IMG/VR virus record: IMGVR_UViG_3300002835_000001
Span: 1 to 64,000 of that record
DNA length: 64,000 nucleotides
Direction: 5' to 3' (one strand)
Source: a virus
Lineage: Duplodnaviria > Caudoviricetes
In this document: piece by piece, positions 1 to 64,000 of the stretch
Layout of the letters: each line of letters begins with the position of its first letter
Position numbering within the stretch: position 1 is the first letter of the stretch
Program-made: the position numbers and the translations under genes
The notes under the pieces: generated by a model
The model's input: only the letters and a program-made list of their open reading frames with translations
What the model was told of the DNA's origin: nothing
The model's database searches: none

Positions 1-153
1 CATTTAGAAATGGGAACAGCTGAGATCGCTTGGGAACAAAACTTGGACTGTCAAGAAATTATGTCCGTACAAGAAAATGGTGGTCAATCCACCGAAGAAC
101 TTTTCCTTGTTGATACAGGGGAGGAAATTTGGAATAACTCTAAAACTAATTAA
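1..153 (+). CDS. partial hypothetical protein (5' truncated by window)
   Basis: Open frame from base 1 (HLEMGTAEIAW...NSKTN) to TAA at 151-153, directly before the next ATG at 155. Confidence 0.6.
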   Translation, partial: HLEMGTAEIAWEQNLDCQEIMSVQENGGQSTEELFLVDTGEEIWNNSKTN

Positions 154-154
154 T

Positions 155-472
155 ATGGAAAAGTCAGAATTAATCGAACGTATTACAAACATCCTTAAAG
201 TTAACGGTTGTTTTAGTATTGGTGAATTGGAATACGATACAGCTGGAATTTCAGTTGGTTCGTTGGGAAACTATATTGGTTTAGCTGAGTACTTCACGGA
301 GGACTACTGTGAGGTCAATGTGTACGAACCCCGTAGTTTTAGTTCGGATTCAATCGACACATACGAAGAGAAGTGGGAGAATTTAAGTGAGGATGTGTTA
401 AGTGAAATCCATTTCGTTTGTGAACAGTGGGAAGCTGAATGTATCAGGACAGAAAAAAGAATTAGTGATTAG
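155..472 (+). CDS. hypothetical phage protein
   Basis: ORF 77..472; ATG at 155 follows the upstream stop; acidic 105 aa product. Confidence 0.7.
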   Translation: MEKSELIERITNILKVNGCFSIGELEYDTAGISVGSLGNYIGLAEYFTEDYCEVNVYEPRSFSSDSIDTYEEKWENLSEDVLSEIHFVCEQWEAECIRTEKRISD

Positions 473-490
473 TGTGTGAATAGTGAAACG

Positions 491-518
491 AGGGAGGGAC
501 GAAAGTCTCTCCTTTTTT
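491..518 (+). terminator. intrinsic terminator
   Basis: GGAGGGAC-GAAA-GTCTCTCC stem-loop followed by a T run, after ORF 155..472. Confidence 0.8.
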
Positions 519-533
519 TTACAACAGCAAATT

Positions 534-582
534 AAATAAAACTGGAAAAGGCAACAGCAGAAAAACATTTCCAGTTTTATTT
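534..582. repeat. 15-bp perfect inverted repeat AAATAAAACTGGAAA / TTTCCAGTTTTATTT
   Basis: Arms at 534-548 and 568-582 with a 19-nt spacer. Confidence 0.85.
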
Positions 583-655
583 GTATAAAAATATAATGGT
601 TAATTCTGGAAAAAAAGATTTTTAAAAAAAAAGTAAAATATTAATTTAATAGTTG

Positions 656-663
656 TATATTTG
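656..663 (+). promoter_or_regulatory. Bacteroidota-type -7 element TATATTTG
   Basis: Matches TAnnTTTG, 22 nt upstream of ATG 685. Confidence 0.6.
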
Positions 664-684
664 TGTTCACTAAAAAACACACAC

Positions 685-1446
685 ATGAATTTTAAATCAA
701 TTTCACAATCTAAAAAAGATACAGGGTTATCTTATTTAGGTATGGTTAACAACTCAACCAAACATGAGAAAGCTTTCAAGTACGATGAACTTGTGTACAC
801 GTTGTACTTAGCTCCCGCGAAGTCATCAGGTTATGAGGTTTGTCCTATGAGAACCGAATTTTGTACCAAACTTTGTTTAAACGAATCAGGTCGAAACAAA
901 ATGGACACAAAGAAAAACACGATTAATAATTCACGAATCAAAAAAACTAAAATGTTTTTCGAAGATCGTGAGTTCTTTGTCCGTTGGATGATTGACGAAA
1001 TTAAGAACTCAAAAAAGAAATCTGAATTATTGGGTTATAGTTTTTCAGTTCGTTTAAACAATACAAGTGACATCTCTCCTGAAATGTTTTGGATTAAACA
1101 GGAAGACGGAACCACAAAAAACATTTTACAATTGTTTCCCGATGTTCAATTTTACGATTATACAAAGGTTCCTAGTAGAATCAATTTAACAAAGAAGTAT
1201 AAGAACTACGATTTGACATTCTCTTTTGACGGTTCGAATCTCGAAACGTGTGAGAAAATGTTAAGTAGTAAAGTTCGTGTAGCTATGGTGTTCAATACCT
1301 TACCTAAAAAGTTTCTGTCATACAAAGTAATCGACGGGGATCTTTACGACATGAGGTACAGGGATAAGAAAAACGTAATCGTCGGATTAAAGTTTAAGAA
1401 GGTTCGAAATAAATTAACAAAAGATAATCCCTTCGTTATCCAATAG
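685..1446 (+). CDS. Gp88-like phage protein
   Basis: LYLAPA, CPMRTEFCTKLCL cysteine cluster, VRLNNTSDI, FYDYTK and YDLTFS motifs typical of the GP88 family. Confidence 0.7.
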   Translation: MNFKSISQSKKDTGLSYLGMVNNSTKHEKAFKYDELVYTLYLAPAKSSGYEVCPMRTEFCTKLCLNESGRNKMDTKKNTINNSRIKKTKMFFEDREFFVRWMIDEIKNSKKKSELLGYSFSVRLNNTSDISPEMFWIKQEDGTTKNILQLFPDVQFYDYTKVPSRINLTKKYKNYDLTFSFDGSNLETCEKMLSSKVRVAMVFNTLPKKFLSYKVIDGDLYDMRYRDKKNVIVGLKFKKVRNKLTKDNPFVIQ

Positions 1447-1542
1447 GATAACAGGGGGTTGTCAATAAAACTGGAAACAAAAATAAATTTGGTATTACAA
1501 TACTTTATTAATACCTTTACATCACACTAAAAAATAAATAAA

Positions 1543-1977
1543 ATGGGAACACGTTCAACGTATCGTATCATCGAACAATACACCGATGATAAAACACAGA
1601 AAGTAGTTAATCAAGACCTTTGTTTAATCTATGTACAATTTGATGGTTACCCATCAGGTCATCCATCGGACACGGCGGAATGGTTATCAACTGGCAAAGT
1701 CGTAAATGGTTACAGCCTAAACGAAGAATTACAATTCAATGGGGCTGGTTGTTTAGCTGCTCAACTCATTGCGAAAATGAAAACAGGAACTGGTGGAGTT
1801 TATTTACAAAGTCTAAAATCTCGTGGGAATTCTTGGGAAGATTATCTTTATGACATTATCGTAAAGGAAGACAAATCAATTGAATTTGTTTGTTATGAGA
1901 ATGGTAAACGTAAAACGGAAGTCTTTCGTGGTTCACCTTCTGACTTCGTATTACAATACTCAAAAGAAACAGCATAA
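1543..1977 (+). CDS. hypothetical protein (MGTRS... family)
   Basis: 144 aa ORF; upstream TTTG-N20-TACCTTTA promoter-like motif. Confidence 0.75.
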   Translation: MGTRSTYRIIEQYTDDKTQKVVNQDLCLIYVQFDGYPSGHPSDTAEWLSTGKVVNGYSLNEELQFNGAGCLAAQLIAKMKTGTGGVYLQSLKSRGNSWEDYLYDIIVKEDKSIEFVCYENGKRKTEVFRGSPSDFVLQYSKETA

Positions 1978-2348
1978 TGAAATACCATAAAGTAAGGTTC
2001 AATCTCGGAAGAGGTGAGAACTATATGAAATGGAAAGTTACGTACAATAACGGATGGGTTAGATATTATAACCCATCCGAAGTACAGCTTGTATTACACG
2101 ATTGTACTATGAAGAACAATAAGTCTACAGCGTTGAAAATCTTTCACGGAGATCAACATAAAACAGTATGTGCTTGGGTTCTTTGTAAGGAGATTGAGAT
2201 TGTTACAGAAAATTTTAGAATTGAAAATCAATCTCATTTAAAATACAACCCCCGTGTATTACCATTTTGGAATTTGGACGGTAAAGATATGGACGGCTCA
2301 ACTGTCAAGGAATTATTTACAGTAGATTATAAACTTTTCTTAAAATAA
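1977..2348 (+). CDS. hypothetical protein
   Basis: 123 aa ORF coupled to the previous gene by TAATG. Confidence 0.75.
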   Translation: MKYHKVRFNLGRGENYMKWKVTYNNGWVRYYNPSEVQLVLHDCTMKNNKSTALKIFHGDQHKTVCAWVLCKEIEIVTENFRIENQSHLKYNPRVLPFWNLDGKDMDGSTVKELFTVDYKLFLK

Positions 2349-2421
2349 ATTAGGTATTACAAAATTAAACTAATACCTTTACATCGTAATTAATTATTCA
2401 CCTAAATTAAATTTTAAAATC

Positions 2422-2976
2422 ATGGGATTAGACATGTATCTATCGAAAAAGACCTACGTTAAACAATGGTCACACAACAAACCTGAAGATCAATATGAGG
2501 TCTCGGTTAAAAGAGGTGGGGTTTCCTACCCGAACATCAAACCTGAACGAGTTTCCTACATCACAGAGGAAATTATGTATTGGAGAAAAGCTAACCAAAT
2601 TCACGGATGGATTGTATCCAATTGTGAAGAGAGAGAACCTGAAATCAAGTACGATGTCACAAGAGGAGATTTGGAAAAACTATTGGAGACTTGTGAAAAA
2701 GTTTTGGGTATCTTAAATCAATCTGAAACAAAAACCTTACAAGTAGTTGGGGGTTGGAAAGGTGGTGAACAGTATCATGTAGACCACGAAGTGTATGACA
2801 ATACAGATGAAATCTTGGAATTACTTCCACCAACACAGGGGTTCTTCTTCGGTTCGGATAACATTGATGAATGGTATAAATCCACCATCGAGGAAACCAT
2901 TACCATGTTGAAAGAGGAGTTATCAGTTTCCGATGAAAGTTATGGTTCTGATTACGAATACTACGCTAGTTGGTAA
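2422..2976 (+). CDS. hypothetical protein (MGLDMYL.../YWRKANQIH.W family)
   Basis: Widespread phage motifs MGLDMYL, YWRKANQIHGW, GFFFGS and YYASW. Confidence 0.75.
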   Translation: MGLDMYLSKKTYVKQWSHNKPEDQYEVSVKRGGVSYPNIKPERVSYITEEIMYWRKANQIHGWIVSNCEEREPEIKYDVTRGDLEKLLETCEKVLGILNQSETKTLQVVGGWKGGEQYHVDHEVYDNTDEILELLPPTQGFFFGSDNIDEWYKSTIEETITMLKEELSVSDESYGSDYEYYASW

Positions 2977-3001
2977 ATAAAAAAATATAATGGGGATATT
3001 A

Positions 3002-3033
3002 TTTGGAAAAGTAATATCCCTGTTGTATCTTTG
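3002..3033 (+). promoter_or_regulatory. Bacteroidota sigma-70 type promoter (-33 TTTG, -7 TATCTTTG)
   Basis: TTTG at 3002-3005, 20-nt spacer, TATCTTTG at 3026-3033, ATG at 3055. Confidence 0.75.
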
Positions 3034-3054
3034 TCACTCACTAAAACAAATACA

Positions 3055-3741
3055 ATGGCAAACGATTGTTCAAACTACATTAGGATTTCAGGTTCGGTAA
3101 AGAATATGAAACCTATCTACGACTTCTTCAATGAAGGTCAAAAGAAAATAGATTTGTATTACACACAGAAAAAAGAATACGTCAAGAATAATCCTGATAA
3201 AACTATTTGGGATAAGATTGATGGAATTGAGTTGGAAGAACAACTTGTGATGAATACATTAGTTCCACACGATAAGGAGTACGAAAAGATTAAGAAGTCA
3301 GGTGAATTCCTACTTAATCCCCAAACAGTATTCTACGGATGTAAATGGGATTTTCATTTGAGTTCAGCTAACGTATTGGATTGTACTGATGATTTGGTTA
3401 CGTTATCACCAACCACACCGTGGTCACCTCCAAGAGAATTTTGTGAGAGATTGTCTAAGAAGTATGGTGTTAAGGTGTACATCTTATATAGTGAGGGAGG
3501 TTGTAACTTCTCGGGGACTGATGAGTATGACAATGGTGAACACATCAACGAAGAATGTTATGAATATCTCGAAGGATTATATCATTTAGATAATGAATGT
3601 TTTTGGAGTGAAGTTGACTCCGAACTTGATAACTTGGAGGATATCACCGAAGAAGAATTCATTAATAAGTTTCCTTTTGTTGATGAACTTGATAAAAAAC
3701 AATTAAGAGAAGATTATCGAGAATGTAAAATTGAAAACTAA
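3055..3741 (+). CDS. YubB/DUF1281 ferredoxin-like domain protein
   Basis: NDCSNYIRI N-terminus with YGCKWD, TPWSPP and YSEGGCNFSG motifs. Confidence 0.55.
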   Translation: MANDCSNYIRISGSVKNMKPIYDFFNEGQKKIDLYYTQKKEYVKNNPDKTIWDKIDGIELEEQLVMNTLVPHDKEYEKIKKSGEFLLNPQTVFYGCKWDFHLSSANVLDCTDDLVTLSPTTPWSPPREFCERLSKKYGVKVYILYSEGGCNFSGTDEYDNGEHINEECYEYLEGLYHLDNECFWSEVDSELDNLEDITEEEFINKFPFVDELDKKQLREDYRECKIEN

Positions 3742-3995
3742 TGGAAAAGAAACTAAAAGTTAGGTACAGCAAATTCAAAACAGATCTATCCTTCAATGAG
3801 TGGGTGAAGGAAGTTAATTTCGGTAGGTACTATAATGAACCTACCCCATACTTTCAGGGAAATGTAACAATAAGAGAATCCTCCACACTATACCAATCGG
3901 TGGAGGATTTATTTCCTCAGGTATCTTTTAAAGACAGAATATTAAATAAATTTAAAATCAAATTAAAAACAAAATGGCGAGAGAAAACAAATTGA
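3741..3995 (+). CDS. hypothetical protein
   Basis: 84 aa ORF coupled by TAATG. Confidence 0.65.
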   Translation: MEKKLKVRYSKFKTDLSFNEWVKEVNFGRYYNEPTPYFQGNVTIRESSTLYQSVEDLFPQVSFKDRILNKFKIKLKTKWREKTN

Positions 3996-4453
3996 CGGAA
4001 GGTGTGTTCACAGGGATTGTGGGTACAAGAGAAAAGATTAGTTCGTATGACAAATTCCTGAATGTGAACGTGGACTTATCAGTTAAACACAGCGATGACC
4101 TGAATAAGTATTGTAAGAAGTACAGAGATGTCATCAACAAGAACAAAGTAAAGTTTCAGAACTTAGCTAAACTTGAGGAGGTTATCATGCAACTTCGTTC
4201 GAAGGAGACCATTAAGGATAACATCAAACTATCTTTGGTACGTGAGTACATTTACGCCAGAGGGTTATTCTACAGGGAAGACAAGGGAACCAAAGATATC
4301 CGTGTCATCGTAGGGAAGACAGAGTTCTATGGTTCGAATTTAGAAAAGTTGTTGGACTCACCCATCTTCATGGAGACGGCTGTAACAAAACTGGAAACAG
4401 CGATGGACAAAGAAATATCTGAAAATTTAAAATTGGTTGAGGATATCTTCTAA
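3974..4453 (+). CDS. hypothetical protein
   Basis: 159 aa ORF in the + strand run. Confidence 0.7.
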   Translation: MARENKLTEGVFTGIVGTREKISSYDKFLNVNVDLSVKHSDDLNKYCKKYRDVINKNKVKFQNLAKLEEVIMQLRSKETIKDNIKLSLVREYIYARGLFYREDKGTKDIRVIVGKTEFYGSNLEKLLDSPIFMETAVTKLETAMDKEISENLKLVEDIF

Positions 4454-4485
4454 AAAAGTATTATCTTTATAAAAAAATTAAAGAC

Positions 4486-5439
4486 ATGAATAAGAAAACT
4501 ATTGTATCTCTATTCGACGGGATGTCGTGTGGACAGATTGCCCTTAGTCAATTACTTAAGGGTGAAGAGTATACTTGGATATCCTCCGAGATTTGTAAAC
4601 CCTCCATTAATGTGACTCAAAAGAATTTCCCTAACACCATTCAACTTGGTGATGTAAGGAATATCACCCAAGAAATCTTAAATAGATTTACAAGAGATGT
4701 ATGGATGGTGATTGGTGGTTCCCCATGTACTGACTTCTCGATGGCGGGTTCTCGTAATGGTATGTCGATTGGTAACATCGAGGTGACATCATTGGAACAA
4801 TACCTTCAATTAAAGGAAGACGGAGTCGTATTCGATACCAAATCCGAATCGTATTTGTTTTGGGAGTTCGTTCGATTCGTTAAGATGACCAAACCGAAGT
4901 ACTTCTTCTTGGAGAATGTATTGATGAAAGGAAGAAACAAGAAGTGGGAACATGTAATCTCAAGGGAGTTGGGTGTTCAACCTATCTATGTTAACTCGGG
5001 AATCTACACGGGACAAAATCGTGAGAGATTGTATTGGACTAATATTCCTATCTATAGTGTTGATATCCCTCAACGTGAATTCGTTCATTGTTCTAACATC
5101 ATTCCAAATGCTGTTGGTGGTTCGGGTAATCGTGGTAAGTTTAAGAACCCTGATGGAACTTGGTTCAGACAATGGACAACGAGAACCGATGGTCTTATCA
5201 ATTGTTTAACCAAGTCGAGTGGATGTCGTTATGTAACACTAACTGACGGAACAAGAAGACCATTGACCATTGAGGAGTGTGAACAATTTCAAGGTGTCCC
5301 AATTGGATATACTCAAACCATTGGTGTAACCAAGAAGGATAGACACGACATGTTGGGTAATGGATGGACGATTGATGTTATCAAACACTTCTTCTCATTT
5401 ATCCCCGAGTTAAAAAATATTTTGGTGAATCAGAAATAA
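4486..5439 (+). CDS. DNA (cytosine-5) methyltransferase
   Basis: Motif I SLFDGMSCG, motif IV GGSPC, motif VI FLENV, motif VIII QNRERLYW, motif X LGNGW. Confidence 0.93.
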   Translation: MNKKTIVSLFDGMSCGQIALSQLLKGEEYTWISSEICKPSINVTQKNFPNTIQLGDVRNITQEILNRFTRDVWMVIGGSPCTDFSMAGSRNGMSIGNIEVTSLEQYLQLKEDGVVFDTKSESYLFWEFVRFVKMTKPKYFFLENVLMKGRNKKWEHVISRELGVQPIYVNSGIYTGQNRERLYWTNIPIYSVDIPQREFVHCSNIIPNAVGGSGNRGKFKNPDGTWFRQWTTRTDGLINCLTKSSGCRYVTLTDGTRRPLTIEECEQFQGVPIGYTQTIGVTKKDRHDMLGNGWTIDVIKHFFSFIPELKNILVNQK

Positions 5440-5454
5440 TTTATACATTTACAT

Positions 5455-5796
5455 ATGGACTATCAGAAAGTACTTAACGACTTAAGGAATGACCTCCACA
5501 GAGAGGTGGTTCAAGAATCGACATGTAAGATATTTCAACAGCTGGACACCACCGATGGTGTCCTTTTGTTGCTTAAACCTCTCGTATTACACGTGGAATT
5601 CTATCACCCTGAGTGGGATGACTACAGCGAGGAGGTTAGGGTTACGGCTGTCGACTGTAATACAGGGGACCTAATCGGTGAGACTCTTAACGGTAATGAA
5701 AGAAATATTCGTTACATAGATCTAACAGCCGAGAATCTGTTGGAACTTCACCGAGCTGTGACAACCAAACAATATAAATTTACCCAATACGTATGA
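5455..5796 (+). CDS. hypothetical protein
   Basis: 113 aa ORF; upstream TTTG-N19-TACATTTA. Confidence 0.7.
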   Translation: MDYQKVLNDLRNDLHREVVQESTCKIFQQLDTTDGVLLLLKPLVLHVEFYHPEWDDYSEEVRVTAVDCNTGDLIGETLNGNERNIRYIDLTAENLLELHRAVTTKQYKFTQYV

Positions 5797-6002
5797 CAAA
5801 GAACAAACCAGTGTGTGGATACTTCAAGGTCGAACAGTCTGATTCAGGGCTGTTTGATCTGTATCAATCCCACGATAAGACAGTATGGGAACCCATTCAG
5901 GTGGGTTTAACCCTACAGGAGGTTATGGAGCTGCAGGTAAGAATCACCAACAGCAACATCTTAAACTACCTGAACTTAATTAGTATACTCAAGAACAATT
6001 AA
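5793..6002 (+). CDS. hypothetical protein
   Basis: 69 aa ORF with ATGA overlap. Confidence 0.6.
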   Translation: MTKNKPVCGYFKVEQSDSGLFDLYQSHDKTVWEPIQVGLTLQEVMELQVRITNSNILNYLNLISILKNN

Positions 6003-6027
6003 TTTTTACTTTTTAAACCACCATACC

Positions 6028-6165
6028 ATGAGAAAGTTCCTCAAAGAACTCGAGTGGAAGATTGACTACTACCTTGTCGTCTTCCTGTACAATCCCAACA
6101 AAACCTACAGGTACCACAAGTACATGACAGACAAGTGGGGCTCCCGATATACAGGGACCCAATAA
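6028..6165 (+). CDS. small hypothetical protein (45 aa, MRKFLKELEWKIDYY...)
   Basis: Translated by hand; ATG 6028 to TAA 6163-6165; below the ORF-track length cutoff. Confidence 0.5.
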   Translation: MRKFLKELEWKIDYYLVVFLYNPNKTYRYHKYMTDKWGSRYTGTQ

Positions 6166-6344
6166 AACTGGAAAAATCCTACAGGATATCCTGAGGGATA
6201 CGTATGTCCAAATAAAACTGGAAATACTTCAGTCTACCTTAAATTGTACGAATAATACTGGAAAAAGATTTTCTGAAAAATATTTGACGGGGATTTGGTA
6301 TTGTGAATTATATTATGTATATTTTAATATAAAACACATATAGC

Positions 6345-6521
6345 ATGAAAAAAGCCAACAAACGTCAGACGGTTACCACTTATGTACCTGTTTCAGACAA
6401 CATCTACCACGACGGGTCAAGTTACCGAGTTCGTGTAAGTATTAACGGAACGAAGTTCAGTAAGAACTTTTCTAACAAAAGAAAAGCAATCTCTTACAGA
6501 AACGAGTTAATGGGAAGTTAG
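6345..6521 (+). CDS. small AP2-like DNA-binding protein (58 aa)
   Basis: Hand translation gives IYHDGSSYRVRVSINGTKFSKNFSNKRKAISYRNEL, a beta-beta-beta-alpha pattern like AP2/integrase arm domains. Confidence 0.5.
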   Translation: MKKANKRQTVTTYVPVSDNIYHDGSSYRVRVSINGTKFSKNFSNKRKAISYRNELMGS

Positions 6522-6547
6522 TTCATCCCTCCGTATAGAGTATAATA

Positions 6548-6578
6548 AAGGATCAGACTTATAGTTTGGTCCTTTTTT
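6548..6578 (+). terminator. intrinsic terminator ending the + strand early block
   Basis: AGGATCAGAC-TTATA-GTTTGGTCCT stem followed by a T run. Confidence 0.7.
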
Positions 6579-6608
6579 GTTATCTTTATAAACCCGTTGT
6601 CTAATTAC

Positions 6609-7554
6609 GGGGTCCCGTTGGGACCCCTTCAGGGTAATCTAATTGTATTATTCTAAGTGTGTATGACAAATTCCCTAAGGGTTTTTTTAAAATTCATTGT
6701 ACTATTCTAAGATAGGACCCTTGTATTACCTGAAGGGAGGAGAACATCGTTCTCCGACCGATTCAACTATAGTGGGGGTTAAAATTTTTCCAGTTTTGTT
6801 TGTAATACTTTCTACCACTAATACCATTATACTCAGGGGAGATTATTTTCCAGTAATGTATGACATTATTTACGGGACTCCCTGCGGTCGTCCCTTCAGG
6901 ATGAAATAATACTGGAAAAGTTTGCCAGACAAATATGATGTATGACATGGGTCAATATTGTTTGGCAAGTATGTTCGGTCGGGAGACGAAAGTCTCCCTC
7001 CCTTCAGGGGGTCAGGGAACAATGTATGACATATATAATAAAACACTCATAATATCCTGATATGGGACATTGTATTACACGGGATGAAGGGACGGACACG
7101 AGAGTGTTCGGACCGAAATCTATCTTCCGTATTACATCATTATGGTTATATTCTGGTACCGGAAATAAAACTAGGTCTCGTTTCACGAAAGGGTCAATCC
7201 CCAGGTACTTGTCACCAATGTGGGAGAAAGTGGGAAATTGTGGATAATATATACGTAATGTGAAAAACAGGATAAAAAACTATCTTTTAGGATAGTATAT
7301 TATAGTCCGACAAAAACTACCGAAAAAAGTAGGGGTATTAGTACTAAAAACAGGAAAATATTCGGGGTAAATTTAGGGGGATAAAAGTAGGGGTGTAATA
7401 CCTTTCAGGTACATAATTATGGGGGTATGGGATCTTAAATTGTCCCAATAGAAACCCTTAAATGTGAGCAGTGAATGGATGTCTCCGACATGAGTGTCGG
7501 GAACATAGTGGTGATTGTAGTCGGTCGGAGAACGATGTTCTCCTCCCTTCAGGG
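6609..7554. repeat. dispersed hairpin-CCCTTCAGG repeat family (5 copies) plus TGTATGACA x4
   Basis: Copies at ~6609-6633, 6729-6761 (inverted), 6874-6900, 6975-7009 and 7521-7554; TGTATGACA at 6660, 6857, 6939 and 7023. Confidence 0.85.
6729..7553. repeat. 33-bp perfect inverted repeat
   Basis: 6729-6761 CCTGAAGGGAGGAGAACATCGTTCTCCGACCGA is the exact reverse complement of 7521-7553. Confidence 0.95.
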
Positions 7555-7565
7555 TGTAAGGGAGT

Positions 7566-8018
7566 TCAACTTATATTCTTATGGTTCTCAAAGGGAGGGA
7601 CATCTCCATTAGAGACCAATAGATGTTTCAACTTAAGAATGGTATTAGAGGATATCTCACTCAACTTAGCAATATATCTTATACTATGTTTATTCTTTTT
7701 AAGTAAGGTAATAGCATAATGGTATTCCTTTTTATTTAGTATCTTAGACTTAGGTTCTGTGGTTCCCTTAGGTCGTCCATGAGAGAAACCTTGTTTCTTT
7801 CTATCCTGTATACCCTTCTTAACCAGTTCGGAAAAGTTAGTGAATTTCCTATCATGAACCTTAGAATGACAAACATTACACAGGGGAATTGTTTTATTAC
7901 CACCTAATGACTGAGGTATTATATGGTGATAGTGTATCCCACTTGTGGAGTTACATTCAAAACATATCCCTTTAGAGATAAGTTTATCATGTGTCCATAT
8001 AGTTTCAAATTGTTTCAT
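7566..8018 (-). CDS. HNH endonuclease fused to a resolvase/Hin-type HTH
   Basis: CxxC..HHIIPQSLGG..LCxxCH HNH signature; C-terminal GRPKG..AITLL..SIRYIAKL..IS.NTI resembles the serine-recombinase DNA-binding tail. Confidence 0.75.
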   Translation of the reverse strand: MKQFETIWTHDKLISKGICFECNSTSGIHYHHIIPQSLGGNKTIPLCNVCHSKVHDRKFTNFSELVKKGIQDRKKQGFSHGRPKGTTEPKSKILNKKEYHYAITLLKKNKHSIRYIAKLSEISSNTILKLKHLLVSNGDVPPFENHKNIS

Positions 8019-8033
8019 CTTTATACTATTAAT

Positions 8034-8198
8034 TTAATTATACCTATGGGTTTTCTTCATTCCTTCTAATTCTCTATCCAACTCCGTAAGGATATTCCTT
8101 ACATCTCTTAGGATATCTTTCTCATCTATCCTTATCAAATGGGATATTAAACCATTTAGGTTCTCAATCCTTTGTATGAGTTTATCCCTTTTATTCAT
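8034..8198 (-). CDS. small coiled-coil hypothetical protein (54 aa)
   Basis: Hand translation MNKRDKLIQRIENLNGL... Confidence 0.55.
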   Translation of the reverse strand: MNKRDKLIQRIENLNGLISHLIRIDEKDILRDVRNILTELDRELEGMKKTHRYN

Positions 8199-8216
8199 CT
8201 TATTATTCTATGGGAA

Positions 8217-8528
8217 CTAAAGTCTTTCATTTGATTTATATCTCACTATTACTCTATCCTCACGTTCAAATATCAATCCCTGCCGATTTATATCATTGAT
8301 ATTATTATGGTTTACTTCAATACCCCGAATAATAATCCCAACAACACATATGGTAACCCCCGGATATCTATCAAATAACTCCCCAACCGTTCCATCAAAG
8401 GTATAACTGATTGTGTAGTCATCCGGTTCGATTAAGATACCTCTGGATGGTATTCTCCCAAATAGATTGGCCATCACATTCAAATGGAATATAACATAAC
8501 CTTTATGAAAGAACTTAAAAGGTCTCAC
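8217..8528 (-). CDS. FKFF-motif small protein
   Basis: ORF track 8217..8552; the GTG at 8528 gives the N-terminus MRPFKFFHKG. Confidence 0.65.
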   Translation of the reverse strand: MRPFKFFHKGYVIFHLNVMANLFGRIPSRGILIEPDDYTISYTFDGTVGELFDRYPGVTICVVGIIIRGIEVNHNNINDINRQGLIFEREDRVIVRYKSNERL

Positions 8529-8688
8529 TGATGAATCTTGTTCTTTCTTCACTATAGAATAGTTCCATTCCCCTCGGGTTACCTTGGTTCAATGTCCTTA
8601 ATCTATCCTCAATACTATGAGTTGAACCTATCCTATAGAATGTGGTTCCTTTCTCCTTTAAAACATAGACAATCTTCTTACTTTTCAT
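8515..8688 (-). CDS. short GIY-YIG/T5orf172-like protein, possibly truncated (57 aa)
   Basis: VYVLKEKGTTFYRIGST..IEDRLRTLNQGNP matches the T5orf172 N-terminal pattern. Confidence 0.5.
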   Translation of the reverse strand: MKSKKIVYVLKEKGTTFYRIGSTHSIEDRLRTLNQGNPRGMELFYSEERTRFISETF

Positions 8689-8691
8689 ATA

Positions 8692-8865
8692 TTAATTTTG
8701 ACTTAGTACATAATCAATCATTCTATTCCTCTTATATTTCTTATGTAACTTCTCCTTAACCTCTTTGGGTATTGTCCTTAAACACTTATTCAACTTCCTA
8801 CTCTCCATATATTTCTTATACCAATCTGATTGGATATATTCATCGTATGATTTATACTTTCCCAT
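8692..8865 (-). CDS. small basic hypothetical protein (57 aa)
   Basis: Hand translation MGKYKSYDEYIQSDWYKK... Confidence 0.45.
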   Translation of the reverse strand: MGKYKSYDEYIQSDWYKKYMESRKLNKCLRTIPKEVKEKLHKKYKRNRMIDYVLSQN

Positions 8866-8965
8866 GGGTTATTCTTCTTATTGTTCTTGTTGGTACATCT
8901 CCCCCTTCATTTGGGACCATATTTGGTACTCAGGTTGTTCAGATACTTTCATATAACGTGATTTA

Positions 8966-9508
8966 TTAATTAACAAATGAATATACAATACCTATTGATA
9001 ATCCACCAACATTATCATATCCGATATTTGGAGATATGTGACCTAATTTATATGACAATGATCCGCCCAACAATAAACCAGTACCATTACTTGTTGTTGT
9101 GTGATAATATCCATTACTTGATAAAATAAACATTCTATCATGTGCATTGTGGTAGGTATCTTTAGTATAAATCCCAACTTTACTTGATACGGTTAATTTT
9201 CTATGTCTATAACCAAATATTCCATAAAACCCCATCCCAATCCCATTTTTCTTTTCATATATTTCTTGAGGAAATTTATTTGGACCCATTGTTGTATATT
9301 CAACCCCAACACTATTTTTAGAAGATGGGAGAATCATTCCACCCCCAATACTAATATTATCTTTTCTCAAAACATTCATTTCAAATCCAATTGATGAATT
9401 ATTAAATCCGTAATAAAGGACCCAATTTACATCCTTTAAAGTGATATTTTGACCATAAGATACCATCGAAAATAACGAAATCCAAATAAATAATAGTGTC
9501 TTTTTCAT
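8966..9508 (-). CDS. putative outer-membrane beta-barrel protein with signal peptide
   Basis: MKKTLLFIWISLFSMVSYG|Q signal; alternating Gly/aromatic strands; C-terminal SIGIVYSF. Confidence 0.6.
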   Translation of the reverse strand: MKKTLLFIWISLFSMVSYGQNITLKDVNWVLYYGFNNSSIGFEMNVLRKDNISIGGGMILPSSKNSVGVEYTTMGPNKFPQEIYEKKNGIGMGFYGIFGYRHRKLTVSSKVGIYTKDTYHNAHDRMFILSSNGYYHTTTSNGTGLLLGGSLSYKLGHISPNIGYDNVGGLSIGIVYSFVN

Positions 9509-9561
9509 TTTTTTGTCTTGGTTTTCCTATACACCATAAGGTTTTGTGTTATAATACCCCA

Positions 9562-9592
9562 CAAATATATGACATAATTTAATAAAAACAAA
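9562..9592 (-). promoter_or_regulatory. Bacteroidota-type promoter
   Basis: Minus strand TTTG (9589-9592), 19-nt spacer, TATATTTG (9562-9569). Confidence 0.7.
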
Positions 9593-9658
9593 AATATATA
9601 TGATTATTTTGAACCTCGTATGCCGGTATCGGGTTCCTTTCCCCCCGCCGCGTTTTGA

Positions 9659-10513
9659 TTAAAATAAACCGAGACTCTTTAATATGTCTTCCTTGGGTGG
9701 GTTGTCCCATTGTGATTGACCATTATCTGAAACAAATCGATTGATAAGTGTTCCCTCATTTCTAATTAATTCGGGAACCTCAGGTAAACCCTTGGCCCAT
9801 GATAGTGTATTCTTAATGGACTTATTAACCTTAAATCTTCTTAAGATTGGTATCTTTGTCTTGTATATCTCAGCTTCAACCTTCTTGTACTTACCTTTTC
9901 TGGTGTTGTAGTCAAAGATATCCGATAAACTTTTTGCATCGTTTTCATAACAATTGGGTGTTAGTACCGCAACTGCGGTCTCACCATCAATGTTTAATAT
10001 AACCGCCACCAAATCCAACGCTTTAATGTCCTTTGAGATTACCAACTCATGCTTTCCAACATTAACTACAATATCAACATCGAACCCAAGTCCCATTCCA
10101 TTAATTCTTTTCATCTCCCTGTGGAATACTGGTCCGTGATTCCCATTCGGTTCAACAACCCTGTTCACCGCTTGGTAAACATGAATCATCTCATGAACAA
10201 GTACATCTCTAAACAAACTATATTTGACATCAAAGAATTTACTGACAGTAATAACAATCTTAACAATTTTTCCTGTTGCCTTCTCTACCCACGATTGTGT
10301 TGTTCCATGTGCGGACTTTCTTTTGCTCCAAGCAAATTCAATTCTAATGGGTCCACCCTTTTTTGGTAACTCACCATTGAACAAAAGGTCATTTAACTTT
10401 TCGTATTCATATACTAAATCAATATTCTTGAAATCCACAATCTCATCCATGGCATGTTCTTTGCTAATCTCATGTAATGTTAATAATTGTGATTCAGTAA
10501 TTAATATCTTCAT
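9659..10513 (-). CDS. SprT-like zinc metalloprotease with ITESQ-type N-terminal motif
   Basis: LNDLLFNGELP, VLVHEMIHVYQ (HExxH) and NHGPVF SprT signature; begins MKILITESQL. Confidence 0.85.
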   Translation of the reverse strand: MKILITESQLLTLHEISKEHAMDEIVDFKNIDLVYEYEKLNDLLFNGELPKKGGPIRIEFAWSKRKSAHGTTQSWVEKATGKIVKIVITVSKFFDVKYSLFRDVLVHEMIHVYQAVNRVVEPNGNHGPVFHREMKRINGMGLGFDVDIVVNVGKHELVISKDIKALDLVAVILNIDGETAVAVLTPNCYENDAKSLSDIFDYNTRKGKYKKVEAEIYKTKIPILRRFKVNKSIKNTLSWAKGLPEVPELIRNEGTLINRFVSDNGQSQWDNPPKEDILKSLGLF

Positions 10514-10517
10514 GTAT

Positions 10518-10524
10518 ATAAATA
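10518..10524 (-). promoter_or_regulatory. TATTTAT box (candidate late promoter)
   Basis: Same 7-mer lies 4-22 nt upstream of the starts at 10513, 13326, 23324, 25646, 28418, 30090, 34109, 35844 and 39736; inferred by analogy with T4 TATAAATA. Confidence 0.5.
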
Positions 10525-10556
10525 GTAGTTACTTCCGAGTTTGTCATTATAACATA

Positions 10557-11255
10557 TCAGGTTCCTCCCGCCGTTTTCTTTGATGATACCAAATCTACAA
10601 TCGTTTGGTTCAAACTATTGATTGTTTCGTTTAAATTTTTAATCTTTTCGTTTAAATTATCGATAACTAAATCTTTTTGTTTAACAATTTCTTCTAAGAT
10701 AGTGGTTTTATTATATGCTAAATCATATGTAATATATACTGTTTTATCCATTATGTGAAATCTACTTTTCTTGAGGTCAGTATTTAATTTTGAAGTAGAT
10801 TTAAAACCCATATACTTCTCTATCTTTTCCTGACCTGTCCCATATAAAAATAATTCTTCATATGTAACTAACATACCAACACCTATATTCCTTATTACAT
10901 CGTTGGATTCATCATAACCTATTTTTTTATTCCATATTTCATTATGGTGTTTTCTCAAAAAGGCTTCATCTATAATATATTTTTCCTTACCCCTCTGGTG
11001 ATATTTTTGTTTTTCTTCTGCCCACACAGTACTCTCAGCGGTTAGTATTGTATTTTCCCTAATTAACCTTATTACGTAATCGTATTCCTCGATGATATAA
11101 TCTGTCGATGGATGTCTTTTAATAATATAGTCATCGACCACCGAAGTGTCCTTATTTTCATTTTCGTAAATGGTTTTTAAGTTAAATTCCTCACCTAACC
11201 AATCTATTAATGAATGTGAACCACATCTCCCCTTTGCAATTATTAGAATTTTCAT
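10557..11255 (-). CDS. sulfotransferase-like P-loop protein with C-terminal coiled coil
   Basis: IIAKGRCGSHSL PAPS-binding-loop-like N-terminus; later vtYEEL motif. Confidence 0.55.
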   Translation of the reverse strand: MKILIIAKGRCGSHSLIDWLGEEFNLKTIYENENKDTSVVDDYIIKRHPSTDYIIEEYDYVIRLIRENTILTAESTVWAEEKQKYHQRGKEKYIIDEAFLRKHHNEIWNKKIGYDESNDVIRNIGVGMLVTYEELFLYGTGQEKIEKYMGFKSTSKLNTDLKKSRFHIMDKTVYITYDLAYNKTTILEEIVKQKDLVIDNLNEKIKNLNETINSLNQTIVDLVSSKKTAGGT

Positions 11256-11261
11256 ATGATA

Positions 11262-11882
11262 TTAAATAAGTGTTTTTATTATTCTTACTTTTTTTTGGGG
11301 ACTATAAAAATAGTCGTTTAGTACTTTTTTTGGTACTTCAGTTATTCCCACATAATTCATTATCTCCATCAACAAATCCAAATTATGTTCCATAAACACG
11401 TCCTCATAATAATAAATATTTCCTTTGTGATATTGCATTAAATCCTCCGATTGGTCGGCCAGTGCCTTAATATACTCCGTAGGTATGTTTGTTAAATCGT
11501 ATTCCTTTCTATTATGCCAAGTTTTTAAGTTATTCCCTATATATGAATGTGCTGCGTGACTCTCCGCCTGTTCCCACTTATTCCTTCTCTCCATCACAAT
11601 AATCTTATCAAAGGTCTGGTACATCCAATCATATGGGAAAACCCCATTATTAACAGTATGATTTAATAATTCCTTAACAAGAACATTGGGATTGTTTTCA
11701 ATAAGATTCATCTCATGTCCTCTTTGATGGCGAAAGAATGGTTCATTTAAACATGTGTAGTATCTTGGGAGACATAAACTCATCATGTCAAATAGTGAAG
11801 TTGTTCCGGATCTACCTATAGATGATATTATACATATCTTCATATACTTTGAATTATCTCTTTTTTGTGATGTGGTCAACAA
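11262..11882 (-). CDS. sulfotransferase-like protein
   Basis: ISSIGRSGTTSL...NEPF, then IIVMERRN and YYEDV motifs. Confidence 0.6.
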   Translation of the reverse strand: MLTTSQKRDNSKYMKICIISSIGRSGTTSLFDMMSLCLPRYYTCLNEPFFRHQRGHEMNLIENNPNVLVKELLNHTVNNGVFPYDWMYQTFDKIIVMERRNKWEQAESHAAHSYIGNNLKTWHNRKEYDLTNIPTEYIKALADQSEDLMQYHKGNIYYYEDVFMEHNLDLLMEIMNYVGITEVPKKVLNDYFYSPQKKVRIIKTLI

Positions 11883-11948
11883 TCATTACAATAATAGACA
11901 ATCCTATTACAATTGTAAATGATATCATGACCGGAAATATTGTTCCCA

Positions 11949-12665
11949 TTAGTTCCAGTAGTTATGATGATGTCTGAAGAACTCAGGATTCTTTCTGTTT
12001 ATGTAACTCTTAATCATTATTTGGAACATCCATAAAATTCCTTTAGATTTGAATCTACGTGAAGATGTGTACGCTCCTTCTATGTTTACCACCTTAAAGT
12101 TCTTTGACATAACCTTTTGTGATATCGAATAATCCTCAGCAAATAGTTCGTATGGATTATATCCCCCTAACGACCAGTATGTTTCTGTCTTCCATAGTTG
12201 GAATCCTCCCACCGCGAACGGGGTTCCAATCATTGCGGATATAGATTGAAATATATCAAATACCCTGAACACCCATCTGTAAGGTTTATCCGTATAGAAC
12301 GGAACTGTTACCAAATCCTTCTTATGATTTAAACACCCCTCAATAATCTTTGGGTTGGTTAATAAGATGTCCGCATCCAAGAATAACATATACGGGGTTA
12401 TCACCAACATACTTCCATTTAATCTTCCTTGTGCTGGATACCCTCCTTTGATTACTATAATCTTTAATACGTGTTTGAAGTCCGCTTGTAATCTTCTTAT
12501 GTATTGTAGAGATTCTTCTTCATCCGATATATCGGCTATGATTAATCTTATCCCATCGATATGGTTCTGTCTTGATATGTATTGAACACAGTTATATAAG
12601 ATTATCCCCTCATTTTTGGATGGGATAATTATCGTTAGTCTCTTACTTAATGACCGTGTATTCAT
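11949..12665 (-). CDS. glycosyltransferase family 2
   Basis: LTIIIPSKNEG, LNGS, LFLDADI, GGFQL...LGGY and AEDY motifs. Confidence 0.9.
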   Translation of the reverse strand: MNTRSLSKRLTIIIPSKNEGIILYNCVQYISRQNHIDGIRLIIADISDEEESLQYIRRLQADFKHVLKIIVIKGGYPAQGRLNGSMLVITPYMLFLDADILLTNPKIIEGCLNHKKDLVTVPFYTDKPYRWVFRVFDIFQSISAMIGTPFAVGGFQLWKTETYWSLGGYNPYELFAEDYSISQKVMSKNFKVVNIEGAYTSSRRFKSKGILWMFQIMIKSYINRKNPEFFRHHHNYWN

Positions 12666-13326
12666 CGTTGTTGTATATAATATAACTATTATTCTCAATG
12701 AAATCACCAGTGTTTAAGTACCTAACACCATTAACTACCTTATCATCAGGATGATGTATATGTCCACACATTACGATCGTACAATTATGTTTAACCCCTT
12801 GTCGAACAATCTCTTCCTCAAATGATGTCATAAACTTCACAGCTTCCTTAACACTATTCTTTAAGAACTTGGATAGACTACGTTTATATCCCCACGATTT
12901 GAGTCTTCGGTCAACACTAATAGCAAAATCATAACCAATCGATCCTAATATCCCTAACCATTTAAGTTTAACCACCCCATCATATAAATCACCATGGGTG
13001 ATGTAAGTGTCCTTAAAGATATATTCATTATGAACCTCTATGTTCCCAAACGATAGTTCAAGGTAGTCCCTCATGAATTCATCATGATTCCCTGGTATGT
13101 AGATAACCTTTGTTCCGTTCTTGGAATATGATAGTATCTTTCTTAATACGTTTGTGTGTGATTGTGGCCATCGGAACTTCCTTTTCAATAACCATCCGTC
13201 AATTATATCCCCCACAAGGAAGAGATATTCAGGTTGGTATTGTTTAAGAATGTTTAGGACCTCGTTTGCGTTGGAACCTTTTGAACCCAGATGAACATCT
13301 GAGATGAATAATGCTTGTATCTTCAT
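12643..13326 (-). CDS. UDP-2,3-diacylglucosamine hydrolase (LpxH)-like metallophosphoesterase
   Basis: ISDVHLG, LVGDIIDGW, PGNHD, THGD, CGHIH and NTGD motifs. Confidence 0.85.
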   Translation of the reverse strand: MKIQALFISDVHLGSKGSNANEVLNILKQYQPEYLFLVGDIIDGWLLKRKFRWPQSHTNVLRKILSYSKNGTKVIYIPGNHDEFMRDYLELSFGNIEVHNEYIFKDTYITHGDLYDGVVKLKWLGILGSIGYDFAISVDRRLKSWGYKRSLSKFLKNSVKEAVKFMTSFEEEIVRQGVKHNCTIVMCGHIHHPDDKVVNGVRYLNTGDFIENNSYIIYNNDEYTVIK

Positions 13327-13422
13327 TCCCTATAAATAGTTCTACAAAACTGGAACTTAGGTTAACATATTATTATCGACTTCCGAGATTGTCACGTTTT
13401 TACTTCCGACTTTGTCATTTTA

Positions 13423-13644
13423 TTATCTCCTTCTGTTTAATTCGTTATGAAATATAACACACCATTCATCATGTGTTCTTCCTTCATACGGATTTGGGAT
13501 AACCATATTGCCCTCCCCATTCATACATCTAATAATACTCACAATATGGTCAATAGATATATTCTCAAGACGATGTGATAACCCATTGGCCGTTCTCCAT
13601 CGTATTGGTGTTGGTTCCTGAAAGAATTTAAAGTCTTTTATCAT
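13423..13644 (-). CDS. FKFF-motif small protein
   Basis: Begins MIKDFKFFQE. Confidence 0.75.
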   Translation of the reverse strand: MIKDFKFFQEPTPIRWRTANGLSHRLENISIDHIVSIIRCMNGEGNMVIPNPYEGRTHDEWCVIFHNELNRRR

Positions 13645-13647
13645 TAG

Positions 13648-13908
13648 TTAAATTATATCTGGGAAGTTCCACATTGGGTGGTCTGAATATATTCTTTGTC
13701 CTTGCACTGTGTTCCCCTCTTCAATATGTCTAAACAACATAAATTTATATGGGGAAAGAGAATTAGGGTCAAACATAACTTGGGTTACATCAAAGAACAC
13801 ATGGTCATCTGTATCGTAGTATCTTGGGTTGTTTTCATCTATTGTAGATTCTAAGGTATACTCATCGGTATAAATCCTCCCCTTAAAAAATTTAAAAGGT
13901 AATCTCAT
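13648..13908 (-). CDS. FKFF-motif small protein
   Basis: Begins MRLPFKFFKG. Confidence 0.75.
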   Translation of the reverse strand: MRLPFKFFKGRIYTDEYTLESTIDENNPRYYDTDDHVFFDVTQVMFDPNSLSPYKFMLFRHIEEGNTVQGQRIYSDHPMWNFPDII

Positions 13909-14381
13909 TATAATCTATTTTGAAACCAATCAGGTACATCTCTGCCTTTCCACACACAAAAGTCTTTCTTATCCCCAAGATAATAGTTACGATATGATTG
14001 GATAGTATCGTCATAAACCTTATATTCATCGGGCATTGCAAGTGCTGGTGGTGTAAATTCTAAATCTTTAATCTTCGGTCTATTATATGCACACCATTCA
14101 ATAATCTCTTGTGTCTTATGACGTTTACCGTAACGATAGGTATACTCCTGACATAAATTGAACCCCAAGTCCACCAACCAAATGTAGTTCTGTAAATCTT
14201 CTCTAACCCATTTGGAACATGGATGATTCTTGTGTGATAACTTGTAAGGTGCTTCACCACCAGTTGCCCAATGAGCTCCACAAAGTAATTGGGCAGTCTC
14301 CAATATCATTTTAACCACGTGTTTATCGTTATGATACTGAGCACATAATTTAGGATTCCAATCTAAAATAAAAATGTTCAT
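13908..14381 (-). CDS. pyrimidine-dimer DNA glycosylase (DenV/Pyr_excise)-like protein
   Basis: MNIFILD..P..CAQYHNDKHVVKMILETAQLL, THxNHP-like HKNHP and YRNYY motifs. Confidence 0.7.
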   Translation of the reverse strand: MNIFILDWNPKLCAQYHNDKHVVKMILETAQLLCGAHWATGGEAPYKLSHKNHPCSKWVREDLQNYIWLVDLGFNLCQEYTYRYGKRHKTQEIIEWCAYNRPKIKDLEFTPPALAMPDEYKVYDDTIQSYRNYYLGDKKDFCVWKGRDVPDWFQNRL

Positions 14382-14401
14382 GTTATTTAATTATTATTGT
14401 A

Positions 14402-14432
14402 CAAATATATGAACATTTATTTAATTGACAAA
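14402..14432 (-). promoter_or_regulatory. Bacteroidota-type promoter
   Basis: Minus strand TTTG-N19-TATATTTG upstream of 14381. Confidence 0.7.
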
Positions 14433-14483
14433 TTATTTTCCACTCTTGCTTCTAATCCAATTGTACATAAAGTTACTTGAACT

Positions 14484-14990
14484 TTATGGTTTGTTATCAC
14501 TCTTATCTAATTTAATGAATATTGTGTATACCAATCTTCCATTATTAATATTATCACCGAATGATTCTTTCAAAGAATGTAGTATATTTGACGAGTAGAT
14601 GGTTAATCGATTGTAAATGTTCTCCACATAATCAATCTCCTCACCACTTTCGTTATAAAATGCCGTTCCTGAATTGGGTTCGGGATTGGGAGTTAGATAA
14701 AGTACTCCGGCGTAATCAAACATATAATCTGTGTGAATGTTATCACTTGATGTGTGTTCCTTTAAGGTATAGTGTGAAAAACACCTAAGATGTGAACCAA
14801 TGAACTTAGAATCAATCTCATTTAATTTTATTTTAATTAAATCATTCAACTCCATGTCAATCATGTTGGTACACAGACATCTAAACCCTTTCCATCCAGG
14901 TACATTAGGTTGTGACTTGGTGTAGTCTAATTCTAATAGGTCTTCTCTTACTCTATCAGGGTCCGTTAAAAAATTATCTATTGTTATCAT
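14484..14990 (-). CDS. 2OG-Fe(II) oxygenase (DUF6445-like)
   Basis: IDNFL.DPD, IHTD (HxD), AGVLYL, SGTAFY, NRL and distal His motifs. Confidence 0.7.
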   Translation of the reverse strand: MITIDNFLTDPDRVREDLLELDYTKSQPNVPGWKGFRCLCTNMIDMELNDLIKIKLNEIDSKFIGSHLRCFSHYTLKEHTSSDNIHTDYMFDYAGVLYLTPNPEPNSGTAFYNESGEEIDYVENIYNRLTIYSSNILHSLKESFGDNINNGRLVYTIFIKLDKSDNKP

Positions 14991-14994
14991 AAAA

Positions 14995-15294
14995 TTAATT
15001 TATAAATCTCACCCATTCAATTTCGATTAAATCATTTAATATATCAAATCCCCAACCACTATCATTGTTATCTATATTATGTATAATACCATTCGGTCCC
15101 GTGATTGATAAAATAGATATAACAAACCATGAGGGAAAGTTATTTAAAAATGAACGAATACCATAATGATGTTCAATATGAATATCATATTCATATTGAT
15201 CTAAATTCTCAAGTCTAACATACGTCCAAGACGCACCATCATACGGTTCAATTATTTCATCTTCATTATCTTGAAAGAATTTAAATGGTTTCAT
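14995..15294 (-). CDS. FKFF-motif small protein
   Basis: Begins MKPFKFFQD. Confidence 0.75.
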   Translation of the reverse strand: MKPFKFFQDNEDEIIEPYDGASWTYVRLENLDQYEYDIHIEHHYGIRSFLNNFPSWFVISILSITGPNGIIHNIDNNDSGWGFDILNDLIEIEWVRFIN

Positions 15295-15649
15295 TGTTTC
15301 TTATTACTCCTCTGAATATTAGTGGTATATCCCTTGGCATAGCATCAAAATTATCTTCGTTGTAACGTATCATATTACTTATATCCGCATTATCCACGAA
15401 TTCATATGCAAATATAATATTATCCCTATTCATTTCCATAAACTGATTGTATGAGTAAAAGTATCTATTGGTAACTGTCACCGTCATTGTCTTTAACTCC
15501 TCGGTATAAAAATTTCCATCCCATCTACATTCCATATAGAATATTACCCCCACAGGTCTATACATCCATTGTATTTGACCGAGGTAATCACTCCTCAAAT
15601 ACCATTTTCTTTTTATATTATTTTGCAAGAACTTGAACGGCTCAATCAT
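15281..15649 (-). CDS. FKFF-motif small protein (FKFL variant)
   Basis: Begins MIEPFKFLQN. Confidence 0.75.
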   Translation of the reverse strand: MIEPFKFLQNNIKRKWYLRSDYLGQIQWMYRPVGVIFYMECRWDGNFYTEELKTMTVTVTNRYFYSYNQFMEMNRDNIIFAYEFVDNADISNMIRYNEDNFDAMPRDIPLIFRGVIRNNETI

Positions 15650-16085
15650 TTCTAAATGTTAAAGTTATGTCAGCGTTGTTGTGGAATACTTCTCCTACCG
15701 TATCTTCATCCCATTTACATCGTTCATAAATAATATGATTTGTTTCCGCTTCAATATCAACAGTCATAAACGCATTTGCTTGAATTTCTTGAACCATTCT
15801 TCTAACCGCCACACTATTCATGTAAGTTATAACCTCATCAATCTTACCTCTAATATCATAATCACTATAAGAATTATATTTGTCTCTATATAATTTAGTC
15901 ATAACGATAATTAATGTATTTTTAACCCTATCATTATCCATTAGATTATTATCTAAAATATAATTCCACGTGATGTCTAATACACCAATCAATAATGGAA
16001 CATTTGTTGCATCATCTAATAAACCGGTTAGTTGCCAATTAACCCTTGTTATGTTAGATCTAAAAAATTTGAAGTCCTTTATCAT
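15642..16085 (-). CDS. FKFF-motif small protein
   Basis: Begins MIKDFKFFRS. Confidence 0.75.
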   Translation of the reverse strand: MIKDFKFFRSNITRVNWQLTGLLDDATNVPLLIGVLDITWNYILDNNLMDNDRVKNTLIIVMTKLYRDKYNSYSDYDIRGKIDEVITYMNSVAVRRMVQEIQANAFMTVDIEAETNHIIYERCKWDEDTVGEVFHNNADITLTFRND

Positions 16086-16384
16086 ACGTATCTTATTGTT
16101 GATGTTCTTCTTGTGTTAAAACAATCCAAATAACCCATTTCCCACGCAGTATGTAATGAATATATTAGTTCTTCTCTATTACCATATGGATTATTATATA
16201 TTTCCTCGCCTCTTTCACATGCTCTCCACCCCTGTAGGAATATACTACGAAGTTCTGGTGTGTCATATTCTTGACGAGTTGGTACTTGACTATTGGGTAA
16301 TCTTCTTAATCTACCATTGGTAATAATAGTATTAACCCTACTTTTCTTGGTCAGTCCGTGAAAAAATTTAAATAGGCTTACCAT
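16082..16384 (-). CDS. FKFF-motif protein with Rmf/CrpP-like C-terminal domain
   Basis: Begins MVSLFKFFHGLTKK; C-terminal FLQGWRACERG..NPY..AWEMGY resembles the Rmf pattern. Confidence 0.6.
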   Translation of the reverse strand: MVSLFKFFHGLTKKSRVNTIITNGRLRRLPNSQVPTRQEYDTPELRSIFLQGWRACERGEEIYNNPYGNREELIYSLHTAWEMGYLDCFNTRRTSTIRYV

Positions 16385-16631
16385 CTTCTTCCCACTCTTT
16401 AATGTTTTTTAATATCGTTTCAGTTAGTTCTTTTGTTTTATCATCCAACAGTCTCATCATCTCAATATCTTTTGGATTTGTTTCATCCCACGCAGATTCT
16501 TCTCTTGCACCTGATTCGTGAATAACATTGTTAATCATGAACCAACACGACATTTTAATTCTTGTTTCCAACGATGTTTCTTTTAACAACTCACTTATAG
16601 TGTTTGATAAAATCTTTCTTGCTTTTGCCAT
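16368..16631 (-). CDS. hypothetical protein
   Basis: 87 aa ORF in the operon. Confidence 0.7.
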   Translation of the reverse strand: MAKARKILSNTISELLKETSLETRIKMSCWFMINNVIHESGAREESAWDETNPKDIEMMRLLDDKTKELTETILKNIKEWEEDGKPI

Positions 16632-16632
16632 A

Positions 16633-16884
16633 TTATACGTTTGGGTATTTTAAAAACCATTGAGCAAATTTATATAACAACTGAATCGTTGCAACAATAA
16701 TAAACATTGGTGCGGTTACAAACCAACTCAATGAAAAGAATAGATAAGCCTCAGCATTATTTTTATAGTCATCATAGTCAGGTTCGTGTGGTGGATCATA
16801 ATCAATCTCCATTTTCTTACCATATAACTTTAAGAATGTTAGTGTTAGGATAAATCCTATTATGTAAATTAAAATGTAAATCAT
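16633..16884 (-). CDS. small membrane protein
   Basis: Two hydrophobic segments. Confidence 0.7.
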   Translation of the reverse strand: MIYILIYIIGFILTLTFLKLYGKKMEIDYDPPHEPDYDDYKNNAEAYLFFSLSWFVTAPMFIIVATIQLLYKFAQWFLKYPNV

Positions 16885-16885
16885 A

Positions 16886-17110
16886 TTATCTTCTGTTTAA
16901 TTGTCTACCCGCAGCAGATGGTGTATTTAAATAACATTCATAAGTCATATAACAACTAAATCCAGTTTCCTGCTTGAGAAACTTAAACTCATTATTATAC
17001 ATGTTCATTACGATGCAATAATACCCTTGGAATATAAAAGATGAACCAACCATAAGTCTACATTTATCTTTGTAAGGATTCTTCTGAAAGAACTTGAATT
17101 CATTTACCAT
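16886..17110 (-). CDS. FKFF-motif small protein
   Basis: The ATG at 17110 gives MVNEFKFFQK and overlaps the upstream stop. Confidence 0.7.
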   Translation of the reverse strand: MVNEFKFFQKNPYKDKCRLMVGSSFIFQGYYCIVMNMYNNEFKFLKQETGFSCYMTYECYLNTPSAAGRQLNRR

Positions 17111-17535
17111 ATACTTAGTATTTTGGCGATTCCGATGATTGTAACCATTGTTAACAATATACTCACAACAACAACACCAATAGGTTCTAACCTCCAAGTT
17201 TCTTGAAGAACTATCTTTACCTTCGTCCAAAACTTTGGGTTAACGGTTGTTACCGTTGTTGCTTGAAATAATCTTATTGGGTTATCATTTAAATCTCTTG
17301 AATCGTTAGTCATTTGTAGTCTTCTTAGGATATCTTGATGTCTCTCCGGTGTGCCCAACCTACCTCTTGGTATTTCATATGAACCGCGAAGTCTATCATA
17401 TAGATTACGATCTGTGTGATATAACATTCTTCTATAAACGTGACCATCGGCTGTGTCATCATTGAATGATGCGGTTGCACGTACATCATCATCAATCATG
17501 TTTAAAGTTCCCTTAAAGAACTTGAAGTCTTTCAT
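17104..17535 (-). CDS. FKFF-motif protein with C-terminal TM helix
   Basis: Begins MKDFKFFKG; hydrophobic C-terminus. Confidence 0.75.
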   Translation of the reverse strand: MKDFKFFKGTLNMIDDDVRATASFNDDTADGHVYRRMLYHTDRNLYDRLRGSYEIPRGRLGTPERHQDILRRLQMTNDSRDLNDNPIRLFQATTVTTVNPKFWTKVKIVLQETWRLEPIGVVVVSILLTMVTIIGIAKILSIW

Positions 17536-17915
17536 TACTTAATATTTGAATTATAGAATGTGTTTGTAGATATTGTTCCCGTTGTTGTGAAAGATCCAAC
17601 CATACCGGTTGTGGTGTAGGTTATTCCGTTTGGATTTGATGTTATTAAACTAAGTCCTGTTGATGTTCCTGAACTTATACATGGAATTGTGAGATAATCA
17701 TTACCCAAATAGTTTGGTGTTGTTGTTATAGTTCCCGTTCCATTTAATGGATAATCACCAATAAAACGATTTGGATAGTAGTTTGGTATTGTTATTGTAC
17801 CATATCCTGGAGTTACAGTTAACCTATTGATATCGTTTATTCTATTGATATTATTCCAATCAATTTCTATTGATATGTCATCAACATACCCCCTAAAAAA
17901 TTTAAATTCTCTCAT
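17535..17915 (-). CDS. FKFF-motif Thr/Gly-rich protein
   Basis: Begins MREFKFFRG; GTGTITT-like low-complexity repeats. Confidence 0.75.
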   Translation of the reverse strand: MREFKFFRGYVDDISIEIDWNNINRINDINRLTVTPGYGTITIPNYYPNRFIGDYPLNGTGTITTTPNYLGNDYLTIPCISSGTSTGLSLITSNPNGITYTTTGMVGSFTTTGTISTNTFYNSNIK

Positions 17916-18041
17916 ATATTTCTTTTAATCTACAATTTACCCCATTGGGATTTATGTTTATTTTCTTCCGCAATTTTAAATCCTAACCAAATGTCTTTGA
18001 AAAATTGTTTGATATTTTTTAATATAAATAGCTTCATAGTT

Positions 18042-18641
18042 TTAATTTAAACTGTTTGGATAATATAATAAAGTTGGATTTTTCTTTTGAATATCAATGA
18101 GTGGGAAGACATTCTTAAACATTTGAGTATCAAACCTTTTTGTTATTAGATGATAACCATTCCTTGTTGGTACACAAGCTTCTAACTTATGACCTTCTGG
18201 TCTTAACGAATTGATTAGTGAAGTAATATTCACCAATTCTTTTGTATCTTTGTCGTCCACATCAATAATCCATCTCTTTTCAGTTGTTTTAATTTGACCA
18301 ACAACAGAATCGAATACGTGTTGTTGATTGATTTGTCCCGATTGAATACGAGTTACAATTTCAGTAATCATATTCAATGAAACATCTTTATGGTTTTGTT
18401 TTACCACATGAATATATGCTCTCGCATTAAACACCTCACATAATTGAATAATCTCATCGTATCTTTTTTCGAGATACTCAATTGATGTGACACAATATGA
18501 TTTAATTGTACGAACTGATTGATGATTATCTTTCTCACCTTCGGGTTGATCCTTCTTACGTTTGAAAACATAAAGCATATAGAAGTCTCCCTCGTTATCG
18601 AAGTTCAACAATGGTTTAATCAATTCAATATTGTTAATCAT
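18042..18641 (-). CDS. conserved phage protein, possible AEP/primase-polymerase-like fold
   Basis: WIIDVDD (DxD) and PTRNGYHLIT resemble AEP motifs I and II. Confidence 0.45.
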   Translation of the reverse strand: MINNIELIKPLLNFDNEGDFYMLYVFKRKKDQPEGEKDNHQSVRTIKSYCVTSIEYLEKRYDEIIQLCEVFNARAYIHVVKQNHKDVSLNMITEIVTRIQSGQINQQHVFDSVVGQIKTTEKRWIIDVDDKDTKELVNITSLINSLRPEGHKLEACVPTRNGYHLITKRFDTQMFKNVFPLIDIQKKNPTLLYYPNSLN

Positions 18642-18642
18642 A

Positions 18643-19536
18643 TTACTCTTTAATAATTAATATTTCGTGAGACTCTTTGTGATTTACAATTCCCTCTCTT
18701 GTTCTGTTCTCTCCGATTCTTGTTTCTCCATTACCCATCGAATAATTCCAAGTTGGGTACTCGAGTCTAAAGTCTTTATAGTATTCTCTAATCGTTTCGC
18801 AATTGTTATATGACATAATAAACTTGCCAGGATGTGAGTGTAGTAAATCTCTTAACAACTCATGATTAAATCCTTCATGATGAACTGGTATGTTCTTCAT
18901 TGGATAAATCGCAGCATGCATTTTATTGTCACTATCTTTACCCATAAAGTATGGTGGGTCTAAGTAAATGAAATCGTTCGGATGACCAGTGATAACATCA
19001 GAGAAATCTGATTGTGAAACTCGTAGTTTACTACCATTAAATTTAGAAATGTCATCAATCATTTTGTTCCACTTAGCTTGTGTTAAGTAAACTGAAGATG
19101 GCCAACCAAGATAACCCGGTCCATATGATGTGTTGTGATTGAAATAGTAATAAGATGCAATCTCAACTGGGGTTAATGTGATTGGGTTTTTTCTAATATA
19201 AAAGTCAGTCTTCCAACCTTTTAACATCTCTTGGGTGTATTCCCAATTAACTAATTTATCTTTAACTACTTTATAGTTCTCCGCTGTTGGTTCGATTGTT
19301 CTTAAGAAATTGACAAAGTTTTCATTGTCATTAATCATCTCATCCCAAAATGTAACTAATGGTTTAAAGATATCAAACCCATGAACATTGATGTTTAAAT
19401 TTGTTAAGTAAACCTCCAAAGACCCACCACCCATAAATGGTGATATCACATTCGTTAAATCCGTTGGGAAATAAGGTATGATGTGTTTAATGGCTCTCGT
19501 TTTTCCGCCAGCATATCTAATTGGTGTCTTGTTCAT
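18643..19536 (-). CDS. DNA adenine methyltransferase (Dam/D12 class)
   Basis: RYAGGK, SPFMGGGS, and YLDPPY motif IV. Confidence 0.92.
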   Translation of the reverse strand: MNKTPIRYAGGKTRAIKHIIPYFPTDLTNVISPFMGGGSLEVYLTNLNINVHGFDIFKPLVTFWDEMINDNENFVNFLRTIEPTAENYKVVKDKLVNWEYTQEMLKGWKTDFYIRKNPITLTPVEIASYYYFNHNTSYGPGYLGWPSSVYLTQAKWNKMIDDISKFNGSKLRVSQSDFSDVITGHPNDFIYLDPPYFMGKDSDNKMHAAIYPMKNIPVHHEGFNHELLRDLLHSHPGKFIMSYNNCETIREYYKDFRLEYPTWNYSMGNGETRIGENRTREGIVNHKESHEILIIKE

Positions 19537-20344
19537 AAGTTTCTTCGACATTGATATCATAATATTTAATCACGTTTATTATTACCTTGCTTTGTCCGTG
19601 CATTAACAAAGCATTGTTCTTATCTGTTCTTGGTTCAAATTCGAAAACAACTTCGGACTTATCTCCCATATTGATTCTCGCAACAATCTTAACCTTATCT
19701 TTTGTTGTGTAGAATTCAATGTTATCAACTAATATGTTAATTAATGTATCGTATTTAATTCGATAGTAGATTCCATTTGACACATCTTTAACAATTAGAA
19801 AAGGTATGTTCTCATCCTTTCTCAAAAAATAATTTAAAAGAAAATATCTTTCATCCCTATCGTTTAATTTATCAATGATGATGTTTGCATAGTTCCTTCT
19901 TTCTTCTAAAGATACGAAATTATTTTCAAAAGTGGAAATCCAATCACGAAATAAGTCCTGAACTCTTTGTGTTAATTTATTAAGAACGTGTAAACCATAT
20001 TGTATCTTTGCTCCACCTTTCAATGATGCAAATGAATCTCCATCAAGTGTTAAATCAGTTTTATTTGTACCTTTCTGAACCACATAACCAAATCGTTCAA
20101 AGAATGTTTCTTCATCGTGACCACCGACTTTTTTAGATAATGCCAATTCACTATCCATTCCATGTGAACGAGTGATTCTGTCTTTTACTCTTAGTTCTTT
20201 ACATACCCAATTATAGTAACCCCATTGACCTTCTTCAGTAACGTCATCTCTAAATTCATAGGTGTCGGTGTTAACAACCAATCGATTGATAACATCTTTC
20301 CTCATTGAATATCGATTAAAAATTTTAATGAGGTGTTGTTGCAT
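19517..20344 (-). CDS. putative PD-(D/E)xK restriction endonuclease
   Basis: GHDEE...KTDL...ASLK catalytic-like pattern; overlaps the Dam-like gene. Confidence 0.5.
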   Translation of the reverse strand: MQQHLIKIFNRYSMRKDVINRLVVNTDTYEFRDDVTEEGQWGYYNWVCKELRVKDRITRSHGMDSELALSKKVGGHDEETFFERFGYVVQKGTNKTDLTLDGDSFASLKGGAKIQYGLHVLNKLTQRVQDLFRDWISTFENNFVSLEERRNYANIIIDKLNDRDERYFLLNYFLRKDENIPFLIVKDVSNGIYYRIKYDTLINILVDNIEFYTTKDKVKIVARINMGDKSEVVFEFEPRTDKNNALLMHGQSKVIINVIKYYDINVEETYEQDTN

Positions 20345-20348
20345 CTCA

Positions 20349-21353
20349 TTATTCTTCATTCTCAATTGTATTTAAAATCTCAATGTATCTTGATTCAGAT
20401 CTTGAACGAGAGTCGGTAAATCTAACAAGAATATTATTAACCTTATCTTCACTCATATCCAATTCTTTTTTATTTAAGATATGTAAAATAAAGAATAGGT
20501 TCGATTGGGTTGTAAATGAATCTTTGGTTGGATTGTCTTTAACGTATTCATACCACATATCGAATAACCCAACGATGTCTTGAAAATGAGTAATATCCAT
20601 GTTATCTTTAACAAATGACATCATCTGGTCAGCACCCGTGCTTGATGAATTAATAATATCATCGTGAGACGAACACACCTTAATAATTTTCAACACATTA
20701 CCATATAGAATCCTTTCGATAGATTCACTTTTCTTTTTCGTTTTATATAGACGTAGTAACCTATCATCGTTAATGAAACGTTCTTTAATGTAATCATTGA
20801 ATGAATTATTCTCACCCCAAATTAAGTTGTCGTTAGTAACCGTTTTACCGCTATTAACTCTACCAAACTTTCTAATCAATTCATCTTTTGTTGCACATTT
20901 CAAAATAAGAATGATAACCTTCGTATTTAAAAATTCTTCTTTCTTACCTTCAAATTCACCAACAAAATCGTCATCTGTAACTGATTCTAAACTTGCCATT
21001 CTGTGTTGACAATCTTCAATAGATAATTCGTAACCTTTATTTAGATACTTTCTAAAGAAGGTCATATCCTCATGACCAATTGAACAAGAAAAACTTGATT
21101 GAATATCGGCAAAAGTAAAAGGAACGAGCAAATCTTTTTTAAGTGCCGACTCAATAAATCTTTTGGATGAATTCTTTTTAAGTGTTAATGGTCTTTGGTG
21201 TGGAAGCTTTACGAATTTACTTTCCTCCAGTTTATTTAACAACTTAGATATAGTCCACACTTCTAGTTCGAAATTAAATTCCATACTATTTTTTTTGTGT
21301 TCATCAATTACGTCCGCTTGTCTTTGGAGTTCTTGATATTGTGATGGTGTCAT
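20349..21353 (-). CDS. DUF262/ParB-like (GmrS-type) protein
   Basis: LPHQRP, FIES, IEDCQHR (DGQQR-like) and FGRVNSG motifs. Confidence 0.6.
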   Translation of the reverse strand: MTPSQYQELQRQADVIDEHKKNSMEFNFELEVWTISKLLNKLEESKFVKLPHQRPLTLKKNSSKRFIESALKKDLLVPFTFADIQSSFSCSIGHEDMTFFRKYLNKGYELSIEDCQHRMASLESVTDDDFVGEFEGKKEEFLNTKVIILILKCATKDELIRKFGRVNSGKTVTNDNLIWGENNSFNDYIKERFINDDRLLRLYKTKKKSESIERILYGNVLKIIKVCSSHDDIINSSSTGADQMMSFVKDNMDITHFQDIVGLFDMWYEYVKDNPTKDSFTTQSNLFFILHILNKKELDMSEDKVNNILVRFTDSRSRSESRYIEILNTIENEE

Positions 21354-21358
21354 ATTGT

Positions 21359-21559
21359 TTATTTTATTGGTTCATCATTAATTTTGTAAATTTGATATTG
21401 TTCTTTCTCATCACCATCCTCTCTACCTTTGATAAACTCTAAAGTATTTTTTGCGTCAACTAAGTCACCATAAAATACTGTGGCACCAAAGGCATAACAA
21501 CTCAACTCATTCTTTTCTTTGTCCCACCTTCTTGCAATAACGTAATTGAATTTGTTCAT
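21359..21559 (-). CDS. hypothetical protein
   Basis: Probable start MNKFNYVIARR. Confidence 0.6.
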   Translation of the reverse strand: MNKFNYVIARRWDKEKNELSCYAFGATVFYGDLVDAKNTLEFIKGREDGDEKEQYQIYKINDEPIK

Positions 21560-22202
21560 TTTGTTCTTGTTTACACCCAAATTTATAATTAAATTTCGAA
21601 TAATCAAAATAATATGGGACCTTTTTTATTTTTGGTCTGTGGAGAACATATTTCCCATCGTTGAAAGTTACATAACTATTGTTATAAACCCAATCTCCTG
21701 TGTTAATGTATCTAATACCATCGATCACTTTGTCTTCAGACCTATGGATATGTCCACATATGATTGATTTACAACCCAATTTGATTGCTCGTTTGTTTAA
21801 TTCTTCGTGAAACTTAATCATTCTAAATCTTGGGGTAATTCTCTTCAACCACACAATACCATCATAGAGGTCTCCGTGAGTAATTAAAGTCTCGTTCCAA
21901 ACATACTCATTATGAATTTCAATGTTTCCAAGTGATTTGAAATCTCTCATAAAATTATCGTGATTGCCGGGAATCCATATTACCTTTGTTCCATTTTTAG
22001 AAAGATAATCAATTCTATTTAAGACAATAGAGTGTTTGGGATTCCACTTTAGATTTAATATCCAACCATGAATAATATCACCAACTAAAAATAAATGTTT
22101 TGGTGTATAATCATCTAACAATGATATAATTTTATCAACGTTTGATTGTTTACTTCCTAAATGTAAATCACTAACAAATAAAGCTTCGACTACTTGTGAC
22201 AT
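21507..22202 (-). CDS. second LpxH-like metallophosphoesterase
   Basis: VSDLHLG, LVGDII, PGNHD, THGD, CGHIH and NTGDW motifs; paralog of 12643..13326. Confidence 0.85.
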   Translation of the reverse strand: MSQVVEALFVSDLHLGSKQSNVDKIISLLDDYTPKHLFLVGDIIHGWILNLKWNPKHSIVLNRIDYLSKNGTKVIWIPGNHDNFMRDFKSLGNIEIHNEYVWNETLITHGDLYDGIVWLKRITPRFRMIKFHEELNKRAIKLGCKSIICGHIHRSEDKVIDGIRYINTGDWVYNNSYVTFNDGKYVLHRPKIKKVPYYFDYSKFNYKFGCKQEQNEQIQLRYCKKVGQRKE

Positions 22203-22203
22203 T

Positions 22204-22515
22204 TTATATTAAAACCGACCAGAATACTAATCTGGCAGGACATTTGACTTCTTCAAAACATCTCATAAAACTAAGAATCATTCGATATTTTATTTCAACA
22301 AATTCTTTGTTTTCAATTAATGTTTTGAATTGATTATATGTGAGATATGAATGTAAATGTGCGGTACCTTTGTTGAACTCTAACACACTATCTGAGACGT
22401 CGATAGGTAAACCTATACGTTCACAATCTATAAAAAAATCGGAGTCTAATAGAAACTTATTTGATAAATTCCATTCTATACTATTTTTATATTCAATAAA
22501 CCCATAGCACCTCAT
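22204..22515 (-). CDS. hypothetical protein
   Basis: 103 aa ORF. Confidence 0.6.
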   Translation of the reverse strand: MRCYGFIEYKNSIEWNLSNKFLLDSDFFIDCERIGLPIDVSDSVLEFNKGTAHLHSYLTYNQFKTLIENKEFVEIKYRMILSFMRCFEEVKCPARLVFWSVLI

Positions 22516-22552
22516 GTTAAAATATATGTAATTTTATCGACTAAACAAAATA

Positions 22553-22581
22553 AAAAATCCCTTATTTTTTGTAAGGGATTT
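22553..22581 (-). terminator. intrinsic terminator
   Basis: AAATCCCTTAC-AAAAA-ATAAGGGATTT followed by T-rich tail on the minus strand. Confidence 0.7.
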
Positions 22582-22606
22582 GTATATGTATTAGAAGAGT
22601 TTTGGT

Positions 22607-22810
22607 TTATATGTCGTCTCCTTTATAGAATCTTCCCGGTGTAAGTAACTTTTCAATGCTAATTGTTCCTTTTGTCTGTGGGGTTGGCGCAAAAAGATCT
22701 TCTTCAGGGCTCATATTTTCAAGCGTTTCCTCGATGTCCGATTTAATCTTCTCGTCAAGAGATTCCATAATCATTTTATCCAATTGTTCTTTTGTTACTT
22801 TAATTTTCAT
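22607..22810 (-). CDS. ITESQ-type motif small protein
   Basis: MKIKVTKEQLDKMIMESL. Confidence 0.65.
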   Translation of the reverse strand: MKIKVTKEQLDKMIMESLDEKIKSDIEETLENMSPEEDLFAPTPQTKGTISIEKLLTPGRFYKGDDI

Positions 22811-23324
22811 ATTCTTGGGTTTTATTTGGTTCACCAACATTTATTGTTTGACTTGGGTATTGTTTGTCAAAATAATTTAACTTGTCTTTTATTTGACCCG
22901 GTCCATCACTAATCATTTCCATCAATGTTTCAAACATATTCTTCATATCATCTAAGTCGCTAGCAAGTGTGTCCAAATCGGAAACTAAATGATAATACTC
23001 ATTTATTTGTTCTTCATTCTCCTCATCACCCTCAAGTGCTGAATGAATATCATAATATTGATTTGACTTCTTATAATAATGAGCGGCCATTGTGTCAATC
23101 TCACTAAACATTTTTTGGTATTTTTGAACATCGTTAAGAATCTCACCGACACTCAAATCTTTAATAATGTTTAATAATTGATTACCAAACTTCTTACCAT
23201 CATGTATTAATTTCACAACTTCTTGTGTATACTTGGGTAATTGATTTACATCAAAACTAATACTCAATGATTCTTTAATCATTTGTTTTAGTTGACTTTT
23301 AGTAACTTTAATTGTCTTGGTCAT
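22800..23324 (-). CDS. ITESQ-type motif helical protein
   Basis: MTKTIKVTKSQLKQMIKESL; TATTTAT box at 23329-23335. Confidence 0.7.
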   Translation of the reverse strand: MTKTIKVTKSQLKQMIKESLSISFDVNQLPKYTQEVVKLIHDGKKFGNQLLNIIKDLSVGEILNDVQKYQKMFSEIDTMAAHYYKKSNQYYDIHSALEGDEENEEQINEYYHLVSDLDTLASDLDDMKNMFETLMEMISDGPGQIKDKLNYFDKQYPSQTINVGEPNKTQEYEN

Positions 23325-23556
23325 CTCTATAAATATCATCTTCTTCGATTTCTTCAATCGAGTCTATAATTAATTTATCCGACGGGTATTGGGCAACCAA
23401 CTCAAAGATAGTTTCAGGAGAGCCGTACTCACCGATTGATTTAACTTTCTTATGAAATCTAGTAGCACAAACTGAGTCGGGATGTACAGTATCTGCAATA
23501 ATCTCGATAGATCTGGTTTCAGACCCAATAATTAAATAACCTGAATATCTTTTCAT
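23308..23556 (-). CDS. hypothetical protein
   Basis: 82 aa ORF. Confidence 0.6.
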   Translation of the reverse strand: MKRYSGYLIIGSETRSIEIIADTVHPDSVCATRFHKKVKSIGEYGSPETIFELVAQYPSDKLIIDSIEEIEEDDIYRDDQDN

Positions 23557-23732
23557 TTTTCATTGTTTTCATATCCTTGAAGATAAAACATCCAACCGAA
23601 CATAAAGGTCAAAAAATACCTATAAAATTCGACTGGTTGACCAAATCTAAACTCTTGGGTGACATAAGCACCTAAAACAAAGGCGGACACGAGACTTAAA
23701 AATCTTGCAAGTCCTTTTGGGAAATTATCCAT
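23553..23732 (-). CDS. small membrane protein (59 aa)
   Basis: Hand translation MDNFPKGLARFLSLVSAFVLG...; ATGA overlap. Confidence 0.55.
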   Translation of the reverse strand: MDNFPKGLARFLSLVSAFVLGAYVTQEFRFGQPVEFYRYFLTFMFGWMFYLQGYENNEK

Positions 23733-23734
23733 AA

Positions 23735-24247
23735 TTAAATTTTAATATAACTAATACCTCCTTGAGTTCCTTTTAGTGGATTACTATATCTTTCCTCCAC
23801 ATTTTTTCTTGGTACAATCTTACCATTTTTATGGAATAACGCCCATTTCCAAGTCTTATCTGGTTTATATCCCGGTCCTTTCCAATGGTGATGTGCACCT
23901 TTCTCGTATTTTTCTAACTTTGTAATTGTTGCCTCTAAGACATAGTTCTCAGATACTTCAAGATATTTCATACCTTCGTAAATCTTATCTCTCTTTGGAC
24001 AATTATACATTACCGCATAACCACAATCTTTAGATATTTCTAAATCTTCGTTACTACGTGCACTAATAACAATAGCCAATTCGTCGACAATTGGTACTGG
24101 TTTTGTTTTAGTTGCTCTGGGTAAAACCTCAATTAATTTTGAGATATTACCACGATGGGCTCTAAGTGCCTCTTGTCTTGTTTCATAAAGTTTAGTGGTT
24201 TCTTTACCATCTAATAATTGTACTTTATATAGTTTTTCTGTAATCAT
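23735..24247 (-). CDS. hypothetical protein
   Basis: 170 aa ORF. Confidence 0.7.
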   Translation of the reverse strand: MITEKLYKVQLLDGKETTKLYETRQEALRAHRGNISKLIEVLPRATKTKPVPIVDELAIVISARSNEDLEISKDCGYAVMYNCPKRDKIYEGMKYLEVSENYVLEATITKLEKYEKGAHHHWKGPGYKPDKTWKWALFHKNGKIVPRKNVEERYSNPLKGTQGGISYIKI

Positions 24248-24804
24248 AATTTATATAATCTATTATTGTTGTATAATGCAATTGGATTTTCTTCAGCCAA
24301 GATACCATACTCTTTTTTAACATTCTCGTGGATGAAATTCTTATCCTCATTAATGTATTTTGAAATGATATTAACAAACGCGTAATTTGATTCATCAACC
24401 TCTTCTTGATCCATACCAGGTAATCCACAATAGTTTGCCTCACCAACTTCGCTGATGAACATCCCACTATAAAATCCCCCCAAACCATGATACTCCACGA
24501 ATTGGTCGGCATTACACCAAATAAAGACACTGTTGTCTTTTTCTTTTAATAATGATACCATTGTCTCATCGATAATGTAACCTCCGTATGTGGGTCCACA
24601 ATGAAAGAATTGACCAACATGGAATAACCCATTAGGACTGCCGTGTCCCATCATCATAACCCTATCATGAGATTCAATTAGTTTCATTATTTCTAACTTA
24701 CTAATACCTCCTTGAATAAGAGTTTGATTTGGTACATCCTTATAGACAATATCTAAGAAGGTTGTTGAGTCATCCTTTGGGTGGATGATTAATGTTTTTG
24801 ACAT
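24244..24804 (-). CDS. conserved phage protein, possible clan CD (caspase/gingipain-like) peptidase fold
   Basis: hhhhGHGSP...hhhWCNA pattern giving a His-Cys dyad. Confidence 0.4.
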   Translation of the reverse strand: MSKTLIIHPKDDSTTFLDIVYKDVPNQTLIQGGISKLEIMKLIESHDRVMMMGHGSPNGLFHVGQFFHCGPTYGGYIIDETMVSLLKEKDNSVFIWCNADQFVEYHGLGGFYSGMFISEVGEANYCGLPGMDQEEVDESNYAFVNIISKYINEDKNFIHENVKKEYGILAEENPIALYNNNRLYKL

Positions 24805-24824
24805 GTTAATGTTGATTTGGTTTA

Positions 24825-24856
24825 CAAATATATTGATATTAAATCAATTCACCAAA
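24825..24856 (-). promoter_or_regulatory. Bacteroidota-type promoter
   Basis: Minus strand TTTG-N20-TATATTTG upstream of 24804. Confidence 0.7.
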
Positions 24857-24862
24857 ATAAAA

Positions 24863-25093
24863 TTAGAAATTTCCCGTTAAAAATTGATAAACCACTTCGG
24901 GGATATGAGTACAAACGTGAGGTTCTCCATTTTTGGTACATTCAATATGAGGTAAATTTTTAATATATTCCTTCATGTATTTTGGACCTTTTGATAATCT
25001 TTTAACCACATATTCTCTTGAATATAATTGTTCTGAATCGTAATATTCCGATAATAAGTTAGTATATTGTGATTCTGTGATAAGTAATTTCAT
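24863..25093 (-). CDS. ITESQ-motif small protein
   Basis: MKLLITESQYTNLLSE. Confidence 0.7.
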   Translation of the reverse strand: MKLLITESQYTNLLSEYYDSEQLYSREYVVKRLSKGPKYMKEYIKNLPHIECTKNGEPHVCTHIPEVVYQFLTGNF

Positions 25094-25095
25094 GG

Positions 25096-25257
25096 TTATA
25101 AGTCTTTAAATAAATCTTTTATACTGGAACCTCCCTTTAATATTAAATATCCAAGTCCGAATGTAACTAATAATATTGCAAACATCATGAATGTGTGGTA
25201 TACAAAGCCATATGCTAAAAACAAGGTAATTAAAATTATTATTATCCATTTTTTCAT
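25096..25257 (-). CDS. small membrane protein (53 aa)
   Basis: Hand translation MKKWIIIILITLFLAYG...; more plausible than track ORF 25106..25288. Confidence 0.55.
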   Translation of the reverse strand: MKKWIIIILITLFLAYGFVYHTFMMFAILLVTFGLGYLILKGGSSIKDLFKDL

Positions 25258-25646
25258 AATTTAAATAACCTTTTAAACTGAGACTCACTTATAACCATCA
25301 TTTGTTTACGTGACTTAGGTGTGGTTGATTCGTTTATCTTTCTGTGTGCATATTTCTCATAATCTTCACGACTTAAACATCTCTGTAATTCCACTTTCTT
25401 TACCGACTTGTCACTCACATCTTCCAAAATATCAAATCTAATTCTATATTCTGGATTGTTTGTGTATCTTATACGATAACCACCCAATCCTGAATCTAGT
25501 TTCTTAATATCTAATAGTTCGTATAGTTTAACAAAATTAGGTGCATTTTTAATGGTTTCAATGACTTCGTCGGTTGCCTTTTTGTGTTTTGGCATCCTAA
25601 TATCCTTTAAATCTTTCAAAAATCTTGATGTATATACTATTTCCAT
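25254..25646 (-). CDS. RelE/ParE-family toxin-like protein with C-terminal ISESQF motif
   Basis: MEIVYTSRFLKDLK, IKKL..G.YRIR..YRI.F and REDYEK are typical RelE features. Confidence 0.7.
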   Translation of the reverse strand: MEIVYTSRFLKDLKDIRMPKHKKATDEVIETIKNAPNFVKLYELLDIKKLDSGLGGYRIRYTNNPEYRIRFDILEDVSDKSVKKVELQRCLSREDYEKYAHRKINESTTPKSRKQMMVISESQFKRLFKL

Positions 25647-25671
25647 ACCAATAAATATTACGAACTATAAC

Positions 25672-26772
25672 TTAATTTCCATATAGAATACCCCGAATGT
25701 TGGAATCTGTTGCTCCACTATAACTGATGGGTCCTTCTGACTCAATGTTATCTCTATTTTCGTAAGATTCTTCTTCCGCACGTTCCTCTAACATTTGTTC
25801 AGGAACGGGTTCTTCTTGAGGTTGGTTATCGTATTCCTGTTCGGCTCTTTCAAGTGCTCTACGAATGTAACGTTCACGAGAGGTATCTCCTTCTTGGACA
25901 AGACTTGGTTGTTCCATCACATCAATATCTTGACTTCTCGTAACCATACTTTTTAATGAAGATTTAGTATAATTCTTATCTTCCTTTGTACGTTCATCAT
26001 CAGATAGAAGATATCTGTTGGTGTAAGCCCTGATTGTAGATTCGTTCTTAATAATGATTCTTAACTCGTCTGTTAATTCAGTTTGTAATGAATCAATACG
26101 AGAATCCTTTTGATTCCAAAATGAGAATTCGGGGTCGTTCTTATCTAAAGAATTAAAACTTGCAACTTTGTATCCCGTTTTTTTATTGATACAATAAATT
26201 AAAACTCCCTTTGATGAATACTTTAAAAAATATTCGGAATTGTCACTTTGTGTTGTGCACCATTTTGTATTTGCACCATACTTTTTGGATGATTGATATG
26301 TTAGTGGTCTAACTAATAACCATTCATCATCTTCGTAAACTACTTTAGTTTGTTTCTCAAGTAATTTAATATCTAACGCCATCTCAGCAATACTTAAAGA
26401 TGACATCACTTCTTCCATGGTTGAATATTTCGATAAGTCATTTTGTGTGACCAACCCTCTTTCATTTAACTCACAGAATTTTCTAAAATTTTGTAAATCT
26501 TTTGATTCAAAAAATCCATCAATAAATTTCCAAATTAACATTATTTGTAAATCAGAAAATTCGTCTAACTTTATTGTTGGGATGAAAGAATACTCCTTTA
26601 AAATTTCTGACTTAATTTCTTTTGTGTGTTCTTTTAGGTTTGGTGTCGACTTCATTAATCTAAGTAACATATCGGTATACTTAGATTTTGCGTCGGGACT
26701 AAACATCTCAACAATGTTAACAATGTTTATTGAATTTTCTGGGTTGGTTTTTAAATCTCTAATTTTGGACAT
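25672..26772 (-). CDS. hypothetical protein with PcfJ-like YGANTKWCTT domain and acidic tail
   Basis: VYEDDEWLLVRPLTYQSSKKYGANTKWCTT motif. Confidence 0.7.
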   Translation of the reverse strand: MSKIRDLKTNPENSINIVNIVEMFSPDAKSKYTDMLLRLMKSTPNLKEHTKEIKSEILKEYSFIPTIKLDEFSDLQIMLIWKFIDGFFESKDLQNFRKFCELNERGLVTQNDLSKYSTMEEVMSSLSIAEMALDIKLLEKQTKVVYEDDEWLLVRPLTYQSSKKYGANTKWCTTQSDNSEYFLKYSSKGVLIYCINKKTGYKVASFNSLDKNDPEFSFWNQKDSRIDSLQTELTDELRIIIKNESTIRAYTNRYLLSDDERTKEDKNYTKSSLKSMVTRSQDIDVMEQPSLVQEGDTSRERYIRRALERAEQEYDNQPQEEPVPEQMLEERAEEESYENRDNIESEGPISYSGATDSNIRGILYGN

Positions 26773-26827
26773 ACATTATGGTTTTTAATAAAATATAGAG
26801 AAATATAACCGTAATTCCAAATTTTAT

Positions 26828-27112
26828 TTAATTATAATAATAAAATTCCGTTTTATTATACAATTTTTTTAATTCAATATCTTCCTTCCAATTTTTAATA
26901 ATCTCTTCCGCTTGTTCTTTGTGTTGAAATGGGTATGAACCAGATTCCCATATTTTACATGGTAAGATAAAATAATTTGTTTTAGCCCAAACCTTCCTTT
27001 CTGGTTGGTATTGTGTGTATCCATTTAAAACCCAAGTTTTAATACGATACTTTGGTTTAGCCTCCAATGTTAACACTCCCGATAACATTAAAAATATAGT
27101 TAACTTTTTCAT
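26828..27112 (-). CDS. secreted hypothetical protein
   Basis: MKKLTIFLMLSGVLTLEA signal-like start. Confidence 0.6.
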   Translation of the reverse strand: MKKLTIFLMLSGVLTLEAKPKYRIKTWVLNGYTQYQPERKVWAKTNYFILPCKIWESGSYPFQHKEQAEEIIKNWKEDIELKKLYNKTEFYYYN

Positions 27113-27113
27113 A

Positions 27114-27770
27114 CTAATAAAATTTTCTAAGAACTTCAATTACATCCCAAGCATCTTCCAATGCGTTATGTGTAACGATTCCACTAACACCCGCACGTTC
27201 TTTACATGTTGTTAAATTTGGTAATGACCTATCATTGTTCCAATCAACCATTAAGATTGCTGGATCTAATACTCTTTGACGAGTACGAATTAATTTCTGC
27301 CACCAAGGTAATTCTTGTAAGAATAACTTATCAAATGTTCCAAAGTTTTTACCTGCAACATTTAATGTAATTGATTTGGTTCTTCCGTCAATGATTGGTG
27401 TTAACTTTCCATTCACATGAGTTGATAGTGAATCCAAAAGTGAGAATCCATTACACCAAAGAAACACATAGAATTCTTTGATTACCTCATCTTCACGATA
27501 GAAACTATAATCACTGTGGGTGTTAAAGTTATGTTTGGTCTCATCATTGCCTTCAAGATAATCACCAATCATTGAAATGATTTCTTTGTTCATCGTGATT
27601 GCTCTCGGTGAACCGGTGATTTCATTTTGAAGAACAATTGCATTGAACTTAGGACACTCCTCGTATGGTAATTTATTTTCAGTATCTTCGATGATTGCAC
27701 CGATAGATAATACTTTGTGTTTCTCGTGGTCAAGACCACTGGTTTCAATATCAACGCTGACGTACACCAT
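27114..27770 (-). CDS. DEDDh 3'-5' exonuclease (DnaQ-like)
   Basis: VDIETSGLD, AGKNFGTFD, LDP and HNALEDA motifs. Confidence 0.85.
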   Translation of the reverse strand: MVYVSVDIETSGLDHEKHKVLSIGAIIEDTENKLPYEECPKFNAIVLQNEITGSPRAITMNKEIISMIGDYLEGNDETKHNFNTHSDYSFYREDEVIKEFYVFLWCNGFSLLDSLSTHVNGKLTPIIDGRTKSITLNVAGKNFGTFDKLFLQELPWWQKLIRTRQRVLDPAILMVDWNNDRSLPNLTTCKERAGVSGIVTHNALEDAWDVIEVLRKFY

Positions 27771-27791
27771 AATTTTTTTATTTAATGTTAA

Positions 27792-28418
27792 TTAATTTTT
27801 ATATCTCCAAATGTAACCACCACAAGTTTTTCTATATCCCCTACCTAATGCTGTTAGTGAGATTAAAGGTTGTGCTAAACCAGTTCCTTGTGACGCTTCT
27901 TTTGTACTCGGCCATTCTTTGACAAATGTACCATCTTTTTCATATTGTAAAACTATTTTAGATTTTTTTTCAATACTTTCTTTTGTTTGTTTAGTTCCTC
28001 GTTTGGAATTACCGATGTTTATTTTTCCCTCCTCGGATGTCTTTGTTCCTCTTCGATTACAAGTTCGTTTAGCCGCCTCTGACATTTTTTTTCTAGTTTC
28101 TTCCGAAAATAGATAATTATTTTCAATAAAATCCCTACAATTTTTTAAGTCACAAGTTTTTTTTAAAGTTTCAATCCAATAACGTTCTTTTTCTATTGCA
28201 TCTTCTTCAGATGTGATATCGATAATTTCTAATGATGGTTTTAAATTTGAATTTAATAGACCACATATCCACGCATCTTTTTTATTTTTATGTTTAGATT
28301 TTTTAGATAGATGTATGTGCATACGATATCTAACTTCTGGATTTAAACTCCTCCCAACATAATGAATTTCATTTGTTATTGGATTTTTCAATACGTAAAT
28401 TTTAACTTCTCTTTCCAT
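27792..28418 (-). CDS. GIY-YIG homing endonuclease with NUMOD3/NUMOD1 repeats
   Basis: IYVL..YVGRS..RY..H, E.YWI, FSEETRKKMSEA, VLQY..DG.FVKEWPS and GGYIWRY motifs. Confidence 0.85.
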   Translation of the reverse strand: MEREVKIYVLKNPITNEIHYVGRSLNPEVRYRMHIHLSKKSKHKNKKDAWICGLLNSNLKPSLEIIDITSEEDAIEKERYWIETLKKTCDLKNCRDFIENNYLFSEETRKKMSEAAKRTCNRRGTKTSEEGKINIGNSKRGTKQTKESIEKKSKIVLQYEKDGTFVKEWPSTKEASQGTGLAQPLISLTALGRGYRKTCGGYIWRYKN

Positions 28419-28478
28419 ATTAATAAATATGGTGAAATTGTTAAAAAATCTATTGATACGTAAATCATAATATTTTAT

Positions 28479-28673
28479 TTAATGTTTTCTTAGTATTAAC
28501 CATACTGGTGAATATTGACTTGAACCGATATTTACTTTCTTCCTATGTTTACCAGGTTGATATTTGTTTTGTGAAAGATTGTGGTACCTCATACCACTTC
28601 CAATAATGTGCAATTTTGGATTACATGATGAAAGATAAATAAAAGAAAGAAATAAAAATAATTTTTTAAACAT
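28479..28673 (-). CDS. small lipoprotein
   Basis: MFKKLFLFLSFIYLSSC lipobox. Confidence 0.55.
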   Translation of the reverse strand: MFKKLFLFLSFIYLSSCNPKLHIIGSGMRYHNLSQNKYQPGKHRKKVNIGSSQYSPVWLILRKH

Positions 28674-28683
28674 TTTAAAGTTA

Positions 28684-28983
28684 TTAATTGAACATCTCGT
28701 CTTTACCAACAGCGTCGTGCTGTTTCACTAATTCATTTATTTTACTTTCTATTTTATTCTCTATCACAGCTTCTAAATCTTTATCTTTCCAATTGGTTTC
28801 AAAATAAAATCTTGCCATGTTAAACTTTAACTTAACTTGGTGTAACTCAAACCCCGGTATTAAAACTAAATCTTCCATTTCTTTATCTAAGTAATCAGTT
28901 ACTTCTGGAATGTCAAAACCTAAACCATACCAACCTTCGGGTATGTATGGTTTATACTTTTCGTTAAATTCTTTTGCTGTCAT
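28684..28983 (-). CDS. hypothetical protein
   Basis: GWYGL and QVKLKF...RFY motifs seen in phage hypotheticals. Confidence 0.65.
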   Translation of the reverse strand: MTAKEFNEKYKPYIPEGWYGLGFDIPEVTDYLDKEMEDLVLIPGFELHQVKLKFNMARFYFETNWKDKDLEAVIENKIESKINELVKQHDAVGKDEMFN

Positions 28984-29225
28984 TAGTATTTGTTTTTTAG
29001 TGATTTACCTAAATGTGCTCGACCTTTAATTGTTCCATTAAAGTTGTCCTCTTCAATATTTCTATCAATAATCAATGATGTACTATTAAGACTTATCATT
29101 TCTTGAAGTGCCTTCTTTGCAATTAATCCACCATACTTTCTTTTGTGTTTGGTATTATCTGCACCTAACAATGGTGCCTCAAACTCAACTTCCATCTCCA
29201 AACTAATTGTGTATTTGAATAACAT
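28983..29225 (-). CDS. hypothetical protein
   Basis: 80 aa ORF. Confidence 0.6.
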   Translation of the reverse strand: MLFKYTISLEMEVEFEAPLLGADNTKHKRKYGGLIAKKALQEMISLNSTSLIIDRNIEEDNFNGTIKGRAHLGKSLKNKY

Positions 29226-29236
29226 AAAAAAATAAT

Positions 29237-29710
29237 TTATAAATCTAAAACCTTTAATTGGTCGATGGTGTGTTTTGTACTAACATGATGAATACCAATG
29301 CCACCGGCATCTCTCCAACCTTGGATGTTATCTAATCTATCATCAATTAAAATTGATGTTGGGGTAGCAAAATCTTTCTTATGTTTTGCACTCCTAAGAA
29401 TTAGATGTACATCAGGTAATTCTTTATAAACCCAGTCAAGTTTAGCCACCCTCGAATCTTCCTGACGAGATGGTGCTGAAAGTAATTTTGGATTATACTT
29501 TTCAATATAATTCCACAATCTTTTACCATCTGACATCCATTCTAAATTAATCCAAAAATCATATCCCGCCTTGTTAATTGGGTCCCAAAAATCGGTATCG
29601 GTTCTGTGTACACCATTAAGATCATTACCGGTTAATTTTTTATAACCCTTATCGAAATCAACCAAGACTCCGTCCATATCACAATATATTTTATAATCCG
29701 TATTTTTCAT
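29237..29710 (-). CDS. HAD-family 5'(3')-deoxyribonucleotidase
   Basis: YCDMDGVLVDF, LSAP, K..W and LIDDR motifs. Confidence 0.85.
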   Translation of the reverse strand: MKNTDYKIYCDMDGVLVDFDKGYKKLTGNDLNGVHRTDTDFWDPINKAGYDFWINLEWMSDGKRLWNYIEKYNPKLLSAPSRQEDSRVAKLDWVYKELPDVHLILRSAKHKKDFATPTSILIDDRLDNIQGWRDAGGIGIHHVSTKHTIDQLKVLDL

Positions 29711-29714
29711 AAAA

Positions 29715-29745
29715 CAAATATACATATAATATTTTAAATGGCAAA
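29715..29745 (-). promoter_or_regulatory. Bacteroidota-type promoter
   Basis: Minus strand TTTG-N19-TATATTTG. Confidence 0.65.
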
Positions 29746-29771
29746 AAAAATCCCCAAATTTCTTCGGGGAC
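29742..29771 (-). terminator. intrinsic terminator
   Basis: TCCCCGAA-GAAA-TTTGGGGA plus a T run on the minus strand. Confidence 0.8.
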
Positions 29772-29790
29772 GTTTAATATTATAATTTAA

Positions 29791-30090
29791 TTACATTTCA
29801 ATTCGAGATATAACCTTTCTTGTTTTTGGGTCAATGGCGTACATGTATCCATCGTCTCCTTGAGCTAACGCAAGTTCTACTGGATTACCACTACCACTTT
29901 CTAAATCATTTTCTTCTGATGAATTGAAAAAATCAACTTCAGCAAGTTCACTACTATAATCTTTATCTTCCGAATCATCATATGTCACCTCACCGTCAGG
30001 TAATTGGTACGTTCCGGTTTCTTGTTCATTTACGATATTAGTTACAATACTTTCAATATCTGATTGTGTTAATTTTACTACTTTTGACAT
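29791..30090 (-). CDS. ITESQ-type motif acidic protein
   Basis: MSKVVKLTQSDIESIVTNIVNEQ; TATTTAT box at 30103-30109. Confidence 0.7.
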   Translation of the reverse strand: MSKVVKLTQSDIESIVTNIVNEQETGTYQLPDGEVTYDDSEDKDYSSELAEVDFFNSSEENDLESGSGNPVELALAQGDDGYMYAIDPKTRKVISRIEM

Positions 30091-30228
30091 ATTCTTTTAT
30101 ATATAAATACTCTTTATTATGATTTCTTCTTGTGAATCCCCTTCTTTTGGTTCATCTTAGTGGTTTTTTTAGCCATTTTAAGTCTATTCTTTGTTTTTTG
30201 TTCTCTTTTTGTCATGTAAATAAATACA

Positions 30229-30768
30229 TTATAAAGACAAGAAAGTTGGGAGTTCTAAGTCCTTTTCTGAGACTCTTACAAAAAAATCACTTACTCCCCA
30301 ATCAATATTCAAAGTTGGGTCATTGTATATAATTCCACCTTCACTTTCCTTATTATATGGATTATCAACCTTATATTGAAATATTGCTGTGGTACTTAAA
30401 ACCGAGAATCCGTGAGCACATCCTCTAGGAACAAATAGTTGGTTATTCAATGACCAACCAAGCTCAACCTTAACCACATTACCGTACGTTGGGGAATCTT
30501 TTCTGATGTCCACCGCAACGTCCAATACACGACCTTGGGTACACGAAACTAACTTGGCCTGAGCAAAGACACCACTTTGATAATGAAGTCCCCTAATAGT
30601 CCCTAAATGAGAATATGACATATTATCCTGAACGAACTCCACATCATAACCCACGTTACTATTGAAAACTTCTTTGTTATATGGTACAGAAAAATAACCT
30701 CTACTATCCACATACGTATCGTATGTAATTAGAAAACAACCTTCTATTTCTGTTTTGGTGAATTTCAT
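30229..30768 (-). CDS. rmlC: dTDP-4-dehydrorhamnose 3,5-epimerase
   Basis: DSRGYF, QDNMSYS..GTIRGLHYQ, QAKLV, DVAVDIR..SPTYG, FVPRGCAHGF and YKVDN motifs. Confidence 0.95.
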   Translation of the reverse strand: MKFTKTEIEGCFLITYDTYVDSRGYFSVPYNKEVFNSNVGYDVEFVQDNMSYSHLGTIRGLHYQSGVFAQAKLVSCTQGRVLDVAVDIRKDSPTYGNVVKVELGWSLNNQLFVPRGCAHGFSVLSTTAIFQYKVDNPYNKESEGGIIYNDPTLNIDWGVSDFFVRVSEKDLELPTFLSL

Positions 30769-30769
30769 A

Positions 30770-30946
30770 CTATTTTTTACTTTTATTAATTGATTTCACC
30801 TTTGGGTGAAACACAACATTACTCGGTTTCTTTTTTTTAATTAGAACTTCATTCATTGGTACATAATCGAATTCGGTTTCTCCTGGTGGTACCTTAGTGG
30901 TTTCAGATTTAAAAAAACTGAGTAAAGTTCGTAATAGTTGTGTCAT
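30770..30946 (-). CDS. small basic hypothetical protein (58 aa)
   Basis: Hand translation MTQLLRTLLSFFKSE... Confidence 0.45.
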   Translation of the reverse strand: MTQLLRTLLSFFKSETTKVPPGETEFDYVPMNEVLIKKKKPSNVVFHPKVKSINKSKK

Positions 30947-30997
30947 GGTGGTGAGTTTTATTTTATAATATAATCTTTTTTTTTTAAAAAATAAATT

Positions 30998-31651
30998 CTA
31001 TCCTATAACATTTTGCATTTCATCCGTATGATGATCATCAACCCCAAGTTCGGAACCAATCGGTCTCTTCTTCATGTCGTTTATAACTTTCCTTAAATCA
31101 TATGGTGCAAATTCAGGATTACCATCCATCCCAACATCCATTCTACGACCATTTCCAAACTTTTTATGGTTAGGTAGGTGACAATGTCCATGAAGGTGAA
31201 TACGTCCTTTATTCAATCCATTCCACGAAGCAATTGGGTAGTGCATCAACTCAAGTGTTTCACCTAAGTAATTTAATTGTAGGAACCATTGTGATGATGC
31301 AAAATGTCTTTGGCAAGCTTCACGGTCCCTTTCAATATGGTGGTCATGATTACCAAAAGTTAAATGAATCTCTTTACAGATAATTCTATTACGAAACTCT
31401 TCTATTTGTTCAAACCCACCAAACGACCAATCACCTAAATGAATCAACACATCATCCTGACCGACAACCTCATTGATGTTGTTAACTATTGATGCGTTCA
31501 TTTTATCTAGATTCATGAAATCTCTAGTTTGTGCTTCAGGTACGGAACCATCTAACATTCTCCATTTAGTTACACCACGACATATGTTTGTGTGGTTATA
31601 ATGTGTATCGGATGTTATCCAAACCTTTCTATTGTTCTCTATCTTTAACAT
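30998..31651 (-). CDS. calcineurin-like metallophosphoesterase
   Basis: TSDTHYNH, HLGDWS, GNHD, MHYP and LHGHCH motifs. Confidence 0.9.
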   Translation of the reverse strand: MLKIENNRKVWITSDTHYNHTNICRGVTKWRMLDGSVPEAQTRDFMNLDKMNASIVNNINEVVGQDDVLIHLGDWSFGGFEQIEEFRNRIICKEIHLTFGNHDHHIERDREACQRHFASSQWFLQLNYLGETLELMHYPIASWNGLNKGRIHLHGHCHLPNHKKFGNGRRMDVGMDGNPEFAPYDLRKVINDMKKRPIGSELGVDDHHTDEMQNVIG

Positions 31652-32064
31652 TATCCTCTGAAAAATTTAAAATCTTTATTATTTATCCTTCTATTTGGTG
31701 GTTCTATTCTTTCTATTGTAGACCTAATTGCCGTTTCTCTTTCTAATTGTGCTTGAGCAATTCGTGATATCGGTGGCGGAGGTGGGATAATTCTACCAAA
31801 ACTTGTCATTCGTTGTCTGTTAATTTCTGACATTGTTCTAAACCATCCTCTATGTTGATTGTTACTCTCCCGTTCCATTACCCCATAATATTTCTTCTTC
31901 TCCTCAACATCCTTTCCTACTATTAAAGCCAATATTGGTCCTAACAATAATGCGCCTATTATCATATCCAAACCCAATGTATAATGTTTATTATGATAAT
32001 ACATTACATATGTTGATGACATTATCCAAACCAATATTAAAAAAACGATTAATAACGTACTCAT
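31651..32064 (-). CDS. membrane protein with C-terminal DFKFFRG motif
   Basis: Two TM helices; ends NKDFKFFRG-stop. Confidence 0.7.
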   Translation of the reverse strand: MSTLLIVFLILVWIMSSTYVMYYHNKHYTLGLDMIIGALLLGPILALIVGKDVEEKKKYYGVMERESNNQHRGWFRTMSEINRQRMTSFGRIIPPPPPISRIAQAQLERETAIRSTIERIEPPNRRINNKDFKFFRG

Positions 32065-32078
32065 TTAATAAAATTTAT

Positions 32079-32579
32079 TTAACAAAAATCGTCTGAAGAT
32101 GAAACTCTTAGTCCGTCTACAATTCTATCGTCATATTTTGGGTCATCAAAATATGAACCAGCACCTTTAGACCTTTCATTTTTTCGATATTCACGATTAA
32201 CTACTAACCCATCAGGTTCACCCCATTCAAGTGCCATCGTTATAAATTCCTCAACATTAATCTCTTCTCCGTATTCATTAACAATACGACCCGAACGAAT
32301 AAACTCTAATAGACTTTCTTTATCGTTATAGTATTTGTCTTTGTGAAAGTTCCAACAGAATTTCCAACCCATACTTCGTTTACCTAAATGTATATTTGTT
32401 CCATCGATAAACATTTCCCAAGGTGAAAACCATTCCCAATCTTTTGTTGGTGAGATGTACTTCATTCCCCTTTCGAGGTTTTCCATTGACATATCCATTG
32501 TTGTAACTTGTTGAATTAGAGTTTGTTGTTTCTTCAACATCTCTTCGTGTGTTGGTATTCTGTAGTAGTTTGTGCTCAT
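32079..32579 (-). CDS. hypothetical protein
   Basis: MSTNYY and IHLGKRSMGWKFCW motifs. Confidence 0.7.
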   Translation of the reverse strand: MSTNYYRIPTHEEMLKKQQTLIQQVTTMDMSMENLERGMKYISPTKDWEWFSPWEMFIDGTNIHLGKRSMGWKFCWNFHKDKYYNDKESLLEFIRSGRIVNEYGEEINVEEFITMALEWGEPDGLVVNREYRKNERSKGAGSYFDDPKYDDRIVDGLRVSSSDDFC

Positions 32580-32637
32580 CGTGAGTTAGTTTATAACACA
32601 AAAATAAATATTATTATTGATATATCAAAATATTACA

Positions 32638-32668
32638 AAAAAAATCCCCCAAATTTCTTTGGGGGACT
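32638..32668 (-). terminator. intrinsic terminator (near-copy of 29742-29771)
   Basis: TCCCCCAAA-GAAA-TTTGGGGGA plus a T run on the minus strand. Confidence 0.8.
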
Positions 32669-32720
32669 AACTGAAACCCTACGTAGGTCAGTCCTTGGAA
32701 ATTACCAAGAAAAGGTTAAT

Positions 32721-34109
32721 TTATTTTTTTAATTGATTAATAATATCATTAACAATTCTGTTAACTTTACTTTCGTCTAATTTTGTTATCTTAGTTGTCT
32801 CTTTCCTCGGTTTGAATATACGAGTCGTTAAATCTGGAATAGGATTATAACTCTGAATATCATTACTAACTTTTTCAAGTGCGGCTTCTAATGCCCTATA
32901 AACTCTAGGATTCTTTAATATACTTCCGTTTGGTTCATATGTAAGTTCGGGTTTATCTTTACGTTCCTCAGTTTCGACACTTGCAAAGAAGTTTTTATCA
33001 GGATTTATCGGACCATAGGAATCTTCTCTAAACTTTTCACCGATTTCCGTTTTAATCTCAACAGTCCAAACATATTTCTGAATACCGGTATCATCATTAA
33101 CATATAACTTACCTGTAATTGTTAACCATGTGGTTAATAAATAATCTTGGTCTTCAACCTTATAACCACCCCTCTCATTTTTATGAATTGGGGTAAATGG
33201 ATCTTTAGCAAAAGATAAATCCATTTTAGCATTTTTTCTTTGTCTTGCCCAATTAGCGCTAATTGAATTGAATTGGCGAGCCATACCTTCAGGTTTTATA
33301 CCAAGAGAGGTTGTATCAGCTTCATCAAAAGGAACACCATTCAAATCTAACAACTTATCCGCGTTTTGTGCAAACCTAGCGAAGTCACGAAATGGCAATA
33401 TAGTAAATGATGTGAATTGAAAACTTTCATTTTCTTTCTCCGAATATCTATCAATATTTCTTTTTTGGTGTCCCGGATCTTGTGTTGGGTAATCTAAAGG
33501 AGCAAATCCCGACAATATCATTTTTTTATTTATTCTATCGTTTACTAAAAATTTGGTAACAGGTTTACGGAAGTCTCTTAATAATTTATTTCTTGAACTT
33601 ATAGGTACAGATTTCTTACCTGTATCTTTAAAAGGTATACCTGTTAATTCTTGATACTTTTCCCATCTTGGCGATGGCCCCTTTTTACCTTCAGCCGGAC
33701 CTAATCTAAAGTATTCTGGAACCTTACTAAATCCTAGTTCTTCAACTGTTATAAAAACAATTGGTCTATCTTCACCAAGATATGGATGTACCTTTGTTTC
33801 CAACCACTCTCGGTACTTTGGATCATTAATAATATCTTCTTTGGTTTTATTATGTAATAAATGAACCCCAACCTGCTCACCAGGTCTTTGGAATGGATTC
33901 ATAACATAAAATGACTGATGTTTAGGTTGATCCCCATCATAAGATATGGCTTTTTCAGCCGCGGGTTTTGAACCTAGTTTCTCAGCTTTTGGTCCCTCTC
34001 CTCTTCTTGCCCTTATACCTTGTAATTGGTCGTCAAAGGCCATTTCATCCATCTCAAAATGTGACTCTTGAATAATAGATAATAGATTTTGTTTTGATAT
34101 TTCTTTCAT
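32721..34109 (-). CDS. hypothetical 462 aa protein with ITESQ-type motifs at both ends
   Basis: N-terminal EISKQNLLSIIQES and C-terminal KLDESKVNRIVNDII; TATTTAT box at 34131-34137. Confidence 0.75.
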   Translation of the reverse strand: MKEISKQNLLSIIQESHFEMDEMAFDDQLQGIRARRGEGPKAEKLGSKPAAEKAISYDGDQPKHQSFYVMNPFQRPGEQVGVHLLHNKTKEDIINDPKYREWLETKVHPYLGEDRPIVFITVEELGFSKVPEYFRLGPAEGKKGPSPRWEKYQELTGIPFKDTGKKSVPISSRNKLLRDFRKPVTKFLVNDRINKKMILSGFAPLDYPTQDPGHQKRNIDRYSEKENESFQFTSFTILPFRDFARFAQNADKLLDLNGVPFDEADTTSLGIKPEGMARQFNSISANWARQRKNAKMDLSFAKDPFTPIHKNERGGYKVEDQDYLLTTWLTITGKLYVNDDTGIQKYVWTVEIKTEIGEKFREDSYGPINPDKNFFASVETEERKDKPELTYEPNGSILKNPRVYRALEAALEKVSNDIQSYNPIPDLTTRIFKPRKETTKITKLDESKVNRIVNDIINQLKK

Positions 34110-34176
34110 AATTAAGATAATTCCTTTGATATAAATATAAATTTTTCCAGAATAATCTTGTACCTTAGTCGGTTAA

Positions 34177-34416
34177 TTATTTTTTATGAAATAGGTCATA
34201 AAACATCTGTCTAACCTTTGAACCCAAATCTTGATTGTTTGGGTATAAGTTGATTAAGTACGTGGGAACAACCATCTGTTCTCGACTAATTTCTTTTAAG
34301 TGACAGGTTATACATAATTGACCCGAACCATCTTCATAGCCCACTCTTGAATCGACGTGTGTTGTAACGTCAATATTGGTTTCTTCACCGCAAAGGATGC
34401 ATTTTTCGTTTGACAT
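34177..34416 (-). CDS. small Zn-finger-like hypothetical protein
   Basis: CILC...CITC. Confidence 0.6.
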   Translation of the reverse strand: MSNEKCILCGEETNIDVTTHVDSRVGYEDGSGQLCITCHLKEISREQMVVPTYLINLYPNNQDLGSKVRQMFYDLFHKK

Positions 34417-34479
34417 AACTATAATTTAGAGTACTAAAATAGTAAATATGTTTTAAAAATCCAAGAAAAAATATAAAAA

Positions 34480-35844
34480 TTATACTAAAGCCGCAACCCT
34501 TGGGCTGGCTCCCGAATTGTAACTTGCCACCACTTTCCCAACCAAGTCACCGGTTCCCCATGTTTTTAAAGACTCACATCTAGCAATGTTTGCAGCACCA
34601 ATGTCATCTTTAAGTCCATTAACAATACAATCGTATCTACCATTTTTTAAGGTTTTAATGGTTGCAACCATCCCATCTTCCAAAGATGTGTAGTTTCTAA
34701 CACCAGCACTATTCATTGTAGTTGAACCCGGCAAATTCCATGTTGTGTTGAATGGGTTATATTTTCCTCCGTTACCCTCCGCTTGTCTCCAAGCATACAT
34801 GTACTTCATATTCTCATCACTTACAGGTGCACCTAAGTTTTCTAATAACTTAGCGTAGAAATTTTTATCAGCCAAATCGGCAACATTTATTGTGTCAATA
34901 TTCTTTTTTAAATCTTCAGAAGTAACTCCCCTTTCTTTTAATAGTTCAATCAATTTTTTAAGCATCTCAGGAGTCGCTTTAACCATCGTTTCGGATGGTG
35001 CAGAACCTGAGACTCCTTCTTTATTAGATACGTGTAAATGATTATAGTGATTTCCTCCAGTATCTGTTTGCCATAATACGGCCTTTTGATTACCACCTTC
35101 AGCATTTAACGCGTAACCCATATTAAGCAACTCTTTCTGTACTCTATCGCCTAATTCTCTAAATTGTGGATTACCATTAGAACTATTCGATGCTCCACCT
35201 GCACCAATACCATCCAATAATGCAATATCAACAGCCGTATTTGTGGCGTGTCTACTAGGTTTTCCATTTATGGTTAAATTTCCGTGTCCAGATTTTGCCG
35301 TTGTTATTGTAACAACCACACCTGCGTTAGATGCTGCAGTTTGTAAATCGTCTAATAATGGTTGATTTAATTGGTCATTTTGGGTTCCGTCACTATCAAA
35401 TTTTACGTTAGAATAACTTGTGTCTCCGAGTCGAACAAACACCTCATTGATTGCAGTTTTAGTGTCACTACTTACTTTTTCATTTGTAAACTTATTGACT
35501 GCAGTTGCTGTTTCGGGTCCAAATAGACCATCCACCCCATGGTTAGGTAATTCATACCCTAATAAAATTAAACCGACTTGCATCGATTCAACTTCTTTTT
35601 GGAATGTCATAGACCCACTTTCCTGTTGGGAAATACCTTCACCTTCGGAGGCTTTTTGTAATGTATTATAGAACTCTTCTACGTCGGAAGAAACTAAGTC
35701 GGCCTTTTTGGGATCGTCTGTTTTTTCTATTCCAACTTTTTTTAATATATCATCTAAAAATCCTTGTCCCTGTTCCTGGAGTATTTTATTACCATACGTA
35801 ATTGAATGGATTCTTTCTAAATCTTCTCGTAGTGTCCTTTTCAT
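34480..35844 (-). CDS. multi-domain peptidoglycan hydrolase (PG-binding + M15-like + lysozyme-like)
   Basis: LILLGY..GVDGLFGPET.AV (PG_binding_1); SRH..AVDIA..HYNHLHVS (M15/LAS-type); WRQAEG..NPFNTT..GVRNY C-terminal domain. Confidence 0.75.
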   Translation of the reverse strand: MKRTLREDLERIHSITYGNKILQEQGQGFLDDILKKVGIEKTDDPKKADLVSSDVEEFYNTLQKASEGEGISQQESGSMTFQKEVESMQVGLILLGYELPNHGVDGLFGPETATAVNKFTNEKVSSDTKTAINEVFVRLGDTSYSNVKFDSDGTQNDQLNQPLLDDLQTAASNAGVVVTITTAKSGHGNLTINGKPSRHATNTAVDIALLDGIGAGGASNSSNGNPQFRELGDRVQKELLNMGYALNAEGGNQKAVLWQTDTGGNHYNHLHVSNKEGVSGSAPSETMVKATPEMLKKLIELLKERGVTSEDLKKNIDTINVADLADKNFYAKLLENLGAPVSDENMKYMYAWRQAEGNGGKYNPFNTTWNLPGSTTMNSAGVRNYTSLEDGMVATIKTLKNGRYDCIVNGLKDDIGAANIARCESLKTWGTGDLVGKVVASYNSGASPRVAALV

Positions 35845-35865
35845 AATAATATAAATACTCAGAAA

Positions 35866-36039
35866 TTACATAATCTGATTCTTATCTTCTTCATTTTCTT
35901 TATCACTCCCCCAATTTAAAAAATCTTCACCTTTATAGTCAGGGTGGTTCTTTTGCATGTAATCAATACCAACAACCCATCTCCATGAGATAAAACCAAT
36001 GACGATGAACATTATTCCAAAAACCGGTAAGTATTCCAT
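35866..36039 (-). CDS. small membrane protein (57 aa)
   Basis: Hand translation MEYLPVFGIMFIVIGFISW... Confidence 0.55.
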   Translation of the reverse strand: MEYLPVFGIMFIVIGFISWRWVVGIDYMQKNHPDYKGEDFLNWGSDKENEEDKNQIM

Positions 36040-36043
36040 ATTA

Positions 36044-36406
36044 TTATTTTTTAGTTATTCCGTGTTCTTTTGGTTTACCCTCATTATCAACACATACAAA
36101 CACAAGTTTATCGACAACAATAATTAATCTTTGTGTATCTTTATTTCTGACCATACACTTAATACTAATAGATGTTTTTCCAAGTGATATTAATTCACAA
36201 CCAATTTCAATAACATCACCTAGTTTTGCAGATGAAATAAAATCAATCTCACTCATTATTTTTGTTACAATATCTTTAGTATCAAGTTGACACATACAAA
36301 ATATTGAAGCCTCTTCATCAATCCACTTTAATAACTGTCCACCAAATAGTGTACCTCTCGAATTTAAATCTTCCGGTTTAATTAGTTTTCTAGTTCTGTA
36401 GTCCAT
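36044..36406 (-). CDS. acyl-CoA thioesterase (hotdog fold)
   Basis: PEDLN..GTLFGGQLLKWIDEEA and IDF...AKLGDVIEI motifs. Confidence 0.9.
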   Translation of the reverse strand: MDYRTRKLIKPEDLNSRGTLFGGQLLKWIDEEASIFCMCQLDTKDIVTKIMSEIDFISSAKLGDVIEIGCELISLGKTSISIKCMVRNKDTQRLIIVVDKLVFVCVDNEGKPKEHGITKK

Positions 36407-36989
36407 TATCTATTAAATATTTTATAATCTTTTCTTTTATTCCTGTTTGCTTAATCCCCTCAATACTTTTTGGTGTTAACACAAAGTTTGTTAAACCCCA
36501 ATCCATTTCCATCTCACCCCATGTTTCATTTGTTTGGGGAATACCCATATTCAAATCGTCGACCGCAACCCAATGAGTAATTTCAGGATGTTCCCGTAGA
36601 TATTGTTTAATCTCCAAGGAACGAGACTGTTCTAAGTCATATGTTCTTGACCAAGGAAAATTTTGTGGGACTTCACACTCACCTAAGTTTTTAGTGAACG
36701 ATATTGGTTTTTTTTTGAGTCCTTGTGACTCATAATATTCACCCATCTCCTCAACAGAGGCCCATCTTTTCCAATCAGATGAGACAACGATTTCAGCATT
36801 AGTTTCTTCCAGTATTTCATTTAGTATTTCAATTGCTTTCTTATTAAAATTATCAAAGCGTGCGTCAACGGGTAAAGATTCTACCGATTGACTTAACTTA
36901 CGTACTAATTTTTTTTGTTTTTTATGTCTTCCTCCCCATTCCGTTGATAGACATATGACACCGTCGTGATCAAGAAATATTATCTTCAT
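36390..36989 (-). CDS. HAD domain protein (HAD_SAK_2-like)
   Basis: IIFLDHDGVI, IVVSSDW, R..EI..YL and WVAVDDL motifs. Confidence 0.8.
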   Translation of the reverse strand: MKIIFLDHDGVICLSTEWGGRHKKQKKLVRKLSQSVESLPVDARFDNFNKKAIEILNEILEETNAEIVVSSDWKRWASVEEMGEYYESQGLKKKPISFTKNLGECEVPQNFPWSRTYDLEQSRSLEIKQYLREHPEITHWVAVDDLNMGIPQTNETWGEMEMDWGLTNFVLTPKSIEGIKQTGIKEKIIKYLIDNGLQN

Positions 36990-37389
36990 TGAATTGTGTT
37001 TTAATTACGTCATCAAGTTTTGTCTCAACCAAATCTTTTTTATTTTTTTTGGCTCTCGTTTTTCTAAACGGTTCCATAATTTTTTGTCTTCTTTTGTCCT
37101 TCAACTCCATTAATTTTTTATATGCCAGAACCATTTCTTCACATTGTTCTTTATTATACTCGTCGGTTACTTTATAAAATTTACCATCAGTACCATCCAA
37201 ATCATAATGTATATTCTTTTCATTTACAATATACGGTCTTTGATATGACACACCATTAATTGTGTCTATACAATTAACGACCCCGCAATATTTAATAACC
37301 CCTTTGTTAACACTACCGTATTTGGTGAATTGTATGTACTTATCACCTTCTTCAAACATAAATTTTTCATCGCTTCCTGTTGAGAACAT
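36970..37389 (-). CDS. hypothetical protein
   Basis: 139 aa ORF. Confidence 0.65.
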   Translation of the reverse strand: MFSTGSDEKFMFEEGDKYIQFTKYGSVNKGVIKYCGVVNCIDTINGVSYQRPYIVNEKNIHYDLDGTDGKFYKVTDEYNKEQCEEMVLAYKKLMELKDKRRQKIMEPFRKTRAKKNKKDLVETKLDDVIKTQFNEDNIS

Positions 37390-37392
37390 AAT

Positions 37393-38073
37393 CTATTTAT
37401 TAAACTTCTTAAAATTACTTTTAAACTTTGATTCATATTTTTTTAACTCCTTCGTATCTAGTCCATTGTATAAACCTGTGGACATAAATGCTTGGATTTC
37501 GTCATTGATTATTTTTTTATCGTTGACATATCCCATCTTGATTAGTTTCTTTTTCAACTTTTCGTGATGAATTGGTTTAATACCTTTGATTATTTTGGTA
37601 ACTTCTTTTTTATATTCCTTGTCGGTAAAATACAATCCGTGTGCAATTTCATGATCCATCGTCTTTAAATCTTTACTACTTGCACCAATCAGATACCAAT
37701 CGGTTCGTCTTCCATCATTCTTTTCCGTTGCATCATTTGTACAATACCAATAGATGTCGTTCATGATCGAATCGTACTCAGTGTCTTTACAAAACTGATG
37801 ATGAGCAGATTGTAAAATGTTACAGGGAATATTATAACCAGACCAATCTTCTGGATATGTAAATGTTTTCTTTTTCCAAGCATCTTTATAGAATCTCATA
37901 TACTCCATCCAAGTAAAATATTTATTCCTGAATATTTTATATGGTGATTCGTAGAATTCTTGGTATCGACAGAACAACATCGCTCTATCGTAATCATCAT
38001 CAACGGTTACACAATATATTCTTGGTTTTATTTCTTTTACTTTACCCTTTACTAGTGGGTGTTTGATTTCCAT
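37393..38073 (-). CDS. hypothetical protein with HExxH (possible zincin)
   Basis: DHEIAHG plus downstream DEIQAF. Confidence 0.5.
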   Translation of the reverse strand: MEIKHPLVKGKVKEIKPRIYCVTVDDDYDRAMLFCRYQEFYESPYKIFRNKYFTWMEYMRFYKDAWKKKTFTYPEDWSGYNIPCNILQSAHHQFCKDTEYDSIMNDIYWYCTNDATEKNDGRRTDWYLIGASSKDLKTMDHEIAHGLYFTDKEYKKEVTKIIKGIKPIHHEKLKKKLIKMGYVNDKKIINDEIQAFMSTGLYNGLDTKELKKYESKFKSNFKKFNK

Positions 38074-38278
38074 GTACTTTGTTTTTATTAAACCAAATTA
38101 TGTGTGTCACCAATATTGCAAAATTTACAAATATAGTTGGGTTGTTTGATATGAGATATCCATAGAATATCCACATAACACAAGCAATTGAATTCACCAA
38201 TCTTAATTTCCACATTGTTTTAAATGTCATAGACGATAAAACAACTAAGGATGCAATCCACCCTATTAAATCAATCAT
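38042..38278 (-). CDS. YgjV/PQ-loop-like small membrane protein
   Basis: IGWIAS..VLSS..KLRLVN.IAC.MWIFYG pattern. Confidence 0.7.
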   Translation of the reverse strand: MIDLIGWIASLVVLSSMTFKTMWKLRLVNSIACVMWIFYGYLISNNPTIFVNFAILVTHIIWFNKNKVHGNQTPTSKG

Positions 38279-38369
38279 TTCAATTTATTTATTTGTCTCA
38301 GTAAATCAACCATACCAAAAACTGATGTTGCAGCAAAAAATATAAACCCAAAAATAATTAATAAATTTA

Positions 38370-38573
38370 TCATCTAATGTATTTAAATTTATTTCCCAAA
38401 TTATTAATAAAGTTTTCTTCTTCGACAGATAATAAATCTCTACACTTTGCAAGATTTTCTAAGCTTTCCCAAAATATTTGGTCATTGACGTTTGGTCTAC
38501 GAACACCATTTTTATTACTTTTAGTGTTTTGGTCTGGTTGGATGTGTCCTTCCTCAATTGAAAATTCTGGCAT
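38370..38573 (-). CDS. hypothetical protein
   Basis: 67 aa ORF. Confidence 0.55.
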   Translation of the reverse strand: MPEFSIEEGHIQPDQNTKSNKNGVRRPNVNDQIFWESLENLAKCRDLLSVEEENFINNLGNKFKYIR

Positions 38574-38629
38574 AATATTACGTTTTATTGTTTAATAAAA
38601 TATATGAAATAAAATTGAAAATAAAAAAT

Positions 38630-38959
38630 TTAGAGAGCAAAACTTTCTCCACATCCACAAGTGCGGCTTGCCTGTGGGTTAATCCAATTAAAACCTTTTC
38701 CGTTTAATCCATCGGAATAGTCTAATTCGGTACCATATAGATATAGAACTGATTTTTTATCTATAATCACCTTCAACGCGTTTAAATCAACGACTTCATC
38801 CATGTCTGTGATTGTGTCATCAAAATCCATCGCATATGATAATCCACTACAACCACCTCCTTTAACGCCAACACGAAGATAATGAGTATCAGGATTTATC
38901 CCCTGATTCATCATTAATTCTATAACATGTTCAAGTGCTTTATCCGATACTGTAACCAT
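38630..38959 (-). CDS. iscA: Fe-S cluster assembly A-type carrier (IscA/HesB)
   Basis: LRVGVKGGGCSGLSY, LYGTELDY and NPQASRTCGCGESF motifs. Confidence 0.95.
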   Translation of the reverse strand: MVTVSDKALEHVIELMMNQGINPDTHYLRVGVKGGGCSGLSYAMDFDDTITDMDEVVDLNALKVIIDKKSVLYLYGTELDYSDGLNGKGFNWINPQASRTCGCGESFAL

Positions 38960-38960
38960 C

Positions 38961-39269
38961 TTAATTATATTTTAAACCAAAGAATTCGTAGTTCTTATGA
39001 ACATACTCTTCATCACCTGCTTTTATTGCTAAATCTTCGTCCTCATAAATAGCACTAACGGGACATTCAGGTACACATGCACCACAATTGATACATATAT
39101 CTGGATTTATGTAAAGTTGTCCACCAGGGAACGCATCTTTACCTTGTTTCCCAACTTCCGAACCTGAACCCTCTATATCAATTGGTCCGTGAATACAATC
39201 AACAGGACACACATTTGCACATGCAGTATCCATACAATCAACACAAGCCCTACCAATGATAAAACTCAT
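38961..39269 (-). CDS. 4Fe-4S dicluster ferredoxin (FdxA-like)
   Basis: CVDCMDTACANVCPVDC and CINCGACVPECPV motifs. Confidence 0.92.
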   Translation of the reverse strand: MSFIIGRACVDCMDTACANVCPVDCIHGPIDIEGSGSEVGKQGKDAFPGGQLYINPDICINCGACVPECPVSAIYEDEDLAIKAGDEEYVHKNYEFFGLKYN

Positions 39270-39736
39270 AACTTATTTTTTTGTTTGTTTTCTAAAATAA
39301 AATGTTTAACACTTTCTCTTTTTTCGTCATTAAAGATATCCTCGAATTTAATTTCTTGTAATCCTTGCTTCTTTCTATAGTCATTTATTGCGGATTTAAT
39401 AGCATCTTCAGCCAATACTGAACAATGTATCTTAACTGGAGGTAACGATAGTTCCTCCACTAAATCCATGTTATCAATCGTCAACGCATCATCGATACTC
39501 TTTCCTTTCAACCATTCAGTGGCTACTGAAGAAGAGGCGATTGCTGAACCACATCCGAAGGTTTTAAATTTTGCATCAACAATGATGTTGTCAATCACTT
39601 CTATTTGTAATCTCATGACATCACCACATTCAGGAGCACCAACCAATCCTGTTCCCACGCTTAACTTAGATTTATCCAAGGTTCCTACGTTTCTTGGATT
39701 ATTGAAATGGTCTATCACCTTATCTCCGTATGCCAT
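39266..39736 (-). CDS. iscU: Fe-S cluster scaffold IscU
   Basis: DHFNNPRNVG, GAPECGDVM, FKTFGCGSAIASSS and LPPVKIHCSVLAEDAI motifs. Confidence 0.95.
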   Translation of the reverse strand: MAYGDKVIDHFNNPRNVGTLDKSKLSVGTGLVGAPECGDVMRLQIEVIDNIIVDAKFKTFGCGSAIASSSVATEWLKGKSIDDALTIDNMDLVEELSLPPVKIHCSVLAEDAIKSAINDYRKKQGLQEIKFEDIFNDEKRESVKHFILENKQKNKL

Positions 39737-39759
39737 AGTATTTGTTTATATGATAAATA

Positions 39760-40005
39760 TCAGTTAATTAGTTCGTCCGTATTGATGTTATGGTTATCTA
39801 ATATTTCGTGTATCTTTTCATACACCAATTCCAAAGCATCGTATTTGTCAATTTCTTTACCCTCCATTGACCATTCTAAACCTTTTTTAGTGTTATGTAC
39901 AATGTCCCATAGAGCCATTGCCATATCTAAAGATTTAACCGCTCTTTTGTGCTCCATAACATCGTCTGGATCACTCAAATCATATTCTAACGTCGCTTTT
40001 GCCAT
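39760..40005 (-). CDS. hypothetical protein
   Basis: MAKATLEYDL.DPDD family-like start. Confidence 0.65.
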   Translation of the reverse strand: MAKATLEYDLSDPDDVMEHKRAVKSLDMAMALWDIVHNTKKGLEWSMEGKEIDKYDALELVYEKIHEILDNHNINTDELIN

Positions 40006-40145
40006 AAGTCTTTAAGTTTTTTAGTTGGTCTTTTAGTTCTATAATTACCATTTTCAGTTTCTTCTAGTAATGGTGCTCTCCAAATCTCGTAAGCTATCCA
40101 TAAACCTATTACAATCATTAATAACGCAACATACATCATATACAT
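39987..40145 (-). CDS. small membrane protein
   Basis: Probable start MYMMYVALL; one TM helix. Confidence 0.5.
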   Translation of the reverse strand: MYMMYVALLMIVIGLWIAYEIWRAPLLEETENGNYRTKRPTKKLKDLWQKRR

Positions 40146-40149
40146 GTTT

Positions 40150-40473
40150 TTAGTTTGTGAAATATTGTGTTTTCCAAAACTGCCACCACTTCTTTTTTTG
40201 AACTGGTTTACATTCCGAAAATGGATTATTCCCAAATGAAACCGAGTTTGAATATTTTGAAGTCAATACATTTAAAAATATCTCATGATATTTTTTTGGT
40301 ACTTCATCAAAATCTGCACTTATATTAACATTTAAATACTTTGGTCCATCCTCCGTATAAATTGTAAATTGTTCATTCAAACTGACAATGGTGCTGGCTT
40401 TTATGTTTAAGTATTTTGTTCCACCTAAATTTAGGTCACCACTAATATGATTTTTAAACTCTTCGTCTGACAT
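40150..40473 (-). CDS. hypothetical protein
   Basis: Ends KKKWWQFWK... Confidence 0.65.
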   Translation of the reverse strand: MSDEEFKNHISGDLNLGGTKYLNIKASTIVSLNEQFTIYTEDGPKYLNVNISADFDEVPKKYHEIFLNVLTSKYSNSVSFGNNPFSECKPVQKKKWWQFWKTQYFTN

Positions 40474-40475
40474 TT

Positions 40476-40739
40476 TTACTCTGTTTGTGTTATTAATATT
40501 AATTCAAATTCATCTGCTTCTTTTTTGTTTTGTTCTTTGAAGATTTCAAGAGCAATTTCATAGCGACTAACCTCAGTAAATTTAATAAATAATTCATCTC
40601 GTAAACTATCAATTTGTGCCGATGACGATATTTTAAGTTCTTGATACACCCTATCCTTTTCAAAGTATAAAAATGTCATCATAATTAACCCTAATAGTGT
40701 CATTACTAATCCCGCTCTGAATTTAGTTTCACTTGTCAT
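40476..40739 (-). CDS. membrane-anchored hypothetical protein
   Basis: N-terminal TM helix, then IDSLRDEL coiled coil. Confidence 0.6.
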   Translation of the reverse strand: MTSETKFRAGLVMTLLGLIMMTFLYFEKDRVYQELKISSSAQIDSLRDELFIKFTEVSRYEIALEIFKEQNKKEADEFELILITQTE

Positions 40740-41038
40740 TAATCTAAGTTTTTAATATCAAATAATGTTTTTTCCACATCTTCTTTCGATAGATAACCAA
40801 GTACATCATTAGTAATTGATGTGTTGTAAGTTATTTGACCATCCTTCCCAAATACAGCCAATTCATATAAACCATCTTTTCCACCATACGTGTATTGGCT
40901 TCGAGCAATGCTAGCTCCGTAACCATTTGGAAATTGTACTATACATTGTTCCCCCATTCCCATTGGGTGTGGTTGAAAGTTGAGTTCTTTGAACACTATC
41001 GTGTCGAAATTGTTTGTTGGTCTTTCTGTTGTTTTCAT
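40739..41038 (-). CDS. hypothetical protein
   Basis: FPNGYGAS and GGKDGLYELAV motifs. Confidence 0.7.
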   Translation of the reverse strand: MKTTERPTNNFDTIVFKELNFQPHPMGMGEQCIVQFPNGYGASIARSQYTYGGKDGLYELAVFGKDGQITYNTSITNDVLGYLSKEDVEKTLFDIKNLD

Positions 41039-41083
41039 CTTTTAATTTTTTTACGAATGCTCGTGTTAAATAAAAATTCATAG

Positions 41084-41248
41084 TTAAAATATTTCTTCAG
41101 CAATACCTAAGACCTCTGCCAGTCCAAACAATACTGCTGCAATTTTTACGTCACCTTGAAATAGGAAAAAACAAGCACCAAACCTGATACCCGATTTTAC
41201 AATGCTAATCCAAAAATGACTATTTGATTTTGATTCTTTCTCTTGCAT
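41084..41248 (-). CDS. small membrane protein (54 aa)
   Basis: Hand translation; ends LAEVLGIAEEIF; upstream TTTG-N19-TATATTTG (41270-41300). Confidence 0.6.
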   Translation of the reverse strand: MQEKESKSNSHFWISIVKSGIRFGACFFLFQGDVKIAAVLFGLAEVLGIAEEIF

Positions 41249-41333
41249 GTTTTTCTATGTTTTATAAAACAAATATATACAATCAAATTAATACCACAAA
41301 ATTTAAATGAAAATATTTTTTAACTATTGATTA

Positions 41334-42728
41334 TCAATAACTTAAGAAGTCGTATTTCTCTTTTTTCCACTCTATGTTGTGATATTTTTTCATTCTTTGT
41401 GTTAATATATCAATTACTTCATTATATGAATCGGAAACTTTTGTATTTGCCTTACCATATGATTGTATTAGATTACCTTTTCTATATTGTAGGTTAATCC
41501 TTTTTCTTCCATGATGTAAAGATATAAAAATATAGATAGATCCGTGAGGAAATTGTTTAGCCATACAATTCTTCATAGTAAACCCCTCAACCCTATAATC
41601 TTCTTCTGTCAACAATACGTTTGGTTTATAAATTTCACCATTAAGGACAATATCTGTCTCTACATCATTAACAATATCTGTCGGTATTGAGTACCTAACT
41701 CTATATCCTCTGGAGAAGTGTAATTTGTATCCTAACCAAGTCTCCATATGGTTTTCAAATTCATTATCATTCTTTGCCTTAAACTTTAAATCTATTTTTT
41801 TAGCTTCCAATAAATCTCGTATTGAAAATAACTTGTTTAACGAATAAATAAGTGTGTCCGATCTTAACGTTTCGGTTTCCCAATTATTGATAGCCTTTAC
41901 CATACAATCCTTCTCAGATTCATTTTTAAGTTGGTGTGTCTTTTTGTTTGGTGGTAAATCAAAACAATGATTTTCCCACACTATTTTTTTAATGTAGTCA
42001 ATGTAATTTTCACCGAATAACTTACAAATGTAATTTAAAGAACTAATGTGTATTGGTTTACCTTCGTATTTGTTTAATTCACCAATTAAGTATCTGGATT
42101 TTATTCCATACGAATCTAGGACAGCAGGTAGGAACTTATAATCGTTCTTTACTAACCATTTCTTTTTGGGGTAATCATTTTGTATATCGTAATATATTCC
42201 ATCATGAGATTTAATATTCTTACAATCCAAATGAAAATCAACCAACATATCGTACATTCGATTAAGTGATGGTTTATCGTACTCTTTATCTTTTAAAAAT
42301 AATGATGTGAATTTAGGTCTCAATACATTCATCATCATTTCACATATTGTATCTTGAGCTCTGTGATATTTTACTCCCCAGTATCCAATTCTTTTTTCAC
42401 CTCTAATAAATCCATTATCGGTTAACTCAAACAATAAATTAAAATCATTCTTTTTAGTTTTTGTTTTGTTGTTATATGATTTCTCGTTGGTTAAATTATC
42501 GTTGATGATTTTATATGTAACAATAACGTCTCCCGTAATCGTACTAAAGGATAGGTTATGGTAAAATTGAACTTTTTTTTTGTTACCATATCTTTGGTAT
42601 TCGAAATCAAACAATGAATCGTATATGATTGTGGTACCATCATAGAACAACTTTAAATCACAGGTAGATTTTGAATTGTACTTATCTTTCTTCTCTTGGT
42701 TGTATTTAAATAATAAATCCATATACAA
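41334..42728 (-). CDS. PcfJ-domain protein
   Basis: C-terminal EEDYRVEGFTMKNCMA...IFISL...QSYGKAN. Confidence 0.75.
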   Translation of the reverse strand: MYMDLLFKYNQEKKDKYNSKSTCDLKLFYDGTTIIYDSLFDFEYQRYGNKKKVQFYHNLSFSTITGDVIVTYKIINDNLTNEKSYNNKTKTKKNDFNLLFELTDNGFIRGEKRIGYWGVKYHRAQDTICEMMMNVLRPKFTSLFLKDKEYDKPSLNRMYDMLVDFHLDCKNIKSHDGIYYDIQNDYPKKKWLVKNDYKFLPAVLDSYGIKSRYLIGELNKYEGKPIHISSLNYICKLFGENYIDYIKKIVWENHCFDLPPNKKTHQLKNESEKDCMVKAINNWETETLRSDTLIYSLNKLFSIRDLLEAKKIDLKFKAKNDNEFENHMETWLGYKLHFSRGYRVRYSIPTDIVNDVETDIVLNGEIYKPNVLLTEEDYRVEGFTMKNCMAKQFPHGSIYIFISLHHGRKRINLQYRKGNLIQSYGKANTKVSDSYNEVIDILTQRMKKYHNIEWKKEKYDFLSY

Positions 42729-42758
42729 AATATATATGGATTTATTGACATTGTGTAG

Positions 42759-44663
42759 TTAAAATTGGGGTTCAAATAGTCTATCGAATGTACTTTGTGC
42801 TATTGGTTCTTTCTTTTCTGGGATTACCTCAATTCCATTAATTTTAACCGGTACCTTTTTACTTTCAATACAATGTAAAATTCCCATTCTCGCGTAGGTT
42901 GTTGCTTTCCTTTTCAATTGTTCAATAGCTAAAGCAATATCTGCGGGTGGTTGTGCATTACAGAAGTGTCTTGCCTGAATCATATTACCGGTTTGACAAT
43001 CAAACTCACAGGTTACTCTATCTTTACCATCGTCAGTTCTTACTGAAATAATAATTGACCTGTCTTTATCAGAATATGATGCCACACAATGATGCATGAA
43101 TCTACCCTCTTCATCGTATTCCTCTTCTCTTTTTAAAATGTGAGGATAATATTCGGGTGTAACCCACTCTGGTTTTGATTCATCATCACTTAAATTAATC
43201 TTAACTTTAATTGGTGATTCAACATCCTCAACCATTTTATCTGCAAATCGATATTCAATAACATAACCCTTTTTAATGAACTTCATCATTTTAGATAATT
43301 CAACATGTTCCTTATCAAAGTCATCAATGTTCTTAGCCCTTAGTTGTAAATCGGGAATGAATTCACGTAACTTTTTAATCATATTAAAATGGTCATGTAA
43401 ATCACCAACAAACCTCGGGTTAATTAATGTTTCTTTTTCATGAGTTAATATTATTCTTTGGTAACCTTTAACTTCACAATTTAAATTGTTAAGAATTTTA
43501 ACAATATTTTCTTTTTCGTTATTACTGATTTGAAACTCGTGGTTTTTAAATTCTTTAGCGAACTTAAATTTAGGATGTCCACCATCTGAATAACTACTTT
43601 CGTTTGATGTATTCAAAAAATGTCTCGTTTCAATGCTGCCAATGTATTTTGAGAAGTTATCACCAAAAAAATAACATAGACGAGCCAACGAATTAATATC
43701 CATTTTACTATTCTCGTGCATTAATTTAATTGTAATTTTAGATTTGATTTCAAATAGATCTAAAATTGATGCGATGAGTTTCCTATCGTTTTTCTTTAGG
43801 AATTTTTCAGTTGGGTAGTATTTCTTAATCCAATATTCGTAGTTGTTTGATACTTTAATTTTTTTCAATTCGACAAAACGTTCTAACATTAATTGACAGA
43901 ACCACGTACCATTAAAACTAAAATTTTGATTAAGATTGAATATTTTATCTATCTCATAAATAAAATCGGTATTATTAAATGTTTCATTATATTCTTTCAG
44001 AAGAACTGAGTCATCATCTAAACATTTTCTCATGTTTAAAATTCCACCATCTTTGAATTGCATATCCAAAAAATTGAAATTGTTAGTTCTAAATGTTTTG
44101 CTTGTTTTCTTACCACTTTTATTCATGCTAAGTGTGGTAAAATTACCTGTTTTAAGGTTGAAGGTTGCCGATTCAACACTTAATGATTTTCTGAAATAGA
44201 TGTTATTAAAATCTCTATGACTATGATTACGATAAACTTTTATTGTTATCTTATCTCCATGTTTTCTAATTGAACGTTCAATTGTGGTTACCGATATCTC
44301 ACTAAACGCATTACCATAGTGTCGTTTAATGTGTCTATCGTCTCTTGTTTGGAAGTTTCTAATTGCGTAGTTTATGGTTGTTGTTTCATTTGAACCTGTC
44401 TCACCATAAAAAAACTTAGTCTTTCTTTTACCCACTTTTTCGGGAAAGTCGACCATTCTACCAACTGAGGGGTCTCTTAAATTATTAATGAGAAGTTTGA
44501 TACCTGTTTTATTTTTTTGAAACATCTCCTCATCGTTATCGAAAGGTTGTTCCCAAATAGTGGACTTGGAGTTTATTAACTCTTTCCTATCAATTAATTT
44601 AGAATAATCCTTAAATACGGTGATGGTTGCGTAATTGAACCTTTGAGTGATAATGTCTTCCAT
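42759..44663 (-). CDS. PcfJ-domain protein (paralog)
   Basis: C-terminal EEGRFMHHCVASY..IISVR..RVTCE..QARHFCN. Confidence 0.85.
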   Translation of the reverse strand: MEDIITQRFNYATITVFKDYSKLIDRKELINSKSTIWEQPFDNDEEMFQKNKTGIKLLINNLRDPSVGRMVDFPEKVGKRKTKFFYGETGSNETTTINYAIRNFQTRDDRHIKRHYGNAFSEISVTTIERSIRKHGDKITIKVYRNHSHRDFNNIYFRKSLSVESATFNLKTGNFTTLSMNKSGKKTSKTFRTNNFNFLDMQFKDGGILNMRKCLDDDSVLLKEYNETFNNTDFIYEIDKIFNLNQNFSFNGTWFCQLMLERFVELKKIKVSNNYEYWIKKYYPTEKFLKKNDRKLIASILDLFEIKSKITIKLMHENSKMDINSLARLCYFFGDNFSKYIGSIETRHFLNTSNESSYSDGGHPKFKFAKEFKNHEFQISNNEKENIVKILNNLNCEVKGYQRIILTHEKETLINPRFVGDLHDHFNMIKKLREFIPDLQLRAKNIDDFDKEHVELSKMMKFIKKGYVIEYRFADKMVEDVESPIKVKINLSDDESKPEWVTPEYYPHILKREEEYDEEGRFMHHCVASYSDKDRSIIISVRTDDGKDRVTCEFDCQTGNMIQARHFCNAQPPADIALAIEQLKRKATTYARMGILHCIESKKVPVKINGIEVIPEKKEPIAQSTFDRLFEPQF

Positions 44664-44732
44664 TGGATTAAATTAATTTCAACAAATTTATGAAAAAAAA
44701 TAATAAAATACTTATATAAAAACGTAAATATT

Positions 44733-44867
44733 ATGGCAAAAGCTAAGGGTAAAGGTGGTGCATCTTCAATGAAGGTCACCTTCGGTAAAAGAAAAAATGG
44801 AAAAGCCCAAAAATCTTGGGGTCCAAAAGCTCAAAAACCGAAGAAATATAGAGGTCAAGGTCGTTAG
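44733..44867 (+). CDS. small highly basic protein (44 aa, ends KKYRGQGR)
   Basis: Hand translation MAKAKGKGGASSMKVTFGKRKNGKAQKSWGPKAQKPKKYRGQGR. Confidence 0.65.
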   Translation: MAKAKGKGGASSMKVTFGKRKNGKAQKSWGPKAQKPKKYRGQGR

Positions 44868-45349
44868 TTAAAACGTCCAGCACCCTTATATGAACGAAGG
44901 TAACGGGGTTCGGATAAGCTACTTATCTTGACCCCTTCTTTTATATTTGCAGCATGTGAAAACATATCTTTTCCTAAATAAAGACCGCAATGCCACCCAC
45001 TTGGGCTATCTTTACTCATAAAAAATACAATATCCCCAACCATTAAACTATCCTTTTTGATTCTTGTGGTTTGTTTCCATTGTTCTGCACAATTGTTCCC
45101 TAATTTCTTTCCATAGACCTCCCAATATAGTTTTTTGGTATATTGTGAACAATCTATACCGTTTTTGGTTGATCCTCCGAATTTATATCTAATCCCGTAC
45201 CATTCCATGACAAATGATTCCAATCGTTTTAGTTTTAAATTAGTGGTGTCGTTCTTTAAATGAGTCACATAATCTGAAAATTGATTTTGTGCCATAGAAT
45301 TAATATTCAATGTGAACATTAATATTACTAAAATTTTAATTTCTTTCAT
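44864..45349 (-). CDS. NlpC/P60 family peptidase, secreted
   Basis: WYGIRYKFGGS..GIDCS, GDIVFF and HCGLYLG..FSHA motifs; signal peptide ending MA|Q. Confidence 0.9.
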   Translation of the reverse strand: MKEIKILVILMFTLNINSMAQNQFSDYVTHLKNDTTNLKLKRLESFVMEWYGIRYKFGGSTKNGIDCSQYTKKLYWEVYGKKLGNNCAEQWKQTTRIKKDSLMVGDIVFFMSKDSPSGWHCGLYLGKDMFSHAANIKEGVKISSLSEPRYLRSYKGAGRFN

Positions 45350-45584
45350 TTTTTATTATATTAATTGTTATTCCCGCAGACCCTGCACTCACATTGTAAG
45401 TATTCTGTCGGTTATCATTAATCCACCCATACTTCTTAAATCTGAATATTATTACCAATTTACCTTCAAAAACGGCATAAATTGCATTATCGGCATAATC
45501 AATCGATGGGTGTATAATATGTCCTAATTTCCATGACTCTCTAAATTCTTCTTCTAATTCGTCTGGTGTAATGTGGATAAACAT
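45336..45584 (-). CDS. hypothetical protein
   Basis: 82 aa ORF. Confidence 0.6.
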   Translation of the reverse strand: MFIHITPDELEEEFRESWKLGHIIHPSIDYADNAIYAVFEGKLVIIFRFKKYGWINDNRQNTYNVSAGSAGITINIIKNERN

Positions 45585-45585
45585 G

Positions 45586-46770
45586 TTAATTACTTAATGG
45601 GGCTTTTATTGATGGGTGTGATTCGTACCCCTCAATTATGAATTGATATGGTTGTGATTCTTTTATGTGGTCTTCAAAGGTATCCCTATGATGTTCAAAA
45701 TGTGCCAATTGTATTGGACTAAACTTTAGCACTGGCAAGTTCTTATATGGTTCTCTACCAATTTGTTCTTTAGCTTGTTCAATGTGGTTAGAATACAAAT
45801 GAACATCTCCTAAGTTACCTATTAGGTCTTCTGGTATCATATTAACTTCATTTGCAAGAATCTCTAATAACAAACCATATGATGCAATATTGAATGGTAA
45901 ACCTAAGAATGTATCGACTGAACGTTGGTTCCACATTAATGATATTGCTCGTTTAGGTATCCTATAAGATTCCAATTCCTCACTTAACCCGCCACCAAAC
46001 GGAACAATGTCATCTATCATTGATTGGAACTTCTCTTCTCCCACTTTTTTCTTTAATAAATCCCACATCTCTTCTCCAGTTAATTTTCTAGTGTAGAGTT
46101 GAAATCCGTAATGACAAGGTGGAAGAACCATATGTTCTAACTCACCGACATTCCAAGCTGATACCATCAATCTTCTACTATCGGGATTTGTTTTTAGTTC
46201 ATCAATTAAGTTTTGTATTTGGTCAATGCCTTCTTTCCATATTGAAGGGCCATCTAACCCTAACGGAGTAGTGTACTCACCTTCTCTCCACCTTCTCCAT
46301 TGTTTACCATAGATTGGACCTAACTCACCAAACTCTTTTGCAAACTCATTATCTATTTTAATTAGATTAATAAATTCCTCTTGTGTTAAAGGTATTAACA
46401 AATCCGAGTTACTGAATAGTTTTTCAATGTGGTCTTGCATTCCCATAATATCACCACATTTGTATCCATCAATAATTTCATTCACTTCTTTGGTATAATT
46501 CTTATAAGCATCCCCATTCCAAATGTTACAACCATTATCAACAAGATATTTGATGTTGGTGTCACCTTTTAAAAACCATAGTAATTCGGTTACCATTGTC
46601 TTCCATGCCATCTTCTTTGTGGTAAGTAATGGAAACCCTTGTGACATCTTGTGTTTAATTTGTCTACCAAATACTGAAATAGTTCCAGTACCTGTTCTGT
46701 CCGTTTTTACGACTCCATTATCTAAAATATCTTCTAATAAATCTTGATATCTTTTATCTAATCTATTCAT
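45586..46770 (-). CDS. thyA: thymidylate synthase
   Basis: DRTGTGT, FPLLTTKK, ELLWFL.G, GPIYGKQW, SRRLMVSAWN, LPPCH, QRSVD..LGLPFNIASY and HLYSNH motifs. Confidence 0.97.
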   Translation of the reverse strand: MNRLDKRYQDLLEDILDNGVVKTDRTGTGTISVFGRQIKHKMSQGFPLLTTKKMAWKTMVTELLWFLKGDTNIKYLVDNGCNIWNGDAYKNYTKEVNEIIDGYKCGDIMGMQDHIEKLFSNSDLLIPLTQEEFINLIKIDNEFAKEFGELGPIYGKQWRRWREGEYTTPLGLDGPSIWKEGIDQIQNLIDELKTNPDSRRLMVSAWNVGELEHMVLPPCHYGFQLYTRKLTGEEMWDLLKKKVGEEKFQSMIDDIVPFGGGLSEELESYRIPKRAISLMWNQRSVDTFLGLPFNIASYGLLLEILANEVNMIPEDLIGNLGDVHLYSNHIEQAKEQIGREPYKNLPVLKFSPIQLAHFEHHRDTFEDHIKESQPYQFIIEGYESHPSIKAPLSN

Positions 46771-46772
46771 GT

Positions 46773-47141
46773 TTACCATTTTGGTGATTCTAACCTTTTT
46801 ATGTTATCTTGTTCGTCTTGTCTGCTGAAATTTTCTTTATGAGCTAAAATTCTGTGAAACTCTCTATATGATTGTGGTTGGTAATTTTTTAAATGGTCAA
46901 GCCCATATTCATACTCAAATAAAATTTCAGAATATCTTTTTTCTTTAGAATCAAATCCATCTGATTGCATTTTCAAATCCATTTGTAATTCATTAATTAC
47001 GTTTTGTAATGAATCTTCCTTACAGATTGTAGTTGTCACAACGGGTGTGGGTTTATCATTAAAATACATTAATGAAACACATACCCCAAATAAGGAAACA
47101 ATTGCCCCGAATGTTAATACACTAGTATCTCTATTTTCCAT
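46773..47141 (-). CDS. membrane-anchored coiled-coil protein
   Basis: N-terminal TM helix, EDSLQNVINEL. Confidence 0.6.
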   Translation of the reverse strand: MENRDTSVLTFGAIVSLFGVCVSLMYFNDKPTPVVTTTICKEDSLQNVINELQMDLKMQSDGFDSKEKRYSEILFEYEYGLDHLKNYQPQSYREFHRILAHKENFSRQDEQDNIKRLESPKW

Positions 47142-47331
47142 GTTTATATAATTCTTGTATTTGAATGCCCATCATATATGTTAACCATCTAACTGTTAAT
47201 CCCCAAGAAGGTGTGTAGACACCAGTTTCAAGGAACTCGGTTTTATTATAAAAAAAAACAATTGTTGGTATTAAAAACCAATGGTGTCTCTTCTTATAGA
47301 TAAAAAAATCTTTACAATATTTCTTTTTCAT
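47131..47331 (-). CDS. hypothetical protein
   Basis: Probable start MKKKYCKDFF. Confidence 0.5.
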   Translation of the reverse strand: MKKKYCKDFFIYKKRHHWFLIPTIVFFYNKTEFLETGVYTPSWGLTVRWLTYMMGIQIQELYKHGK

Positions 47332-47620
47332 CTTCTTTTTTATTAAACAATGAATAAATCTTAGAACGATAATTTTCATACTGAGTCATTGCAATCCATT
47401 TACCAATGACACTACCTAAAATGTAAAAAATGATTCCGTAAAAATCACCTTTAAACATACCATCCAACGAATAATATGCAGAACCTAAAGCCATTAGATT
47501 TATCCAAACACTATTGAGTAATAACGCTTTAAGTTTGTTTTCGTATGTATATTTTATCTCTAACACTTTGAAAATGTTAAACATAATTTGAAAAAATAAA
47601 ATTAATAAATAATTTTTCAT
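47312..47620 (-). CDS. small multi-pass membrane protein
   Basis: Three hydrophobic segments. Confidence 0.65.
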   Translation of the reverse strand: MKNYLLILFFQIMFNIFKVLEIKYTYENKLKALLLNSVWINLMALGSAYYSLDGMFKGDFYGIIFYILGSVIGKWIAMTQYENYRSKIYSLFNKKEDEKEIL

Positions 47621-47779
47621 TTCTTTTTAGGTTTTCTAATATAATCTAACACAAGGTTAAATGAACCAAGTGATATGACACCCCAACCAAAATATTTCAC
47701 TAACTCGGGGTCGGCACCTTTAAGTCCATACTTCTGAACTAATATTCCAGTCAATATCATCATTATGTAGATAATTTCC

Positions 47780-47986
47780 TTAATCTTTATTTGCATCTTC
47801 TTTTAATTTAGTTAAACATTTATATAACGTATTGGCTTCCATTAGGTTAAACATCCTATTTTGATTACAGAAGTCCAACGCCTTTCCAATTATTGCCAAT
47901 GCGGATTCTTTATCGATATCGCGCACAAATTGATCGAACTCATCAATATCTTCAAATTCAATTAAACCACCGAATATTGTTTCCAT
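47780..47986 (-). CDS. hypothetical protein
   Basis: 68 aa; upstream TTTG-N20-TATATTTG (47991-48022). Confidence 0.65.
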   Translation of the reverse strand: METIFGGLIEFEDIDEFDQFVRDIDKESALAIIGKALDFCNQNRMFNLMEANTLYKCLTKLKEDANKD

Positions 47987-48033
47987 ATTTCAAATATATA
48001 AAATTCTTTTGGTAATTCCAAATAATTATAGTT

Positions 48034-48399
48034 ATGTCAGTTCACATCAATAACAAAACATTTCAAGCTGAGTACTTATCTAACTCAGAAGATATCCGTA
48101 AGGGTATGATGGGTAGAGATTCATTAGAGGGTTGTATGGTCTTTAAAATGGGTAAGGGTCACCATTCATTTTGGATGAAGAATTGCCTTATCCCACTTGA
48201 TATTGTCTTCGTTCTCAATAATAGAATAAATCAAATTCATTCTAATTGTCCTGCACCTGACCGACATCGTATGAATCCACCGAAATACGCGGGTATTGGT
48301 GACCACGTCATCGAATTTCCTGCTGGAACTACAGAGGGTTGGAAAGTAGGTGATCGTGTTGCAATGTACCTTGGAACACCTCAGAATCCTGTTCGATAG
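48034..48399 (+). CDS. DUF192 family protein
   Basis: GMMGR..L..GM.F, FWMKNCLIPLDIVF and VIEFPAG motifs. Confidence 0.9.
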   Translation: MSVHINNKTFQAEYLSNSEDIRKGMMGRDSLEGCMVFKMGKGHHSFWMKNCLIPLDIVFVLNNRINQIHSNCPAPDRHRMNPPKYAGIGDHVIEFPAGTTEGWKVGDRVAMYLGTPQNPVR

Positions 48400-49072
48400 T
48401 TACCTCATCCGAATACGGTTCAATATTTGAGAAATCATATTTTACTTTTGGTTTAGTCTTTTGGAATACCCAAAAATATGAATGGTATTTACGTGCATGT
48501 TCTTGTTTTGTCCACTTAGTCCCAAAACTATTAATTCTTAGGTTGGCCACCAAGATAAACAAATCCTTTGGATAGAATCCGAATTCCATTGCCATATCCA
48601 TAACCATTGAGTGTGTAAAGTGATTTTTTCCTCCTGATACGGTATCTTGACACTTAAACACCACAATTCCATCCTTTTCTGTGATTCTATACAATTCCTT
48701 TAAGGTATTATAATAATTTTTCATTAAATGACCATAAGTTTCATAACCTTCGTATCTTTTTGCTATGATCGAACTCCCATCTTTATTATCTTTGTAGGAT
48801 TTACCTGCAATTACAAATGGTGGGTCGTACATTACACTCTTCATTGAGTTATCATCGAATGGTAGATTTTCAGAACTAGCCCTAATGATGGTATCGTTTT
48901 TTGGAAAAAGGTCCGACTTATGTTTGGGTGCGGGTAGATTCTTCCAAAAATTACCTGTTGAGTACGTACAATCTAGGTCAAATTGTACTATGTTGTACAA
49001 CCCCATGATGTTTTTTATTACCTCATCGTTTGAATTATACACACTTTTTACGGGTTTAAAATCTTTTTCCAT
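48329..49072 (-). CDS. amino-DNA methyltransferase-like protein
   Basis: DCTYSTGNFW, LPFDDNS...YDPPF (motif IV) and GIVVFKCQD motifs. Confidence 0.75.
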   Translation of the reverse strand: MEKDFKPVKSVYNSNDEVIKNIMGLYNIVQFDLDCTYSTGNFWKNLPAPKHKSDLFPKNDTIIRASSENLPFDDNSMKSVMYDPPFVIAGKSYKDNKDGSSIIAKRYEGYETYGHLMKNYYNTLKELYRITEKDGIVVFKCQDTVSGGKNHFTHSMVMDMAMEFGFYPKDLFILVANLRINSFGTKWTKQEHARKYHSYFWVFQKTKPKVKYDFSNIEPYSDEVTIEQDSEVFQGTLQHDHLLSNPL

Positions 49073-49162
49073 TTCTTTTTTGATTTAAATTTTATATATT
49101 TTTATTAAAGTTAAGAAATAAAAACCAATAAACCAAAATATTTATAAAAAAACACACAAACT

Positions 49163-49327
49163 ATGGGATGCGGATGTAAAAAAAGAAACGAAGAACAACC
49201 GATTGAATCGGTACCATTAACAATTAAAATTGAGGAACCGACACAAGATGTTCCCCAAACTGATGATATATTTTCGGTTAGAGTTGAATCAGCCCCACCA
49301 AAAAATAATCAACAACCTCAAGCGTAG
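49163..49327 (+). CDS. small MGCGCK protein (54 aa)
   Basis: Hand translation MGCGCKKRNEEQP... Confidence 0.55.
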   Translation: MGCGCKKRNEEQPIESVPLTIKIEEPTQDVPQTDDIFSVRVESAPPKNNQQPQA

Positions 49328-49407
49328 GTAAAATATCGGATAGGACTATTTTGTTTTGTCCGATATTTTTTTTATACTTGATATATATAATTTTATATAT
49401 TATAAAC

Positions 49408-49605
49408 ATGAAAACAGAACAAAAACTAACAAGCGTCAATATATTGGATGATGTTTACAAAAAATTTAAAACTAAATCGATTGAGGGTTCTATTAATTTA
49501 CAAAAATTAGTGAATCGTTCTATGGATTTATACAATAAAGATGAAAACTTTAGAAGTACAATAAACAATCACGTTGGATTGGCGACGACAGGATCTAAAT
49601 TTTAA
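49408..49605 (+). CDS. small putative RHH-type regulator heading the glycan operon
   Basis: KLTSVNI...YKKFK...NLQKLVNRSMDLY strand-helix-helix pattern. Confidence 0.5.
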   Translation: MKTEQKLTSVNILDDVYKKFKTKSIEGSINLQKLVNRSMDLYNKDENFRSTINNHVGLATTGSKF

Positions 49606-49606
49606 T

Positions 49607-50968
49607 ATGAAGAAGAAAAAAATACTTTTATTATCTGACGATTTAAGGATGACATCCGGAATTGCCACTATGTCGAAAGAAATTGTGATGGGTACCATTC
49701 ACAAATATGATTGGGTACAATTAGGTGCAGCGATTAAACATCCTGAGTTCGGTAAAATTGTTGATGTTAACGACGATATTAGAACAAGGACCGGTGTTAA
49801 AGATGCTAATTTGAAAATTATTCCGTATAATGGTTATGGTGACGTTGGTATTCTTCGTAAATTAATAGACGATGAGAAACCAGATGCCATTTTACACTTT
49901 ACTGACCCACATTATTGGCAGTGGTTATATGATGTTGAGCATGAGATAAGACGACACACTCCAATATTATTTTATCATATATGGGATGATTTACCGGACC
50001 CACAATACAATAGAGATGTTTTTGAATCTTGTGATTGGTTGGGTTGTATATCTAAACAAACGTATGGTATCGTACATCGTGTTGGTAAGAGAACTGATAA
50101 AGTAACATTTAATCCATTAAAGGATTGGCAAATTAGTTATGTTCCTCATGGTATTAATCCTGATTTATTTAAACCATTGGATAGAATATCGGATGATATT
50201 AATAATTTAATTCATGGTGATAAGAAATATGATTTTGTTTTATTCTTTAACAGCAGAAACATTAGAAGGAAACAACCAAGTGATGTGATTTATTCATTTA
50301 GATTGTTCTGTGATATGTTACCAAAAGAAAAGGCGGATAAGTGTTTGTTACTAATGCACACGAATCCTGTTGATGAGAATGGTACCGACTTACCTGCTGT
50401 AATTGATGCTGTTTGTAAAGATTACGACGTTAAGTTCACCAATTTAAAATTGGAACAAGATAAATTAAATGAAATTTACAATGGTGTTGATTGTACGATT
50501 AACATTGCAAACAATGAAGGATTTGGATTAACAACTGCTGAGAGTTTAATGGCGGGTGTACCAATCATTGTTAATGTTACTGGTGGTTTACAAGACCAAT
50601 GTGGATTTGATTATACAGAAGATGATTACATTAATGTAGGTACACTTCACAATAAAGAAGTACATGGTAACATAAATCATGGTGACTGGGTTGAACCTGT
50701 TTGGTCGTCAGCTATTAATTTGAATGGTTCGGTACTAACACCATATATCTTTGACGATAGAGTTAATGACAATGATGTTGCAAATGCCATCATGGAGATG
50801 TATAAAATTGGTAAGAAGAAAAGAAAAGAAAAAGGATTAAAGGGTAGGAAGTTTATGATTAACAATCTATCAAATAAAATAATGTGTGATAAAATGATTG
50901 AGGGTATTGAACAAACCTTAGAGAATTTTAAACCAAGAAGTAAATTTAATTTATACAAGATTATATAA
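49607..50968 (+). CDS. glycosyltransferase (GT-B/GT4-like)
   Basis: YVPHGI, RNIRRKQ and NEGFGLTTAESLMAG motifs. Confidence 0.9.
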   Translation: MKKKKILLLSDDLRMTSGIATMSKEIVMGTIHKYDWVQLGAAIKHPEFGKIVDVNDDIRTRTGVKDANLKIIPYNGYGDVGILRKLIDDEKPDAILHFTDPHYWQWLYDVEHEIRRHTPILFYHIWDDLPDPQYNRDVFESCDWLGCISKQTYGIVHRVGKRTDKVTFNPLKDWQISYVPHGINPDLFKPLDRISDDINNLIHGDKKYDFVLFFNSRNIRRKQPSDVIYSFRLFCDMLPKEKADKCLLLMHTNPVDENGTDLPAVIDAVCKDYDVKFTNLKLEQDKLNEIYNGVDCTINIANNEGFGLTTAESLMAGVPIIVNVTGGLQDQCGFDYTEDDYINVGTLHNKEVHGNINHGDWVEPVWSSAINLNGSVLTPYIFDDRVNDNDVANAIMEMYKIGKKKRKEKGLKGRKFMINNLSNKIMCDKMIEGIEQTLENFKPRSKFNLYKII

Positions 50969-50969
50969 T

Positions 50970-52217
50970 ATGAACAAACCATTTTTATTATTTAGAGGAC
51001 CAGTTAAAACAAGAAGTGGATATGGTGCCCACTCAAGAGATTTGTTACAAGCACTTTATGAAATGGATTTGTTTGAAATCAAGATTGATAGTTGTATGTG
51101 GGGTTCAACCCCGATGACGGCATTGGAAGATAATTTATTTCATAAATGGATTGAGTCTAATATTGTTAATCAATTAGAAAAAACACCAGACATTTACGTT
51201 CAAGTAACTGTTCCAAATGAATTCCAAAGAGTTGGTAAATTTAATATCGGGATTACTGCCGGCATTGAAACGACTATTGCGCCTAAGGATTGGATTGATG
51301 GTTGTAATAGAATGGATTTAATTGTTACAACATCCACCTTTTCAAAAGATGTTTTGTTACAAACAGTTTACAATGAGAATGAACAAAATACCGGTAAATT
51401 AATTAAACAACATAAGATTGAAAGACAAATAGAAGTTCTATTTGAAGGTGTTGATACCAAAATATACAACAACGTTTATAACAATATTGACATTGACATC
51501 AAAGAAGATTTCGCTTACCTATTTGTTGGTCATTGGTTAAAGGGCGACACGGGTCAAGATAGAAAAGATGTTGGTATGTTGATTAGATGTTTCGCTGAAG
51601 CATTTAAAGATGTTGAAGATAGACCTGCTCTCATCCTTAAAACATCATCAGCATCGTTCTCAATTAAAGAAAGAGAAAGTTTTAGAAAGAAGATAGAAGG
51701 GTTAGTGAGTGATTATAAAAATCCACCATCAATCTATTTGTTGTTTGGTGATTTAACTAATGATGAGATGAATAATTTATATAATCATCCTAAAGTTAAA
51801 TCAATGGTAACGATTACAAAAGGTGAAGGGTTTGGTAGACCTTTATTAGAATTTACAATGACAGGTAAACCCGTAATTGCATCAAACTGGTCAGGACATA
51901 AGGATTTCCTACCAATGGATAAAGCAATTATGATTGGTGGTAAATTAACCGAGGTTCATGAAAGTGCGGTTGATACTTTTATATTGAAAGATTCTAAATG
52001 GTTTACCGCAAACTACAACGAAGTGACTGAAGTTTTTAAATTGGTTTATAAAGACTACGATAAATTTTTAGAGAAGTCTATGATGTTGGGTGATGAGAAT
52101 AAAGAAAAATTCTCAATGGAAAAAATGAAAGAAAAGTTTAAAGATATTATTAATCCATTCTCAGTACAACCAAAAGAACAAAAACTTATACTACCTAAAC
52201 TTACTAAAATAAAATAA
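50970..52217 (+). CDS. glycosyltransferase (GT-B/GT4-like)
   Basis: RSGYG.HSR and KGEGFGRPLLE...PVIASNWSGH motifs. Confidence 0.9.
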   Translation: MNKPFLLFRGPVKTRSGYGAHSRDLLQALYEMDLFEIKIDSCMWGSTPMTALEDNLFHKWIESNIVNQLEKTPDIYVQVTVPNEFQRVGKFNIGITAGIETTIAPKDWIDGCNRMDLIVTTSTFSKDVLLQTVYNENEQNTGKLIKQHKIERQIEVLFEGVDTKIYNNVYNNIDIDIKEDFAYLFVGHWLKGDTGQDRKDVGMLIRCFAEAFKDVEDRPALILKTSSASFSIKERESFRKKIEGLVSDYKNPPSIYLLFGDLTNDEMNNLYNHPKVKSMVTITKGEGFGRPLLEFTMTGKPVIASNWSGHKDFLPMDKAIMIGGKLTEVHESAVDTFILKDSKWFTANYNEVTEVFKLVYKDYDKFLEKSMMLGDENKEKFSMEKMKEKFKDIINPFSVQPKEQKLILPKLTKIK

Positions 52218-52218
52218 G

Positions 52219-52482
52219 GTGATGAACTTTAAATTTTTTCAAGGGAAGACTAACTTGTTTTTAGAATTGGAACCAACACAAATATTAACATTAACACGAC
52301 CATCATTTACATCAGAGAATGTTGAGTTTTGTTTTCAGTTCGGGAACAACGAACCAGTTGTATTTGCAACAGGTCCTAACGAATGTAGTATACATTTGAG
52401 TCCAACTATTAGTAGTGAAATGTCATTCACGGATAATGATAACGTATTTAAATTATTTGCAAGGGAGAGACAAAATGATTAG
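52219..52482 (+). CDS. FKFF-motif small protein
   Basis: Begins MMNFKFFQG. Confidence 0.7.
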   Translation: MMNFKFFQGKTNLFLELEPTQILTLTRPSFTSENVEFCFQFGNNEPVVFATGPNECSIHLSPTISSEMSFTDNDNVFKLFARERQND

Positions 52483-52729
52483 TGAATTTAAATTTTTTCA
52501 CGGGATAACAAAAAAGGGGATTAGAAGACTTCGTGCTACTTGGGGTCCTGATTTAATTGAAAGACGTGTCGATGTTGAAGGGGAATTAATAAGAGTAATG
52601 TCACAGGAAATTGCTAGAGGTATTGATAAGGAAATCATTAATACAATAGTAAGAAGAATAAATGGTGGTAGTAATCATGGTATTGATTATTTAAACCATT
52701 GGTTAAGAGTAGGGGAGAATAGAGCATGA
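52475..52729 (+). CDS. FKFF-motif protein carrying a T4 gp23-like major capsid fragment
   Basis: MISEFKFFHGITKK followed by RRLRATWGPDL..DVEGELIRVMSQEIARGIDKEII. Confidence 0.6.
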   Translation: MISEFKFFHGITKKGIRRLRATWGPDLIERRVDVEGELIRVMSQEIARGIDKEIINTIVRRINGGSNHGIDYLNHWLRVGENRA

Positions 52730-52816
52730 AATGTGAAAGACATATTTGGGATACGGAAGATAGAGAGTGGTGTTGGAAATGTGAGGAGTTAACATTAAAT
52801 GAAAATAAACAAAAAT

Positions 52817-53440
52817 ATGAAGATAAGTTATGCAATAACAGTTTGCAACGAATTGGAGGAGATAAAGAGATTGGTCCCCTTCATTCTGAAACACAAAAGA
52901 CCGATAGATGAAATTGTAATTCTGTACGATGAGAAGAATGGTAACAAAGAGATATTAGATTTTTTATTACCATATAATAAATTACCCAATGTTCAAACAT
53001 GGAGATGTTTCGATTGGAACAATAACTTTTCGGATTGGAAAAACATTCTTAATGGTTATTGTGAAGGTGATTACATTTATCAAATAGATGCCGATGAAAT
53101 GATTAGTGAGTATATGGTTAAGAATTTATCGGACATATTAGAAATGAATCCTGGTGTGGACTTAATATTTGTTCCAAGAATTAACACGGTTCAAGGTTTA
53201 ACCGATGAACATATTAAAAAGTGGGGGTGGAATGTGAATGAAAAAGGATGGGTTAACTATCCTGATGCACAGGGAAGAATCTATAAGAAAGGAATGGGTT
53301 GGTATGGTAAGGTTCACGAACGAATTTTAGGTGGTCAGAAATTTTCATCATTACCAACCGATGACGACGATTATTGTATACAACACCATAAGACAATATT
53401 AAGACAAGAAAAACAAAACAATTATTATAATACATTATGA
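52817..53440 (+). CDS. glycosyltransferase family 2
   Basis: ISYAITVCNE, QIDADE, YPDAQGR and KVHE motifs. Confidence 0.9.
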   Translation: MKISYAITVCNELEEIKRLVPFILKHKRPIDEIVILYDEKNGNKEILDFLLPYNKLPNVQTWRCFDWNNNFSDWKNILNGYCEGDYIYQIDADEMISEYMVKNLSDILEMNPGVDLIFVPRINTVQGLTDEHIKKWGWNVNEKGWVNYPDAQGRIYKKGMGWYGKVHERILGGQKFSSLPTDDDDYCIQHHKTILRQEKQNNYYNTL

Positions 53441-54174
53441 GAGTAGCAATTATTTGTATCGCCAAAAATGAAGACCAATATATCGAGGAATGGTCTAATT
53501 ATCATTTGAAATTAGGGTTTGATGATATCGTCATTTATCAAAACAACTGGAAGTGTAAACTAGAACACCCAAATATTAAACTTGTTAACTTTCCCGGTAA
53601 TCACGTACAAATGGAAGCTTATAATGATTTCATTAAGAATTATAAAAATGATTACGATTGGGTAGCATTTATTGATTGTGATGAATTTATACATTTAAAA
53701 AAACATTCAAACATTAAAGAATTTATTTCTGAATACCACAATGATTTTGGTATTTCAATGAACTGGTACATGTTTGGTTCTAATAATAAATTAGTTAGAG
53801 ATAATGAAAACAAAAATTCATTGATAAAACAATTTATATTAAGAGATAAAGATGTTAATCGTCATATAAAAACTTTATTGAATTTAAAAAGCGAATCAAA
53901 AATGTCTTTTCCACATAATCCAACAAATAAATTAATGGATACGAATGGGAAATTTTTCTATGGTCCGTTTAATGAGAATGGACCGACAGATGTCGTTCAA
54001 CTAAATCATTATTATTATAAAACATATGAGGATTGGTTAATTCTTTGTGAAAGAGGACAAGCCGATTATACCCCAACTAAAACCCCTAAATTATGGTTAA
54101 ACAATACACATGTTTTTTGTGATGTTGAGGATTATGGGGTTTATAACTTTATGTACAATAAAAATCAATTATGA
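53437..54174 (+). CDS. glycosyltransferase (GT2/GT92-like)
   Basis: AKNEDQYIEEW..YH..LGFD, WVAFIDCDEF and QLNHY motifs. Confidence 0.88.
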   Translation: MRVAIICIAKNEDQYIEEWSNYHLKLGFDDIVIYQNNWKCKLEHPNIKLVNFPGNHVQMEAYNDFIKNYKNDYDWVAFIDCDEFIHLKKHSNIKEFISEYHNDFGISMNWYMFGSNNKLVRDNENKNSLIKQFILRDKDVNRHIKTLLNLKSESKMSFPHNPTNKLMDTNGKFFYGPFNENGPTDVVQLNHYYYKTYEDWLILCERGQADYTPTKTPKLWLNNTHVFCDVEDYGVYNFMYNKNQL

Positions 54175-54785
54175 GTTATCAATATCCGAAAAATTTTAAA
54201 TATCCTAATGAGAGAATATTCTTTACTGACCACATAGACTTATGGGAAGATTCTTTAGGTCAATTAAAAAATAAACCAAACGTTACTTTAGAGATTGGTG
54301 CATTATATGGTGGTTCTTCTGTTTACATATTAGAAGAATATTGTAAGTTAGATGGGTCTCACCATTACATCATGGACATTAATACTAATGAGTTTATAGA
54401 AAACAACATCGAACCATATACTGGTAAGGTAAGTTATTTACTTGGTGAGTCCTCGGACGCGTTTAAAGTGTTGGAACACAATGGTTTTAATAAAGAATTT
54501 TTAGACCTGATATACATAGATGGTAACCATATGTCTAAGTATGTTTTAGAAGATGCAGTCAATGCTTTCTATTGTTTAAAAGACGGTGGGTATCTCGTAT
54601 TTGATGATTACGGTGGGGGTTGGGAGCAACCTAAACATATGCAAGTTAGGACTGCGGCGGATGCATTTATGGATGCATATATGAACCACTTTAAAATATT
54701 ACACAAAGGTTACCAATTAATTTTACAAAAAACAAACTATATTAACATAACTGAATTTAAAGAAAATTATTATAAAACATTATAA
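54171..54785 (+). CDS. class I SAM-dependent methyltransferase (Methyltransf_24-like)
   Basis: LEIGALYGGS, DLIYIDGNH and LKDGGYLVFDDY motifs. Confidence 0.9.
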   Translation: MSYQYPKNFKYPNERIFFTDHIDLWEDSLGQLKNKPNVTLEIGALYGGSSVYILEEYCKLDGSHHYIMDINTNEFIENNIEPYTGKVSYLLGESSDAFKVLEHNGFNKEFLDLIYIDGNHMSKYVLEDAVNAFYCLKDGGYLVFDDYGGGWEQPKHMQVRTAADAFMDAYMNHFKILHKGYQLILQKTNYINITEFKENYYKTL

Positions 54786-54823
54786 AATATCGAAAAAATT
54801 AACTATATTATAAAAAAAACACA

Positions 54824-56005
54824 ATGAAAAAAGAGATACCATTATTTAAGGTTTTTATGGCAGACACCGCAGCGGATAAAGTCGCCAAAGTATTAAACAG
54901 CGGATTTATTGGTCAAGGACCTGTCGTGGATGAGTTTGAAAATACACTTAGTCAATATTTTCAACACCCTTACATTTCGACATTAAACGCAGCAACATCT
55001 GCAGAACATTTAGCATTACATCTAATTAAGAAACCATTTAGATTTACAAAAGCAGATGGTTATGGTGTTAGAGAAAACGTGTGGGACGGTATGAAAGATG
55101 GTGATGAGGTTTTAACAACTGCATTAACCTGTACCGCAACTAATTGGCCAATACTTGCAAACAATTTCAAAATCAAATGGGTTGATATCGATCCTAAAAC
55201 TTTGAATATGGACATGGATGATTTAGAAAGAAAGATTGGACCCAAAACCAGAGCAATTATTGTTGTTCATTGGGGTGGGTATCCAGTTGATTTAGATAGA
55301 CTTAGACAAATTCAAGAAAAGTCTTTACGTATGTATGGATTTAAACCTGCGGTGATTGAAGATTGCGCACACGCTATGGGTAGTAAGTACAAAGGTAAGT
55401 TGATTGGTACACATGGTAACATTTGTACATTCTCATTACAAGCGATTAAACATATTACATCTGTTGATGGTGGGTTATTATTCTTACCTCATGAAGAATT
55501 AAATAGACGTTCTCGTTTATTAAGATGGTATGGTATTGATAGAGATTCACCAAGAAAGGATTTTAGATGTGAAGCAGATATCGAAGAGTGGGGATTCAAG
55601 TTTCATATGAATGATGTAAACGCAGCAATTGGATTGGAGAATTTTAAACACGTGGATAACATCATTGGTAAACATAAATCAAATGCGGCATTCTATGATA
55701 AAGAATTAAAGAACGCTAATGGTGTAACTTTATTAGAAAGAAATCCCGATATGGAAAGTGCGTTTTGGATTTATTCGTTGTTAGTTGAAAGAAAAGGTGA
55801 CTTCATGAAATATATGAAAGAATGTGGCATTGCCGTTTCTCAAGTTCACGAAAGAAATGATATTCACACTTGCGTAAAAGACTATCGTGCAATGTTACCT
55901 AACTTAGATAAAACTATCGGTAGTGTTATCTCAATACCAGTTGGTTGGTGGTTAACAGAAGAAGATAGAAAGTATATTGTAGATTGTATCAAAAAAGGTT
56001 GGTAA
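54824..56005 (+). CDS. DegT/DnrJ/EryC1/StrS sugar aminotransferase
   Basis: IGQGP.V.EFE, VHWGG, IEDCAHA, FSLQAIKHITSVDGG and GFKFHM motifs. Confidence 0.95.
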   Translation: MKKEIPLFKVFMADTAADKVAKVLNSGFIGQGPVVDEFENTLSQYFQHPYISTLNAATSAEHLALHLIKKPFRFTKADGYGVRENVWDGMKDGDEVLTTALTCTATNWPILANNFKIKWVDIDPKTLNMDMDDLERKIGPKTRAIIVVHWGGYPVDLDRLRQIQEKSLRMYGFKPAVIEDCAHAMGSKYKGKLIGTHGNICTFSLQAIKHITSVDGGLLFLPHEELNRRSRLLRWYGIDRDSPRKDFRCEADIEEWGFKFHMNDVNAAIGLENFKHVDNIIGKHKSNAAFYDKELKNANGVTLLERNPDMESAFWIYSLLVERKGDFMKYMKECGIAVSQVHERNDIHTCVKDYRAMLPNLDKTIGSVISIPVGWWLTEEDRKYIVDCIKKGW

Positions 56006-56970
56006 TGGAGAGAATAGTTGATGATTCATTTTTGAAATCTGATGTAACGGAGTTTGCGTTAGGTTATGATAAAGTTAAAAATCATACTTGGTATGATAAC
56101 TTAAACTACATGGTTGATTTATCTAAAAAATATTTCAATGTGGATGATTTTATTATGGATTATTCGTGTGGTACTGGTATTTTTTGTGAAAGGTTATTAA
56201 AATCTATGGTTGATTGTCCAAGAATTTTAATGATGGATTCATCACCAAAGTATCTTAAATTATCACATGATAAATTTGGTCGAAATCATAAATTTCATTT
56301 TAGAGTTATCAATTACCTTAAAGATGAAGGTAGACTACAAACAATATCGGAGGTCTTAGGTAAAGAACATGAACAATTATTAGATGGGATTGTTTGTACA
56401 AACGCAATTCACCTATATCCAACAATAGATGAGACAATTAAATCTTGGAATAAAATTTTGGTTAAGGGTGGCAAGTTGTTAATTAATTCAGGTAACATAT
56501 ATAACCCATTAATGGGTGAGGAAACTAAATTGATTGACCAAACAGTAAATGAGATATCTAAACTATCATTTGATATTGTGAGGAATAACCCAAAATACAA
56601 CAAGTATGTTGATTTAATAAGTGATTTTGACTATATTAATAAACATAACACACTTAGAGATAAATATTTTTTACCTATTAGACAAATTAATTTTTACACG
56701 GATGAGTTAATTAAAAATGGATTTAAAATAGTGGAAGTTAAAACTATCGATGTTGACGCTAGAGTTGATGAGTGGTTTGATTTCTTGAAAGTATATCACG
56801 AAGGTATAATAGGTTGGATTGGTGGTTCTAAAAAAATCACGGGTGTTAATCCAAGTGAGGATGAAGTTAACGACAGGATTGAGATTATAAAATTGGCACT
56901 AACAGAAATGTTTAATAACCAAAACGACTTTAAAGCGTGTTGGAACTATATAATTTGTGAAAAAATATGA
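56005..56970 (+). CDS. class I SAM-dependent methyltransferase
   Basis: MDYSCGTG, D.SPKYL and LVKGGKL motifs. Confidence 0.85.
   Translation: MERIVDDSFLKSDVTEFALGYDKVKNHTWYDNLNYMVDLSKKYFNVDDFIMDYSCGTGIFCERLLKSMVDCPRILMMDSSPKYLKLSHDKFGRNHKFHFRVINYLKDEGRLQTISEVLGKEHEQLLDGIVCTNAIHLYPTIDETIKSWNKILVKGGKLLINSGNIYNPLMGEETKLIDQTVNEISKLSFDIVRNNPKYNKYVDLISDFDYINKHNTLRDKYFLPIRQINFYTDELIKNGFKIVEVKTIDVDARVDEWFDFLKVYHEGIIGWIGGSKKITGVNPSEDEVNDRIEIIKLALTEMFNNQNDFKACWNYIICEKI

Positions 56971-64000: not shown

Follow-up and report, generated by a model that had tools for sequence, protein, structure and literature searches.

Why should thirteen small phage genes, whose products otherwise look unrelated, share a short FKFF peptide at one end? 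The question arose from 64,000 nt of a Caudoviricetes genome (IMG/VR record IMGVR_UViG_3300002835_000001, positions 1 to 64,000; hereafter the window). To answer it we considered whether the peptide is more frequent than composition predicts, whether it is selected as protein or as DNA, on which proteins it occurs, and what could read it.

FKFF peptides in the window

All thirteen open reading frames (ORFs) of the original prediction were present, twelve tagged at the N-terminus and one at the C-terminus (Table 1). The twelve begin with M-x(1-3)-F-K-F-[F/L]. The six reading frames of the window held 19 copies of FKF[FL], just five of them in non-coding frames. The other 14 were in real genes: 12 at or before residue 8, one C-terminal and one internal. 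The internal EFKFLKQ of ORF 16886..17110 was missing from its paralog in the related genome G001.

Against the 12 N-terminal matches observed, 2000 composition-preserving shuffles gave a mean of 0.04 when whole proteins were shuffled and of 0.13 when the N-terminal residue pool was shuffled, with a maximum of two in any shuffle. The original observation is thereby confirmed. In the array at 14995–17915, seven of nine consecutive ORFs carry the tag, with start/stop overlaps of 1–14 nt. The longer leader FKFFHG[LI]TKK was likewise found on ORFs 16082..16384 and 52475..52729.

The ATG start given for ORF 52219..52482 is probable because its relatives start MNFKFF. For ORF 8217..8528, a relative in L088 has an ATG at the position of the GTG start. 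None of the tagged proteins had an above-threshold match in Pfam or PHROG, and sub-threshold capsid matches were limited to ORF 52475..52729. Among the papers searched, none paired FKFF with phages, in keeping with the earlier remark that the motif is unlike any described system.

Table 1 Tagged ORFs and neighboring features of the window.
Coordinates	Strand	Feature	Remarks
8217..8528	-	N-tagged ORF, 103 aa, MRPFKFFHKG	GTG start 8526-8528
13423..13644	-	N-tagged ORF, 73 aa, MIKDFKFFQE	tagged relatives at 5 other loci
13648..13908	-	N-tagged ORF, 86 aa, MRLPFKFFKG	longer leader ...IYTDEYT common to other families
13908..14381	-	denV-like gene, untagged, within array	Pfam PF03013 (Pyr_excise), E = 2.6e-6
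14995..15294	-	N-tagged ORF, 99 aa, MKPFKFFQD	
15281..15649	-	N-tagged ORF, 122 aa, MIEPFKFLQN	
15642..16085	-	N-tagged ORF, 147 aa, MIKDFKFFRS	body modelled as helical bundle (low-confidence AF2)
16082..16384	-	N-tagged ORF, 100 aa, MVSLFKFFHGLTKK	RMF-like body (lead only)
16886..17110	-	N-tagged ORF, 74 aa, MVNEFKFFQK	second, internal EFKFLKQ
17104..17535	-	N-tagged ORF, 143 aa, MKDFKFFKG	C-terminal transmembrane helix (tail-anchored)
17535..17915	-	N-tagged ORF, 126 aa, MREFKFFRG	Thr/Gly/Asn-rich body; first gene of the array
18023..18030	-	late-promoter-like motif TATTTATA	107 nt upstream of first array gene
31651..32064	-	two-helix membrane protein, 137 aa, C-terminal tag	ends ...KDFKFFRG-stop
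52219..52482	+	N-tagged ORF, about 86 aa, MNFKFFQG	probable start ATG 52222
52475..52729	+	N-tagged ORF, 84 aa, MISEFKFFHGITKK	body copies a segment of gp23-type capsid protein

A peptide tag on unrelated proteins

From related contigs we assembled a larger set of 138 tagged genes. The share of TTT at the three tag Phe positions was 80%, 62% and 78%, compared to 74% elsewhere in these genes, and the share of AAA at the tag Lys was 72%, compared to 68%. First and second codon positions were fixed, third positions varied freely at background usage, and 26 distinct 12-mers encoded the tag. The synonymous variation first noticed in the window, and with it selection at the level of the peptide, thus extends to the larger set.

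Could the conserved element instead function as nucleic acid, serving in DNA or RNA as a binding site, a translation start region or a linker at which cassettes recombine and are shuffled, with the peptide as a by-product? Tandem tag sequences do occur at some gene junctions (G001 9020–9065 and about 323,380–323,430), cassettes are gained and lost between strains, and T4-type genomes shuffle genes via conserved boundary motifs (PMC2839356). PeSL cassettes and hyperplastic regions (PMC2839356, PMC4122927) also combine arrays of small orphan genes, gained and lost, with a repeated boundary element. That element is, however, non-coding promoter-plus-hairpin DNA, whereas FKFF is coding and selected as a peptide. 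With third positions free, so many different 12-mers, no enrichment in other reading frames, and conservation at C-termini that have no translation start downstream, we consider a nucleic acid element extremely improbable. The tag may have spread through recombination at tag DNA.

The 138 proteins fell into 43 body clusters. An all-against-all BLASTP gave nothing with E < 0.1, and hhalign among 18 tagged family profiles reached a top probability of just 10%, so the bodies are unrelated, as had been claimed. Rapid divergence within a single paralog family, whose conserved N-terminus would then be nothing unusual, would account for the tandem arrays, the similar small sizes and the longer leader FKFFKGYVYSDEYTLP common to some families. 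It has to be set against the lack of pairwise or profile similarity, against bodies that range from a capsid fragment and a helical bundle to a Thr/Gly-rich protein and to tail- and N-anchored membrane proteins, and against C-terminal tags in at least two well-sampled families, and we regard it as very unlikely.

The membrane-anchored, Thr/Gly-rich and capsid-like body types proposed originally were recognized, and the Rmf-like one is a lead only. For this last body (16082..16384), the Atlas feature score was 0.81 against virus clusters with RMF in 11–13% of members, a value that shuffled proteins often reach. The body of ORF 52475..52729 matched residues 359–405 of the clade capsid protein (BLASTP E = 9e-10), with sub-threshold matches to Pfam Gp23 (E = 6e-4) and PHROG 138 (E = 4e-4). 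Its relatives scored E = 1e-13 to 1e-16. Toward its N-terminus, gp23 was also weakly matched by a 155-aa tagged family (RRxAGRTIAQDLVPVQP; Pfam E = 1e-3, BLASTP E = 0.33). The median pI of the tagged proteins was about 6 to 6.5, i.e., they are not basic.

The tag was retained in families tagged at either end. In the family of ORF 15642..16085 (314 homologs), it was found in 120 of 120 among the matches listed. The family of ORF 31651..32064 (445 homologs) had KDFKF[FL] in 119 of 120 listed homologs and CKFL in one, located 1–10 residues from the C-terminal end; 0–10 variable residues come after the tag in this family, and F-K-F was invariant in its alignment A2. A second C-tagged membrane family, in which the tag ends RG-COOH, kept it in 119 of 120 listed homologs. 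Across the three families no K-to-R change was seen in F-K-F among about 360 listed homologs. Because the listed relatives of both N- and C-tagged families retain it, the tag is portable and works at either end.

Soluble and tail-anchored carriers have the tag at the N-terminus, and N-anchored membrane carriers at the C-terminus. Membrane proteins make up three carrier families, of which two are C-tagged, and the C-terminal transmembrane helix of ORF 17104..17535 was conserved in 12 relatives. The distance between Met and tag ranged from 1 to 4 residues; M-x-x-F-K-F-F was the commonest spacing (86 of 138), and about 30% were shifted by one residue. The tagged tails are predicted, at low confidence, to be flexible and without structure: the AF2 model of ORF 15642..16085 had a pLDDT of 57.7, with residues 1–27 below 50, and in that of ORF 31651..32064 residues 121–137 were unstructured (low confidence).

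Transmembrane segments were found in 14 of 128 tagged proteins. These, the aromatic and Lys/Arg composition and the terminal position at either end would suit a membrane-targeting peptide, with basic and aromatic residues lying on the inner-membrane surface. MinD has such a peptide at its C-terminus, Noc and MreB at their N-termini, and those of MinD, FtsA, MreB and Noc are similarly terminal, basic and aromatic, with 8–12 residues. They are, however, amphipathic helices with loose sequence needs, tolerating swaps among F/L/I/W and between K and R, whereas the FKFF core is shorter (about 6–8 conserved residues, then Gly), nearly invariant in F-K-F, and found also on proteins that already span the membrane, where it would be redundant. 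An acidic residue or Pro also falls inside the would-be hydrophobic face. Membrane targeting is therefore decidedly improbable.

We conclude that protein-level selection maintains [K/R]-[P/D/E/T/S]-F-K-F-[F/L]-[Q/R/K]-[G/K/N] as a portable peptide tag, which more than 40 (at least 43) unrelated families of small phage proteins carry at a free end. Peptide-level selection, unrelated bodies, retention in the listed relatives, and placement at either end on tails unstructured in low-confidence models are the behavior of a short linear docking motif, and of neither a diverged paralog family nor a DNA site. The tag-plus-cargo module of the original prediction was borne out in these respects; its hub or partner can only be inferred.

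Phage clade, arrays and promoters

The related contigs are uncultured T4-type phages of 270–335 kb. Three of them (G001–G003) encoded a gp23-type capsid protein (PF07068, E about 1e-63), a gp21-type protease (PF03420, E = 1e-21 to 1e-25) and, between the two, where the scaffold gp22 would be expected, an acidic protein of 420 aa; the order is that of T4. The capsid protein of the clade retains an I-N-E/A cleavage site at the expected place. No head genes were found within the window, and the head-module proteins of the relatives were without the tag. Tag carriers numbered 12–21 per genome; the genome-wide counts were taken from G001. In Flavobacterium phage immuto, whose capsid protein is 40% identical to that of the clade, and in LR756508 and LR756502, the tag was absent or at control level. 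Since it is missing from nearer T4-like relatives (immuto, LR756508), a likeness to T4 would point to loss there or to convergence.

Array content varies even among near-identical strains, and strains with an identical 15642..16085 protein carried different sets of cassettes. In G001, the motif TATTTATA lay mostly 3–40 nt before terminase, portal, protease, scaffold and tail genes. The 107-nt gap between this motif and the main window array is atypically long. The head-gene motif is the reverse complement of the T4 late promoter TATAAATA; the latter was rejected as the late promoter of the clade, as it is not positioned before head genes. Most arrays were preceded by host-type TAnnTTTG motifs, of a kind that AT-rich DNA often contains by chance. 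Genes behind late promoters in the clade bear other N-terminal motifs, and these could be the true virion labels.

Candidate readers of the tag

As the best explanation, to which we give somewhat less than an even chance, we propose that FKFF corresponds in this clade to the capsid-targeting sequence (CTS) of T4. The CTS of the internal proteins IPI, IPII and IPIII is known from T4 (Mullaney and Black 1996, reviewed in PMC9026906, PMC3012670, PMC9958956), and its targeting determinants are residues 4 and 7 (PMC9026906). T4 ipI starts MKTFKEF, and ipII and ipIII start MKTYQEFIAE; the clade has MK[P/T/D/E]FKFF. Phe stands at both residues 4 and 7 in 86 of 138 tagged proteins, where T4 has Tyr/Phe and Phe, a match at the level of sequence only. 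The T4 internal proteins are 95–193 aa long and mutually unrelated, with the CTS alone in common (PMC3012670). Similarly, ~10 N-terminal residues are common here to unrelated small proteins with a median length of 108 aa.

The genomic setting is also alike. G001–G003 have the T4-type head module with gp21, gp22 and gp23. T4 has the gene order denV-ipII-ipIII, with early-type promoters upstream of the ip genes and denV adjoining, and the window has a denV-like gene inside its array and host-type promoter motifs before most arrays. T4-type genomes have hyperplastic regions, and the cassettes differ between clade strains as in those regions (PMC2839356). In addition, one tagged family bears a real capsid protein segment, and a second is a weak match.

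As a CTS, the tag would dock its carrier, through the aromatic residues at positions 4 and 7 of the commonest spacing, onto the scaffold and core proteins of the assembling prohead. In this way the head would take up many different small proteins, and these would enter the next infected cell along with the DNA. T4 proheads assemble at the inner membrane, and membrane-anchored carriers may tether or seed the core there. The tag would stay on, as a gp21-type protease would not remove FKFF, unlike in T4.

Several features differ from T4. In T4, gp21 cuts the CTS off at the [L/I]-x-E site with which it ends, whereas no such site goes with the FKFF tag: [L/I]-x-E occurred in 13% in the first 15 residues after the tag and in 10–20% further on, i.e., without enrichment. 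While the T4 CTS is N-terminal on soluble, mostly basic proteins, and we know of no membrane or C-terminal carrier for it, the FKFF carriers are not basic and include membrane proteins and C-terminal tags. There are 12–21 of them per genome compared to three in T4, their Met-to-tag distance varies, and the tag is absent from nearer T4-like relatives. The untagged head-module proteins and the other N-terminal motifs behind late promoters also speak against a CTS. A complex prediction of a 121-aa tagged protein with two candidate core proteins and the C-terminal part of the scaffold, run without controls, scored 0.00 and counts neither for nor against this reading. The T4 analogy drawn originally is thus favored by the T4-type relatives and the IPI start, and weakened by the membrane carriers and the missing protease site. 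Encapsulin cargo-loading and microcompartment encapsulation peptides are also short terminal peptides sending unrelated cargo into a protein shell, and the HK97 fold is common to encapsulin shells and phage capsids; these peptides differ in having other sequences and in binding the shell protein directly, and the shell here is gp23-type.

Membrane proteins among the carriers, the acidic to neutral bodies and the host-type promoter motifs fit as well with docking onto another common phage or host hub, the carriers being intracellular takeover or accessory proteins. They would probably plug in by an added beta-strand, and the membrane-anchored ones would bring the hub to the membrane. Further points in its favor are that the tag acts at either end, on tails unstructured in the models, and that F-K-F hardly ever varies, without a single K-to-R change among the listed homologs; such near-invariance points to a specific pocket. 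The clade also has candidate hubs, e.g., a small heat-shock protein that itself begins LFKDPFFRG. However, no candidate partner was backed by any test. A ClpC-like ATPase and ClpP are also encoded by large phages without the tag, and a clamp-binding motif was rejected because the C-terminus of the clade DNA polymerase does not resemble the tag. The similarity to T4 IPI, the denV neighbor and the capsid-derived cargo would be left unexplained. We regard a non-capsid hub as possible, though rather doubtful.

The tag could also be a terminal degradation signal for timed removal by an AAA+ protease, either the phage ClpC-like ATPase with ClpP or the host FtsH, ClpXP or Lon. AAA+ proteases recognize short peptides at either terminus of soluble and membrane proteins, as in the ssrA tag, lambda O and FtsH substrates. 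The FKFF tags are similarly short and portable (compare also ClpX motifs) and lie on exposed tails, and G001–G003 encoded their own ClpP (E = 4e-58) along with a ClpC-type ATPase of 670 aa without the N-domain. Co-occurrence of Clp genes and tag was rejected, since LR756502 and LR756508 have the same Clp genes and no tag. To our knowledge, FKFF is unlike known degradation signals. Signals of this kind at a C-terminus typically finish with nonpolar residues, whereas the tag ends in RG-COOH in the second C-tagged membrane family and is followed by 0–10 variable residues in the first, and degradation would leave the capsid-derived cargo segments unexplained. We regard a degradation signal as unlikely.

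Of similarly low probability is that FKFF is one of several terminal labels in a private phage protein-address code, not homologous to T4, with each label placed at either end of unrelated proteins and having its own reader machine. Viral proteins might then be sorted, some into the capsid, some to the membrane and others to destruction at a set time. Other labels might be the ITESQL-type helix and MKLLDII of late genes and the K-T-L-I C-terminus of biosynthetic enzymes.

For T4 itself we know of two distinct CTS versions. The placement of its internal proteins in the prohead core has been called 'mysterious', and the core structure unresolved (PMC9958956). If the FKFF tag is a CTS, the clade adds hundreds of natural tag variants and a cargo of more than 40 families, with F-K-F fixed, cleavage dispensable and C-terminal action possible, which would be useful in the search for the receptor and for engineered protein delivery by phage heads. 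Large environmental T4-like phages would then bring 12–21 proteins into the cell with their DNA, a pre-made arsenal far exceeding that known for T4. Should the reader be something else, for example a chaperone, a protease or a site on the membrane, then a widespread group of phages would be using a sorting signal not described before; a single tagged family already has more than 300 homologs in public metagenomes.

Tagged genes of the window and their clade

All twelve ORFs of the window said to carry the FKFF tag, a short F-K-F-[F/L] peptide, at their N-terminus start with M-x(1-3)-F-K-F-[F/L]. The thirteenth, 31651-32064, ends in ...KDFKFFRG, and its stop codon shares nucleotides with the ATG of the gene that follows. 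ORF 8217-8528 has a GTG start (8526-8528), reading MRPFKFFHKG, and a relative has ATG at that place; for ORF 52219-52482, ATG 52222 is the likelier start. In the six reading frames of the window FKF[FL] was found 19 times, 14 of them inside real genes: 12 at the N-terminus, one at the C-terminus and one internal. Compared with the 12 N-terminal matches seen, 2000 composition-keeping shuffles gave a mean of 0.04-0.13 and never more than two. Protein 16886-17110 had an extra internal EFKFLKQ (residues 41-47), not kept in its paralog in the related IMG/VR phage G001.

The window had no close DNA match to cultured phages. Three related IMG/VR records, G001 (335,630 bp, estimated complete), G002 and G003, had genes for a capsid protein of the gp23 type (E about 1e-63) and for a prohead protease of the gp21 type. 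Between the two genes, in the position of the scaffold (gp22), was a very acidic protein of 420 aa, and terminase and portal genes were found upstream of the head module, in a T4-like arrangement. The nearest cultured capsid proteins were those of Flavobacterium phage immuto (40% identity), Microcystis phage Mel-JY01 and Rhodothermus phage RM378. In G001, 21 of 436 ORFs had an N-terminal tag: 19 formed one array (3.7-17.5 kb), and the other two were at 303 kb. Two further proteins had a C-terminal tag. The tag is specific to the clade of uncultured T4-type large phages that includes the window phage and G001-G003. It was absent from the head-module proteins of this clade, from immuto and from the uncultured phages LR756508 (484 kb) and LR756502 (642 kb). 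JGI samples that contained the clade included 3300020554 and 3300042889. A literature search found no pairing of FKFF with phage.

Three pattern scans of IMG/VR gave 94 tagged loci, 22 with at least two tagged ORFs and some with up to 16 within 10-14 kb. Together with the window, these loci supplied 138 tagged genes for an analysis of codon usage. TTT made up 80, 62 and 78% at the three Phe positions (background 74%) and AAA 72% at the Lys position (background 68%), and 26 distinct 12-mers encoded the tag. Tag codons thus match the usage of the genes themselves, in agreement with the predicted selection on the peptide and not on a DNA site. The constraint is confined to codon positions 1 and 2, indicating selection on the protein; that the conserved element is a signal acting in DNA or RNA is extremely unlikely. 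The tag consensus was M-[K/R]-[P/E/D/T/S]-F-K-F-[F/L]-[Q/R/K/S]-[G/K/N], with conservation decaying about six residues past the first Phe.

Cargo families and tag position

When the tag was trimmed off, BLASTP gave no similarity among the window proteins, and the 138 tagged proteins formed 43 clusters, mostly with one member per phage, which are thus orthologous groups that each retain the tag. For the 18 clusters with at least three members, profile-profile probabilities never exceeded 10%, and Pfam and PHROGs searches assigned the tagged proteins to no family. Since neither BLASTP nor profiles gave similarity and the bodies are truly different, we rejected the reading of the tagged proteins as one diverged paralog family, which is highly improbable. 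From the bodies originally listed, the membrane-anchored, Thr/Gly-rich and capsid-like ones were confirmed, and the Rmf-like one stays a lead. Copies of capsid segments among the small tagged proteins were found in window 52475-52729, in G001 (302925-303215) and in a 155-aa family (e.g., 5576-6049 of the related locus L054). The match of the 155-aa family was weak and fell on the conserved RR...I-A-x-D-L-x-x-V-Q-P segment of the gp23-type capsid protein, which corresponds to the EF-Tu-binding T4 Gol peptide. The tagged copies may associate with the capsid or act as decoys of host sensors for capsid protein.

In a collection of 5.8 billion proteins, the 15642-16085 family had 314 homologs, with the tag in 120 of the 120 listed. 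The membrane protein 31651-32064 had 445; among 120 listed, 119 had KDFKF[FL] and one CKFL, always 1-10 residues from the C-terminus. The linker preceding this tag varied in sequence and length, and F-K-F was invariant in the alignment. A second membrane family, with an N-terminal anchor (G001 8577-9044), replaces window genes in strain L144. Of its 120 listed homologs, 119 ended in x-F-K-F-[F/L]-R-G-stop, with D, E, S, T or P preceding the first Phe, as in N-terminal tags. Lys was replaced by Arg in none of the ~360 listed homologs of the three families. Both N- and C-tagged tails were unstructured in the AlphaFold models, the confidence of which was low to moderate.

Kept at the N- or C-terminus of these families, the tag behaves as a portable motif, functional at either end and placed on the terminus that lies free in the cytoplasm. 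The C-terminal tags exclude any reading in which the N-terminus must be free or a start codon is needed. Across the clade, a tag under selection as a peptide sits at either end of proteins from more than 40 unrelated families, which supports the original prediction of a modular tag plus cargo.

Strains L143-L146 had an identical 15642-16085 protein, and whole cassettes differed from window 16368-17110 at one junction. One strain had there an extra 153-aa tagged gene, another a 73-aa membrane protein and a C-tagged membrane protein. At G001 ~323,380-323,430 and 9020-9065 the C-terminal tag of one gene and the N-terminal tag of the gene downstream lie within 10-30 nt of each other; at window 31651-31671 the C-terminal tag is left alone, the downstream tagged gene missing. 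The adjoining tags at junctions suggest that tags spread or fuse through recombination at tag DNA.

Late promoters and other terminal motifs

The sequence TATTTATA, the reverse complement of the T4 late promoter TATAAATA, behaves as the late promoter of the clade. G001 had 107 copies, 69 outside ORFs. It was found within 70 nt upstream of 64 genes, including terminase, portal, protease, scaffold and tail genes, mostly 3-40 nt ahead of the ATG, so that late mRNAs would be nearly leaderless. Genes right behind this promoter tended to bear other N-terminal motifs, and it may be these that actually label virion proteins.

A second shared terminal motif, on mostly unrelated bodies, followed the pattern [I/V]-T-E-S-Q-L-K-x-[L/I]-I. 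G001 had 10 N-terminal cases (0.55 expected), nine directly behind a late promoter, and a RelE-like window protein carried the motif at its C-terminus (...VISESQFKRLFKL). A third motif at the N-terminus, MKL[L/M/I]D[I/L][I/L/V]xE, was found in seven G001 proteins, six of them encoded just downstream of a late promoter. As the gap to the promoter is only 3-7 nt, this motif might reflect a constraint on the initially transcribed sequence instead of the peptide. Seven G001 proteins with G-C-S near the N-terminus (e.g., genes 54832 and 306571) are probably an expanded SGNH-type hydrolase family.

Features of the window and of G001
Feature	Genome	Position	Strand	Remark
Helical-bundle body, low confidence	window	15642-16085		AlphaFold model
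Possibly RMF-like protein	window	16082-16384		lead only
Tail-anchored membrane protein	window	17104-17535		C-terminal helix kept in 12 relatives
Thr/Gly-rich protein	window	17535-17915		
gp23-type capsid protein fragment	window	52475-52729		BLASTP E = 9e-10 vs clade capsid protein residues 359-405
TATTTATA	window	10517-10524, 13331-13338, 30102-30109, 34130-34137, 35850-35857	-	
TATTTATA	window	49139-49146	+	
[I/V]-T-E-S-Q-L-K-x-[L/I]-I, N-terminal	window	22607-22840, 22800-23339, 24863-25093, 29791-30090, 9659-10513		
[I/V]-T-E-S-Q-L-K-x-[L/I]-I, C-terminal	window	25254-25646		
MKL[L/M/I]D[I/L][I/L/V]xE	G001	15550, 18951, 21498, 21952, 42494, 44070, 46935		
ClpC-type double-AAA ATPase without N-domain	G001	109705-111717	-	
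Small heat-shock protein	G001	111874-112230	+	adjoins ATPase gene
ClpP	G001	212530-213207	+	

Candidate roles of the tag

The clade encodes ClpP, a 670-aa ClpC-type ATPase lacking the N-domain and a small heat-shock protein beginning with LFKDPFFRG, so the tag could be a terminal degradation signal or a motif for docking onto a chaperone. Yet LR756502 and LR756508, both without the tag, also encode the ClpC-type ATPase and ClpP, and we consider a degradation signal improbable. Docking onto some other common partner is conceivable, if rather doubtful. The composition of the tag would fit a membrane-binding peptide, but the near-invariance of F-K-F does not, making this role very unlikely; a clamp-binding motif is unlikely too.

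Tentatively, the leading candidate is that the tag does the job of the T4 capsid-targeting sequence (CTS) but stays uncleaved. In T4, the first ten residues of internal protein III are enough to bring foreign proteins into the head, residues 4 and 7 mainly serving targeting and residues 8 and 10 processing; apart from this sequence the internal proteins show no relationship to each other and differ from phage to phage, and their core receptor is unknown (PMC9026906, PMC3012670, PMC9958956). In the T4 genes read here, internal proteins II and III begin with MKTYQEFIAE and internal protein I with MKTFKEF, identical in six of seven residues to the MKTFKFF of several clade proteins. At the commonest spacing, the invariant Phe of the tag are residues 4, 6 and 7, compared with the targeting residues 4 and 7 of the CTS. 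The T4 ip genes are small (95-193 aa) and have early-type promoters ahead, with no late promoter within 90 nt; tagged arrays are mostly preceded by host-type promoter motifs. The ip genes adjoin denV, and a denV-like gene lies inside the window array. The differing tagged cassettes of strains with an identical 15642-16085 protein resemble the T4 hyperplastic regions (PMC2839356). Tagged cargo copying part of the capsid protein also points toward the head.

Several features differ from T4. The clade capsid protein retains an [L/I]-x-E-type site at the expected place, whereas this cleavage motif was not enriched downstream of the tag in the tagged proteins. The carriers are not basic, the spacing from Met to the tag is variable, and the lack of the tag in nearer relatives does not fit the T4 reading. 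Membrane proteins make up three of the carrier families, and in two of these the tag is C-terminal. T4 proheads assemble on the inner membrane (PMC9958956), and membrane carriers would thereby be reconcilable with a role of the tag like that of the CTS.

What the first reader, a model, noticed from the sequence alone, without database searches (positions are those of the whole stretch)
52475..52729. FKFF-tagged mini-protein carrying a fragment resembling T4-type major capsid protein
Seen: after the tag the 84 aa protein reads RRLRATWGPDL..RVDVEGELIRVMSQEIARGIDKEIINTI. From recalled family knowledge, gp23-type capsid proteins have a conserved segment of the form R.LKA.(W/Y)..ELAQDL...H..DAEAEL..IL..EI..EI..E(I/V). 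The pattern R.L.A.W.P.L / D.E.EL / S.EI...ID.EI is retained. Inference: an isolated capsid segment could act as a decoy for capsid-sensing host defences, a dominant-negative inhibitor of competing phages, or an assembly modulator. It is embedded in the glycosylation operon, far from any structural module in this window.
Basis: partly seen in the sequence, partly recalled or inferred. Interest (0 to 1): 0.72.

Follow-up and report, generated by a model that had tools for sequence, protein, structure and literature searches.

The report
Capsid-fragment mini-protein in a phage sugar operon
A large uncultured lake-water phage carries a small, conserved gene that is a true copy of one structural piece of its T4-type head protein, fitted with a short N-terminal tag and kept inside a sugar-attachment operon; its job is unknown, but it most likely acts on the phage's own head protein.

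Summary
ORF 52475-52729 (+) encodes the quoted 84 aa protein. Its middle is truly homologous to gp23-type major capsid proteins (MCPs):
- Pfam Gp23 E 5.9e-4 for this copy, and 30 of 31 relatives match (best 1.7e-13).
- The family profile against an MCP alignment gives probability 98.7%, E 2.8e-16.
- tblastn finds the Rhodothermus phage RM378 head protein at E 2e-6.

The copied piece maps to T4 gp23 residues 263-310, from the P-domain strand to the spine helix. T4 head-length and gp31-bypass mutations lie in this stretch.

It is not a stray remnant:
- The family has 61 clusters at 90% identity.
- Pairwise dN/dS is mostly 0.15-0.5.
- The M..FKFF.G tag is invariant.
- In every contig checked it sits after two GT4 glycosyltransferases and a small partner protein, whose stop codon it overlaps.

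The stretch between tag and helix is hypervariable between phages whose flanking enzymes are 98-99% identical.

Function is inferred only. My best reading (about 0.37) is mimicry of a capsid contact element that acts on the phage's own MCP, possibly linked to virion glycosylation. A decoy role is less likely. The folds were poor, the complex prediction gave no verdict, and the phage's own MCP could not be reached. This scan had already noted the same stretch in an overlapping window (e1-5405664).

The parts
52475..52729 (+). Mini-Gp23 ORF: 84 aa plus TGA stop
   Evidence: Family of 61 clusters. Alignment A1.
52475..52504 (+). N-terminal tag MISEFKFFHG (aa 1-10)
   Evidence: F5, F7, F8 and G10 are invariant and K6 is kept in at least 90% of 31 relatives. 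The same motif occurs on 11 other small ORFs with varying codons. AF2 pLDDT is below 50 here.
52520..52660 (+). MCP-homologous segment (aa 16-62): P-domain strand IRRLRATW, a shortened loop, the acidic D-x-E-x-EL start and the spine helix
   Evidence: hhalign vs MCP alignment: probability 98.7%, E 2.8e-16. Maps to T4 gp23 263-310. AF2 helix at aa 34-62. Role of the T4 stretch from PMC9546572.
52658..52675 (+). Invariant turn I-N-G-G-x-N (aa 62-67) right after the helix
   Evidence: R60, I62, N63, G64 and G65 are invariant; N67 is kept in at least 90%. One partial MCP (P0174) has ...AINGGK after its spine helix. Equating this turn with the HK97-fold G-loop is inference.
52676..52726 (+). Family-specific C-terminal tail HGIDYLNHWLRVGENRA, ending in conserved N-R-A
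   Evidence: Y72 is invariant; G80 and A84 are kept in at least 90%. Short forms of 68-70 aa drop the tail but still end NGG(Q/L)RA. No match to MCPs.
52222..52482 (+). Partner protein A (86 aa), beta-rich, FKFF-tagged, stop overlapping the mini-ORF start
   Evidence: Present directly upstream of the mini-ORF in all loci read. No MCP similarity (hhalign probability 0.1). AF2 pLDDT 59.7 with three strands.
52463..52469 (+). SD-like GGGAGAG, 5 nt before the ATG
   Evidence: Read directly from the sequence.
49607..50968 (+). GT4-family glycosyltransferase a (453 aa)
   Evidence: Pfam Glycos_transf_1 and GT4-conflict. PHROG 2170. Best solved relative is chlorovirus NY-2A B736L, E 6.6e-8.
50970..52217 (+). 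GT4-family glycosyltransferase b (415 aa), immediately upstream of partner A
   Evidence: Constant 5' neighbour in all relatives.
52799..53440 (+). GT2-family glycosyltransferase (213 aa), the usual 3' neighbour
   Evidence: Synteny. In L031 an epimerase takes this place.
49408..49605 (+). Conserved 65 aa ORF at the head of the operon, ribbon-helix-helix-like by eye
   Evidence: Conserved in L022, L023, L029 and L033. No Pfam hit. The RHH reading is inference.
53437..62668 (+). Variable remainder of the glycan operon: GT2/GT92-like enzymes, sugar methyltransferases, DegT aminotransferase, hexapeptide acyltransferase, PhyH dioxygenase, KAS III, SDR, epimerase
   Evidence: Gene content differs between relatives. 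Terminator-like hairpin at 62654-62679.

Best explanation
The gene encodes a functional small protein that arose by copying one element of a T4-type major capsid protein (MCP). The element runs from the P-domain beta-strand through the short acidic helix and the spine helix to the turn that follows. It now sits between an N-terminal M..FKFF.G tag and a new C-terminal tail.

The protein keeps nearly all residues that are invariant in this segment of full-length MCPs. It lacks the rest of the HK97 fold. I therefore think it works by molecular mimicry: it occupies, on the phage's own unassembled capsid protein or on a factor that reads that protein, the site this element normally contacts.

It is co-transcribed and translationally coupled with a small beta-rich partner, inside the conserved GT4-GT4 core of a glycan operon. 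So the most likely use is to hold or present capsid protein to the glycosylation enzymes, or to time its assembly relative to them.

Shown: the homology, the conservation, the purifying selection and the operon position.
Inferred: binding to the MCP, any link to glycosylation, and what the tag does.
For: - Homology to the MCP segment.
- MCP-invariant residues are kept: the R-x-L-x-A-x-W strand, P-E, D..YH in most relatives, D-x-E-x-E-L, S, I, and E/x-I-D..I. Compare with the invariant list and the segments.
- In T4 this stretch carries head-length mutations (A268V, A275T, D285V, D287V/N) next to the short helix that makes inter-capsomer charge contacts. It also carries the gp31-bypass sites G292, V306 and V307 in the spine helix (PMC9546572). 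So it is a contact and folding element, not an inert linker.
- The gene is functional: 61 clusters at 90% identity, 70 clusters at 50% identity with E<=1e-10, dN/dS mostly 0.15-0.5.
- Both termini are conserved.
- Low single-chain AF2 confidence (pLDDT 55.7, one long helix) fits a protein that folds on a partner.
- Position is fixed after GT4a-GT4b-partner A in every contig read, down to 28-44% identity, while downstream genes change.
- There is an 8-nt stop/start overlap with partner A.
- Cultured relatives with the same GT4-GT4-GT2 core and a single gp23-type MCP lack the pair. The pair is therefore an add-on to that core.
- The closest solved relative of GT4a is chlorovirus B736L. A review suggests it may act on the capsid-protein glycan (PMC4691112). 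This is a weak lead.
Against: - No direct evidence of binding to anything.
- The phage's own MCP could not be fetched, so mini-protein and MCP were never compared or co-folded within one genome.
- The whole region is collinear in this phage clade (thymidylate synthase, DUF192 and methylase are conserved too). Constant position may therefore partly reflect common descent rather than functional coupling.
- The target of the glycan operon is unknown. It could be virion protein, host envelope or DNA.
- The strand and loop part varies a lot, with indels, even between phages whose flanks are 98-99% identical. That is unexpected for a part that must fit an almost invariant MCP surface.
- The tag is shared with about 11 unrelated small proteins elsewhere in the genome. 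This points to a common fate that need not involve capsids.
Confidence: 0.37

Rival explanations
1. Tag-defined cargo with a new target. The FKFF.G tag routes about a dozen unrelated small proteins to one reader, such as a host machine, a phage protease or unfoldase, or a compartment. In this member the capsid-derived amphipathic helix has been re-used to bind something other than capsid protein, for example one of the GT4 enzymes or a host factor.
For: - The tag is invariant in the family and shared with 11 other small ORFs with unrelated bodies.
- Codon spellings differ, so the peptide is under selection.
- The most conserved parts are the tag, the helix, the INGG turn and a tail with no MCP counterpart.
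- The strand and loop are free to vary.
Against: - The residues kept in the helix and strand are the same ones that are invariant in MCPs. That is not expected if only a generic helix were needed.
- No reader of the tag is known.
- No literature on the motif was found.
Confidence: 0.25
2. Decoy against a capsid-sensing host defence. The free fragment would soak up a sensor that recognises this conserved MCP segment before capsid protein accumulates.
For: - It is a faithful copy of a very conserved MCP segment.
- Local hypervariability and allele swapping between near-identical phages are typical of arms-race genes.
- Capsid proteins are known triggers of several defence systems (general knowledge, not tested here).
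Against: - The hypervariable part is the mimic itself (aa 9-42). The matching MCP segment is almost invariant in the MCPs compared, and a decoy should track its model.
- It lies in a glycan operon, not among the other small tagged ORFs.
- No defence system is known to read this segment. From memory, the T4 Gol peptide lies elsewhere in gp23.
- Nothing was tested.
Confidence: 0.13
3. Dominant-negative capsid poison used against co-infecting related phages, or a head-size or assembly modulator that is independent of glycosylation.
For: - In T4, mutations in the homologous stretch change head length and inter-capsomer angles (PMC9546572).
- A free copy of a contact element could cap that interface.
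Against: - The target segment is nearly identical in the related MCPs compared, so self-poisoning would be hard to avoid.
- The gene is not in the head module, which an earlier unchecked note places about 170 kb away.
- T4 core protein gp67 shows no similarity.
Confidence: 0.12
4. Decaying remnant of a partial MCP duplication with no function of its own.
For: - This copy scores below the Pfam cut-off and has a small internal deletion.
- Predicted fold confidence is low.
Against: - The ORF is intact in 61 clusters at 90% identity and in dozens of 50%-identity clusters.
- dN/dS is well below 1.
- There are invariant residues at both termini.
- Translational coupling is conserved.
Confidence: 0.03

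Closest known systems
gp23-type (HK97-fold) major capsid protein, Pfam PF07068: P-domain strand, short acidic helix and spine helix (T4 gp23 residues 263-310)
   Same: Clear sequence homology over about 50 residues, with the MCP-invariant residues kept. The predicted long helix lies where the spine helix is.
   Different: Only about one eighth of the Pfam profile (positions 161-197 of 376) is present. There is no A domain, insertion domain, N-arm or P-loop, so it cannot build a capsomer. It carries a foreign N-terminal tag and C-terminal tail. It is encoded in a glycan operon rather than the head module.
Capsid targeting sequence (CTS) on T4 internal proteins IPI-III and Alt
   Same: A short conserved N-terminal peptide shared by otherwise unrelated small phage proteins.
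   Different: The motif is different. No conserved L/I-x-E protease site follows it: I-S-E in this copy is not conserved, and relatives read MVKN, MRAF or MKKF. There is no evidence of packaging.
Small capsid-binding accessory proteins: the decoration or cement proteins T4 Soc and lambda gpD, and the satellite size-redirecting proteins P4 Sid and SaPI CpmB (comparison from general knowledge)
   Same: Small proteins that act by binding MCP at or near capsomer junctions. This is the kind of action proposed here.
   Different: None of them is a fragment of the MCP itself. No sequence or fold similarity was found. Binding is not shown here.
Virus-encoded capsid glycosylation: chlorovirus glycosyltransferases (e.g. 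B736L) and mycobacteriophage virion glycosylation (the latter from general knowledge)
   Same: A virus-encoded multi-enzyme glycan pathway. GT4a's best solved relative is B736L.
   Different: No capsid-derived accessory peptide is described in those systems in what I could search. The acceptor of this operon is unknown.

Membership tests
Gp23 major capsid protein (PF07068) | Score at or above the curated Pfam cut-off (24.4 bits) | tested here: not met
   The window copy scores 19.8 bits, E 5.9e-4. Relatives do better: 30 of 31 match at E<=0.01, best 1.7e-13.
Gp23 major capsid protein (PF07068) | Full HK97 fold: N-arm, E-loop or insertion domain, P domain with P-loop, A domain (about 450-680 aa) | tested here: not met
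   The protein is 84 aa and matches profile positions 161-197 of 376 only, or MCP residues 331-382 of 574. It is a homologous fragment, not a capsid protein.
Gp23 major capsid protein (PF07068) | Homology of the shared segment | tested here: met
   hhalign probability 98.7%, E 2.8e-16. RM378 MCP E 2e-6. T4 gp23 263-310 E 6.7e-6.
T4-type CTS-tagged internal (packaged) proteins | N-terminal leader ending in a conserved L/I-x-E prohead-protease site | tested here: not met
   Residues before FKFF vary (ISE, VKN, RAF, KKF, VRE), and no conserved Glu site follows the tag.
T4-type CTS-tagged internal (packaged) proteins | Presence in the virion or prohead core | not testable with these tools
   Needs virion proteomics of an isolate. 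None exists for this lineage.
FKFF.G-tagged small-protein set of this phage clade (informal) | F-K-F-F-x-G within the first 10 residues of a small ORF, conserved as a peptide | tested here: met
   MISEFKFFHG. F5, F7, F8 and G10 are invariant in 31 relatives. Twelve ORFs in the window carry it with six codon spellings.
Capsid decoration or cement proteins | Binds the assembled capsid lattice at defined symmetry sites | not testable with these tools
   The cognate MCP was not available. The one complex job went to partner A and gave no verdict.

The most novel reading that the evidence does not exclude
A phage has turned a piece of its own capsid protein into a separate adaptor or pseudo-substrate. 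Together with a small partner protein, it couples a virus-encoded multi-enzyme glycosylation machine to the capsid protein. It would either present unassembled capsid protein to the enzymes or gate assembly until the protein is modified. The FKFF.G tag would serve as a docking label. This would be the first capsid-fragment accessory factor for a post-translational modification pathway in a phage.
Probability: 0.18. Interest if true: 0.8.

Novelty: new variant of a known kind. Interest (0 to 1): 0.6.

Why it matters
Free-standing, conserved copies of a single capsid-protein element are not described in the curated libraries (Pfam and PHROGs give only the parent MCP family) or in the literature I could search.

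If the protein binds its parent capsid protein, it gives a natural minimal handle on the inter-capsomer and spine-helix element, which governs head size and chaperonin dependence in T4. It would also give a first clue to what the large, fast-changing glycan operons of freshwater T4-like phages decorate.

It is also one well-defined cargo of an undescribed N-terminal tag system. Because its likely partner can be guessed, it is a convenient entry point for finding the tag's reader.

Tried and rejected
- **Complex prediction.** Partner A (A2) with the mini-protein (A1) gave no verdict: ipSAE 0.01-0.02, controls not run. This is not evidence either way.
- **Single-chain AF2 models.** Both were low confidence (pLDDT 55.7 and 59.7). 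No fold search was run on them because the matches would be meaningless.
- **Reaching the phage's own MCP.**
  - No genome is held for the window.
  - Three IMG/VR contigs that carry the mini-gene are 30-53% complete and hold only the mini copy.
  - JGI contigs cannot be searched whole.
  - A protein search from MCP P0210 returned thousands of MCPs, none on the long contigs that carry the mini-gene.
  - P0200's contig does not look like this lineage.
- **Search for longer proteins with the family profile.** It gave only one read-through gene call and two ordinary MCPs.
- **Repeat-rich hits.** Three repeat-rich proteins in the exhaustive search (P0102, P0169, P0171) are false positives from summed repeats.
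- **Partner A as a second MCP piece.** Rejected: hhalign probability 0.1, no phage tblastn hit, no Pfam or PHROG hit.
- **T4 core protein gp67 as a relative.** I recalled a possible link; it was rejected (probability 0.2).
- **ESM Atlas feature search.** No usable hit.
- **Metatranscriptome contigs.** Four RNA libraries cover parts of GT4a and GT4b but not 52306-53175. Missing cover is no evidence, and DNA carry-over cannot be excluded.
- **Promoter scan.** The sigma-70 scan found fewer sites than in shuffled sequence and is uninformative. Expression timing could not be set.
- **Literature.** Searches for FKFF, capsid decoys or capsid fragments found nothing relevant.

Full report
**What is there.**

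The + strand ORF 52475-52729 starts at an ATG that lies 5 nt after an SD-like GGGAGAG. Gene callers sometimes extend it upstream to 97 aa (P0001). Family conservation begins at M-x-x-FKFF, and the extension merely overlaps the end of the upstream gene in another frame. So 52475 is the real start.

The window has 32% G+C. It comes from a large uncultured T4-like phage. Its nearest cultured relatives by DNA are the Flavobacterium 'immuto' phages. Near-identical DNA occurs in lake-water metagenomes deposited from 2016 to 2024.

**The tag.**

Twelve small ORFs in the window carry F-K-F-F (once F-K-F-L) within their first eight residues. Nine lie in a cluster at 13.4-17.9 kb on the minus strand, one lies at 8.2-8.5 kb, and two are adjacent here. 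The four codons are spelled six different ways, so selection acts on the peptide. Within the mini-protein family, F5, F7, F8 and G10 are invariant.

**The capsid resemblance is homology.**

This copy alone is marginal against Pfam Gp23 (E 5.9e-4, 19.8 bits, cut-off 24.4) and PHROG 138 (E 4e-4). Other evidence is stronger:
- tblastn against 50,697 phage records puts the major head protein of Rhodothermus phage RM378 first (E 2e-6). Most of the weaker hits are also major capsid proteins.
- A full-length metagenomic MCP (P0200) finds only this ORF in the whole window (E 1.4e-5).
- 30 of 31 relatives hit Pfam Gp23, best 1.7e-13.
- A profile of the family aligns to an MCP alignment with probability 98.7% and E 2.8e-16 over 51 columns.
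- The same profile aligns to T4 gp23 residues 263-310 with E 6.7e-6 (also PDB chains 5vf3 and 6uzc).

Most relatives read like ...RRLRAHWRPELVDDLNHYHNIDAEEELTRIMSEEIARGIDEDIIR... MCPs read ...RKLKAQWTPEFAQDLNAYHSIDAEAELTSILSEYISMEIDLEIL.... That is about half identical by my hand count, including nearly every MCP-invariant position. The window's own copy has lost about five residues of the loop and short helix. This is why it scores lower.

**What the copied element is.**

By the published T4 head structures (PMC9546572), the stretch holds:
- the head-length mutations A268V, A275T, D285V and D287V/N, which lie close to the short, negatively charged P-domain helix that makes charge contacts between capsomers near the quasi-threefold axes;
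- residues 292, 306 and 307 of the P-domain spine helix, where substitutions remove the need for the gp31 co-chaperonin.

So the mini-protein carries a contact and folding element of the shell, not a neutral linker. After the helix comes an invariant I-N-G-G-x-N turn. One partial MCP shows ...AINGGK at the same place, so this may be the glycine-rich loop of the HK97 fold (inference). The last 17 residues have no MCP counterpart but are conserved and end in N-R-A. Short forms of 68-70 aa drop them yet still end NGG(Q/L)RA.

**It is a functional gene family.**

- A word-indexed search found 61 clusters (90% identity) of 57-111 aa proteins.
- An exhaustive HMMER pass over 1.84 billion representatives found 581 clusters at E<=1e-3 and 70 at E<=1e-10. 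Nearly all the strong ones are small proteins that begin with the tag. Three long repeat proteins in that list are artefacts.
- Pairwise dN/dS is mostly 0.15-0.5.
- AF2 with the family alignment gives only one long helix (34-62), a short one (69-79) and a disordered N-terminus, at pLDDT 55.7. This fits a fragment that needs a partner to fold, but it proves nothing.

**Context.**

The order is the same in every contig read, down to 28-44% identity to this copy:
- a conserved 65 aa ORF;
- GT4 glycosyltransferase (about 452 aa);
- GT4 glycosyltransferase (about 415 aa);
- one or two small beta-rich proteins (partner A, usually FKFF-tagged);
- the mini-protein, overlapping A's stop;
- usually a GT2 enzyme;
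- then a changing set of sugar-pathway genes.

Here the operon runs from 49408 to 62668. It encodes two GT4 enzymes, four GT2-type enzymes (one of which also matches GT92), sugar methyltransferases, a DegT aminotransferase, a hexapeptide acyltransferase, a PhyH dioxygenase, KAS III, an SDR and an epimerase. Hairpins lie at both ends.

Flavobacterium phage immuto and Microcystis phage Mel-JY01 share the GT4-GT4-GT2 core. Each has one ordinary gp23-type MCP, and neither has the small pair. The pair is therefore an addition to that core in this lineage.

Partner A has no detectable relation to MCPs or to anything else. Its model is weak.

GT4a's best solved relative is chlorovirus NY-2A B736L (E 6.6e-8). 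A review suggests this putative enzyme may act on the capsid-protein glycan (PMC4691112). This is a lead only.

**An unexpected feature.**

Against contig L003, the flanking enzymes are 98%, 99% and 90% identical in protein. Partner A is 65% identical and the mini-protein 61%.

At the DNA level, identity stays at 90-100% through GT4b. It falls to 42-57% only at 52500-52600 (mini-protein aa 9-42: the post-tag linker, strand and loop) and in two patches of A. From 52650 onward it returns to about 90%.

Other relatives pair a near-identical A (91-93%) with a divergent mini-protein (58-64%). The post-tag halves of both small proteins are thus local diversity hot spots. The tag, helix, turn and tail are held.

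The matching MCP segment, in contrast, is almost invariant among immuto, Mel-JY01 and many metagenomic MCPs. I could not show that those MCPs belong to the lineage that carries the mini-protein.

**Interpretation.**

The shown facts are homology, conservation, operon membership, translational coupling and local hypervariability. Everything about mechanism is inference.

I think mimicry directed at the phage's own capsid protein, or at a factor that reads it, is most likely (about 0.37). The MCP-invariant residues are kept, and the element is a known contact and folding determinant. The tie to glycosylation rests only on operon position, which may partly reflect the general collinearity of this clade.

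The rivals rank as follows:
- **Tag-defined cargo (0.25).** The tag says the protein shares a fate with about eleven unrelated small proteins. The reading that it has a non-capsid target is a serious rival.
- **Decoy for a capsid sensor (0.13).** This is weakened because the mimic part drifts while its model does not.
- **Poison for related phages or a stand-alone size modulator (0.12).** This faces the self-poisoning problem.
- **Dead remnant (0.03).** This is contradicted by the conservation.

**Limits.**

- The cognate MCP was never reached.
- The single complex job went to the A plus mini-protein pair and gave no verdict.
- RNA-library contigs cover the neighbouring GT4 genes but not this ORF, which says nothing.
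- Expression timing is unknown.
- No paper on the motif or on free capsid-fragment proteins was found.

**Earlier notes of this scan.**

- The same stretch was already noted in an overlapping window (e1-5405664).
- The tag family was listed (e1-5405648).
- A different CTS-like leader on late proteins of the same genome was reported (e1-5405745), which makes it less likely that FKFF is the capsid-targeting signal.
- A note places the head module about 170 kb away (e1-5405715).

Only the tag list was checked here.

Noticed in passing
window 52200-52300, 52350-52450 and 52500-52600, compared with L003 4875-7100: There are short hypervariable patches (42-74% nucleotide identity, with indels) inside DNA that is otherwise 90-100% identical between two phages. 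They fall in the post-tag parts of partner A and of the mini-protein. The flanking GT4 enzymes are 98-99% identical in protein.
   Followed up: partly
window 52222-52482: Partner A ends in an invariant F-K-L-F-A-R-(E/D/P) motif that resembles the N-terminal F-K-F-F tag. In one sub-lineage (L012-L018, and a second copy in L033) the partner lacks the tag and starts MPRKKK or MAKKK instead.
   Followed up: partly
window 31651-32064 (-): A 137 aa protein with a hydrophobic N-terminus ends ...RRINNKDFKFFRG. That is the FKFF.G motif at the C-terminus, preceded by RRIN, as in the mini-protein's RRINGG.
   Followed up: no
window 49408-49605 (+): A conserved 65 aa ORF heads the glycan operon in all relatives read. 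By eye it looks like a ribbon-helix-helix regulator. Pfam finds nothing.
   Followed up: partly
window 49139 (+) and many sites on the minus strand (e.g. 10524, 13338, 18030, 25657, 28429, 30109, 32610, 34137, 35857, 47611): TATTTAT boxes lie 10-25 nt upstream of many start codons. These include the first gene of the FKFF cluster (18030) and the 54 aa Cys-rich ORF at 49163. The glycan operon itself is instead preceded by a hairpin (49330-49369) and TTTTATATATT (49391).
   Followed up: partly
window 57533-59987 (+): PhyH dioxygenase, KAS III (FabH-like) and an SDR sit beside a DegT aminotransferase and a hexapeptide acyltransferase. This suggests an N-acylated, possibly hydroxylated amino-deoxy sugar as a glycan component.
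   Followed up: no
window 49607-50968 (+): GT4a's closest solved relative is chlorovirus NY-2A glycosyltransferase B736L (E 6.6e-8). It also weakly matches Pfam GT4-conflict (PF20706).
   Followed up: partly
window 45586-46779 (-): The thymidylate-synthase-family protein is 397 aa, but the Pfam model of 266 positions spans residues 9-396. It therefore carries about 120 residues of insertions. It is conserved next to the operon in relatives.
   Followed up: no
window 49700-52215: Contigs from four lake and freshwater metatranscriptome libraries match parts of GT4a and GT4b, some at 99% or more. This hints that the operon is transcribed in nature, but DNA carry-over is not excluded.
   Followed up: partly
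L033 8001-8429 and P0095: [quoted passage not shown] Both junctions therefore tolerate large insertions.
   Followed up: no
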